Assembly (NCBI GenBank): GCA_030390025.1
Contig: CM059441.1
Span: 13,640,001 to 13,704,000, forward strand
Length of the DNA stretch: 64,000 bases
From: Squalus acanthias
Taxonomy: Eukaryota
Reading direction: 5' to 3'
A model generated the notes under the pieces. That model saw only the letters and a list, made by a program, of their open reading frames with translations. It had not been told where the DNA came from and did no database searches. Every line of letters starts with the position of its first letter. Position 1 is the first letter of the stretch. This document shows, in pieces, positions 1-64,000 of this stretch. A program made the position numbers and the translations under genes.

Positions 1-414
1 TGCAAGTGATTGAGAGAGTATGAGGTGATACCAAAGTGTTGGGGTGGGGGGGTGCATAGGGGATGATATTAGGGTTCCACAGTAAAGGGCAGAGAAGGAG
101 GCAGTGTAGTGGGACCAGTGGAGAACAGGTGAGAAGCAGAGTGGGGGGAGAAAGGGTTTGTGCCCACAAGATTAAGACATGATAAGAGGGGCCAATGTAT
201 GGCATTAAAACAGGAAGTTTCCTCTGCTCAATGGGTCACTGAACATATTCCGATTTCATTTTTTACAACTGCAAGAAAATAATCAATGTGCCAATGCAAA
301 CTGGGAAATGTCAATCCCAACATTCAGGCGTTAACTTAGTTTAAACAGATTGCAAAAAGCTCCACCCACATCATTTGTTCCATTCATTCTCCAGTTAAAG
401 GAATGGTTACTCAC

Positions 415-600
415 GTGGTCTGCAGGTTGGTGGTGGTGGTACAAATGTGTTGTTCTCACTACATTCAATGACATTGTTGCCAACCATTTCATAACCTTCA
501 TTACAGCTGTAGGTGATCGTCTCCTGATGTTTGTATGTCGGTCCAAATCCTGTGACTATGCGACCATTTGTGAGCAGTTCAGGAGATTGACATCCAACAA
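415..600 (-). CDS. CCP exon type A (A1)
   Basis: tttgtcag|TT GTT GGA TGT...AGA CCA C|gtgagt; 186 nt; VGCQSPELLTNGRIVTGFGPTYKHQETITYSCNEGYEMVGNNVIECSENNTFVPPPPTCRP. Confidence 0.9.
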
Positions 601-1778
601 CTGACAAAAGAGCAAAGTTTTAGTCTCCATTAAACAATTAACTGTACTTATGATGCTGATTGAAAGTCCATTTGGCCCACGACTCATGTCCCCAACTTCA
701 TTCAAATATCATTATGCTTGTTAAGGCATCATTAAAAAACAATTAGTAAATGTCTGACTTCACTGCATTATCAACTAAATTGTTCCAAATGTTTATCATA
801 TTTTGAATTAAAGGCTCCAAGGTCTCAAATTCCCTCCCTAAACCTCCCTCACTCTATTCTCCCTCAAGACGCTCATTAAGTCTACCTCTTTGACCAAGTT
901 TTCGCTAACTTGTCCTAATATCTCCTTATATGGCTCGATGACTTGCCAGGAGAACTTGAGGGGGGTGGAGGAAATTGTTTTTCAGAGGATTAATTTTCTT
1001 TAAAGTTTCGTGTAGGTGATTGAGAGAGTATGAGATGACACCAAGGTGGGGGGGGTGGTGGGGGTGAGCATAGTGGATGATATTAGGGTTGCGCAGTAAG
1101 GGGCAGAGAAGGAGGCAGTGTAGTGGGACCAGTGGAGAACAGGTGAGAAGCGGAGTGGGGTGTGGGGGGAGAAAGGGTGATGACCAAGAGAGAATACAGT
1201 CAGTTTCCCACTGCTGAGAAACTGGCAAAAATAATGAAGTAGCCAACAAGGCCCATCCCTCATTTATGAAACCAGTGGCCCAATTCTCTTCATCGCCTGT
1301 CGTGATCTTCCATTGCCCCACTTGGTCTTCCATTGCTCCCCTTCTCTTCGTCACTTCGTGCCTTGCACCAACCGGCAGACCGCACAACAACATCGCCCTA
1401 TTCTGAGTCACCTTTTCCCCAGACTGCTTCTCCTGCCTGTTTTTTTACTACTCCTGTTCTACCTCATTCCTCCATCCATACTGCTCCCACTTTTCGTTCG
1501 GCTGGCACTTCCCACCCTCTCCTTACCGCCACTCTCCGCTCACTGCCGCTTGCACTTTTCCGTTACATGTCACCACCACCTCCTAGATCTCCAACGGCTC
1601 AACGTCACAAAACTACCACATCCTGTCTGCTAAAAATCCACTAAAACTACCACCTCCTAAACTTCCCACCACAACTCTGTTCCTTGCTCCAACACTACCA
1701 TTAGCAATAAATGAAATAACAACAGAAAACGCTGGAAAAACTCAGCAGGCCAGGCAGCATCCGTGGAGAGAGAAAGAG

Positions 1779-1815
1779 AGTTGACGTTTCAGGTCGATGA
1801 CCTTTCATCAGAACT
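1779..1815 (-). ncRNA. Minimal type I hammerhead ribozyme motif in the pLTR
   Basis: Reverse complement is AGTT-CTGATGA-A-AGGTC-ATC-GACCT-GAAA-CG-TC-AACT: core boxes, 5-bp stem II, 4-bp stem I, vestigial stem III. Confidence 0.75.
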
Positions 1816-2095
1816 GGGAAGAGCTGGAAATCAAATAGATTTAAGGCCAGGGTAAAGCTGGGAAAAGGGGGAGGGGATAAAGGAACAAAGGAGGAGATGA
1901 AGAGACATTAAGAGACATTAAGAGATATGCAAGGCTAGAGGTGGTGTTAATGTGACAGATTAAGGCTGAATGAAGTGTGAAATCTACTGGCAGAATGAAG
2001 GACAGCTGCCAGCTTCTAGGAGGAAAAAAAAAAAAGGTGGGGGGGACAAATAAAAGGGTGGATAAAATAAAATATAAATGTGATTGGAGCTGAGG

Positions 2096-2560
2096 TTATG
2101 ATCTAAAATTGTTGAACTCGATATTGAGTCCAGAGGGCTGTAGCGTGCCTAAACGAAAGATGAGGTGCTGTTCCTCGAGCTTACGCTGAGCTTCCGTGGA
2201 ACAGTGTATTAGGCCGAGGACGGTGAGGTCAGAGTGGGAGTGAAGCGGTGAATTAAAGTGACAGGCCACCGGGAGCTCGGGGTCCCCCTTACGGACTGAA
2301 CGGAGGTGTTCCGCAAAGCGGTCACCCAATCTGCGTTTGGTCTCCCCAATGTAGAGGAGTCCACATCGTGAGCAGCGAATACAGTATACTAAATTGCAGG
2401 AAGTACAAGTAAATCGCTGTTTCACCTGGAAGGGGTGTTTGGGGCCCTGGACAGTGGGAAGAGGGGAGGTATAAGGGCATGTGTTGCATCTCCTGCGCGT
2501 GCACGGGAAGGTGCCGGGCGAAGGGGAAGGGGTGCTGGGGGTGGTAGAGGAGTGGACTAG
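2096..2560 (-). pseudogene. PLE ORF C-terminus: Cys-rich linker plus GIY-YIG endonuclease (truncated)
   Basis: Open frame ...GTFPCTRRRCNTCPY...FTCTSCNLVYCIRCSRCGLLYIGETKRRLGDRFAEH...VACHF...LEEQHLIFRLGTLQPSGLN, typical of Penelope endonucleases. Confidence 0.9.
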
Positions 2561-2664
2561 GGTGTCTCTTAATGTCTCTTCATCTCCTCCTTTGTTCCTT
2601 TATCCCCTCCCCCTTTTCCCAGCTTTACCCTGGCCTTAAATCTATTTGATTTCCAGCTCTTCCC

Positions 2665-2701
2665 AGTTCTGATGAAAGGTCATCGACCTGAAACGTCAAC
2701 T
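2665..2701 (+). ncRNA. Minimal type I hammerhead ribozyme motif (inverted pLTR copy)
   Basis: agtt ctgatga a aggtc atc gacct gaaa cg tc aact; predicted cleavage after GUC (2697). Confidence 0.75.
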
Positions 2702-3079
2702 CTCTTTCTCTCTCCACGGATGCTGCCTGGCCTGCTGAGTTTTTCCAGCGTTTTCTGTTGTTATTTCGGATTTCCAGCATCTGCAGTATTTTGCTATCGT
2801 ATTAGCAATAAATGGCTTGTTGAAGGAGTAGGATTAATTTGATGAACAGCCATTTTTCATTTCACACAATATGTTCCTTTAACATGCAATGTTGAATCAA
2901 AACATTGAATAACTGTTTCCTCCCATGCCAATGTCAGGTTACCCCCTATTTTCTTAATGGAGAGGGGCTAGGAGCTGTGGAGGAGCGAAGGGATTAACGT
3001 TCCCCCTGCATTTGGTCATGACAGCGACGGCCAAATCCCATAAATGAATTTTAAAAAAGTTTAAGAAATGTTTCCTCAC

Positions 3080-3265
3080 GTGGTCTGCAGGTTGGTGGTG
3101 GTGGTACAAATGTGTTGTTCTCACTACATTCAATGACATTGTTGCCAACCATTTCATAACCTTCATTACAGCTGTAGGTGATCGTCTCCTGATGTTTGTA
3201 TGTCGGTCCAAATCCTGTGGCTATGTGGCCATTTGTGAGCAGTTCAGGAGATGGACATTCAACAA
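3080..3265 (-). CDS. CCP exon type A (A2, VEC variant, donor gtgagg)
   Basis: 186 nt, open, phase 1-1. Confidence 0.85.
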
Positions 3266-3805
3266 CTGACAAGAGAGCAATGCTTTAGTCTCCACTAAAC
3301 AATTATCTGTACTTATGATACTGATTGAAAGTCCATTTGGCCCACTGCGCCTGTTCCCATCGTCATTGAAATAACTTATGCTTGTTAAGGTATCATTAAA
3401 AAACCAATTTGTAAATGTCTGACTTCACTGCATTATCAACTAAATTGTTCCAAATATTTATCATATTTTGAATTATAGGCCCCCAAGCCCACGGCTCAAC
3501 TACACAAAACTACCACATCCTGTCTGCTAAAAATCCACTAAAACTACCACCTCCTAAACTTCCCACCACAACTCTGTTCCTTGCTCCAACACTACCATTA
3601 GCAATATGGCAGCTGATTAATGGCTTGTAGAAGGAGCAGGATTGATTTGATGTGTAGCCATTTTTCATTACACACACTATGGTCCTTTAACATGCAATGT
3701 TGAATCAAAACATTGAATAACTGTTTCTTCCCATGCCAATGTTAGGTTTCCAACTATTTTCTTACAGGTGAGAGGCTAGGTGTTGTGGAGGAGTGAAGGG
3801 TTTAA

Positions 3806-4300
3806 GGTGTCCAAGTACATAGATCACTAAAAACAGCACAGGTACAAAAGGTAAACAAAAAGGTTAATGAAATGTTGGCCTTTTTTTGAAGGGGATTGGA
3901 ATTCAAAAGTGAGGACGTGATGCTTCAATTTGTCAGATCCCTGGTCAACCCTCACTGGAGCACTGCGTTCAGTATTGGGCACTGAACCTCTGTAAAGATA
4001 TATTGGCCTTGGATGGGATATGGTGCAGATTCACCAGAATGATACCAGGGCCTAAAGCATTAAATTAAGAAGATAGGTTGCATAAACGTTGCCTATATTC
4101 CCTTAAGTTTAGAAGGTTGAGGGGTGATCTAATTGAGGTATTTTAAATGATTTAGGGATTCGATTGCGGAAATAGAGAGAAATTATTTCCCGTGGTGGAG
4201 GAATCTAAACAACGGGCGCTTCATCGTAAAATTAGAGCTAGGCCACTTAGGAATGAAATGAGGAAGCACTTTTGCCACAGAAATAGTAATGGCAATCTGG
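3806..4300 (+). mobile_element. Decayed CR1-type LINE ORF2 fragment (copies near 15373, 26970, 30425, 40148, 53595)
   Basis: Recognisable CR1 3' ORF2 nucleotide motifs (ggggattggaattcaaaagt, agattcaccagaatgataccagg, gaggggtgatctaattgagg); boundaries approximate. Confidence 0.65.
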
Positions 4301-4563
4301 AATGAAGCCCGAAATGTGTTTTTGTGACCACAAAATTAAGATATGATAAAAGGAACAAATGTATAGCATTAAAGCATTCAGCTTCCTCTGCTCATTGGCT
4401 CACTGAAAAATATTCCCATTTATTTTTTTTAAGAACAGCAAGAAAAAAAAATCAATATTGCAATGCCAAATGGGAAACATCAATCCCAACATTCAGATAT
4501 TTACATAGTTTCAACAGATTTGCAAAATGTTCCCCCTACATCTTTTGATTCCATTCTTAGGTT

Positions 4564-4880
4564 TCTTCAACAGCTCTTCCCAAACCCACAAACCCTACCA
4601 CCTAGAAGGACAAGGGCGGCAGCCGCATAGGAGCACCATCGACTCCACACTGCCCTCCAAGTCACACACCACCCTGACTTGGAAATATGTCGCTGTTCCT
4701 TTATCATCGCTGGGTCAAAATCCTGGAACTCCCTCCCTAACAGCACTGTGGGAGTACCTTCACCACATGGACTGCAGCGGTTCAAGAAGGCAGCTCACCA
4801 CCACCTGCTCAAGGGAAATTAGGGGTGGGCAATAAATGCTGGTCTTGACAGCGACGGCCACATCCCATAAACGAATAAGA
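4564..4880 (+). mobile_element. Non-LTR retrotransposon 3'-terminal fragment (copies near 16131, 27726, 31148, 40905, 60745)
   Basis: tcctggaactccctccctaacagcactgtgg...gcggttcaagaaggcagctcaccaccac...gggcaataaatgctgg, encoding a WNSLP-type LINE C-terminus; boundaries approximate. Confidence 0.65.
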
Positions 4881-4906
4881 AAAAAGTTTAAGAAACGTTT
4901 ACTCAC

Positions 4907-5092
4907 GTGGTCTGCAGGTTGGTGGTGGTGGTACAAATGTGTTGTTCTCACTACATTCAATGACATTGTTGCCAACCATTTCATAACCTTCATTACAGCT
5001 GTAGGTGATCGTCTCCTGATGTTTGTATGTCGGTCCAAGTCCTGTGACTATGTGGCCATTTGTGAGCAGTTCAGGAGATTGACATCCAACAA
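4907..5092 (-). CDS. CCP exon type A (A3)
   Basis: 186 nt, open, ag/gtgagt. Confidence 0.9.
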
Positions 5093-5829
5093 CTGACAAG
5101 AGAGCAATGCTTTAGTCTCCACTAAGAAACTAACTGTACTTATGATACTGAATGAAAGTCTATCGGGCCCACTGCGCCTGTTCCCATCTTCATCGAAATA
5201 ACATTATGCTTGTTGAGGTATCATTAAAAAACAATTAGTAAATGTCTGACTTCACTGCATTATCAACTAAATTGTTCCAAATGTTTATCATATATTGAAT
5301 TAAAGTCCCCAAGCTCTCAATTTCCCTCCCTAAACCTCCCCCACTCTATTCTCTGTAAAGACGCTCATTAAATCTACCTCTTTGACCAAGCTTTTGCTCA
5401 CCTGTCCTAATATCTCCTTATGTGGCTCGATGACTTGCTAGTAGAACTTCAGGGGGGTGGAGGAAATTCTTTTTAAAATTATTGCTATTCTTTAAAGTTT
5501 AGTGTCGGTAATTGAGAGAGTATGAGATGATACCAAGGTGCAGCGGTGGGGTGCATAGGGGATGATGTTAGGGTTGCGCAGTAAGGGGCAGAGCAATGTT
5601 TTAGTCTCCATTAAACAATTAACTGATTGAAAGTCCATTTGGTCCATGACTCATGTTCCCAACTTCATAGAAATATTATCCTTGTTAATGCATCATTAAA
5701 AACCAATTAGTAAATCTATAAAACTATACACGGTGGACGGGGGTGGGGATATAAACTAAAAACAAATCCTGAACTCGATTACAGCAGAAATAAATCAAGG
5801 GGAAAAAAGACCATCTTCTGCAGCAATTA

Positions 5830-6322
5830 CTGACGATGCCACAGTGTTCAGCTCTGTTCATAACTTCTCTGATAAAGAAGCAGCCCATCCCAGCCTACAA
5901 CACTCCGACTTGAGCTGACAAGTGGCAGGTAATATTCATGCCACATTAGTGCCCGGTAACGACTATCTCAAAAAGGAGACAGCCCAGCCACCTCCCCTTG
6001 CCCTTCAATGGCATTACATTTGCTGACTCCCCCACCATCAACATCTTGAGGGTCACCATTGACCAGACGCTGAACTAGACCGGCTATATCAACACTGTGG
6101 CTACAAGAGCAGGGTAGAGATTGGGTACTCTGCGGCACGTGGACTACTTCCTGGCACCTGAAAGCCTTTCCACCATCTACAAGGCTCAAGTCAGCACTTT
6201 GATGGAATACTCACCACTCGCCTGGATGGGTGCAACCACAACAACATTCAAGAAGCTCAACAATATCCAGGACTTGATTGGTACCCTTGCCACTGAACTC
6301 AATATCCACCCCCTCCATCACC
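5830..6322 (+). mobile_element. Decayed LINE reverse transcriptase fragment (copies near 17410, 28991, 32413, 42025, 45900, 49405, 56890, 61880)
   Basis: IYKAQVSTLMEYSPLAWMG; the longer copy at 61885 shows AGVAQG..L.PTIFSYFINDL...RLFADD RT motifs. Confidence 0.8.
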
Positions 6323-7094
6323 AAAATTTGCATATAAATCAGAACTGTTAGTAGAGTTGCTCAAGGATACGACTGTACCACACATGAATATTTAACATTA
6401 ACTATTAATTACCTATGTTTCAGCATCCCAACTACTGTATGAGATGTAATCACCTGACTTTATTCCCACAGGAAGCTTGTGTTGCAGTTTTACACACTAG
6501 CAACTGGGTGAAAGGGAGGTTTCCAACCCTCTGGGAGGGGCCCGGAGACTCCAGGAATTAAAGATTAATCTCCTGGACACTGCAGCGAGCAACCCAGGAG
6601 GAAAATTACAGGGGCATTAAAAAAATAAGAGTATTTTGCTGCCATTCCACATTCCTAGTGCTCTCCATAGGGAAGTGTTGGACGTATCCCGATACTAGGT
6701 GGAAGATTATCACGAGATGGCCAGGGAAAAATTAAATTCAGTTCGAGATCTGAACAGACGGTAGATCAAAAGCTTCAGGGATTAATCTCAGTCAGGTCAC
6801 GGGCACAGCACACTGATGAACCAATACATGCAATTCAGAGCAGGGCATGGGCATTCTTCTCTCTGACGTTTCCTTTCTGCCCCCTCCCAATAATCCTCGC
6901 AACACCCTAATCAACTTATCTCAGCTGCATTTTGTTTTTAGGTGAGCAGGTAAACAGAAAGAGAGATGAATACAGAAGAAGCCAGGGTGAACTGTGAACA
7001 CTGGAAGGTTCGTTGCTTCCCACTTAAGGTACAGCACACGTCACAGGATTGTAAAATCTGAAACACTAAATAAAAGGGAGGAGAATTACAAAGT

Positions 7095-7285
7095 ATTTAT
7101 AGGCCCTTCGGCCCAACAGGTCCATGCCGGTGTTTATGCTCTACACGAGTCTCCTCCCACCCTTCTTCATCTAACCCCATCAACATATCCTTCTATTCCT
7201 TTCTCCCTCATGTGTTTATCTAACTTCCCCTGCAATGCATCTATGCTATTCGCCTCAACTATGCCTTCGGGTAGCGAGTTCCACC
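7095..7285 (-). mobile_element. CR1-type LINE/SINE 3' tail fragment (copies near 18675, 30250, 33672)
   Basis: aggcccttcggcccaacaggtccatgcc...ttcgcctcaact...gagttccac resembles an antisense CR1 tail; boundaries approximate. Confidence 0.5.
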
Positions 7286-7794
7286 TACTTATTTAAACAA
7301 TAGCACAAATTAATTGGGAATTAAGTTTTATTAATTAAGTAAACTTTGTTGACTAATTTCTTTCCCCAAACAAAAACATCCATCACTTTAGTTACAGCTC
7401 AATTTGGCAATTACAGCACAGCAACTGCACCAGATGCAAATTCCTGTGGAATTGATATTGAAAGTATTAATCCAAGTACCATTTACAGTTTGACTGAAAA
7501 AGCACATTTTAAAAACAAAATCTACAATTGTTACTTTTCTTCCTTCATTAGTAATCAAACTATTTATCACCATGGGAATGGAAATCATTTAATAAATTGA
7601 AAAGAAAATGCCAAGCAGCCCATGAACCCTATTCCTTCTCCTGGCCATGTACAATCGCACCATTATAATTCTGACAACCACCATTCACTGTAATGCTAAC
7701 TGGGGTACTTTATAAAACATTATACAATATTTTAGAAGTTGACATAATTGTTTGGCACAGAAAGTGAAGCCAGACATTTGGAGCCCTAACTTAC

Positions 7795-7868
7795 ATTCAC
7801 AGGTTGGGGCCTGGCCATCCCAGCCATCAGCTGTACACAACCGAGAGTTCCGACCCACCATCCGGTAC
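7795..7868 (-). CDS. Split CCP type C, second half (unit 1)
   Basis: tttctccag|G TAC CGG...TGT GAA T|gtaagt; 74 nt; YRMVGRNSRLCTADGWDGQAPTCE; not in the ORF track. Confidence 0.9.
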
Positions 7869-8486
7869 CTGGAGAAACAGAGACATGCCAGTAAGGGTCC
7901 TGGGTTACATTAGCACAGGGGCACATTGAAAATCAAGACATGTTATACTATTACTGGACAAAGTGTTGGTCGGAAATCATATGGAAGAGCAAATGTAATT
8001 CAGGTCAGCTCATCTTAGGAAGGATATTGGTGCTTCTTGGCTCACAGAGCTGAATCACAGTTTTGAGGAACCAGCAGGCACAAACCTCCAAAGTTGAACT
8101 CAAATTATGGATCTACAGATCAATCATAAATTAAATATTGCAATTGTTCTCGAAGAACCAAAGTGACAGGAAGTTTGACCAGTGGGTGAAAGTTCACAGC
8201 ATCAATAGCCCAGAATTTAGCACTAATTGGACAATTACATGACTGGTGAGAGTAGAATGTGTAAAACTACTACCCACAGTGTTACATTCAGTTACAAGCC
8301 TTACACAGTAGCCTCATGGACTGCTGTCTTCAGAAATGTAAACAACAGGTAATGGTTGTCTTGTGTTGGGTAAGTGGCATTGTTGTACCAACATGGAGAT
8401 GCTGTGGACTGCTGTCACCTCATTCACAACATTTTTAGAATAAACCTTCACCAAACTATTCAGCAATCTGAGTAAGGACAACTCAC

Positions 8487-8583
8487 CCTTCATTACAATA
8501 AAAAGTAACTTTGCTTCCAAATGTAGTATTTGGTGCCCCATAATACCCATTCAGAATCTGTCCTGGATTACCACAGTTCAATG
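8487..8583 (-). CDS. Split CCP type C, first half (unit 1)
   Basis: ttctatctag|CA TTG AAC TGT...AAT GAA GG|gtgagt; 97 nt; LNCGNPGQILNGYYGAPNTTFGSKVTFYCNEG. Confidence 0.9.
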
Positions 8584-8944
8584 CTAGATAGAAAAAATGG
8601 AAAAGGTAGAAATATTACAAAATACCAGGAGCTAAAGTGACTTTTTTTAATATATTTTTTTCAATGTAATTCACAGTATTTTGGAATTAATATATGAAAC
8701 TGCTACCAACTTCACCTAATTCTGGAATTCATTTTGAAAATGTTGGCAAAATATATACAAGATTCATTCAAAGGTGCAATACCCCTCATTAATAGGCCTC
8801 TGCCTTCAATCTCCCTCTGCATGCATCTAGGAGAATCTTTACCAGCAGTCCAAAACACAAGGGCCGAGAAATTCAGTTGTGGAGCCTCTTAATCCTCCAA
8901 CATGGCAGGCAGGAAGCATCTCAATGTGATCGGGCAACAAATAT

Positions 8945-9172
8945 CTCATCTTTGGAATTCTCTACCCCATAGGGCTCTGGATGCTGAGTCGTTGAGTATA
9001 TTCAAGGCTGAGATTGATAGATTTTTGGATTCCAGGGGAATCAAGGGATATGGGGGATCAGGCGGGAAAGTGGAGTTGAGGTCGAAGATCAGCCATGATC
9101 TTGTTGAATAGCAGAACAGACTCGAGGGGCCGTATGGCCTACTCCTGCTCCTAATTCTTATGTTCTTATGTT
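8945..9172 (+). mobile_element. CR1-type LINE 3' end (copies near 20525, 35522)
   Basis: LWNSLPHRALDAESLSIFKAEIDRFL..GIKGYG followed by 3' UTR and (cttatgtt)n tail. Confidence 0.8.
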
Positions 9173-9884
9173 CCCACTACATATAGCAACATTCTTGTAG
9201 GCCAATTCATAACCTGCATTCCAGCTGCAGCTGATCATCTCCAGGTATCTGATCCATCACACTAAGCAGATGAGAGATACCATCACGGGTATCCTGCTGC
9301 TGCTCCAGCATCTTTAGCTTGAAGACAGACCTTCTCACCTTGTGCCTCAGTCCTGTGGTGTTTTAGGAAGTGTTCCTAAATGCCACTTTGGGTTTAACTT
9401 TCTCTATTAATAACACAAGGGAAATGTCCACTCACTATTTCACCATGTATTCCAGATGAAAAGACAGTGTGTGCGTGTCTACAAAGTTAGAATGTGATAT
9501 AAACTGGTACGTACAACATTACAGCTGTAAGGGTTCCCTTTGCACAATTGGTCATTAAAAAAGACTGAAATTGGAGGACTTTTAAAACGCTTTTGGAGTG
9601 AAAAGGAACAAGACAGAAATGGATATGTCAATGTCTACTGGGAAAAATCCAAGTCAACATTCAGATAATTTTTATATATTTAGAAAAGGTTTAACCCACA
9701 TCTTTTTATTTCTCAAATTTAAGAAATCGTTACCCACATAGATTGCAATAGATGCCTGGTAAACCTGCAACACATGTTGGCATAGGAATAGAATATTACA
9801 GATGAGAGGACATATTGTAGTTCGTGCACATTAGTGACAGCATACTTGAAATATTGAATTAATTTTTATACCAACTAGCACACT

Positions 9885-10320
9885 ATTGATGTTGGAGTGC
9901 CCCAAAGTTCCGTCTGATGCCCCTTTTTCTCATCAATACACTGTTCCTTGGTGACAACATTTGTAGGCATGGATTCAATTTCCACATGTATGCTAACAAC
10001 ATCCATTACTACTTCTCCACCACCATGCTCGACTCCGCAATCACCACTGTTGTGCTCGGCTGCTTATCTGACATTAAGTCATAGTTAAGGAAGATCTTCC
10101 TTCAATTTATCTGCAAGACTGAAGCCATTCTGTTTGGCTCTTGCCAAAGAATCAGCACCTTACCTGAATTTCATTCTCCTCCCTGACTACCACTCTCTTA
10201 TGCATCAGAAAGAGCACTTATTTCCACTTCAGTAACGTTACCTACTTCTACCTCAGCACCACCACCACTGAAATATTTCTCCAGGCTTTTGTCACCTCCT
10301 CAATATCGATTATTTCACTC
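9885..10320 (+). mobile_element. Highly decayed L2-like RT fragment (copies near 21456, 36462)
   Basis: ggagtgccccaa...ttccacatgtatgctaacaac resemble GVPQ/HMYADD remnants. Confidence 0.5.
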
Positions 10321-10907
10321 AAGCTTGATCAGCAAATTAATGCAACAGTTTCCTATGTGCTGCACTAACACAAGTAATTCAGTGGGGCACAGACACAGAT
10401 CTAGTTGGATCTTAAAACGAGAAAGGAAGAGGAGGGAGGATGAGCATGATTTAACTATGGATCATTACCTATGGATTATGGTGACTATATTTAGCAATTC
10501 ACACTCATTAATATATAGCAATTCAACTATGGCTGAAAACATCCGATTATACTGTGCCAAATCACGATTTCTATTCTTTTAACAATGATATAAACGTAGT
10601 TGACATTTTCAGGGTTGTGTTTCAAAATACAAACTTGTACCATTCTGTGAACAAATGGCAAAAATGTAGAATTTAAAAAAAATTTTTGGAAGAAAACCTC
10701 CCCATCAAGTTGGCTTCAGCATCTCTGAGCGAATGAAGAAAAAAAGGGGTTTCCACTCCTGATCACGAACCATTACTTCCAGCTTAAGGCTAAGATACTG
10801 AAGGTTGCTTGAGCTGAGAGAACTGCACTCCAGCACAAGTCACTTCCTTCAGGAGAGGATGGACAAAGTGAATTAATAGAGAAAATAAAGTTACCCTCAT
10901 CACTTAC

Positions 10908-11099
10908 GTTCACAAATGGCCTGTAATGGTGTCCAAGTTGAATCAACCTGACAGGTAACAGAGGTTGAATTTTCATCTTTCAGTGTGTAGCCCGTATAAC
11001 AACTGTAATTAACTTCAGTACCCACAACAAATGAGGTCCGAGAAATTAATTCCTCAGTTGGTGAGCCATTTTCCAATTGTGGAAGCTTGCCACAGGAAC
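10908..11099 (-). CDS. CCP exon type B (B1)
   Basis: tttaaag|GT TCC TGT...TGT GAA C|gtaagt; 192 nt; SCGKLPQLENGSPTEELISRTSFVVGTEVNYSCYTGYTLKDENSTSVTCQVDSTWTPLQAICE. Confidence 0.9.
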
Positions 11100-12067
11100 C
11101 TTTAAACATAAGGAAATCAACATAGTGCAAAAATAAAATTAAGTGTGAAGCTTGAATATGAGGTGGATTATGTACAGTACATCAAACAGTTCACAATCGC
11201 AGACGGTTTACACAGAATCAGTGGATAAAGCTATTCTGAGCTAAGAATACATTTGGCAGTATTGGTGGATGGACATTTAATACTCCTCTGTCCACATTTG
11301 AGGTAAATTCTGTTTGTTTATGGAAATTTATGTTTATGTAACACTGTATAATGTGGCAAACTCACTAACACTGCACTAAATCTTCCACTTCTGTGCTCCT
11401 GGTGGATGCTGGGAGGACACATCAGGAAATTGTGCCCATGATTTTGCATCCATTAATTTTAAGAAGAATTACATTTATGGTGACGTATTGCAATGTGGAA
11501 AGTGGTGGTGTTGCTGGTGACGGGCGGTGGGTATCCTGAGGGCAGCAGACAGCTCAGGGGAGTTGACGAGTTCTTCAGATCAGGAGGCCAAGTGGACCGC
11601 CTGATATTGTGGCAGCCCGGAACTGGCGGCCTGCATTGGTGGGGCTTGTACGGCAGAGATAGCCCACTGTTACGATGCAAATGAGGCCCGGCGTTCAAAA
11701 TGGACCAGGCCTCCTGCCACGACTACTGAGCGGCCGGTCGCACGTACTGCCTGCCAGCCACTGGAATTCCACTCGGGTGGTGGGGGGTGGCGGGGGGGGG
11801 GAATTCACCCCTGTATGAGCGTTTGTGACCAGACACGATAAAAGGGGACAATGTGTGGCGTTAAAGCATTACGTTTCCTCTGCTCATTGGGTCACTGAAA
11901 GTATTCCAATTTCATTTTTTTAAACTGCAAGAAAAAAAATCAATGTGCCAATGCAAACTGGGAAAGATCAATCCCAACATTCAGGGATTAACAGAGTTTC
12001 AACAGATTGCAATAGGTCCACCCACATCGTTTGATTCCATTCTCAAGTTTAAGGAATGGTTACTCAC

Positions 12068-12253
12068 GTGGTCTGCAGGTCGGTGGTGGTGGTACAAATG
12101 TGTTGTTCTCACTACATTCAATGACACTGTTGCCAACCATTTCATAACCTTCATTACAGCTGTAGGTGATCGTCTCCTGATGTTTGTATGTCGGTCCAAA
12201 TCCTGTGACTATGCGACCGTTTGTGAGCAGTTCAGGAGATGGACATCCAACAA
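12068..12253 (-). CDS. CCP exon type A (A4)
   Basis: 186 nt, open, ag/gtgagt. Confidence 0.9.
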
Positions 12254-13084
12254 CTGACAAGAGAGCAATGCTTTAGTCTCCACTAAGAAACTAACTGTAC
12301 TTATGATACTGAATGAAAGTCTATCGGGCCCACTGCACCTGTTCCCATCTTCATCGAAATAACATTATGCTTGTTCAGGCATCATTAAAAAACAATTAGT
12401 AAATGTCTGACTTCACTGCATTATCAACTAAATTGTACCAAATGTTTATCATATTTTGAATTACAGGCCCCAAGCTCTCAAATTCCCTCCCTAAACCTCC
12501 CCCACTCTATTCTCCGTAAAGACGCTCATTAAGTCTACCTCTTTAACCAAGCTTTTACTCACCTGTCCTAATATCTCCTTATGTGGCTCGATGACTTGCT
12601 AATAGAACTTGAGAGGGGTGGGGGGGGAGGAAAATCTTTTTAAAATTATTAATTTTCTTTAAAGTTTAGTGCAAGTGATTGAGAGAGTATGAGGTGATAC
12701 CAAAGTAGTGGGGTGGGGGGGGTGCATAGGGGATGATATTAGGGTTCCACAGTAAAGGGCAGAGAAGGAGGCAGTGTAGTGGGACCAGTGGAGAACAGGT
12801 GAGAAGCAGAGTGGGGGGAGAAAGAGTTTGTGCCCACAAGATTAAGACATGATAAGAGGGGCCAATGTATGGCATTAAAACAGGAAGTTTCCTCTGCTCA
12901 ATGGGTCACTGAACATATTCCGATTTCATTTTTTACAACTGCAAGAAAATAATCAATGTGCCAATGCAAACTGGGAAATGTCAATCCCAACATTCAGGCG
13001 TTAACTTAGTTTCAACAGATTGCAAAAAGCTCCACCCACATCATTTGTTCCATTCATTCTCCAGTTAAAGGAATGTTTACTCAC

Positions 13085-13270
13085 GTGGTCTGCAGGTTGG
13101 TGGTGGTGGTACAAATGTGTTGTTCTCACTACATTCAATGACACTATTGCCAACCATTTCATAACCTTCATTACAGCTGTAGGTGATCGTCTCCTGATGT
13201 TTGTATGTCGGTCCAAATCCTGTGACTATGCGACCATTTGCGAGCAGTTCAGGAGATTGACATCCAACAA
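13085..13270 (-). CDS. CCP exon type A (A5)
   Basis: 186 nt, open, ag/gtgagt. Confidence 0.9.
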
Positions 13271-14645
13271 CTGACAAAAGAGCAAAGTTTTAATCTCCAT
13301 TAAACAATTAACTGTACTTATGATGCTGATTGAAAGTCCATTTGGCCCACGACTCATGTCCCCAACTTCATTCAAATATCATTATGCTTGTTAAGGCATC
13401 ATTAAAAAACAATTAGTAAATGTCTGACTTCACTGCATTATCAACTAAATTGTACCAAATGTTTATCATATTTTAAATTAAAGGCTCCAAGGTCTCAATT
13501 TCCCTCCCTAAACCTCCCCCACTCTATTCTCCCTCAAGACGCTCATTAAGTCTACCTCTTTGACCAAGTTTTCGCTAACTTGTCCTAATATCTCCTCATA
13601 TGGCTCGATGACTTGCCAGGAGAACTTGAGGGGGGTGGAGGAAATTGTTTTTCAGAGGATTAATTTTCTTTAAAGTTTCGTGTAGGTGATTGAGAGAGTA
13701 TGAGATGACACCAAGGTGGGGGGGGTGGGGTGAGCATAGTGGATGATATTAGGGTTGCGCAGTAAGGGGCAGAGAAGGAGGCAGTGTAGTGGGACCAGTG
13801 GAGAACAGGTGAGAAGCGGAGTGGGGTGTGGGGGGGAGAAAGGGTGATGACCAAGAGAGAATACAGTCAGTTTCCCACTGCTGAGAAACTGGCAAAAATA
13901 ATTAAGTAGCCAACAAGGCCCATCCCTCATTTATGAAACCAGTGGCCCAATTCTCTTCATCGCCTGTCGTGATCTTCCATTGCCCCACTTGGTCTTCCAT
14001 TGCTCCCCTTCTCTTCGTCACTTCGTGCCTTGCACCAACCGGCAGACCGCACAACAACATCGCCCTATTCTGAGTCACCTTTTCCCCAGCCTGCTTCTCC
14101 TGCCTGTTTTTTTACTACTCCTGTTCTACCTCATTCCTCCATCCATACTGCTCCCACTTTTCGTTCGGCTGGCACTTCCCACCCTCTCCTTACCGCCACT
14201 CTCCGCTCACTGTCGCTTGCACTTTTCCGTTACATGTCACCACCACCTCCTAGATCTCCAACGGCTCAACGTCACAAAACTACCACATCCTGTCTGCTAA
14301 AAATCTACTAAAACTACCACCTCCTAAACTTCCCAGCACAACTCTGCCCCTTGCTCCAACACTAGCATTAGCAATAAATGGCTTGTAGAAGGAGCAGGAT
14401 TAATTTGATGAACAGCCATTTTTCATTTCACACACTATGTTCATTTAACATGCAATGTTGAATCAAAACATTGAATAACTGTTTCCTCCCATGCCAATGT
14501 CAGGTTACCCCCTATTTTCTTAATGGAGAGGGGCTAGGAGCTGTGGAGGAGCGAAGGGATTAACGTTCCCCCTGCATTTGGTCATGACAGCGACGGCCAA
14601 ATCCCATAAATGAATTTTAAAAAAGTTTAAGAAATGTTTCCTCAC

Positions 14646-14831
14646 GTGGTCTGCAGGTTGGTGGTGGTGGTACAAATGTGTTGTTCTCACTACATTCAAT
14701 GACATTGTTGCCAACCATTTCATAACCTTCATTACAGCTGTAGGTGATCGTCTCCCAATGTTTGTATGTCGGTCCAAATCCTGTGACTATGCGACCATTT
14801 GCGAGCAGTTCAGGAGATTGACATTCAACAA
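14646..14831 (-). CDS. CCP exon type A (A6, VEC variant, donor gtgagg)
   Basis: 186 nt, open; Q->W change (HWET). Confidence 0.85.
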
Positions 14832-16473
14832 CTGACAAGAGAGCAATGCTTTAGTCTCCATTAAACAATTAACTGTACTTATGATGCTGAATGAAAGTCT
14901 ATCGGGCCCACTGCGCCTGTTCCCAACTTCATCGAAATAACATTATGCTTGTTAAGGTATCATTAAAAAACCAATTCGTAAATGTCTGACTTCACTGCAT
15001 TATCAACTAAATTGTTCCAAATATTTATCATATTTTGAATTATAGGCCCCCAAGCCCACGGCTCAACTACACAAAACTACCACATCCTGTCTGCTAAAAA
15101 TCTACTAAAACTACCACCTCCTAAACTTCCCACCACAACTCTGTTCCTAGCTCCAACACTACCATTAGCAATATGGCAGCTGATTAATGGCTTGTAGAAG
15201 GAGCAGGATTGATTTGATGTGTAGCCATTTTTCATTACACACACTATGGTCCTTTAACATGCAATGTTGAATCAAAACATTGAATAACTGTTTCTTCCCA
15301 TGCCAATGTTAGGTTTCCAACTATTTTCTTACAGGTGAGAGGCTAGGTGTTGTGGAGGAGTGAAGGGTTTAAGGTGTCCAAGTACATAGATCACTAAAAA
15401 CAGCACAGGTACAAAAGGTAAACAAAAAGGTTAATGAAATGTTGGCCTTTTTTTGAAGGGGATTGGAATTCAAAAGTGAGGACGTGATGCTTCAATTTGT
15501 CAGATCCCTGGTCAACCCTCACTGGAGCACTGCGTTCAGTATTGGGCACTGAACCTCTGTAAAGATATATTGGCCTTGGATGGGATATGGTGCAGATTCA
15601 CCAGAATGATACCAGGGCCTAAAGCATTAAATTAAGAAGATAGGTTGCATAAATGTTGCCTATATTCCCTTAAGTTTAGTAGGTTGAGGGGTGATCTAAT
15701 TGAGGTATTTTAAATGATTTAGGGATTCGATTGCGGAGATATAGAGAAATTATTTCCCGTGGTGGAGGAATCTAAACAACGGGCGCATCATCGTAAAATT
15801 AGAGCTAGGCCACTTAGGAATGAAATGAGGAAGCACTTTTGCCACAGAAATAGTAATGGCAATCTGGAACGAAGCCCGAAATGTGTTTTTGTGACCACAA
15901 AATTAAGACATGATAAGAGGAACAAGTGTATGGCATTAAAGCATTCAGCTTCCTCTGCTCATTGGCTCACTGAAAAATATTCCCATTTATTTTTTTTTAA
16001 AAACAGCAAGAAAAAAAATCAATATTGCAATGCCAAATGGGAAACATCAATCCCAACATTCAGATATTTACATAGTTTCAACAGATTTGCAAAATGTTCC
16101 CCCTACATCTTTTGATTCCATTCTTAGGTTTCTTCAACAGCACCTCCCAAACCCACAAACCCTACCACCTAGAAAGACAAGGGCAGCAGCCGCATAGGAG
16201 CACCATCGACTCCACACTGCCCTCCAAGTCACACACCACCCTGACTTGGAAATATGTCGCTGTTCCTTTATCATCGCTGGGTCAAAATCCTGGAACTCCC
16301 TCCCTAACAGCATTGTGGGAGTACCTTCACCACATGGACTGCAGCGGTTCAAGAAAGCAGCTCACCACCACCTGCTCAAGGGAAATTAGGGGTGGGCAAT
16401 AAATGCTGGTCTTGACAGCGACGGCCACACCCCATAAACGAAGAAGAAAAAAGTTTAAGAAACGTTTACTCAC

Positions 16474-16659
16474 ATGGTCTGCAGGTTGGTGGTGGTGGTA
16501 CAAATGTGTTGTTCTCACTACATTCAATGACATTGTTGCCAACCATTTCATAACCTTCATTACAGCTGTAGGTGATCGTCTCCTGATGTTTGTATGTCGG
16601 TCCAAATCCTGTGACTATGTGGCCATTTGTGAGCAGTTCAGGAGATTGACATCCAACAA
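16474..16659 (-). CDS. CCP exon type A (A7)
   Basis: 186 nt, open, ends CCA T|gtgagt. Confidence 0.88.
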
Positions 16660-19374
16660 CTGACAAAAGAGCAATGTTTTAGTCTCCATTAAACAATTAA
16701 CTGTACTTATGATGCTGAATGAAAGTCTATCGGGCCCACTGCGCCTGTTCCCATCTTCATCGAAATAACATTATGCTTGTTAAGGCATCATTAAAAAACA
16801 ATTAGTAAATGTCTGACTTCACTGCATTATCAACTAAATTGTTCCAAATGTTTATCAAATTTTGAATTAAAGGCCCCAAGCTCTCAATTTCCCTCCCTAA
16901 ACCTCCCCCACTCTATTCTCTGTAAAGACGCTCATTAAATCTACCTCTTTGACCAAGCTTTTGCTCACCTGTCCTAATATCTCCTTATGTGGCTCGATGA
17001 CTTGCTAGTAGAACTTGAGGGGGGTGGAGGAAATTCTTTTTAAAATTATTGCTATTCTTTAAAGTTTAGTGTCGGTAATTGAGAGAGTATGAGATGATAC
17101 CAAGGTGCAGCGGTGGGGTGCATAGGGGATGATATTAGGGTTGCGCAGTAAGGGGCAGAGCAATGTTTTAGTCTCCATTAAACAATTAACTGTTCTTATG
17201 ATACTGATTGAAAGTCCATTTGGTCCATGACTCATGTTCCCAACTTCATAGAAATATTATCCTTGTTAATGCATCATTAAAAACCAATTAGTAAATCTAT
17301 AAAACTATACACGGTGGACGGGGGTGGGGATATAAACTAAAAACAAATCCTGAACTCGATTACAGAAGAAATAAATCAAGGGGAAAAAAGACCATCTTCT
17401 ACAGCAATTACTGACGATGCCACAGTGTTCAGCTCTATTCATAACTTCTCTGATGAAGAAGCAGCCCATCCCAGCCTACAACACTCCGACTTGAGCTGAC
17501 AAGTAGCAGGTAATATTCATGCCACATTAGTGCCCGGTAATGACTATCTCAAAAAGGAGAAAGCCCAGCCGCCTCCCCTTGACCTTCAATGACATTACAT
17601 TTGCTGACTCCCCCACCATCAACATCTTGAGGGTCACCATTGACCAGACGCTGAACTAGACCGGCTATATCAACACTGTGGCTACAAGAGCAGGGTAGAG
17701 ATTGGGTACTCTGCGGCACGTGGACTACTTCCTGCCACCTGAAAGCCTTTCCAACATCTACAAGGCACAAGTCAGCACTTTGATGGAATACTCACCACTC
17801 GCCTGGATGGGTGCAACCACAACAACATTCAAGAAGCTCAACAATATCCAGGACTTGATTGGTACACTTGCCACTGAACTCAATAACCACCCCCTCCATC
17901 ACCGAAATTTGCATATAAATCAGAACTGTTAGTAGAGTTGCTCAATGATACGACTGTGCCACACATGAATATTTAACATTAACTATTAATTACCTATGTT
18001 TCAGCATCCCAACTACTGTATGAGATGTAATCACCTGACTTTATTCCCACAGGAAGCTTGTGTTGCAGTTTTACACACTAGCAACTGGGTGAAAGGGAGG
18101 TTTCCAACCCTCTGGGAGGGGCCCGGAGACTCCAGGAATTAAAGATTAATCTCCTGGACACTGCAGCGAGCAACCCAGGAGGAAAATTACAGGGGCATTA
18201 AAAAAATAAGAGTATTTTGCTGCCATTCCACATTCCTAGTGCTCTCCATAGGGAGGTGTTGGACGTATCCCGATACTAGGTGGAAGATTATCACGAGATG
18301 GCCAGGGAAAAATTAAATTCAGTTCGAGATCTGAACAGACGGTAGATCAAAAGCTTCAGGGATTAATCTCAGTCAGGTCACGGGCACAGCACACTGATGA
18401 ACCAATACATGCAATTCAGAGCAGGGCATGGGCATTCTTCTCTCTGACGTTTCCTTTCTGCCCCCTCCCAATAATCCTCGCAACACCCTAATCAACTTAT
18501 CTCAGCTGCATTTTGTTTTTAGGTGAGCAGGTAAACAGAAAGAGAGATGAATACAGAGAAGCCAGGGTGAACCGTGAACACTGGAAGGTTAGTTGCTTCC
18601 CACTTAAGGTACAGCACACGTCACAGGATTGTAAAATCTGAAACACTAAATAAAAGGGAGGAGAATTACAAAGTATTTATAGGCCCTTCGGCCCAACAGG
18701 TCCATGCCGGTGTTTATGCTCTACACGAGTCTCCTCCCACCCTTCTTCATCTAACCCCATCAACATATCCTTCTATTCCTTTCTCCCTCATGTGTTTATC
18801 TAACTTCCCCTGCAATGCATCTATGCTATTCGCCTCAACTATGCCTTCGGGTAGCGAGTTCCACCTACTTATTTAAACAATAGCACAAATTAATTGGGAA
18901 TTAAGTTTTATTAATTAAGTAAACTTTGTTGACTAATTTCTTTCCCCAAACAAAAACATCCATCACTTTAGTTACAGCTCAATTTGGCAATTACAGCACA
19001 GCAACTGCACCAGATGCAAATTCCTGTGGAATTGATATTGAAAGTATTAATCCAAGTACCATTTACAGTTTGACTGAAAAAGCACATTTTAAAAACAAAA
19101 TCTACAATTGTTACTTTTCTTCCTTCATTAGTAATCAAACTATTTATCACCATGGGAATGGAAATCATTTAATAAATTGAAAAGAAAATGCCAAGCAGCC
19201 CATGAACCCTATTCCTTCTCCTGGCCATGTACAATCGCACCATTATAATTCTGACAACAATCATTCACTGTAATGCTAACTGGGGTACTTTATAAAACAT
19301 TATACAATATTTTAGAAGTTGACATAATTGTTTGGCACAGAAAGTGAAGCCAGACATTTGGAGCCCTAACTTAC

Positions 19375-19448
19375 ATTCACAGGTTGGGGCCTGGCCATCC
19401 CAGCCATCAGCTGTACACAACCGAGAGTTCCGACCCACCATCCGGTAC
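19375..19448 (-). CDS. Split CCP type C, second half (unit 2)
   Basis: Same as 7795-7868, offset 11580. Confidence 0.9.
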
Positions 19449-20066
19449 CTGGAGAAACAGAGACATGCCAGTAAGGGTCCTGGGTTACATTAGCACAGGG
19501 GCACATTGAAAATCAAGACATGTTATACTATTACTGGACGAAGTGTTGGTCGGAAATCATATGGAAGAGCAAATGTAATTCAGGTCAGCTCGTCTTAGGA
19601 AGGATATTGGTGCTTCTTGGTTCACAGAGCGGAATCACAGTTTTGAGGAACCAGCAGGCACAACCCTCCAATGTTGAACTCAAATTATGGATCTACAGAT
19701 CAATCATAAATTAAATATTGCAATTGTTCTCGAAGAACCAAAGTGACAGGAAGTTTGACCAGTGGGTGAAAGTTCACAGCATCAATAGCCCAGAATTTAG
19801 CACTAATTGGACAATTACATGACTGGTGAGAGTAGAATGTGTAAAACTACTACCCACAGTGTTACATTCAGTTACAAGCCTCACACAGTAACCACATGGA
19901 CTGCTGTCTTCAGAAATGTAAACAACAGGTAATGGTTGTCTTGTGTTGGGTAAGTGGCATTGTTGCACCAACATGGAGATGCTGTGGACTGCTGTCACCT
20001 CATTCACAACATTTTTAGAATAAACCTTCACCAAACTATTCAGCAATCTGAGTAAGGACAACTCAC

Positions 20067-20163
20067 CCTTCATTACAATAAAAAGTAACTTTGCTTCCAA
20101 ATGTAGTATTTGGTGCCCCATAATACCCATTCAGAATCTGTCTTGGATTACCACAGTTCAATG
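20067..20163 (-). CDS. Split CCP type C, first half (unit 2)
   Basis: LNCGNPRQILNGYYGAPNTTFGSKVTFYCNEG; splice sites intact. Confidence 0.9.
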
Positions 20164-22478
20164 CTAGATAGAAAAAATGGAAAAGGTAGAAATATTACAA
20201 AATACCAGGAGCTAAAGTGACTTTTTTTAATATATTTTTTTCAATGTAATTCACAGTATTTTGGAATTAATATATGAAACTGCTACCAACTTCACCTAAT
20301 TCTGGAATTCATTTTGAAAATGTTGGCAAAATATATACAAGATTCATTCAAAGGTGCAATACCCCTCATTAATAGGCCTCTGCCTTCAATCTCCCTCTGC
20401 ATGCATCTAGGAGAATCTTTACCAGCAGTCCAAAACACAAGGGCCGAGAAATTCAGTTGTGGAGCCTCTTATTCCTCCAACATGGCAGGCAGGAAGCATC
20501 TCAATGTGATCGGGCAACAAATCTCTCATCTTTGGAATTCTCTACCCCATAGGGCTCTGGATGCTGAGTCGTTGAGTATATTCAAGGCTGAGATTGATAG
20601 ATTTTTGGATTCCAGGGGAATCAAGGGATATGGGGGATCAGGCGGGAAAGTGGAGTGGATCAGCCATGATCTTGTTGAATAGCAGAACAGACTCGAGGGG
20701 CCGTATGGCCTACTCCTGCTCCTAATTCTTATGTTCTTATGTTCCCACTACATATAGCAACATTCTTGTCGGCCAATTCATAACCTGCATTCCAGCTGCA
20801 GCTGATCATCTCCAGGTATCTGATCCATCACACTAAGCAGATGAGAGATACCATCACGGGTATCCTGCTGCTGCTCCAGCATCTTTAGCTTGAAGACAGA
20901 CCTTCTCACCTTGTGCCTCAGTCCTGTGGTGTTTTAGGAAGTGTTCCTAAATGCCACTTTGGGTTTAACTTTCTCTATTAATAACACAAGGGAAATGTCC
21001 ACTCACTATTTCACCATGTATTCCAGATGAAAAGACAGTGTGTGCGTGTCTACAAAGTTAGAATGTGATATAAACTGGTACGTACAACATTACAGCTGTA
21101 AGGGTTCCCTTTGCACAATTGGTCATTAAAAAAGACTGAAATTGGAGGACTTTTAAAATGCTTTTGGAGTGAAAAGGAACAAGACAGAAATGGATATGTC
21201 AATGTCTACTGGGAAAAATCCAAGTCAACATTCAGATAATTTTTATATATTTAGAAAAGGTTTAACCCACATCTTTTTATTTCTCAAATTTAAGAAATCG
21301 TTACCCACATAGATTGCAATAGATGCCTGGTAAACCTGCAACACATGTTGGCATAGGAATAGAATATTACAGATGAGAGGACATATTGTAGTTCGTGCAC
21401 ATTAGTGACAGCATACTTGAAATATTGAATTAATTTTTATACCAACTAGCACACTATTGATGTTGGAGTGCCCCAAAGTTCCGTCTGATGCCCCTTTTTC
21501 TCATCAATACACTGTTCCTTGGTGACAACATTTGTAGGCATGGATTCAATTTCCACATGTATGCTAACAACATCCATTACTACTTCTCCACCAGCATGCT
21601 CGACTCCGCAATCACCACGGTTGTGCTCGGCTGCTTATCTGACATTAAGTCATAGTTAAGGAAGATCTTCCTTCAATTTATCTGCAAGACTGAAGCCATC
21701 CTGTTTGGCTCTTGCCAAAGAATCAGCACCTCACCTGAATTTCATTCTCCTCCCTGACTACCACTCTCTTATGCATCAGAAAGAGCACTTATTTCCACTT
21801 CAGTAACGTTACCTACTTCTACCTCAGCACCACCACCACTGAAATATTTCTCCAGGCTTTTGTCACCTCCTCAATATCGATTATTTCACTCAAGCTTGAT
21901 CAGCAAATTAATGCAACAGTTTCCTATGTGCTGCACTAACACAAGTAATTCAGTGGGGCACAGACACAGATCTAGTTGGATCTTAAAACGAGAAAGGAAG
22001 AGGAGGGAGGATGAGCATGATTTAACTATGGATCATTACCTATGGATTATGGTGACTATATTTAGCAATTCACACTCATTAATATATAGCAATTCAACTA
22101 TGGCTGAAAACATCCGATTATACTGTGCCAAATCACGATTTCTATTCTTTTAACAATGATATAAACGTAGTTGACATTTTCAGGGTTGTGTTTCAAAATA
22201 CAAACTTGTACCATTCTGTGAACAAATGGCAAAAATGTAGAATTTAAAAAAATTTTTTGGAAGTAAACCTCCCCATCAAGTTGGCTTCAGCATCTCTGAG
22301 CGAATGAAGAAAAAAAGGGGTTTCCACTCCTGATCACGAACCATTACTTCCAGCTTAAGGCTAAGATACTGAAGGTTGCTTGAGCTGAGAGAACTGCACT
22401 CCAGCACAAGTCACTTCCTTCAGGAGAGGATGGACAAAGTGAATTAATAGAGAAAATAAAGTTACCCTCATCACTTAC

Positions 22479-22670
22479 GTTCACAAATGGCCTGTAATGG
22501 TGTCCAAGTTGAATCAACCTGACAGGTAACAGAGGTTGAATTTTCATCTTTCAGTGTGTAGCCCGTATAACAACTGTAATTAACTTCAGTACCCACAACA
22601 AATGAGGTCCGAGAAATTAATTCCTCAGTTGGTGAGCCATTTTCCAATTGTGGAAGCTTGCCACAGGAAC
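22479..22670 (-). CDS. CCP exon type B (B2)
   Basis: 192 nt, same peptide as B1. Confidence 0.9.
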
Positions 22671-23649
22671 CTTTAAACATAAGGAAATCAACATAGTGCA
22701 AAAATAAAATTAAGTGTGAAGCTTGAATATGAGGTGGATTATGTACAGTACATCAAACAGTTCACAATCGCAGAGGGTTTACACAGAATCAGTGGATAAA
22801 GCTATTCTGAGCTAAGAATACATTTGGCAGTATTGGTGGATGGACGTTTAATACTCCTCTGTCTACATTTGAGGTAAATTCTGTTTGTTTATGGAAATTT
22901 ATGTTTATGTAACACTGTATAATGTGGCAAACTCACTAACACTACACTAAATCTTCCACTTCTGTGCTCCTGGTGGATGCTGGGAGGACACATCAGGAAA
23001 TTGTGCCCATGATTTTGCATCCATTAATTTTAAGAAGAATTACATTTATGGTGAAGTATTGCAATGTGGAAAGTGGTGGTGTTGCTGGTGACGGGCGGTG
23101 GGTATCCTGAGGGCACCAAAGGGGGGCAGACAGCTCAGGGGAGTTGACGAGTTCTTCAGCTCAGGAGGCCAAGTGGACCGCCTGATATTGTGGCAGCCCG
23201 GAACTGGCCGCCTGCATTGGTGGGGCTTGTACTACAGAGATAGCCCACTGTTACGATGCAAATGAGGCCCGGCGTTCAAAATTGGACCAGGGCCTCCTGC
23301 CACGACTACTGAGCGGCCGGTCGCACGTACTGCCTGCCAGCCACTGGAATTCCTCTCGGGTGGTGGGGGGTGACGGGGGGGGGAATTCACCCCTGTATGA
23401 GCGTTTGTGACCAGACACGATAAAAGGGGACAATGTGTGGCGTTAAAGCATTACGTTTCCTCTGCTCATTGGGTCACTGAAAGTATTCCAATTTCATTTT
23501 TTAAAACTGCAACAAAAAAAATCAATGTGCCAATGCAAACTGGGAAAGATCAATCCCAACATTCAGGGATTAACAGAGTTTCAACAGATTGCAATAGGTC
23601 CACCCACATCGTTTGATTCCATTCTCAAGTTTAAGGAATGGTTACTCAC

Positions 23650-23835
23650 GTGGTCTGCAGGTTGGTGGTGGTGGTACAAATGTGTTGTTCTCACTACATT
23701 CAATGACATTGTTGCCAACCATTTCATAACCTTCATTACAGCTGTAGGTGATCGTCTCCTGATGTTTGTATGTCGGTCCAAATCCTGTGACTATGTGGCC
23801 ATTTGTGAACAGTTCAGGAGATTGACATCCAACAA
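23650..23835 (-). CDS. CCP exon type A (A8)
   Basis: 186 nt, open. Confidence 0.9.
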
Positions 23836-24667
23836 CTGACAAGAGAGCAATGCTTTAGTCTCCACTAAGAAACTAACTGTACTTATGATACTGAATGAAA
23901 GTCTATCGGGCCCACTGCGCCTGTTCCCATCTTCATCGAAATAACATTATGCTTGTTCAGGCATCATTAAAAAACAATTAGTAAATGTCTGACTTCACTG
24001 CATTATCAACTAAATTGTACCAAATGTTTATCATATTTTGAATTACAGGCCCCAAGCTCTCAAATTCCCTCCCTAAACCTCCCCCACTCTATTCTCCGTA
24101 AAGACGCTCATTAAGTCTACCTCTTTAACCAAGCTTTTTACTCACTTGTCCTAATATCTCCTTATGTGGCTCGATGACTTGCTAATAGAACTTGAGGGGG
24201 GGGGGGAGGGGAGGAAAATCTTTTTAAAATTATTAATTTTCTTTAAAGTTTAGTGCAAGTGATTGAGAGAGTATGAGGTGATACCAAAGTGTTGGGGTGG
24301 GGGGGTGCATAGGGGATGATATTAGGGTTCCACAGTAAAGGGCAGAGAAGGAGGCAGTGTAGTGGGACCAGTGGAGAACAGGTGAGAAGCAGAGTGGGGG
24401 GAGAAAGGGTTTGTGCCCACAAGATTAAGACATGATAAGAGGGGCCAATGTATGGCATTAAAACAGGAAGTTTCCTCTGCTCAATGGGTCACTGAACATA
24501 TTCCGATTTCATTTTTTACAACTGCAAGAAAATAATCAATGTGCCAATGCAAACTGGGAAATGTCAATCCCAACATTCAGGCGTTAACTTAGTTTCAACA
24601 GATTGCAAAAAGCTCCACCCACATCATTTGTTCCATTCATTCTCCAGTTAAAGGAATGGTTACTCAC

Positions 24668-24853
24668 GTGGTCTGCAGGTTGGTGGTGGTGGTACAAATG
24701 TGTTGTTCTCACTACATTCAATGACATTGTTGCCAACCATTTCATAACCTTCATTACAGCTGTAGGTGATCGTCTCCTGATGTTTGTATGTCGGTCCAAA
24801 TCCTGTGACTATGCGACCATTTGCGAGCAGTTCAGGAGATTGACATCCAACAA
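24668..24853 (-). CDS. CCP exon type A (A9)
   Basis: 186 nt, open. Confidence 0.9.
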
Positions 24854-26241
24854 CTGACAAAAGAGCAAAGTTTTAGTCTCCATTAAACAATTAACTGTAC
24901 TTATGATGCTGATTGAAAGTCCATTTGGCCCACGACTCATGTCCCCAACTTCATTCAAATATCATTATGCTTGTTAAGGCATCATTAAAAAACAATTAGT
25001 AAATGTCTGACTTCACTGCATTATCAACTAAATTGTTCCAAATGTTTATCATATTTTGAATTAAAGGCTCCAAGGTCTCAAATTCCCTCCCTAAACCTCC
25101 CCCACTCTATTCTCCGTAAAGACGCTCATTAAATCTACCTCTTTGACCAAGCTTTTACTCACCTGTCCTAATATCTCCTTATGTGGCTCGATGACTTGCC
25201 AGGAGAACTTGAGGGGGGTGGAGGAAACTGTTTTTCAGAGGATTAATTTTCTTTAAAGTTTAGTGTAGGTGATTGAGAGAGTATGAGATGACACCAAGGT
25301 GGGGGGGTGGGGGGGGGGGGGGGGGGGTGAGCATAGTGGATGATATTAGGGTTGTGCAGTAAGGGGCAGAGAAGGAGGCAGTGTAGTGGGACCAGTGGAG
25401 AACAGGTGAGAAGCGGAGTGGGGTGTGGGGGGGAGAAAGGGTGATGACCAAGAGAGAATACAGTCAGTTTCCCACTGCTGAGAAATGGCAAAAATAATTA
25501 AGTAGCCAACAAGGCCCATCCCTCATTTATGAAACCAGTGGCCCAATTCTCTTCATCGCCTGTCGTGATCTTCCATTGCCCCACTTGGTCTTCCATTGCT
25601 CCCCTTCTCTTCGTCACTTCGTGCCTTGCACCAACCGGCAGACCGCACAACAACATCGCCCTATTCTGAGTCACCTTTTCCCCAGCCTGCTTCTCCTGCC
25701 TGTTTTTTTACTACTCCTGTTCTACCTCATTCCGCCATCCATACTGCTCCCACTTTTCGTTCGGCTGGCACTTCCCACCCGCTCCTTACCGCCACTCTCC
25801 GCTCACTGTCGCTTGCACTTTTCCGTTACATGTCACCACCACCTCCTAGATCTCCAACGGCTCAACGTCACAAAACTACCACATCCTGTCTGCTAAAAAT
25901 CCACTAAAACTACCACCTCCTAAACTTCCCAGCACAACTCTGCCCCTTGCTCCAACACTAGCATTAGCAATAAATGGCTTGTAGAAGGAGCAGGATTGAT
26001 TTGATGAATAGCCATTTTTCATTTCACACAATATGTTCCTTTAACATGCAATGTTGAATCAAAACATTGAATAACTGTTTCCTCCCATGCCAATGTCAGG
26101 TTACCCCCTATTTTCTTAATGGAGAGGGGCTAGGAGCTGTGGAGGAGCGAAGGGATTAACGTTCCCCCTGCATTTGGTCATGACAGCGACGGCCAAATCC
26201 CATAAATGAATTTTAAAAAAGTTTAAGAAATGTTTCCTCAC

Positions 26242-26427
26242 GTGGTCTGCAGGTTGGTGGTGGTGGTACAAATGTGTTGTTCTCACTACATTCAATGACA
26301 TTGTTGCCAACCATTTCATAACCTTCATTACAGCTGTAGGTGATCGTCTCCTGATGTTTGTATGTCAGTCCAAATCCTGTGGCTATGTGGCCATTTGTGA
26401 GCAGTTCAGGAGATTGACATTCAACAA
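26242..26427 (-). CDS. CCP exon type A (A10, VEC variant, donor gtgagg)
   Basis: 186 nt, open. Confidence 0.85.
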
Positions 26428-28068
26428 CTGACAAGAGAGCAATGCTTTAGTCTCCACTAAACAATTAACTGTACTTATGATACTGATTGAAAGTCCATTT
26501 GGCCCACTGCGCCTGTTCCCATCGTCATTGAAATAACATTATGCTTGTTAAGGTATCATTAAAAAACCAATTCGTAAATGTCTGACTTCACTGCATTATC
26601 AACTAAATTGTTCCAAATATTTATCATATTTTGAATTATAGGCCCCCAAGCCCACGGCTCAACTACACAAAACTACCACATCCTGTCTGCTAAAAATCTA
26701 CTAAAACTACCACCTCCTAAACTTCCCACCACAACTCTGTTCCTAGCTCCAACACTAGCATTAGCAATATGGCAGCTGATTAATGGCTTGTAGAAGGAGC
26801 AGGATTGATTTGATGTGTAGCCATTTTTCATTACACACACAATGGTCCTTTAACATGCAATGTTGAATCAAAACATTGAATAACTGTTTCTTCCCATGCC
26901 AATGTTAGGTTTCCAACTATTTTCTTACAGGTGAGAGGCTAGGTGCTGTGGAGGAGTGAAGGGTTTAAGGTGTCCAAGTACATAGATCACTAAAAACAGC
27001 ACAGGTACAAAAGGTAAACAAAAAGGTTAATGAAATGTTGGCCTTTTTTTGAAGGGGATTGGAATTCAAAAGTTAGGACGTGATGTTACATTAGTCAGAT
27101 CCCTGGTCAACCCTCACTGGAGCACTGCGATCAGTTTTGGGCACTGGACCTCTGTAAAGATATATTGGCCTTGGAAGGGATATGGTGCAGATTCACCAGA
27201 ATGATACCAGGGCCTAAAGCATTAAATTAAGAAGATAGGTTGCATAAATGTTTCCTATATTCCCTTAAGTTTAGAAGGTTGAGGGGTGATCTAATTGAGG
27301 TATTTTAAATGATTTAGGGATTCGATTGCGGAAATAGAGAGAAATTATTTCCCGTGGTGGAGGAATCTAAACAACGGGCGCTTCATCGTAAAATTAGAGC
27401 TAGGCCATTTAGGAATGAAATGAGGAAGCACTTTTGCCACAGAAATAGTAATGGCAATCTGGAATGAAGCCCGAAATGTGTTTTTGTGACCACAAAATTA
27501 AGATATGATAAAAGGAACAAGTGTATGGCATTAAAGCATTCAGCTTCCTCTGCTCATTGGCTCACTGAAAAATATTCCCATTTATTTTTTTTAAGAACAG
27601 CAAGAAAAAAAAATCAATATTGCAATGCCAAATGGGAAACATCAATCCCAACATTCAGATATTTACATAGTTTCAACAGATTTGCAAAATGTTCCCCCTA
27701 CATCTTTTGATTCCATTCTTAGGTTTCTTCAACAGCTCTTCCCAAACCCACAAACCCTACCACCTAGAAGGACAAGGGCGGCAGCCGCATAGGAGCACCA
27801 TCGACTCCACACTGCCCTCCAAGTCACACACCACCCTGACTTGGAAATATGTCGCTGTTCCTTTATCATCGCTGGGTCAAAATCCTGGAACTCCCTCCCT
27901 AACAGCACTGTGGGAGTACCTTCACCACATGGACTGCAGCGGTTCAAGAAGGCAGCTCACCACCACCTGCTCAAGGGAAATTAGGGGTGGGCAATAAATG
28001 CTGGTCTTGACAGCGACGGCCACATCCCATAAACGAATAAGAAAAAAGTTTAAGAAACGTTTACTCAC

Positions 28069-28254
28069 GTGGTCTGCAGGTTGGTGGTGGTGGTACAAAT
28101 GTGTTGTTCTCACTACATTCAATGACATTGTTGCCAACCATTTCATAACCTTCATTACAGCTGTAGGTGATCGTCTCCTGATGTTTGTATGTCGGTCCAA
28201 GTCCTGTGACTATGTGGCCATTTGTGAGCAGTTCAGGAGATTGACATCCAACAA
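28069..28254 (-). CDS. CCP exon type A (A11)
   Basis: 186 nt, open; same peptide as A3 (GLG variant). Confidence 0.9.
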
Positions 28255-31200
28255 CTGACAAGAGAGCAATGCTTTAGTCTCCACTAAGAAACTAACTGTA
28301 CTTATGATACTGAATGAAAGTCTATCGGGCCCACTGCGCCTGTTCCCATCTTCATCGAAATAACATTATGCTTGTTGAGGTATCATTAAAAAACAATTAG
28401 TAAATGTCTGACTTCACTGCATTATCAACTAAATTGTTCCAAATGTTTATCATATATTGAATTAAAGGCCCCAAGCTCTCAATTTCCCTCCCTAAACCTC
28501 CCCCACTCTATTCTCTGTAAAGACGCTCATTAAATCTACCTCTTTGACCAAGCTTTTGCTCACCTGTCCTAATATCTCCTTATGTGGCTCGATGACTTGC
28601 TAGTAGAACTTCAGGGGGGTGGAGGAAATTCTTTTTAAAATTATTGCTATTCTTTAAAGTTTAGTGTCGGTAATTGAGAGAGTATGAGATGATACCAAGG
28701 TGCAGCGGTGGGGTGCATAGGGGATGATGTTAGGGTTGCGCAGTAAGGGGCAGAGCAATGTTTTAGTCTCCATTAAACAATTAACTGATTGAAAGTCCAT
28801 TTGGTCCATGACTCATGTTCCCAACTTCATAGAAATATTATCCTTGTTAATGCATCATTAAAAACCAATTAGTAAATCTATAAAACTATACACGGTGGAC
28901 GGGGGTGGGGATATAAACTAAAAACAAATCCTGAACTCGATTACAGCAGAAATAAATCAAGGGGAAAAAAGACCATCTTCTGCAGCAATTACTGACGATG
29001 CCACAGTGTTCAGCTCTATTCATAACTTCTCTGATAAAGAAGCAGCCCATCCCAGCCTACAACACTCCGACTTGAGCTGACAAGTGGCAGGTAATATTCA
29101 TGCCACATTAGTGCCCGGTAACGACTATCTCAAAAAGGAGACAGCCCAGCCACCTCCCCTTGCCCTTCAATGGCATTACATTTGCTGACTCCCCCACCAT
29201 CAACATCTTGAGGGTCACCATTGACCAGACGCTGAACTAGACCGGCTATATCAACACTGTGGCTACAAGAGCAGGGTAGAGATTGGGTACTCTGCGGCAC
29301 GTGGACTACTTCCTGGCACCTGAAAGCCTTTCCACCATCTACAAGGCTCAAGTCAGCACTTTGATGGAATACTCACCACTCGCCTGGATGGGTGCAACCA
29401 CAACAACATTCAAGAAGCTCAACAATATCCAGGACTTGATTGGTACCCTTGCCACTGAACTCAATATCCACCCCCTCCATCACCAAAATTTGCATATAAA
29501 TCAGAACTGTTAGTAGAGTTGCTCAATGATACGACTGTACCACACATGAATATTTAACATTAACTATTAATTACCTATGTTTCCCAACTACTGTATGAGA
29601 TGTAATCACCTGACTTTATTCCCACAGGAAGCTTGTGTTGAAGTTTTACACACTAGCAACTGGGTGAAAGGTAGGTTTCCAACCCTCTGGGAGGGGCCTG
29701 GAGACTCCAGGAATTAAAGATTAATCTCCTGGACACTGCAGCGAGCAACCCAGGAGGAAAATTACATGGGCATTAAAAAAATAAGAGTATTTTGCTGCCA
29801 TTCCACATTCCTAGTGCTCTCCATAGGGAGGTGTTGGACGTATCCCGATACTAGGTGGAAGATTATCACGAGATGGCCAGGGAAAAATTAAATTCAGTTC
29901 GAGATCTGAACAGAGAGTAGATCAAAAGCTTCAGGGATTAATCTCAGTCAGGTCACGGGCACAGCACACTGATGAACCAATACATGCAATTCAGAGCAGG
30001 GCATGGGCATTCTTCTCTCTGACGTTTCCTTTCTGCCCCCTCCCAATAATCCGAGCAACAACCTAATCAACTTATCTCAGTTGCATGTTTTTTTAGGTGA
30101 GCAGGGAAACAGAAAGAGAGATGAATACAGAAGAAGCCAGGGTGAACTGTGAACACTGGAAGGTTAGTTCTTTCCCACTTAGGGTACAGCACACGTCACA
30201 GGATTGTAAAATCTGAAATACTAAATAAAAGGAAGGAGAATTACAAAGTATTTATAGGCCCTTCGGACCAACAGGTCCATGCCGGTGTTTATGCTCCACA
30301 CGAGTCTCCTCCCACCCTTCTTCATCTAACCCCATCAACATATCCTTCTATTCCTTTCTCCCTCATGTGTTTATCTAACTTCCCCTGAAATGCATCTATG
30401 CTATTCGCCTCAACTATGCCTTCGGGTACAAAAGGTAAACAAAAAGGTTAATGAAATGTTGGCCTTTTTTTGAAGGGGATTGGAATTCAAAAGTGAGGAC
30501 GTGATGCTTCAATTTGTCAGATCCCTGGTCAACCCTCACTGGAGCACTGCGTTCAGTATTGGGCACTGAACCTCTGTAAAGATATATTGGCCTTGGATGG
30601 GATATGGTGCAGATTCACCAGAATGATACCAGGGCCTAAAGCATTAAATTAAGAAGATAGGTTGCATAAATGTTGCCTATATTCCCTTAAGTTTAGTAGG
30701 TTGAGGGGTGATCTAATTGAGGTATTTTAAATGATTTAGGGATTCGATTGCGGAGATATAGAGAAATTATTTCCCGTGGTGGAGGAATCTAAACAACGGG
30801 CGCATCATCGTAAAATTAGAGCTAGGCCACTTAGGAATGAAATGAGGAAGCACTTTTGCCACAGAAATAGTAATGGCAATCTGGAACGAAGCCCGAAATG
30901 TGTTTTTGTGACCACAAAATTAAGACATGATAAGAGGAACAAGTGTATGGCATTAAAGCATTCAGCTTCCTCTGCTCATTGGCTCACTGAAAAATATTCC
31001 CATTTATTTTTTTTTAAAAACAGCAAGAAAAAAAATCAATATTGCAATGCCAAATGGGAAACATCAATCCCAACATTCAGATATTTACATAGTTTCAACA
31101 GATTTGCAAAATGTTCCCCCTACATCTTTTGATTCCATTCTTAGGTTTCTTCAACAGCACCTCCCAAACCCACAAACCCTACCACCTAGAAAGACAAGGG

Positions 31201-31490
31201 CAGCAGCCGCATAGGAGCACCATCGACTCCACACTGCCCTCCAAGTCACACACCACCCTGACTTGGAAATATGTCGCTGTTCCTTTATCATCGCTGGGTC
31301 AAAATCCTGGAACTCCCTCCCTAACAGCATTGTGGGAGTACCTTCACCACATGGACTGCAGCGGTTCAAGAAAGCAGCTCACCACCACCTGCTCAAGGGA
31401 AATTAGGGGTGGGCAATAAATGCTGGTCTTGACAGCGACGGCCACACCCCATAAACGAATAAGAAAATAGTTTAAGAAACGTTTACTCAC

Positions 31491-31676
31491 ATGGTCTGCA
31501 GGTTGGTGGTGGTGGTACAAATGTGTTGTTCTCACTACATTCAATGACATTGTTGCCAACCATTTCATAACCTTCATTACAGCTGTAGGTGATCGTCTCC
31601 TGATGTTTGTATGTCGGTCCAAATCCTGTGACTATGTGGCCATTTGTGAGCAGTTCAGGAGATTGACATCCAACAA
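31491..31676 (-). CDS. CCP exon type A (A12)
   Basis: 186 nt, open; same peptide as A7. Confidence 0.88.
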
Positions 31677-34371
31677 CTGACAAAAGAGCAATGTTTTAGT
31701 CTCCATTAAACAATTAACTGTACTTATGATGCTGAATGAAAGTCTATCGGGCCCACTGCGCCTGTTCCCATCTTCATCGAAATAACATTATGCTTGTTAA
31801 GGCATCATTAAAAAACAATTAGTAAATGTCTGACTTCACTGCATTATCAACTAAATTGTTCCAAATGTTTATCAAATTTTGAATTAAAGGCCCCAAGCTC
31901 TCAATTTCCCTCCCTAAACCTCCCCCACTCTATTCTCTGTAAAGACGCTCATTAAATCTACCTCTTTGACCAAGCTTTTGCTCACCTGTCCTAATATCTC
32001 CTTATGTGGCTCGATGACTTGCTAGTAGAACTTGAGGGGGGTGGAGGAAATTCTTTTTAAAATTATTGCTATTCTTTAAAGTTTAGTGTCGGTAATTGAG
32101 AGAGTATGAGATGATACCAAGGTGCAGCGGTGGGGTGCATAGGGGATGATATTAGGGTTGCGCAGTAAGGGGCAGAGCAATGTTTTAGTCTCCATTAAAC
32201 AATTAACTGATTGAAAGTCCATTTGGTCCATGACTCATGTTCCCAACTTCATAGAAATATTATCCTTGTTAATGCATCATTAAAAACCAATTAGTAAATC
32301 TATAAAACTATACACGGTGGACGGGGGTGGGGATATAAACTAAAAACAAATCCTGAACTCGATTACAGCAGAAATAAATCAAGGGGAAAAAAGACCATCT
32401 TCTGCAGCAATTACTGACGATGCCACAGTGTTCAGCTCTATTCATAACTTCTCTGATAAAGAAGCAGCCCATCCCAGCCTACAACACTCCGACTTGAGCT
32501 GACAAGTGGCAGGTAATATTCATGCCACATTAGTGCCCGGTAACGACTATCTCAAAAAGGAGACAGCCCAGCCACCTCCCCTTGCCCTTCAATGGCATTA
32601 CATTTGCTGACTCCCCCACCATCAACATCTTGAGGGTCACCATTGACCAGACGCTGAACTAGACCGGCTATATCAACACTGTGGCTACAAGAGCAGGGTA
32701 GAGATTGGGTACTCTGCGGCACGTGGACTACTTCCTGGCACCTGAAAGCCTTTCCACCATCTACAAGGCTCAAGTCAGCACTTTGATGGAATACTCACCA
32801 CTCGCCTGGATGGGTGCAACCACAACAACATTCAAGAAGCTCAACAATATCCAGGACTTGATTGGTACCCTTGCCACTGAACTCAATATCCACCCCCTCC
32901 ATCACCAAAATTTGCATATAAATCAGAACTGTTAGTAGAGTTGCTCAATGATACGACTGTACCACACATGAATATTTAACATTAACTATTAATTACCTAT
33001 GTTTCCCAACTACTGTATGAGATGTAATCACCTGACTTTATTCCCACAGGAAGCTTGTGTTGAAGTTTTACACACTAGCAACTGGGTGAAAGGTAGGTTT
33101 CCAACCCTCTGGGAGGGGCCTGGAGACTCCAGGAATTAAAGATTAATCTCCTGGACACTGCAGCGAGCAACCCAGGAGGAAAATTACATGGGCATTAAAA
33201 AAATAAGAGTATTTTGCTGCCATTCCACATTCCTAGTGCTCTCCATAGGGAGGTGTTGGACGTATCCCGATACTAGGTGGAAGATTATCACGAGATGGCC
33301 AGGGAAAAATTAAATTCAGTTCGAGATCTGAACAGAGAGTAGATCAAAAGCTTCAGGGATTAATCTCAGTCAGGTCACGGGCACAGCACACTGATGAACC
33401 AATACATGCAATTCAGAGCAGGGCATGGGCATTCTTCTCTCTGACGTTTCCTTTCTGCCCCCTCCCAATAATCCGAGCAACAACCTAATCAACTTATCTC
33501 AGTTGCATGTTTTTTTAGGTGAGCAGGGAAACAGAAAGAGAGATGAATACAGAAGAAGCCAGGGTGAACTGTGAACACTGGAAGGTTAGTTCTTTCCCAC
33601 TTAGGGTACAGCACACGTCACAGGATTGTAAAATCTGAAATACTAAATAAAAGGAAGGAGAATTACAAAGTATTTATAGGCCCTTCGGACCAACAGGTCC
33701 ATGCCGGTGTTTATGCTCCACACGAGTCTCCTCCCACCCTTCTTCATCTAACCCCATCAACATATCCTTCTATTCCTTTCTCCCTCATGTGTTTATCTAA
33801 CTTCCCCTGAAATGCATCTATGCTATTCGCCTCAACTATGCCTTCGGGTAGCGAGTTCCACCTACTTATTTAAACAATAGCACAAATTAATTGGGAATTA
33901 AGTTTTATTAATTAAGTAAACTTTGTTGACTAATTTCTTTCCCCAAACAAAAACATCCATCACTTTAGTTACAGCTCAATTTGGCAATTACAGCACAGCA
34001 ACTGCACCAGATGCAAATTCCTGTGGAATTGATATTGAAAGTATTAATCCAAGTACCATTTACAGTTTGACTGAAAAAGCACATTTTAAAAACAAAATCT
34101 ACAATTGTTACTTTTCTTCCTTCATTAGTAATCAAACTATTTATCACCATGGGAATGGAAATCATTTAATAAATTGAAAAGAAAATGCCAAGCAGCCCAT
34201 GAACCCTATTCCTTCTCCTGGCCATGTACAATCGCGCCATTATAATTCTGACAACAACCATTCACTGTAAAGCTAATTGGGGTACTTTATAAAACATTAT
34301 ACAATATTTTAGAAGTTGACATAATTGTTTGGCACAGAAAGTGAAGCCTGACATTTGGAACCCTAACTTAC

Positions 34372-34445
34372 ATTCACAGGTTGGGGCCTGGCCATCCCAG
34401 CCATCAGCTGTACACAACCGAGAGTTCCGACCCACCATCCGGTAC
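34372..34445 (-). CDS. Split CCP type C, second half (unit 3)
   Basis: 74 nt, YRMVGRNSRLCTADGWDGQAPTCE, splice sites intact. Confidence 0.9.
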
Positions 34446-35063
34446 CTGGAGAAACAGAAACAGGCTAGTCAGGATCCTGGGTTACATCAGCACAGGGGCA
34501 CATTGAAAATCAAGACATATTATACTATTACTGGACGAAGTGTTGGTCGGAAAACATATGGAAGAGCAAATGTAATTCAGGTCAGCTCGTCTTAGGAAGG
34601 ATATTGGTGCTTCTTGGCTCACAGAGCGGAATCACAGTTTTGAGGAACCAGCAGGCACAAACCTCCAATGTTGAACTCAAATTATGGATCTACAGATCAA
34701 TCATAAGTTAAATATTGCAATTGTTCTCGAAGAGCCGAAGTGACAGGAAGTTTGACCAGTGGGTGAAAGTTCACAGCTTCAGTAGCCCAGAATTTAGCAC
34801 TAATTGGACAATTACATGACTGGTGAGAGTAGAATGTGTAAAACTACTACCCACAGTGTTACATTCAGTTACAAGCCTCACACAGTAACCACATGGACGG
34901 CTGTCTTCAGAAATGTAAACAACAGGTAATGGTTGTCTTGTGTTGGGTAAGTGGCATTGTTGCACCAACATGGAGATGCTGTGGACTGCTGTCACCTCAT
35001 TCACAACATTTTTAAAATAAACCTTCACCAATCTATACAGCAATCTGAGTAAGGACAACTCAC

Positions 35064-35160
35064 CCTTCATTACAATAAAAAGTAACTTTGCTTCCAAATG
35101 TAGTATTTGGTGACTCATAATACCCATTCAGAATCTCTCCTGGATTACTACAGGTCAATG
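35064..35160 (-). CDS. Split CCP type C, first half (unit 3)
   Basis: 97 nt, LTCSNPGEILNGYYESPNTTFGSKVTFYCNEG. Confidence 0.9.
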
Positions 35161-37500
35161 CTAGATAGAAAAAATGGAAAAGGTAGAAATATTACAAAAT
35201 ACCAGGAGCTAAAGTGACTTTTTTTAATGTATTTTTTTCAATGTAATTCACAGTATTTTGGAATTAATATATGAAACTGCTACCAACTTCACCTAATTCT
35301 GGAATTCATTTTGAAAATGTTGGCAAAATATATACAAGATTCACTCAAAGGTGCAATACCACTCATTAATAGGCCTCTGCCTTCAATCTCCCTCTGCATG
35401 CATCTAGGAGAATCTTTACCAGCAGTCCAAAACACAAGGGCCTAGAAATTCAGTTGTGGAGCCTCTTATTCCTCCAACATGGCAGGCAGGAAGCATCTCA
35501 ATGTGATCGGGCAACAAATATCTCATCTTTGGAATTCTCTACCCCATAAGGCTCTGGATGCTGAGTCGTTGAGTATATTCAAGGCTGAGATTGATAGATT
35601 TTTGGATTCCAGGGGAATCAAGGGATATGGGGGATCAGGCGGGAAAGTGGAGTTGAGGTCGAAGATCAGCCATGATCTTATTGAATAGCAGAACAGACTC
35701 GAGGGGCCGTATGTCCTACTCCTGCTCCTAATTCTTATGTTCTTATGTTCCCACTATATATACCAACATTCTTGTCAGCCAATTCATAACCTGCATTCCA
35801 GCTGCAGCTGATCATCTCCAGGTATCTGATCCATCACACTAAGCAGATGAGAGATACCATCACGGGTATCCTGCTGCTGCTCCAGCATCTTTAGCTTGAA
35901 GACAGGCCTTCTCACCTTGTGTCTCAGTCCTGTGATGTTTTAGGATGTGTTCCTAAATGCCACTTTGGGTTTAACTTTCTCTATTAATAACACAAGGGAA
36001 ATGTCCACTCACTATTTCACCATGTATTCCAGATGAAAAGACAGTGTGTGCGTGTCTACAAAGTTAGAATGTGATATAAACTGGTACGTACAACATTAAA
36101 GCTGTAAGGGTTCCCTTTGCACAATTGGTCATTAAAAAAGACTGAAATTGGAGGACTTTTAAAACGCTTTTGGAGTGAAAAGGAACAAGACAGAAATGGA
36201 TATGTCAATGTCTACTGGGAAAAATCCAAGTCAACATTCAGGTAATTTTTATATATTTAGAAAAGGTTTAACCCACATCTTTTTATTTCTCAAATTTAAG
36301 AAATCGTTACCCACATAGATTGCAATAGATGCCTGGTAAACCTGCACCACATGTTGGTATAGGAATAGAATATCACAGATGAGAGGACATATTGTAGCTC
36401 GTGCACAGTAGTGACAGCATACTTGAAATATTGAATTAATTTTTATACCAACTAGCACACTATTGATGTTGGAGTGCCCCAAAGTTCCGTCTGATGCCCC
36501 TTTTTCTCATCGATACACTGTTCCTCGGTGACAACATTTGTAGGCATGGATTCAATTTCCACATGTATGCTAACAACATCCATTACTACTTCTCCACCAC
36601 CATGCTCGACTCCGCAATGACCACTGTTGTGCTCGGCTGCTTATCTGACATTAAGTCATAGTTAAGGAAGATCTTCCTTCAATTTATCTGTAAGACTGAA
36701 GCCATCCTGTTTGGCTCCTGCCAAAGAATCAGCACCTCACCTGAATTTCATTCTCCTCCCTGACTACCACTCTCTTATGCATCAGAAAGAGCACTTATTT
36801 CCACTTCAGTAACGTTACCTACTTCTACCTCAGCACCACCACCACTGAAATATTTCTCCAGGCTTTTGTCACCTCCTCAATATCGATTATTTCACTCAAG
36901 CTTGATCAGCAAATTAATGCAACAGTTTCCTATGTGCTGCACTAACACAAGTAATTCAGTGGGGCACAGACACAGATCTAGTTGGATCTTAAAACGAGAA
37001 AGGAAGAGGAAGAGGAGGGAAGATGAGCATGATTTAACTATGGATCATTACCTATGGATTATGGTGACTATATTTAGCAATTCACACTCATTAATATATA
37101 GCAATTCAACTATGGCTGAAAACATCCGATTATACTGTGCCAAATCACAATTTATATTCTTTTAACAATGATATAAACGTAGTTGACATTTTCAGGGTTG
37201 TGTTTCAAAAAACAAACTTGTACCATTCTGTGAACAAAAGGCAAAAATGTAGAATTTAAAAAAAAAATTTGGAAGAAAACCTCCCCATCAAGTTGGCTTC
37301 AGCATCTCCGAGTGAATGAAGACAAAAAGGGGTTTCCACTCCTGATCACGAACCATTAGTTCCAGCTTAAGGCTTGTGTACGCTAAGATACTGAAGGTTG
37401 CTTGAGCTGAGAGAACTGCACTCCAGCACAAGTCACTTCCTTCAGGAGAGGATGGACAAAGTGAATTAATAGAGAAAATAAAGTTACCCTCATCACTTAC

Positions 37501-37692
37501 GTTCACAAATGGCCTGTAATGGTGTCCAAGTTGAATCAACCTGACAGGTAACAGAGGTTGAATTTTCATCTTTCAGTGTGTAGCCCGTATAACAACTGTA
37601 ATTAACTTCAGTACCCACAACAAATGAGGTCCGAGAAATTAATTCCTCAGTTGGTGAGCCATTTTCCAATTGTGGAAGCTTGCCACAGGAAC
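37501..37692 (-). CDS. CCP exon type B (B3)
   Basis: 192 nt, open. Confidence 0.9.
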
Positions 37693-38668
37693 CTTTAAAC
37701 ATAAGGAAATCAACATAGTGCAAAAATAAAATTAAGTGTGAAGCTTGAATATGAGGTGGATTATGTACAGTACATCAAACAGTTCACAATCGCAGAGGGT
37801 TTACACAGAATCAGTGGATAAAGCTATTCTGAGCTAAGAATACATTTGGCAGTATTGGTGGATGGACGTTTAATACTCCTCTGTCCACATTTGAGGTAAA
37901 TTCTGTTTGTTTATGGAAATTTATGTTTATGTAACACTGTATAATGTGGCAAACTCACTAACACTACACTAAATCTTCCACTTCTGTGCTCCTGGTGGAT
38001 GCTGGGAGGACACATCAGGAAATTGTGCCCATGATTTTGCATCCATTAATTTTAAGAAGGATTACATTTATGGTGACGTATTGCAATGTGGAAAGTGGTG
38101 GTGTTGCTGGTGACGGGCGGTGGGTATCCTGAGGGCACCAAAGGGGGGCAGACAGCTCAGGGGAGTTGACGAGTTCTTCAGATCAGGAGGCCAAGTGGAC
38201 CGCCTGATATTGCGGCAGCCCGGAACTGGCCGCCTGCATTGGTGGGCTTGTACGGCAGAGATAGCCCACTGTTACGATGCAAATGAGGCCCGGCGTTCAA
38301 AATGGACCAGGGCTCCTGCCACGACTACTGAGCGGCCGGTCGCACGTACTGCCTGCCAGCCACTGGAATTCCTCTCGGGTGGTGGGGGGTGACGGGGGGG
38401 GGAATTCACCCCTGTATGAGCGTTTGTGACCAGACACGATAAAAGGGGACAATGTGTGGCGTTAAAGCATTACGTTTCCTCTGCTCATTGGGTCACTGAA
38501 AGTATTCCAATTTCATTTTTTTAAACTGCAACAAAAAAAATCAATGTGCCAATGCAAACTGGGAAAGATCAATCCCAACATTCAGGGATTAACAGAGTTT
38601 CAACAGATTGCAATAGGTCCACCCACATCGTTTGATTCCATTCTCAAGTTTAAGGAATGGTTACTCAC

Positions 38669-38854
38669 GTGGTCTGCAGGTTGGTGGTGGTGGTACAAAT
38701 GTGTTGTTCTCACTACATTCAATGACATTGTTGCCAACCATTTCATAGCCTTCATTACAGCTGTAGGTGATCGTCTCCCGATGTTTGTATGTCGGTCCAA
38801 ATCCTGTGACTATGCGACCATTTGTGAGCAGTTCAGGAGATGGACATCCAACAA
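38669..38854 (-). CDS. CCP exon type A (A13)
   Basis: 186 nt, open. Confidence 0.9.
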
Positions 38855-41248
38855 CTGACAAGAGAGCAATGCTTTAGTCTCCACTAAGAAACTAACTGTA
38901 CTTATGATACTGAATGAAAGTCTATCGGGCCCACTGCGCCTGTTCCCAACTTCATCGAAATAACATTATGCTTGTTGAGGCATCATTAAAAAACAATTAG
39001 TAAATGTCTGACCTCACTGCATTATCAACTAAATTGTACCAAATGTTTATCATATTTTGAATTACAGGCCCCAAGCTCTCAAATTCCCTCCCTAAACCTC
39101 CCCCACTCTATTCTCCGTAAAGACGCTCATTAAATCTACCTCTTTGACCAAGCTTTTTACTCACTTGTCCTAATATCTCCTTATGTGGCTCGATGACTTG
39201 CTAGTAGAACTTGAGGGGGGGGGGGGGGTGGGGAGGAAAATCTTTTTAAAATTATTAATTTTCTTTAAAGTTTAGTGCAAGTGATTGAGAGAGTATGAGG
39301 TGATACCAAGGTGGTGGGGTGGGGGGGTGCATAGGGGATGATATTAGGGTTCCACAGTAAAGGGCAGAGAAGGAGGCAGTGTAGTAGGACCAGTGGAGAA
39401 CAGGTGAGAAGCAGAGTGGGGTGTGGGGGGAGAAAGGGTGATGACCAAGGGAGAATACAGTCAGTTTCCCACTGCTGAGAAACTGGCAAAAATAATGAAG
39501 TAGCCAACAAGGCCCATCCCTCATTTATGAAACCAGTGGCCCAATTCTCTTCATCGCCTCTCGTGATCTTCCATTGCCCCACTTGGTCTTCCATTGCTCC
39601 CCTTCTCTTCGTCACTTCGTGCCTTGCACCAACCGGCAGACCGCACAACAACATCGCCCTATTCTGAGTCACCTTTTCCCCAGCCTGCTACTCCTGTTCT
39701 ACCTCATTCCTCCATCCATACTGCTCCCACTTTTCGTTCGGCTGGCACTTCCCACCCTCTCCTTACCGCCACTCTCCACTCACTGCCGCTTACACTTTTC
39801 CGTTACAAGTCACCACCACCTCCTAGATCTCCCACAGCTCAACTTCACAAAACTACCACATCCTGTCTGCTAAAAATCTACTAAAACTACCACCTCCTAA
39901 ACTTCCCACCACAACTCTGTTCCTAGCTCCAACACTACCATTAGCAATATGGCAGCTGATTAATGGCTTGTAGAAGGAGCAGGATTGATTTGATGTGTAG
40001 CCATTTTTCATTACACACACTATGGTCCTTTAACATGCAATGTTGAATCAAAACATTGAATAACTGTTTCTTCCCATGCCAATGTTAGGTTTCCAACTAT
40101 TTTCTTACAGGTGAGAGGCTAGGTGTTGTGGAGGAGTGAAGGGTTTAAGGTGTCCAAGTACATAGATCACTAAAAACAGCACAGGTACAAAAGGTAAACA
40201 AAAAGGTTAATGAAATGTTGGCCTTTATTTCAAGGGGATTGGAATTCAAAAGTGAGGACGTGATGCTTCAATTAATCAGATCCTTGGCCAACCCTCACTG
40301 GAGCACTGCGATCAGTTTTGGGCACTGAACCTCTGTAAAGATATATTGGCCTTGGAAGGGATATGGTGCAGATTCACCAGAATGATACCAGGGCCTAAAG
40401 CATTAAATTAAGAAGATAGGTTGCATAAATGTTTCCTATATTCCCTTAAGTTTAGAAGGTTGAGGGGTGATCTAATTGAGGTATTTTAAATGATTTAGGG
40501 ATTCGATTGCGGAGATAGAGAGAAATTATTTCCCGTGGTGGAGGAATCTAAACAACGGGCGCTTCATCGTAAAATTAGAGCTAGGCCACTTAGGAATGAA
40601 ATGAGGAAGCACGTTTGCCACAGAAATAGTAATGGCAATCTGGAATGAAGCCCGAAATGTGTTTTTGTGACCACAAAATTAAGATATGATAAAAGGAACA
40701 AATGTATAGCATTAAAGCATTCAGCTTCCTCTGCTCATTGGCTCACTGAAAAATATTCCCATTTATTTTTTTTAAGAACAGCAAGAAAAAAAATCAATAT
40801 TGCAATGCCAAATGGGAAACATCAATCCCAACATTCAGATATTTACATAGTTTCAACAGATTTGCAAAATGTTCCCCCTACATCTTTTGATTCCATTCTT
40901 AGGTTTCTTCAACAGCACCTCCCAAACCCACAAACCCTACCACCTAGAAGGACAAGGGCAGCAGCCGCATAGGAGCACCATCGACTCCACACTGCCCTCC
41001 AAGTCACACACCACCCTGACTTGGAAATATGTCGCTGTTCCTTTATCATCGCTGGGTCAAAATCCTGGAAATCCCTCCCAAACAGCACTGTGGGAGTAAC
41101 TTCACCACAAGTACTGCAGCGGTTCAAGAAGGCAGCCCACCACCACCTGCTCAAGGGAAATTAGGGGTGGGCAATAAATGCTGGTCTTGACAGCGACGGC
41201 CACACCCCATAAACGAATAAGAAAATAGTTTAAGAAACGTTTACTCAC

Positions 41249-41434
41249 GTGGTCTGCAGGTTGGTGGTGGTGGTACAAATGTGTTGTTCTCACTACATTC
41301 AATGACATTGTTGCCAACCATTTCATAACCTTCATTACAGCTGTAGGTGATCGTCTCCTGATGTTTGTATGTCGGTCCAAATCCTGTGACTATGCGACCA
41401 TTTGTGAGCAGTTCAGGAGATTGACATCCAACAA
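41249..41434 (-). CDS. CCP exon type A (A14)
   Basis: 186 nt, open. Confidence 0.9.
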
Positions 41435-43575
41435 CTGACAAAAGAGCAAAGTTTTAGTCTCCATTAAACAATTAACTGTACTTATGATACTGATTGAAAG
41501 TCCATTTGGCCACGACTCATGTCCCCAACTTCATTCAAAGATCGTTATGCTTCTTAAGGCATCATTAAATACCAATTAGTAAATCTCCGATAGAACTATA
41601 CACGGTCGAGGCGGGGTGGGTGGCGGGGGGATATAAACTAAAAACAAGTCCTGAATTCCATTACGTAAGGCAAAAAAGACCAAGCTCTACAGCAATTACA
41701 AAATCCTCCAGAATAATATTTGTTGCACTACGATAATCAGATAATTCAGATTTAACACTAGTCACCTTGATGAATGGGAATTCTTATCATTTTCAGAGAA
41801 TAAACCCAGCAGTTAAATCAACAAGATCATGCAGTGTAATAATTCTACAATAATTGTCGGGAAGACAAAATGCTTCATTTGTATTAACAATCTATTCTAT
41901 ATCATTGCTCTGGCAACATGGATTAGAAACCATATGCAGATTACACACCATCAAAGTAAAAACATTACTGCCAATGGGGTCAAAGCAAAACCCTCCAATA
42001 GCTGGAGTCAAATCTGCTGTAAAGAAAGATGGTCATGGTTGTTGGAGGCCAATCATCACAGCACCAGGATATCACTGCAGGAGTTGCTCAGGGAAACAAC
42101 CACAACACAACCATCTTCAGCTACTTTATTAATGACCTTCTCTCTGTCATAAGGTCAGGAATGAGACTGTTTGCTGACGATTCCAGTGTTCGGCTCTATT
42201 CATAACTTCTCTGATAAAGAAGCAGCCCATCCCAGCCTACAACACTCCGACTTGAGCTGACAAGTGGCAGGTAACATTCATGCCACATTAGTGCCCGGTA
42301 ACGACTATCTGAAAAAAGAGAAAGCCCAGCCACCTCCCCTTGACCTTCAGTGGCATTACTTTTGCTGAATCCACCGCCATCAACATCTTGAGGGTCACCA
42401 TTGACAAGCTGAACTAGACCTGCTATACCAACACTGTGGCTACAAGAGCAGGGCAGAGATTGGGTACTCTGCGGCACGTGGACTACTTCGTGTCACCTGA
42501 AAGCCTTTCCACCATCTACAAGGCTCAAATCAGCACTTTGATGGAATACTCACCACTCGCCTGGATGGGTACAACCACAACAACATTCAAGAAGCTCAAC
42601 AATATCCAGGGCTTGATTGGCACCCTTGCAACTGAACTCAAACTCCACCCCCTCCATCACCGGTTCATTGTGGCTGGGGTATGCACAATCTACACGATAC
42701 ACTGCAACCACTCACCAAGGCTGTCTCAACAGCACTGCCCTCCCATGTGACCTCTATACCAAGAAGGACAAGAGCAACAATGTTGTGGGAATATCATCAC
42801 CTCCAATACACCATCCATTCTAACTTGGTAATTAATCACTGCCTAGATTGGAAACTAAAAATATTAAAATCTAAGAGTATATTGTACCCTTGTACCTGGG
42901 AAGGGAACTATTTGTTGTGTGGTGATGTAGAACACCTCTAAGCTAACTGGTGCCAGGTAAAACTGGAACACATGGTACCTCGGGAAGCGGGTCAGCCTGC
43001 AAATGTGTAGTTCAGGCACAGTAACAGGAATGTACTTGTAATTGTGGTTACTTTTCAATAATCAGCAGATCGTTAGTGGGAGAATCATTGGGGGCCATTC
43101 CTAATCTAGCCTGGCGGGAAACCTAGAAGATCGTATCAGCCACCCATTTTAAACCCCACCTGATTTTACATTCAGGGTTGTGCATCAAAATACAAACTTG
43201 TACCATTTTGTGCACAAAAAGCAAAACTGTAGAATTTTAACATTTTTTTCATGGAGAAAACCTCCCCATCAAGTTGGCTTCAGCATCTCCGAGTGAATGA
43301 AGAAAAAAGTGGTTCCCACTCCTGATCACTAACCATTAGTTCCAGCTTAAGGCTTGTTTACTCTAATTGAAGAAACAATCAGGAGTCAGTACGGTGGATC
43401 CTATGGTTAAGTTTCATGTCAACATTCACTGTTCAAACTCTAAGAACGGCCTCTTGGGTGAGATACTGAAGGTTGCTTGCGCTGAGAGAACTGCACTCCA
43501 GCACAAGTCACTTCCTTTAGGAGAGGATGCACAAAGTGAATTAGTAGAGAAAATAAAGTTACCCGAATCACTTAC

Positions 43576-43767
43576 GTTCACAAATGGCCTGTAATGGTGT
43601 CCAAGTTGAATCAACCTGACAGGTAATAGAGGTTGAATTTTTGTCTTTCAGTGTGTAGCCCGTATAACAACTGTAATTAACTTCAGTACCAACAGCAAAT
43701 GAGGTCCGAGAAATTAATTCCTCAGTTGGTGAGCCATTTTCCAATTCTGGAAGTTTGCCACAGGAAC
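43576..43767 (-). CDS. CCP exon type B (B4)
   Basis: 192 nt, open (ELENG/FAVG variant). Confidence 0.88.
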
Positions 43768-43902
43768 CTTTAAACATAAGGAGACAAAATTGTGCAAAAA
43801 TAAAATTAAGTGTGAAGCTTGAATATGAGGTGGATTATGTACAGTACATCAAACAGTTCACAATCGCAGAGAGTTTACACAGAATCAGTGGACAAAGATA
43901 TT

Positions 43903-44638
43903 GGGCCGAAAATTGATCCCGGGACGCGAGAGTACGCACTGCATACTCTCGCATATTCCCACTCCAATTGCCGGTTTTCTGCATGCCCTGCGCATGCGCT
44001 GAAAACCGGCAATTGCTCTTCTGAAAAGGGGGCGGGGCCTGGGTGCATCGCGTGCGCGCTACAGGCTGCGCGCACGCTGTGCACTTCATGCTTTGGACGC
44101 GCAGGTAAGATTTTGGAAATGTAAAAAGGAGGAGTAAGACCCGCTTTTAAGAAGGTAAGTAGTGAATTAAGTATTTTTTTGAATTTTTTTTTACAGGTAT
44201 ATCTTTTTTATAGACTTTAAAGACAGGTAAGTTTATTTTTATAACTTTTTAAAAGATTTAAAATTTTTTCAAAAATTTAATTTTTTATTTAAAATGGTTA
44301 ATTTAATTAACTATACTTATTTTATTAATGTGATGGTTTCTTTTTTTAATTTAATTGAGGTTTAGCTGTTATTTTGGGGGGGTGTAAGATTCATAAGTCT
44401 CACAGCCATGCTGTGAGACTTATGAATGGAAGATGGTGTGCTGCCATTGGCTCTAACTGAGTCACGTGATCCCACAGCTCGCACGAATTCACTACGCCGC
44501 TGGGATACGCAAGCCCAGCACAGCTGATGTCTGGAACATCAAGTTCGTGCGAGCTGGATCAGAAAAAGCATAAGCGAGGTGAGACATCGCGGGGAAGGCT
44601 TACCCCCGCGGGAACAGAGCGAGATCAATTTCTGGGCC
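43903..44638. mobile_element. 736-bp non-autonomous DNA transposon (MITE), possibly PIF/Harbinger-type
   Basis: 3-bp TSD ATT (43900-43902, 44639-44641). Imperfect TIRs gggccgaaaattgatc / gatcaatttctgggcc. Empty site gatattctgagc at about 55625. Confidence 0.8.
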
Positions 44639-45113
44639 ATTCTGAGCTAAGAATACATTTGGTAGTATTAGTGGACAGGCGTTTAATACTCCTCTGTCCA
44701 CATTTATGAGGTAAGTTCAGTTTATTTATGGAAATTTATGTTTATGTAACATTGTATAATGTGGTAAACTCACTAACAGTGCACTAAACCTTCCACTTCT
44801 GTGCGCCTGTCGGATGCTGGGAGGACACATCAGGAAATTGTGTCCATTATTTTGCATCCATTAATTTTAAGAAGAATTACATTTACGGTGAAGTATTGCA
44901 ATGTGGAAAGTGGTGGTGTTGCTGGTGACGGGGGACGGTATCCTGAGGGCACATTGATTTGTTTTTCTTGCAGTTTAAAAAAATGAAATGTGCCAATACC
45001 AACTGGGAAAAATCAATCCCAACATTCAGGCGCTAACATAGTTTCAACAGATTGCAAAAAGCTCCACCCACATCCTTTGATTCCATTCTCAAGTTTAAGG
45101 AATGGTTACTCAC

Positions 45114-45299
45114 GTGGTCTGCAGGTTGGTGGTGGTGGTACAAATGTGTTGTTCTCACTACATTCAATGACATTGTTGCCAACCATTTCATAGCCTTCAT
45201 TACAGCTGTAGGTGATCGTCTCCTGATGTTTGTATGTCGGTCCAAATCCTGTGACTATGCGACCATTTGTGAGCAGTTCAGGAGATTGACATCCAACAA
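45114..45299 (-). CDS. CCP exon type A (A15)
   Basis: 186 nt, open. Confidence 0.9.
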
Positions 45300-47440
45300 C
45301 TGACAAAAGAGCAATGTTTTAGTCTCCATTAAACAATTAACTGTACTTATGATACTGATTGAAAGTCCATTTGGCCCACGACTCATGTCCCCAACTTCAT
45401 TCAAATATCGTTATGCTTCTTAAGGCATCATTAAATACCAATTAGTAAATCTCCGATAGAACTATACACGGTCGTGGCGGGGGGATATAAACTAAAAACA
45501 AATCCTGAATTCCATTCCATTACATAAGCAATAAATCAAGGGGCAAAAAAGACCAACTTCTACAGCAATTACAAAATCCTCCAGAATAATATTTGTTGCA
45601 CTACGATAATCAGATAATTCAAAATTAACACATTTCACCTTGATGAATGGGAATTCTTATCATTTTCAGAGAATAAACTCAGCAGTTAAATCAACAAGAT
45701 CATGCAGTGTAATAATTCTACAATAATTGTCGGGAAGACAAAATGCTTCGTTTGTATTAACAATCTATTCTATATCATTGCTCTGGCAACATGGATTAGA
45801 AACCATATGCAGATTACACACCATCAAAGTAAAAACATTACTGCCAATGGGGTCAAAGCAAAACCCTCCAATAGCTGGAGTCAAATCTGCTGCACAGAAA
45901 GATGGTCATGGTTGTTGGAGGCCAATCATCAAAGCACAAGGATATCACTGCAGGAGTTGCTCAGGGAAACAACCTCAACCCAACCATCTTCAGCTACTTT
46001 ATTAATGACCTTCTCTCTGTCATAAGGTCAGGAATGAGACTGTTTGCTGACGATTCCAGTGTTCGGCTCTATTCATAACTTCTCTGATAAAGAAGCAGCC
46101 CATCCCAGCCTACAACACTCCGACTTGAGCTGACAAGTGGCAGGTAACATTCATGCCACATTAGTGCCAGGTAATGACTATCTGAAAAAAGAGAAAGCCC
46201 AGCCACCTCCCCTTGACCTTCAGTGGCATTACTTTTGCTGAATCCACCGCCATCAACATCTTGAGGGTCACCATTGACAAGCTGAACTAGACCTGCTATA
46301 CCAACACTGTGGCTACAAGAGCAGGGCAGAGATTGGGTACTCTGCAGCACGTGTACTACTTCCTGTCACCTGAAAGCCTTTCCACCATCTACAAGGCTCA
46401 AATCAGCACTTTGATGGAATACTCACCACTCGCCTGGATGGGTACAACCACAACAACATTCAAGAAGCTCAACAATATCCAGGGCTTGATTGGCACCCTT
46501 GCCACTGAACTCAAACTCCACCCCCTCCATCACCGGTTCATTGTGGCTGGGGTATGCACAATCTACACGATACACTGCAACTACTCACCAAGGCTGTCTC
46601 AACAGCACTGCCCTCCCATGTGACCTCTATACCAAGAAGGACAAGAGCAACAATGTTGTGGGAATACAATCATCTCCAAGACACACTCCATTCTAACTTG
46701 GTAATCACTGCCTAGATTGGAAACTAAAAATATTAAAATCTAAGAGTATATTGTACCCTTGTACCTAGGAAGGGAACTATTTGTTGTGTGGTGATGTAGA
46801 ACACCTCTAAGCTAACTGGTGCCAGGTAAAACTGGAACACATGGTACCTCGGGAAGCGGGTCAGCCTGCAAATGTGTAGTTCAGGCACAGTAACAGGAAT
46901 GTACTTGTAATTGTGGTTACTTTTCAATAATCAGCAGATCGTTAGTGGGAGAATCATTGGGGGCCATTCCTAATCTAGCCTGGCGGGAAACCTAGAAGAT
47001 CGTATCAGCCACCCATTTTAAACCCCACCTGATTTTACATTCAGGGTTGTCAAAATACAAACTTGTACCATTTTGTGCACAAAAAATGAAAATGTAGAAT
47101 TTTAACATTTTTTTCATGAAGAAAACCTCCCCATCAAGTTGGCTTCAGCATCTCCGAGTGAATGAAGAAAAAAGTGGTTCCCACTCCTGATCACTAACCA
47201 TTAGTTCCAGCTTAAGGCTTGTTTACTCTAATTGAAGAAACAATCAGGAGTCAGTACGGTGGATCCTATGGTTAAGTTTCATGCCAACATTCACTGTTCA
47301 AACTCTAAGAACGGCCTCTTGGGTGAGATACTGAAGGTTGCTTGCGCTGAGAGAACTGCACTCCAGCACAAGTCACTTCCTTTAGCAGAGGATGGACAAA
47401 GTGAATTAGTAGAGAAAGTAAAGTTACCCTCATCACTTAC

Positions 47441-47632
47441 GTTCACAAATGGCCTGTAATGGTGTCCAAGTTGAATCAACCTGACAGGTAACAGATGTTG
47501 AATTTTTGTCTTTCAGTGTGTAGCCCGTATAACAACTGTAAGTAACTTCAGTACCCACAACAAATGAGGTCCGAGAAATTAATTCCTCAGTTGGTGAGCC
47601 ATTTTCCAATTCTGGAAGCTTGCCACAGGAGC
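47441..47632 (-). CDS. CCP exon type B (B5)
   Basis: 192 nt, acceptor tttacag, open. Confidence 0.9.
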
Positions 47633-48618
47633 CTGTAAACATAAGGAGATCAAAATTGTGACTGGCGAAATCTAGCAGAGTGTGCAAAAATAAAATTAAT
47701 TGTGAAGCTTGAATATGAGGTGGATTATGTACAGTACATCAAACAGTTCACAATCGCAGAGGGTTTACACAGAATCAGTGGATAAAGCTATTCTGAGCTA
47801 AGAATACATTAGGCAGTATTAGTGGACGGACGTTTAATACTCCTCTGTCCACATTTATGAAGTAAATTCTGTTTGTTTATGGAAATTTATGTTTATGTAA
47901 CATTGTATAATGTGGCAAACTCACTAACAGTGCACTAAATCTTCCACTTCTGTGCTCCTGGTGGATGCTGGGAGGATACATCAGGAAATTGTGCCCATGA
48001 TTTTGCATCCATTAATTTTAAGAAGCATTACATTTATGGTGAAGTATTGCAATGTGGAAAGTGGTGGTGTTGCTGGTGACGGGCGGTGGGTATCCTGAGG
48101 GCACCAAAGAGGAGCAGACAGCTCAGGGGAGTTGACGAGTTCTTCAGATCAGGAGGCCAAGTGGACCGCCTGATATTGTGGCAGCCCAGAACTGGCCGCC
48201 TGCATTGGTGGGGCTTGTACGGCAGAGATAGCCCACTGTTACAATGCAAAGGAGGCCAGGCCGCCTGCCACGACTCCTGAGCGGACGGTCGCACGTACTG
48301 CCTGCCAGCCACCGGAATTCCACTCGGGTGGTGGGGGGGTGGGGGTGGAATTCACCCCTGTATGAGCGTTTATGACCAGACATGATAAAAGGGGACAATG
48401 TGTGGCGTTAAAGCATTAAGTTTCCTCTGCTCATTGGGTCACAGAATGTATTCCAATTTCATTTTTCAAAACTGCAAGAAAAAAAATCAATGTGCCAACC
48501 AATGCCAAGTGGGAAAAATCAATCCCAACATTCAGGGATTAACATAGTTTCAACAGATTGCAATAGGTCCACCCACATCTTTAGATTCTATTCTCAAGTT
48601 TAAGGAATGGTTACTCAC

Positions 48619-48804
48619 GTGGTCTGCAGGTTGGTGGTGATGGTACAAATGTGTCGTTCTCACTACATTCAATGACACTGTTGCCAACCATTTCATAACC
48701 TTCATTACAGCTGTAGGTGATCGTCTCCTGATGTTTGTATGTCGGTCCAAATCCTGTGACTATGCGACCATTTGTGGGCAGTTCAGGAGATTGACATCCA
48801 ACAA
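48619..48804 (-). CDS. CCP exon type A (A16)
   Basis: 186 nt, open (ENDTFVPSPP variant). Confidence 0.9.
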
Positions 48805-50945
48805 CTGACAAAAGAGCAATGTTTCAGTCTCCATTAAACAATTAACTGTACTTATGATACTGATTGAAAGTCCATTTGGCCCACGACTCATGTCCCCAAC
48901 TTCATTCAAATATCGTTATGCTTCTTAAGGCATCATTAAATACCAATTAGTAAATCTCCGATAGAACTATACACGGTCGTGGCGGGGGGATATAAACTAA
49001 AAACAAGTCCTGAATTCCATTCCATTACATAAGCAATAAATCAAGGGGCAAAAAAGACCAACTTCTACAGCAATTACAAAATCCTCCAGAATAATATTTG
49101 TTGCACTACGATAATCAGATAATTCAAAATTAACACATTTCACCTTGATGAATGGGAATTCTTATCATTTTCAGAGAATAAACTCAGCAGTTAAATCAAC
49201 AAGATCATGCAGTGTAATAATTCTACAATAATTGTCGGGAAGACAAAATGCTTCGTTTGTATTAACAATCTATTCTATATCATTGCTCTGGCAACATGGA
49301 TTAGAAACCATATGCAGATTACACACCATCAAAGTAAAAACATTACTGCCAATGGGGTCAAAGCAAAACCCTCCAATAGCTGGAGTCAAATCTGCTGCAC
49401 AGAAAGATGGTCATGGTTGTTGGAGGCCAATCATCAAAGCACAAGGATATCACTGCAGGAGTTGCTCAGGGAAACAACCTCAACCCAACCATCTTCAGCT
49501 ACTTTATTAATGACCTTCTCTCTGTCATAAGGTCAGGAATGAGACTGTTTGCTGACGATTCCAGTGTTCGGCTCTATTCATAACTTCTCTGATAAAGAAG
49601 CAGCCCATCCCAGCCTACAACACTCCGACTTGAGCTGACAAGTGGCAGGTAACATTCATGCCACATTAGTGCCAGGTAATGACTATCTGAAAAAAGAGAA
49701 AGCCCAGCCACCTCCCCTTGACCTTCAGTGGCATTACTTTTGCTGAATCCACCGCCATCAACATCTTGAGGGTCACCATTGACAAGCTGAACTAGACCTG
49801 CTATACCAACACTGTGGCTACAAGAGCAGGGCAGAGATTGGGTACTCTGCAGCACGTGTACTACTTCCTGTCACCTGAAAGCCTTTCCACCATCTACAAG
49901 GCTCAAATCAGCACTTTGATGGAATACTCACCACTCGCCTGGATGGGTACAACCACAACAACATTCAAGAAGCTCAACAATATCCAGGGCTTGATTGGCA
50001 CCCTTGCCACTGAACTCAAACTCCACCCCCTCCATCACCGGTTCATTGTGGCTGGGGTATGCACAATCTACACGATACACTGCAACTACTCACCAAGGCT
50101 GTCTCAACAGCACTGCCCTCCCATGTGACCTCTATACCAAGAAGGACAAGAGCAACAATGTTGTGGGAATACAATCATCTCCAAGACACACTCCATTCTA
50201 ACTTGGTAATCACTGCCTAGATTGGAAACTAAAAATATTAAAATCTAAGAGTATATTGTACCCTTGTACCTAGGAAGGGAACTATTTGTTGTGTGGTGAT
50301 GTAGAACACCTCTAAGCTAACTGGTGCCAGGTAAAACTGGAACACATGGTACCTCGGGAAGCGGGTCAGCCTGCAAATGTGTAGTTCAGGCACAGTAACA
50401 GGAATGTACTTGTAATTGTGGTTACTTTTCAATAATCAGCAGATCGTTAGTGGGAGAATCATTGGGGGCCATTCCTAATCTAGCCTGGCGGGAAACCTAG
50501 AAGATCGTATCAGCCACCCATTTTAAACCCCACCTGATTTTACATTCAGGGTTGTCAAAATACAAACTTGTACCATTTTGTGCACAAAAAATGAAAATGT
50601 AGAATTTTAACATTTTTTTCATGAAGAAAACCTCCCCATCAAGTTGGCTTCAGCATCTCCGAGTGAATGAAGAAAAAAGTGGTTCCCACTCCTGATCACT
50701 AACCATTAGTTCCAGCTTAAGGCTTGTTTACTCTAATTGAAGAAACAATCAGGAGTCAGTACGGTGGATCCTATGGTTAAGTTTCATGCCAACATTCACT
50801 GTTCAAACTCTAAGAACGGCCTCTTGGGTGAGATACTGAAGGTTGCTTGCGCTGAGAGAACTGCACTCCAGCACAAGTCACTTCCTTTAGCAGAGGATGG
50901 ACAAAGTGAATTAGTAGAGAAAGTAAAGTTACCCTCATCACTTAC

Positions 50946-51137
50946 GTTCACAAATGGCCTGTAATGGTGTCCAAGTTGAATCAACCTGACAGGTAACAGA
51001 TGTTGAATTTTTGTCTTTCAGTGTGTAGCCCGTATAACAACTGTAAGTAACTTCAGTACCCACAACAAATGAGGTCCGAGAAATTAATTCCTCAGTTGGT
51101 GAGCCATTTTCCAATTCTGGAAGCTTGCCACAGGAGC
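50946..51137 (-). CDS. CCP exon type B (B6)
   Basis: 192 nt, same as B5. Confidence 0.9.
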
Positions 51138-52123
51138 CTGTAAACATAAGGAGATCAAAATTGTGACTGGCGAAATCTAGCAGAGTGTGCAAAAATAAAA
51201 TTAATTGTGAAGCTTGAATATGAGGTGGATTATGTACAGTACATCAAACAGTTCACAATCGCAGAGGGTTTACACAGAATCAGTGGATAAAGCTATTCTG
51301 AGCTAAGAATACATTAGGCAGTATTAGTGGACGGACGTTTAATACTCCTCTGTCCACATTTATGAAGTAAATTCTGTTTGTTTATGGAAATTTATGTTTA
51401 TGTAACATTGTATAATGTGGCAAACTCACTAACAGTGCACTAAATCTTCCACTTCTGTGCTCCTGGTGGATGCTGGGAGGATACATCAGGAAATTGTGCC
51501 CATGATTTTGCATCCATTAATTTTAAGAAGCATTACATTTATGGTGAAGTATTGCAATGTGGAAAGTGGTGGTGTTGCTGGTGACGGGCGGTGGGTATCC
51601 TGAGGGCACCAAAGAGGAGCAGACAGCTCAGGGGAGTTGACGAGTTCTTCAGATCAGGAGGCCAAGTGGACCGCCTGATATTGTGGCAGCCCAGAACTGG
51701 CCGCCTGCATTGGTGGGGCTTGTACGGCAGAGATAGCCCACTGTTACAATGCAAAGGAGGCCAGGCCGCCTGCCACGACTCCTGAGCGGACGGTCGCACG
51801 TACTGCCTGCCAGCCACCGGAATTCCACTCGGGTGGTGGGGGGGTGGGGGTGGAATTCACCCCTGTATGAGCGTTTATGACCAGACATGATAAAAGGGGA
51901 CAATGTGTGGCGTTAAAGCATTAAGTTTCCTCTGCTCATTGGGTCACAGAATGTATTCCAATTTCATTTTTCAAAACTGCAAGAAAAAAAATCAATGTGC
52001 CAACCAATGCCAAGTGGGAAAAATCAATCCCAACATTCAGGGATTAACATAGTTTCAACAGATTGCAATAGGTCCACCCACATCTTTAGATTCTATTCTC
52101 AAGTTTAAGGAATGGTTACTCAC

Positions 52124-52309
52124 GTGGTCTGCAGGTTGGTGGTGATGGTACAAATGTGTCGTTCTCACTACATTCAATGACACTGTTGCCAACCATTTCA
52201 TAACCTTCATTACAGCTGTAGGTGATCGTCTCCTGATGTTTGTATGTCGGTCCAAATCCTGTGACTATGTGGCCATTTGTGAGCAGTTCAGGAGATTGAC
52301 ATCCAACAA
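52124..52309 (-). CDS. CCP exon type A (A17)
   Basis: 186 nt, open. Confidence 0.9.
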
Positions 52310-55303
52310 CTGACAAGAGAGCAAAGTTTTAGTCTTCACTAAGAAACTAACTGTACTTATGATACTGAATGAAAGTCTATCGGGCCCACTGCGCCTGTTC
52401 CCATCTTCATCGAAATAACATTATGCTTGTTGAGGAATCATTAAAAATCAATTAGTAAATGTCTGACTTCACTGTATTCTCAACTAAATTGTTCCAACTG
52501 TGTATCATATTTTGAATTATAGGCCCCTAAGCTTTCAAATTCCCTCCCTAAACTTCGCCCCACTCTATCTTCCTTAAAGACGCTCACTAAAATCTACCTC
52601 TTCGAAGAAGCTTTTGGTCACCTGTCTTAATATCTCCTTATGTAGCTCGATGACTTGCCAGTAGAACCTGAGGGGGGTGGAGGAAATTGTTTTCTAAAGG
52701 TTTAATTTTCTTTAAAGTTTAGTGTGGGTGATGGAGAGCGAGTATGATAACAAGGGGGAGGCGGAGGGAGGGGGGGGGGTGCATATGGGATGATATTAGG
52801 GTTGTGCAGTCAGGGGCAGAGAAGGAGGCAGTGTAGTAGGACCAGTGGAGAACAGGTGAGAAGCGGAGTGGGGTGTTGGGGGAGAAAGGGTGATGACCAA
52901 GAGAGAATACTGTCAGTTTCCCACTGCTGAGAAACTGGCAAAAATAATGAAGTAGCCAACAAGGCCCATCCCTCATTTATGAAACCAGTGGCCCAATTCT
53001 CTTCATCGCCTGTCGTGATCTTCCATTGCCCCACTTGGTCTTCCATTGCTCCCCTTCTCTTCGTCACTTCGTGCCTTGCACCAACCGGCAGACCGCACAA
53101 CAACATTGCCCTATTCTGAGTCACCTTTTCCCCAGCCTGCTTCTCCTGCCTGTTTTCTTGCTACTCCTGTTCTACCTCATTCCTCCATCCATACTGCTCC
53201 CACTTTTCGTTCGGCTGGCACTTCCCACCCTCTCCTTACGTCCACTTTCCACTCACTGCCACTTGCACTTTTCCTTTACAAGTCACCTCCACCTCCTAGA
53301 TCTCCCACAGCTCAACTTCACAAAACTACCACATCCTGTCTGCTAAAAATTCATGAAAACTACCACCTCCTAAACTTCCCACCACAACTCTGCTCCCTGC
53401 TCCAACATTACCATTAGCAATATGGCTTGTAGAAGGAGCAGGATTGATTTGATGAACAGCCATCTTTCATTTCACACACGATGTTCCTTTAACATGCAAT
53501 GTTAAATCAAAACATTGAATAATTGTTGCCTCCCTTGCCAACTATTTTCTTTATGGTGAGAGGCTAGGAGCTGTGGAGGAGCGAAGGCATTAAGGTGTCC
53601 AAGTACATAGATCACTGATAACTAGTGCACAGGTACAAAAGGTAAACAAAGAGGTTCACAAAATGTTGGCCTTTATTTCAAGGGGATTGGAATTCAAAAG
53701 TGAGGACGTGATGCTTCAATTTTACAGATCCTTGGCCAACCCTCACTGGAGCACTGCGATCAGTTTTGGGCACTGAACCTCTGTAAAGATATATTGGCCT
53801 TGGAAGGGATATGGTGCAGATTCACCAGAATATCAGGGCCTAAAGCATTAAATTAAGATAGCTTGCATAAATGTTGCCTCTATTCCCGTCAGTTTAGAAG
53901 GTTGACCCGTGATCTTATTGATGATTTTTTAAATGATTTAGGGATTCAAAAGGGTAAATAGAGGGAAATTATTTCCCGTGGTGGTGGAATTTAAACAATG
54001 GGTGCATCAATTAGAGCTGGGCCAGTTAGGAATGAAATGAGGAGGCACCTTTTCCACAGAAATAGTAAATAGTAAATCTGGAACTCAGCCCTATATGTGT
54101 GTTTGTGACCACAAAATTAAGACATGATAAAAGGAACAAATGTATGGCATTAAAGCATTCAGCTTCCTCTGCTCATTGGCTCACTGAAAAATATTCCCCT
54201 TTTTTTTTTGAAGAAAAAATAAATCAATGAGCGAATGCCAAATGGGAAAAATCAATCCCAACATTCAGATATTTACATAGTTTCAACAGGTTTGCAAAAT
54301 GCTCCCCCTACATCTTTTGATTCCATTCTCAAGTTTCTTCAACAGCACTTCCCAAACCCACAACCTCTACCACCAAGAGGGGCAAGAGCAGCAGGTGCCA
54401 TCAGCTCCTAGTTCCCCTCCACAATCTACACGATACACTGCAACCACTCACCAAGGCTGTCTCAACAGCACTGCCCTCCCATGTGACCTCTATACCAAGA
54501 AGGACAAGAGCAACAATGTTGTGGGAATACCATCATCTCCAAGACACACTCCATTCTAACTTGGTAATCGCTGCCTAGATTGGAAACTAAAAATATTAAA
54601 ATCTAAGAGTATATTGTACCCTTGTACCTGGGAAGGGAACTATTTGTTGTGTGGTGATGAAGAACACCTCTAAGCTAACTGGTGCCAGGTAAAACTGGAA
54701 CACATGGTACCTCGGGAAGCGGGTCAGCCTGCAAATGTGTACTTCAGGCACAGTAACAGGAATGTACTTGTAATTGTGGTTACTTGTCAATAATCAGCAG
54801 ATCGTTAGTGGGAGAATCATTGGGGGCCATTCCTAATCTAGCCTGGCGGGAAACCTAGAAGATCGTATCAGCCACCCATTTTAAACCCCACCTGATTTTA
54901 CATTCAGGGTTGTCAAAATACAAACTTGTACCATTTTGTGCACAAAAAATGAAAATGTAGAATTTTAACATTGTTTTCATGAAGAAAACCTCCCCATCAA
55001 GTTGGCTTCAGCATCTCCGAGTGAATGAAGAAAAAAGTGGTTCCCACTCCTGATCACTAACCATTAGTTCCAGCTTAAGGCTTGTTTACTCTAATTGAAG
55101 AAACAATCAGGAGTCAGTACGATGGATCCTATGGTTAAGTTTCATGTCAACATTCACTGTTCAAACTCTAACAACGGCCTCTTGGGTGATATACTGAAGG
55201 TTGCTTGCGCTGAGAGAACTGCACTCCAGCACAAGTCACTTCCTTTAGGAGAGGATGCACAAAGTGAATTAGTAGAGAAAATAAAGTTACCCGAATCACT
55301 TAC

Positions 55304-55495
55304 GTTCACAAATGGCCTGTAATGGTGTCCAAGTTGAATCAACCTGACAGGTAATAGAGGTTGAATTTTTGTCTTTCAGTCTGTAGCCCGTATAACAACT
55401 GTAATTAACTTCAGTACCAACAGCAAATGAGGTCCGAGAAATTAATTCCTCAGTTGGTGAGCCATTTTCCAATTCTGGAAGTTTGCCACAGGAAC
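55304..55495 (-). CDS. CCP exon type B (B7)
   Basis: 192 nt, open; closest to B4. Confidence 0.88.
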
Positions 55496-56102
55496 CTTTA
55501 AACATAAGGAGACAAAATTGTGCAAAAATAAAATTAAGTGTGAAGCTTGAATATGAGGTGGATTATGTACAGTACATCAAACAGTTCACAATCGCAGAGA
55601 GTTTACACAGAATCAGTGGACAAAGATATTCTGAGCTAAGAATACATTTGGTAGTATTAGTGGACGGGCGTTTAATACTCCTCTGTCCACATTTATGAGG
55701 TAAGTTCTGTTTGTTTATGGAAATTTATGTTTATGTAACATTGTATAATGTGGTAAACTCACTAACAGTGCACTAAACCTTCCACTTCTGTGCTCCTGTC
55801 GGATGCTGGGAGGACACATCAGGAAATTGTGTCCATTATTTTGCATCCATTAATTTTAAGAAGAATTACATTTACGGTGAAGTATTGCAATGTGCAAAGC
55901 GGTGGTGTTGCTGGTGACGGGGGACAGTATCCTGAGGGCACATTGATTTGTTTTTCTTGCAGTTTAAAAAAATGAAATGTGCCAATACCAACTGGGAAAA
56001 ATCAATCCCAACATTCAGGCGCTAACATAGTTTCAACAGATTGCAAAAAGCTCCACCCACATCCTTTGATTCCATTCTCAAGTTTAAGGAATGGTTACTC
56101 AC

Positions 56103-56288
56103 GTGGTCTGCAGGTTGGTGGTGATGGTACAAATGTGTTGTTCTCACTACATTCAATGACATTGTTGCCAACCATTTCATAACCTTCATTACAGCTGTAG
56201 GTGATCGTCTCCTGATGTTTGTATGTCGGTCCAAATCCTGTGACTATGCGACCATTTGTGGGCAGTTCAGGAGATTGACATCCAACAA
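56103..56288 (-). CDS. CCP exon type A (A18)
   Basis: 186 nt, open. Confidence 0.9.
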
Positions 56289-58429
56289 CTGACAAAAGAG
56301 CAATGTTTCAGTCTCCATTAAACAATTAACTGTACTTATGATACTGATTGAAAGTCCATTTGGCCCACGACTCATGTCCCCAACTTCATTCAAATATCGT
56401 TATGCTTCTTAAGGCATCATTAAATACCAATTAGTAAATCTCCGATAGAACTATACACGGTCGTGGCGGGGGGATATAAACTAAAAACAAGTCCTGAATT
56501 CCATTCCATTACATAAGCAATAAATCAAGGGGCAAAAAAGACCAACTTCTACAGCAATTACAAAATCCTCCAGAATAATATTTGTTGCACTACGATAATC
56601 AGATAATTCAAAATTAACACATTTCACCTTGATGAATGGGAATTCTTATCATTTTCAGAGAATAAACTCAGCAGTTAAATCAACAAGATCATGCAGTGTA
56701 ATAATTCTACAATAATTGTCGGGAAGACAAAATGCTTCGTTTGTATTAACAATCTATTCTATATCATTGCTCTGGCAACATGGATTAGAAACCATATGCA
56801 GATTACACACCATCAAAGTAAAAACATTACTGCCAATGGGGTCAAAGCAAAACCCTCCAATAGCTGGAGTCAAATCTGCTGCACAGAAAGATGGTCATGG
56901 TTGTTGGAGGCCAATCATCACAGCACCAGGATATCACTGCAGGAGTTGCTCAGGGAAACAACCTCAACCCAACCATCTTCAGCTACTTTATTAATGACCT
57001 TCTCTCTGTCATAAGGTCAGGAATGAGACTGTTTGCTGACGATTCCAGTGTTCGGCTCTATTCATAACTTCTCTGATAAAGAAGCAGCCCATCCCAGCCT
57101 ACAACACTCCGACTTGAGCTGACAAGTGGCAGGTAACATTCATGCCACATTAGTGCCAGGTAACGACTATCTGAAAAAAGAGAAAGCCCAGCCACCTCCC
57201 CTTGACCTTCAGTGGCATTACTTTTGCTGAATCCACCGCCATCAACATCTTGAGGGTCACCATTGACAAGCTGAACTAGACCTGCTATACCAACACTGTG
57301 GCTACAAGAGCAGGGCAGAGATTGGGTACTCTGCGGCACGTGGACTACTTCCTGTCACCTGAAAGCCTTTCCACCATCTACAAGGCTCAAATCAGCACTT
57401 TGATGGAATACTCACCACTCGCCTGGATGGGTACAACCACAACAACATTCAAGAAGCTCAACAATATCCAGGGCTTGATCGGCACCCTTACCACTGAACT
57501 CAATATCCACCCCCTCCATCACCGGTTCATTGTGGCTGGGGTATGCACAATCTACACGATACACTGCAACTACTCACCAAGGCTGTCTCAACAGCACTGC
57601 CCTCCCATGTGACCTCTATACCAAGAAGGACAAGAGCAACAATGTTGTGGGAATACAATCATCTCCAAGACACACTCCATTCTAACTTGGTAATCACTGC
57701 CTAGATTGGAAACTAAAAATATTATAATCTAAGAGTATATTGTACCCTTGTACCTAGGAAGGGAACTATTTGTTGTGTGGTGATGTAGAACACCTCTAAG
57801 CTAACTGGTGCCAGGTAAAACTGGAACACATGGTACCTCGGGAAGCGGGTCAGCCTGCAAATGTGTAGTTCAGGCACAGTAACAGGAATGTACTTGTAAT
57901 TGTGGTTACTTTTCAATAATCAGCAGATCGTCAGTGGGAGAATCATTGGGGGCCATTCCTAATCTAGCCTGGCGGGAAACTTAGAAGATCGTATCAGCCA
58001 CCCATTTTAAACCCCACCTGATTTTACATTCAGGGTTGTCAAAATACAAACTTGTACCATTTTGTGCACAAAAAATGAAAATGTAGAATTTTAACATTTT
58101 TTTCATGGAGAAAACCTCCCCATCAAGTTGGCTTCAGCATCTCCGAGTGAATGAAGAAAAAAGTGGTTCCCACTCCTGATCACTAACCATTAGTTCCAGC
58201 TTAAGGCTTGTTTACTCTAATTGAAGAAACAATCAGGAGTCAGTACGATGGATCCTATGGTTAAGTTTCATGCCAACATTCACTGTTCAAACTCTAAGAA
58301 CGGCCTCTTGGGTGAGATACTGAAGGTTGCTTGCGCTGAGAGAACTGCACTCCAGCACAAGTCACTTCCTTTAGGAGAGGATGGACAAAGTGAATTAGTA
58401 GAGAAAATAAAGTTACCCTCATCACTTAC

Positions 58430-58621
58430 GTTCACAAATGGCCTGTAATGGTGTCCAAGTTGAATCAACCTGACAGGTAATAGAGGTTGAATTTTCGTCT
58501 TTCAGTGTGTAGCCCGTATAACAACTGTAATTAACTTCAGTACCCACAACAAATGAGGTCCGAGAAATTAATTCCTCAGTTGGTGAGCCATTTTCCAATT
58601 GTGGAAACTTGCCACAGGAAC
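58430..58621 (-). CDS. CCP exon type B (B8)
   Basis: 192 nt, open. Confidence 0.88.
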
Positions 58622-59231
58622 CTTTAAACATAAGGAGATCAACATTGTGACTGGCGAAACCTAGCACAGTGTGCAAAAATAAAATGAAGTGTGAAGCTTG
58701 AATATGAGGTGGATTATGTACAGTACATCAAACAGTTCACAATCGCAGAGGGTTTACACAGAATCAGTGGACAAAGCTATTCTGAGCTAAGAATATATTT
58801 GGTAGTATTAGTGGATGGACGTTTAATACTCCTCTGTCCACATTTATGAGGTAAGTTCTGTTTATTTATGTAAATTTATGTTTATGTAACATTGTATAAT
58901 GTGGCAAACTCACTAACACTGCACTAAATCTTCCACTTCTGTGCTCCTGGCGGATGTTGGGAGGACACATCAGGAAATTGTGCCCATTATTTTGCATCCA
59001 TTAATTTTAAGAAGAATTACATTTACGGTGAAGTATTGCAATGTGGAAAGTGGTGGTGTTGCTGGTGATGGGGGACAGTATCCTGAGGGCACATTGATTT
59101 GTTTTTCTTGCAGTTTAAAAAATGAAATGTGCTAATACCCACTGGGAAAAATCAATCCCAACATTCAGGCGTTAACATAGTCCACCCACATCTTTTGATT
59201 CCATTTTCAAGTTAAAGGAATGGTTACTCAC

Positions 59232-59417
59232 GTGGTCTGCAGATTGGTGGCGATGGTACAAATGTGTCGTTCTCACTACATTCAATGACACTGTTGCCAA
59301 CCATTTCATAACCTTCATTACAGCTGTAGGTGATCGTCTCCTGATGTTTGTATGCCGGTCCAAATCCTGTGACTATGTGACCATTTGTGAGCAGTCCAGG
59401 AGATTGACATCCAACAA
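59232..59417 (-). CDS. CCP exon type A (A19)
   Basis: 186 nt, open, among the most divergent A copies. Confidence 0.88.
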
Positions 59418-61076
59418 CTGACAAGAGAGCAATGCTTTAGTCTCCACTAAGAAACTAACTGTACTTATGATACTGAATGAAAGTCTATCGGGCCCACTGC
59501 GCCTGTTCCCATCTTCATCGAAATATCATTATGCTTGTTAAGGCATCATTAAAAAACAATTAGTAAATGTCTGACTTCACTGCATTATCAACTAAATTGT
59601 TCCAAATGTTTATCATATTTTGAATTAAAGGCCCCAAGCTCTCAATTTCCCTCCCTAAACCTCCCCCACTCTATTCTCCGTAAAGACGCTCATTAAATCT
59701 ACCTGTTTAAACAGGCTTTTGCTCACTTGTCCTAATATCTCCTCATGTGGCTCGATGACTTGCAAGTAGAACTTGAGGGGGGAGTGGAGGAAATTCTTTT
59801 TAAAATTATTAATTTTCTTTAAAATTTAGTGTAGGTGATTGAGCGAGTATGAGATGACACCAAGGTGGGGGGGTGGGGGGTGGGGAGCATAGTGGATGAT
59901 ATTAAGGTTGTGCAGTAAGGGGCAGAGAAGGAGGCAGGGGTATTGGGACCAGTGGAGAATAGGTGAGAAGCGAAGTGGGGTGTGGGGGGGAGAAAGGGTG
60001 ATGACCAAGAGAGAATACAGTCAGTTTCCCACTGCTGAGAAACTGGCAAAAATAATTAAGTAGCCAACAAGGCCCATCCCTCATTTATGAAACCAGTGGC
60101 CCAATTCTCTTCATCGCCTCTCGTGATCTTCCATTGCCCCACTTGGTCTTTCATTGCTCCCCTTCTCTTCGTCACTTTGTGCCTTGCACCAACCAGCAGG
60201 CCGCACAACAACATCGCCCTATTCTGAGTCACCTTTTCCCCAGCCTGCTTCTCCTGCCTGTTTTCTTGCTACTCCTGTTCTACCTCATTCCTCCATTCAT
60301 ACTGCTCCCACTTTTCGTTCAGCTGGCACTTCCCACCCTCTCCTTACCGCCACTCTCCACTCACTGCCACTTACACTTTACACCTCCACCTCCTAGATCT
60401 CCAATGGCTCAACTTTACAAAACTAACACTTCCTGTCTGCTAAAATTCCACGAAAACTACCACCTCCTAAACTTCCCAGCACTCACCAAAACTCTGCTCC
60501 CTGCTCTAACACTAGCATTAGCAATAAACAGTTGATTAATGGCGTGTGGAAGGAGCAGGATTGATTTGATGAATAGCCATTTTTCATTTCACACAATATG
60601 TTCCTTTAACATGCAATGTTAACTGTTTCCTCGCATGCCAATGTTAGGTTCCCAACTATTTTCTTAATGGTGTGAGGCTAGGAGCTGTAGAGGAGCGAAG
60701 GGATTAATGATCCCCCTACATCTTTTGATTCGATTCTCAAGTTTCTTTGACAGCACCTCTCAAACCCACAACCTCTGCCAACTAGAAGGACAAGAGCCCC
60801 AGGCGCCTGCACCTCCAAGTTCCCCTCCAAGTCACACACCATCTTGACTTGGAAATATGTCACCGTTCCTTCATCATCACTGGATCAAAACCCTGGAACA
60901 CCCTCCCTAACAGCACTGTGGGAATACCTTCACCACATGGACTGCAGCGGTTCAAGAAGGTGAATCACCACTACCTTCTCAAGGGAAATTGGGGATGGGC
61001 AATAAATGCTGGTCATGCCAGTGATGGCCACATCCCCTAAACAAATACGATAAGAGTTTGAGAAATGTTTACTCAC

Positions 61077-61262
61077 ATGGTCTGCAGGTTGGTGGTGATG
61101 GTACAAATGTGTTGTTCTCACTACATTCAATGACACTGCTGCCAACCATTTCGTAACCTTCATTGCAGCTGTAGGTGATCGTCTCCTGATGTTTGTATGT
61201 CGGTCCAAATCCTGTGACTATGCGACCATTTGCGAGCAGTTCAGGAGATTGACATCCAACAA
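61077..61262 (-). CDS. CCP exon type A (A20)
   Basis: 186 nt, open, ends CCA T|gtgagt. Confidence 0.88.
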
Positions 61263-63098
61263 CTGACAAAAGAGAAAAATTTTAGCCTCCATAAAACAAT
61301 TAACTGTACTTATGATACTGATTGAAAGTCCATTTGGCCCACTACTCATGTCCCCAACTTCATTCAAATATCATTATGTTTGTTAAGGCATAATTAGAAA
61401 CCAATTAGAAAATCTCCGATAGAACTATACACGGTCGAGGCGGGGTGGGTGGCGGGGGGATATAAACTAAAAACAAGTCCAGAATTCCATTACATTCGAA
61501 ATAAATCAAGGGGCAAAAAAGACCAACTTCTGCAGCAATTACAAAATCCTCCAGAAAAATATTTGTTGCACTACGATAATCAGATAATTCAGAATTAACA
61601 CATTTCACCTTGATGAATGGGAATTTTTTTTTAAGTATCATCAGTTTTCAGAGAATTAACCCAGAAATTAAATCAACAAGATCATGCAGCGTAATAATTC
61701 TACAATAATTGTCGGGGAAACAAAATGCTTCATTTGTATTAGCAATCTATTCTATATCATTGCTCTGGCAACATGGATTAGAAACCATATGCAGATTACA
61801 CACCAACAAAGTAAAAACATTACTGCCAATGGGGGTCAAAGGAAAACCCTCCAATAGCTGGAGTCAAATCTGCTGTAAAGAAAGATGGTCATGGTTGTTG
61901 GAGGCCAATCATCACAGCACCAGGATATCACTGCAGGAGTTGCTCAGGGAAACAACCTCAACCCAACCATCTTCAGCTACTTTATTAATGACCTTCTCTC
62001 TGTTATAAGGTCAGGAATGAGGCTGTTTGCTGATGATTCCACAGTGTTCGGCTCTATTCATAACTTCTCTGATAAAGAAGCAGCCCATCCCAGCCTACAA
62101 CACTCCGACTTGAGCTGACAAGTGGCAGGTAACATTCATGCCACATTAGTGCCAGGTAACGACTATCTCAAAAAAGAGAAAACCCAGCCACCTCCCCTTG
62201 ACCTTCAGTGGCATTACATTTGCTGAGTCCACCACCATCAACATCTTGAGGGTCACCATTGACCAGAAGTTGAACTAGACCGGCTATATCAACACTGTGG
62301 CTACAAGAGCAGGGCAGAGATTGGGTACTCTGCGGCACGTGGACTACTTCCTGCCACCTGAAAGCCTTTCCACCATCTACAAGACTCAAGTCAGCACTTT
62401 GATGGAATACTCACCACTCGCCTGGATGGGTACAACCACAACAACATTCAAGAAGCTCAACAATATCCAGGACTTGATTGGTACCCTTGCCACTGAACTC
62501 AATAACCACCCCCTCCATCACCGAAACTTACATATAAATCAGGGGTGTTAGTAGAGTTTCTCAAGTATAGGACTGTACCACGCATCAATATTTAACATTA
62601 ACTATTAATTACCTATGTTTTCAGCATCCCAACTACTGTATGAGACATACTCACCTGCAATATGACTTTATTCACACAGGCAGCTTGTGTTGCAGTTTTA
62701 CACATTAGCAACTGGGTTAAAGGGAGGATTCGAACCCTCCAAGTGGGGCCTGGAGACTCCAGGAATTAAAGATTAATCTCCTGGACACTGCAGTGAGCAA
62801 CCCAGGAGGAAAATTACAGGGGCATTAAAATAAAGTGTGGGCTTTTTCATTTTCTTTAAACACGTTCATTTATTAGTTCTAAAAATACTGACGATGGGGA
62901 AAATAGGCTGTTGTGCGGGGCAGTAGGAGGCAGGAGGTCAAATGATGAATCCTCCAGGAATACGTCCACCCAGAGGTCCAAAACTTAGTTAGAGGTGTTC
63001 TGGATTAGCCTAACAAATAGCACCCTTTAGAGGCATAATGCTAAAAACACACCTAGAAGTAATTGTGATCTTGTTGTTCGGGATCTTTGCATGTCAGC

Positions 63099-63653
63099 GC
63101 AATCCTGGTTCGCCTCTCCCATTCCACCTTATGCAAACATGAGGTCATCCAAAATTCGGCTGCCCGTGTCCTAACTCGCACCAAGTCCCGTTCGTCCATC
63201 TCCCCTGTGCTCGCTGACCTACATTGGCTCCCGGTTAAGCAGCGCCTCGATTTCAAAATTCTCATCCTTGTTTTCAAATCCCTCCATGGCCTCGCCCCTC
63301 CCTATCTCTGTAATCTCCTTCAGCCCCATAACCCCCCGAGATATCTGCGCTCCTCTAATTCTGCCCTCTTGAGCATCCCTGATTAGAATCACTCAACCAT
63401 TGGTGGCCGCGCCTTCAGTTGCCTAGGCCCTAAGCTCTGGAATTCCCTGCCTAAACCTCTCCGCCTCGCTACCTCTCTTTCCTCCTTTAACACGCTCCTC
63501 AAAACCGACCTCTTTGACCAAACTTTTGGTCACCTGCCCTAATTTATCCTTATGTGGATCGGTGTCAAATTTTTTGTCTTAAAATACTCCTGTGCAGCGC
63601 CTTGGGACGTTTTACTACGTTAAAGGCGCTATATAAATACAAGTTGTTGTTGT
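63099..63653 (+). mobile_element. L2-clade LINE 3' end
   Basis: IQNSAARVLTRTK...PVLADLHWLPVKQRLDFKILILVFKSLHGLAPPYL; tail gcgctatataaatacaag(ttg)n. Confidence 0.85.
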
Positions 63654-64000
63654 CATAGAATCTGTTGTTGGTTCTTGTCCCACTCTTCAGTTGCTGTACA
63701 ATCAAGATTTTTCTGCACCAATCAATCAATAGTCACCATTATAAGAACATTTTGCTGCCATTCCACATTCCTAGTGCTCTCCATAGGGAGGTGTTGGACG
63801 TATCCCGATACTAATATGTGGAAGATTATCACGAGATGGCCAGGGAAAAATTAAATTCAGTTTGAGATCTGAACAGAGAGTAGATCAAAAGCTTCAGGGA
63901 TTAATCTTAGTCAGGTCACCGGCACAGCACACTGATGAACCAATACATGCAATTCAGAGCAGGGCATGGGCATTCTTCTCTCTGACGTTTCCTTTCTGCC

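Follow-up and report, generated by a model that had tools for sequence, protein, structure and literature searches.

Background

Human CR1 is composed of CCP modules arranged in 7-CCP long homologous repeats, and its length is usually explained by the repetition of active sites. The human RCA cluster adjoins PFKFB2, and a second CCP split over two exons is typical of RCA genes. In CD46 (MCP) an STP region, which serves as an O-glycosylated spacer, comes after the four CCPs, and C4BP alpha is secreted and carries a C-terminal oligomerisation helix. Human CR1 alleles encode 23, 30, 37 or 44 CCPs (PMC10518620), with a repeat of 18 kb (PMC9235356), and the CCP1-3 active site is present in three of the four long homologous repeats (PMC6683126). 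The minimal regulatory unit is three consecutive CCPs (PMC6683126), the third of which contributes to decay and cofactor activity (PMC6683126; PMC4868954). PMC4868954 also describes CCPi-ii as contacting C3b in solved complexes. CD46, Crry, Xenopus aRCA3 and chicken CREM have 4-8 CCPs (PMC7963485). No description of a CCP1-4 RCA unit and a PFKFB2-linked cluster in cartilaginous fish was found in the literature listings searched, and shark RCA genes and the flanking genes are unmentioned in passages of RCA papers including PMC9235356 and PMC7963485.

Here we describe a CCP1-4 RCA unit and a PFKFB2-linked cluster in a cartilaginous fish, Squalus acanthias, together with an array gene whose orthologues stand in databases under an SVEP1-like label. 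The gene shares with CR1 its nature as a type I membrane CCP protein, its place in an RCA cluster and its growth by intragenic segmental duplication; its repeats, however, are not 7-module units. As in CD46, Crry, aRCA3 and CREM, the protein ends in a TM segment and a short tail, by which it differs from C4BP alpha, but it has at least 85 CCPs, and where CD46 has its STP region it has just a linker exon of 10 residues and a putative CCP stalk. Two exons (C1 and C2) encode its second CCP.

Methods

The window analysed is a stretch of 64,000 nucleotides, C17:13,640,001-13,704,000 (CM059441.1), and genome coordinates below are given on C17. Exons of three classes were mapped over positions 61262-415 of the window: A (186 nt, n = 20), B (192 nt, n = 8) and C, split into 97 + 74 nt (n = 3). 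The A and B exons exceed the Pfam Sushi cut-off, and the C1 half by itself falls below it, at 18.3 (cut-off 20.7). The protein database search covered proteins up to 5,000 aa. Transcript data were taken from three same-species sequencing runs, presumed to be RNA.

Results

The window (1..64000, minus strand) is the mid-part of one multi-exon gene, whose array continues past both window edges (Table 1) to an assembly gap at C17:13,864,517 in the 5' direction and to a TM exon in the 3' direction. The preliminary description had counted 31 CCP modules in the window (20 A, 8 B and 3 split C) in an array running off both ends, with frame and splice sites kept; the count is exact (34 minus-strand exons, 1,923 aa), the array does run on, and all 34 exons have AG/GT ends and no stops (sum 5,769 nt). 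The protein had been called unusually long, and its size was underestimated about threefold, with 85 intact modules from the gap to the TM exon, about twice as many as in the longest human CR1 allele. With broken exons skipped, the frame is open from the gap to the tail over 102 exons and 15,929 nt, encoding 5,308 aa with a single terminal stop and 110 predicted N-glycan sequons. The architecture predicted from the exons is a type I TM protein with a short tail, the extracellular part of which is a tandem series of CCP/Sushi modules, each having four Cys and a Trp or Phe. The TM and tail exons were single-copy in a genome search. A homology search gave no match to the linker exon, which was located by reading the sequence directly. 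Signal-peptide, TM, tail or stop exons between the units, of the kind that would split the array into several small genes, were sought and none was found.

Table 1 Exons and dead remnants of the array gene in its 5' to 3' order (positions in the window unless given on C17)
Feature	Position	Strand	Remark
Dead D remnant	63667..63832	minus	longer than the other D remnants; no acceptor, stops and an insertion of 1 nt; slightly beyond the span first described
A exon	61077..61262	minus	CCP4-type
A exon	59232..59417	minus	
B exon	58430..58621	minus	CCP1-type
A exon	56103..56288	minus	
B exon	55304..55495	minus	
A exon	52124..52309	minus	
B exon	50946..51137	minus	
A exon	48619..48804	minus	
B exon	47441..47632	minus	
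A exon	45114..45299	minus	
B exon	43576..43767	minus	
A exon	41249..41434	minus	
A exon	38669..38854	minus	
B exon	37501..37692	minus	
Dead A-like remnant	35746..35819	minus	74 nt, 78% to A
C1 exon	35064..35160	minus	first half, CCP2-type module
C2 exon	34372..34445	minus	second half, CCP2-type module
Dead D remnant	33204..33291	minus	CCP3-type; no acceptor, stop codon, 3' half missing
A exon	31491..31676	minus	
Dead D remnant	29782..29869	minus	
A exon	28069..28254	minus	
A exon	26242..26427	minus	
A exon	24668..24853	minus	
A exon	23650..23835	minus	
B exon	22479..22670	minus	
Dead A-like remnant	20740..20813	minus	
C1 exon	20067..20163	minus	
C2 exon	19375..19448	minus	
Dead D remnant	18207..18294	minus	
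A exon	16474..16659	minus	
A exon	14646..14831	minus	
A exon	13085..13270	minus	
A exon	12068..12253	minus	
B exon	10908..11099	minus	
Dead A-like remnant	9169..9242	minus	runs into high-copy repeat
C1 exon	8487..8583	minus	
C2 exon	7795..7868	minus	
Dead D remnant	6626..6713	minus	
A exon	4907..5092	minus	
A exon	3080..3265	minus	
A exon	415..600	minus	
Linker exon	C17:13,611,338-309	minus	3' of array, encodes 10 residues
TM exon	C17:13,608,660-579	minus	3' of linker exon
Tail exon with stop	C17:13,608,253-157	minus	3' of TM exon

The B, C and A modules are of CCP1-, CCP2- and CCP4-type. These are the only live types, as had been said, but a fourth, CCP3-type module (D) is present in dead form, and the window holds eight dead CCP remnants (five D and three A-like) that had been overlooked. 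After the gap, 15 of 16 D copies have no AG acceptor and carry a common stop, and none of the 15 array copies of D is live. The claim that all exons are intact holds for the window and fails for the gene, which has two frameshifted A' exons and one C module with a deletion in its second exon outside it. Both A' exons retain AG/GT ends and, if included, would bring translation to an end at residue 2,139 or 5,166; upstream of each is an in-frame internal linker exon. From the gap onward there are 31 broken exons or remnants.

The units of the repeat vary in make-up and take the forms B-A and B-C-A1-6. A strict 6-module B-C-A-A-A-A repeat, as proposed for the 3' part, does not exist because the 3' units in the window are B-C-A5, B-C-A4 and B-C-A6. 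Copies are about 97-99% identical, in agreement with a recent expansion. A module tree of 57 columns, which leaves deep forks, including orthology to mammalian genes such as CR1, unresolved, groups the array modules with shark modules and not with those of CR1, which supports an expansion independent of the CR1 repeats. In the tree, array B clusters (support 98/99) with the B nearest the membrane in two other sharks and not with their N-terminal B.

The array gene belongs to a shark RCA cluster and lies between PFKFB2 and a class-A plexin. CCP paralogues are numerous around it (C17:13.22-14.05 Mb), the tested exons of a PFKFB gene at C17 14.15 Mb match PFKFB2 best (2/2), and a plexin lies at C17:12.75-12.80 Mb, its typing stopping at class A and not reaching A2. 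This cluster of paralogues, with PFKFB2 on one side, bears out both the RCA identity and the synteny suggested earlier.

Shark RefSeq models labelled 'SVEP1-like' (XP_067863592.1, XP_067913345.1, XP_043572603.1, XP_048409358.2 and XP_072336371.1) are the same gene by TM/tail similarity. They have B, C, D and A modules as here, with a D-less A-B-C unit adjoining the membrane in two of them, but comprise 17-37 modules (automatic predictions) against 85. The expanded module is A in Heptranchias, ABC and then C in Heterodontus, and C only in other models. The proposed lineage specificity therefore holds for the exact array, which is recent, and not for long repeats, which also occur in several sharks' database models of the gene. 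The orthologue model P0001 (SP-B-C-D-A9-D-C-A-B-C-TM) shares the order of modules proposed here, and for its tail the TM exon here is the best match. Aligned with CD46, Crry and CR1, its B-C-D-A falls in register with their CCP1-4; such a CCP1-2-3-4 unit is found in P0001 and on the unplaced contig C3396, and is absent inside the array. An SVEP1/polydom identity was not supported, vWA, EGF and pentraxin domains being absent from the Pfam list of P0001; its 17 CCPs fill the ectodomain and leave no room for other SVEP1 domains, so the 'SVEP1-like' label looks wrong. Database proteins with 40-50 or more CCPs are already known from sauropsid models: the curlew 'CR1' model XP_074019626.1 (4,106 aa) and a Pogona 'CR1' model (2,859 aa) are also very long CCP-rich TM proteins, with about 52-54 and 42 CCPs by our own counts, about 29% identity and unrelated tails.

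Contig C3396 ends with a signal peptide and 13 modules, including two B-C-D-A units. This end is likely to be the 5' part of the array gene, which would then total about 98 modules. We infer the join; a unique overlap of the C3396 ends with the gap edges was sought and not found, and a 97-98% similar copy of the 5' part lies at C17:13.25-13.36 Mb on the plus strand.

Frame and cysteines are kept by selection in the array exons. The 90 distinct variants include no stop and no Cys/Trp loss, where 8.4 would be expected (P=1.5e-4), a single frameshift event stands against the roughly 10 that flanking introns predict (P=4e-4), and splice sites are intact in all 94 live exons. This depletion indicates that most of the live exons were translated at some time, and upholds the earlier view that intact exons favour function; pN/pS (0.73 overall, 1.16 for B from 24 variants) adds no significant signal, not being significantly below 1 (P=0.11; 0.42 allowing for transition bias). 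An apparent stop, 'Q25*', arose when a two-step codon was split and is not real.

In run X12 one contig covers an array-type A exon and departs from the genome at the A acceptor. A comparison of the runs with the linker, TM and tail region gave no joint and no piece for these exons, a result that weighs neither way. Among the joints listed for the runs presumed to be RNA, the sole spliced one links B to C1 (X12, X22) and was dropped as support because all five differing letters match the C1 of the neighbouring paralogue at 13,591,767 (array C1, 0/14); no long transcript was found in these runs.

Discussion

On balance, the window is probably the middle of a shark RCA gene that runs in frame through 85 modules to a TM and encodes a putative complement receptor or regulator, with CCP1-4 heads on a long stalk predicted to be N-glycosylated. 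The functional analogy with CR1 in the preliminary description was not supported: the CCP1-3 site of the CR1 repeats is not intact here, and the repeat, whose CCP3-type exon survives only as dead copies, is no active unit of the CR1 kind. With that module lost from the repeat, the array likely forms a long stalk. A single event may have killed D, after which the array would have grown by unequal crossing-over of phase-1/phase-1 exons. The signal peptide and the two B-C-D-A units at the C3396 end, as the presumed 5' end of the gene, would supply the head units, so that predicted C3b/C4b-binding CCP1-4 heads would stand at the tip, far from the cell, while units without CCP3 would be unable to build the usual site of regulation and would serve as spacers. 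Broken modules would be skipped in splicing, and the two internal linker exons may yield shorter isoforms. With each module taken as 3.6 nm, a chain of 85 would measure about 300 nm along its contour and one of 98 about 350 nm, although a real chain would bend.

The repeat could instead be a multivalent binding surface, in which B-C(-A) keep weak sites for C3b/C4b or microbial adhesins and provide avidity or decoys, a role implied by the CR1 analogy of the preliminary description. The CCP1- and CCP2-type modules remain intact in 20 (B) and 14 (C) copies after the gap, the C3b contacts of CCPi-ii would suit such a role, and the pN/pS of B is compatible with relaxed or diversifying change. We nevertheless hold this to be unlikely, given the dead CCP3-type exons in an array that would need three consecutive CCPs for a minimal regulatory unit, and the few variants behind the B ratio. 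Other sharks, moreover, filled the region with C-only or A-only runs, a pattern in keeping with length counting for more than the kind of module used.

A gene that is functional but rarely or never makes the giant protein, with most array exons skipped or an early linker exit used after runaway tandem duplication, would accord with the phase symmetry of all modules, which makes them skippable, with orthologue isoforms in databases that differ by whole modules, with a linker exon before each frameshifted A', and with the 31 broken exons or remnants and a pN/pS near 1. The depletion of stops, Cys/Trp losses and frameshifts, and the retention of splice sites in every live exon, make it rather improbable.

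Length may also have been added by an assembly artefact, if the two large tandem halves of the array (31 and 49 modules) were two haplotypes placed end to end and the real alleles carried 36 or 54 modules beyond the gap. In its favour, collinear blocks of 7-24 kb link the halves at 97-100% identity per 2 kb, and stretches of up to 2.8 kb are identical. Against it, their 1.6-2.9% difference over aligned blocks resembles that of short-range duplicates within the window, and at their junction (about C17:13,741,344-355) two unrelated sequences meet through about 12 common bases with no gap, a joint that would presumably need read support in an overlap assembler. A DNA run from another sample, which says nothing on copy number, also covers all 30 bins of one unit. 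We regard such an artefact as a poor prospect; it would be compatible with the mechanism proposed for the stalk.

A headless gene fragment or young pseudogene, the C3396 signal peptide belonging to another copy, would suit the inferred join and the finding of no signal peptide from the gap to the TM exon, but is very improbable for a frame open over 5,308 codons with signs of selection and a TM/tail that is the sole copy in the genome search and conserved in seven shark models.

Beyond the stalk reading itself, we tentatively suggest that sharks possess an undescribed RCA receptor whose stalk was lengthened repeatedly from differing CCP modules, to about 100 here, with length tuned by skipping and three linker exits and with reach as the selected trait. 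A protein of about 100 modules would exceed 6,000 aa, with a contour of roughly 350 nm, and would be the longest RCA protein found in searches of up to 5,000 aa. If reach was selected, it was this and not the number of active sites that mattered. A sister lineage appears to have built a CCP chain longer than that of CR1 and to have dropped in the process a module required for activity, different sharks using different modules to this end. This provides a natural test of how far distance from the membrane counts in the working of complement receptors. One point against a pure spacer is the continued copying of B (20 times) and C (14 times), for which a spacer has no need.

Structure and extent of the gene

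The composition reported in the preliminary description was reproduced: 20 exons of type A (186 nt), eight of type B (192 nt) and three split C modules (97+74 nt) were located on the minus strand of the window, all 34 exons with AG/GT ends and no stops, giving 31 modules and 5,769 nt (1,923 aa). A and B passed the Pfam Sushi cut-off. Only three CCP types are indeed live there, and eight dead CCP remnants in the window had been overlooked. The longest pairs of duplicated blocks, introns included, share about 95-99% identity. By eye, the intron separating the final pair of A exons holds two copies, in opposite orientation, of a short repeat, which resembles a shark SINE.

Gene extent was read from C17:13.14-14.16 Mb and the entire unplaced contig C3396. 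At the 3' end of the array are a 30-nt linker exon, a transmembrane (TM) exon with 78% identity to the TM of the shark orthologue model P0001, and a tail exon, which contains the stop. With broken exons skipped, the part of the gene beyond the 500-N gap comprises 102 exons, 15,929 nt and 5,308 aa with a single terminal stop and 110 N-glycan sequons, and one A exon has a GC donor. Of its 85 modules, 50 are A, 20 are B, 14 are C and 1 is D. No signal peptide (SP), TM or tail matches were found within the array, the genome contains a single full-length match to the TM/tail stretch, and 20 of 20 array-type B exons lie at this locus; therefore the case of several small genes, named earlier as a refutation, fails. 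The linker exon also recurs twice internally, in frame and with its splice sites intact, and in both places a frameshifted A' exon comes next; by eye these copies resemble the linkers of other sharks more closely than the terminal copy does, and they may serve as alternative exits leading to the TM exon.

Coordinates of the features (C17, CM059441.1 of assembly G000, genome size 3.7 Gb)
Feature	Location	Strand
Window	G000:C17:13,640,001-13,704,000	
Array, from 500-N gap to its last module	C17:13,864,517 to 13,617,470	minus
Internal linker copies	C17:13,751,940; C17:13,625,742	minus
Short repeat, two copies	window 1720-1800; window 2660-2790	opposite orientations
Block similar to C3396 end	C17:13,248,351-13,359,054 (13.25-13.36 Mb)	plus
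Neighbour gene	C17:13,600,488-13,555,832	minus
Exons matching P0155 tail	C17:13,444,190-369; C17:13,531,693-857	plus
Paralogue SP exons	C17:13,501,554; 13,600,488; 13,985,367; 14,051,069; C3396:2,179	
Additional CCP locus	C1:126,687,120-126,710,992	

Locus and orthologues

The locus is an RCA cluster holding many B-C-D-A paralogues. Human RCA genes are flanked by PFKFB2 and PLXNA2; here a PFKFB gene is found some 95 kb past the first SP of the cluster, with PFKFB2 the best match for both exons tested, and a class-A plexin lies on the opposite side. The closest proteins to the array gene are from cartilaginous fish throughout. An in-register alignment pairs the first four modules of P0001 (B-C-D-A) with CCP1-4 of CD46, Crry and CR1, and therefore B is CCP1-type, C CCP2-type and A CCP4-type, the missing D being CCP3. 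An intact neighbour gene (SP-B-C-D-A-A-C-D-TM-tail) matches shark 'C4BPA-like' models, and two exons that match the tail of the database protein P0155, which is C-terminal and likely coiled-coil, may represent secreted, C4BP-like oligomerising members. CCP matches on C1 in open frames of up to 978 aa, that is, with many CCPs per exon, are probably SVEP1.

TM similarity identified the same gene in seven of the 25 proteins tested (scores 63-112; remainder at most 39).

Module content of orthologues, all automatic gene models, several without an N-terminus; species names in part presumed
Model	Modules	Number
Heptranchias	B-C-D-A9-D-C-A-B-C	17
Heterodontus	(B-C-D-A)2-D-C-(A-B-C)4-C15	36-37
P0005	nearly all C	35
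Stegostoma	C	25
Scyliorhinus	C	21
P0230		29
P0235		10

In a module tree, from which some redundant rows were left out, array B clusters with the B nearest the membrane in Heptranchias and Heterodontus (98/99), separate from their N-terminal B; the deep forks of this tree are unresolved. The D-less stalk unit is therefore old, with different parts amplified in each lineage. A fragmentary Pristiophorus japonicus model (P0124) has 19 A modules of the array-A subtype with 97% mutual identity, a shared or a parallel expansion.

Among 235 proteins compared (search to 5,000 aa), the richest in CCPs were an SVEP1-like mollusc model with 61 and a curlew CR1 model with 52. Human CR1 alleles are given as having 23-44 CCPs (PMC10518620) and CD46 homologues 4-8 (PMC7963485). 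The array gene differs from CR1 in repeat structure and is not an SVEP1, and its predicted mode of working is that of RCA receptors. No description of it or of shark RCA clusters was found in the literature searched, mainly open-access articles without their supplements.

Loss of the CCP3-type module and constraint

Only one of the 16 D copies beyond the gap is intact. All 15 dead copies lack the AG acceptor and have a stop codon in common, and the longer ones a 1-nt insertion; these common lesions indicate that D was lost once, before the expansion. Other broken modules are 13 A-like fragments, two A' exons in which 4 nt are duplicated and one C with a deletion in its second exon. In solved C3b complexes, CCPi-iii are described as enough for decay acceleration and CCPiii-iv as binding in cofactor activity (PMC4868954), and the smallest regulatory unit as three consecutive CCPs, which CR1 carries in 3/4 repeats (PMC6683126). 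Because CCP3 is part of these sites, the B-C-A unit should not, by analogy with mammalian structures, form the usual regulatory site.

The 94 live core-array exons (48 A, 20 B, 13 C1 and 13 C2) contain 90 distinct variants, of which 26 are synonymous and 64 nonsynonymous; pN/pS was 0.73, not significantly below 1 (P=0.11; allowing for transition bias, 0.42). None of the 90 is a stop or a Cys/Trp loss, where 8.4 would be expected (P=1.5e-4). Flanking introns have 17 frame-breaking indels per 150 substitutions (rows below 85% identity dropped; kept, A 46 and 22 of 48, B 18 and 10 of 20, C1 10 and 13 of 13, C2 all), which predicts about 10 in the exons; one was found in core exons (P=4e-4), or two including the broken upstream C (P about 0.002). 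Thus fold and frame are conserved while surface residues drift, which fits a structural spacer, and the concern that recency alone keeps the exons intact is answered.

On balance, we favour a type I membrane complement receptor or regulator in which one or two CCP1-4 heads are carried on a glycosylated CCP stalk with a contour of about 300-350 nm (at 3.6 nm per module). Unequal crossing-over would have lengthened such a stalk and exon skipping would trim it, the two internal linker exons perhaps also shortening it. Multivalent binding by the repeat is an unlikely alternative.

Expression and assembly

Expression support for the array gene is thin. One contig from the presumed RNA run X12 (207 nt, depth 2) maps to an A exon with 10 mismatches and departs from the genome at the acceptor. 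Compared with that stretch, array A exons show 0-10 differing letters, and the closest CCP exon of any other kind shows 21. That the giant form is seldom made is rather improbable in our view. A B-C1 splice joint in runs X12 and X22 was rejected as array evidence, being that of the neighbour gene.

The core array consists of two tandem halves (31 + 49 modules; 97-100% identity per 2 kb), which could be two haplotypes, in which case the window's half plus five upstream modules would leave 54. Their junction is gap-free, unrelated sequences meeting via about 12 bases, a structure that speaks for a genuine duplication. In a DNA run from a different sample, 30/30 bins of one unit were covered, and the exons for TM and tail occur in a related species at about 96%. 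We give little credence to half of the length being artefactual, a reading compatible with the stalked receptor.

The 5' end

The 5' end of the array gene is missing at the gap. The end of C3396 reads SP-B-C-D-A-D-A-A-A-B-C-D-A-D, without a TM. For SP, B and C it supplies the best or joint-best match to the P0001 N-terminus (57, 76, 75, 92%), and over 2.8 kb its D/A repeats share 96.7% identity with those just past the gap. No unique overlap linking C3396 to the array at the gap was found, and a similar plus-strand copy is also present. C3396 likely belongs in the gap and, judged by these matches, would be the 5' end of the array gene, for a total of about 98 modules plus any hidden in the gap; that the array is a headless fragment is very improbable. 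The plus-strand block has about 22 CCP exons 97-98% like the C3396 end, with a different B-type exon ahead and no matching SP or TM found, and is either a chimeric inverted duplicate or a misassembly.

C3396 (309,681 bp) carries three SP-type exons and several B-C-D-A units. Five paralogue SP exons, one of them on C3396, are 97-100% identical despite widely differing CCP exons, which suggests gene conversion or strong constraint.
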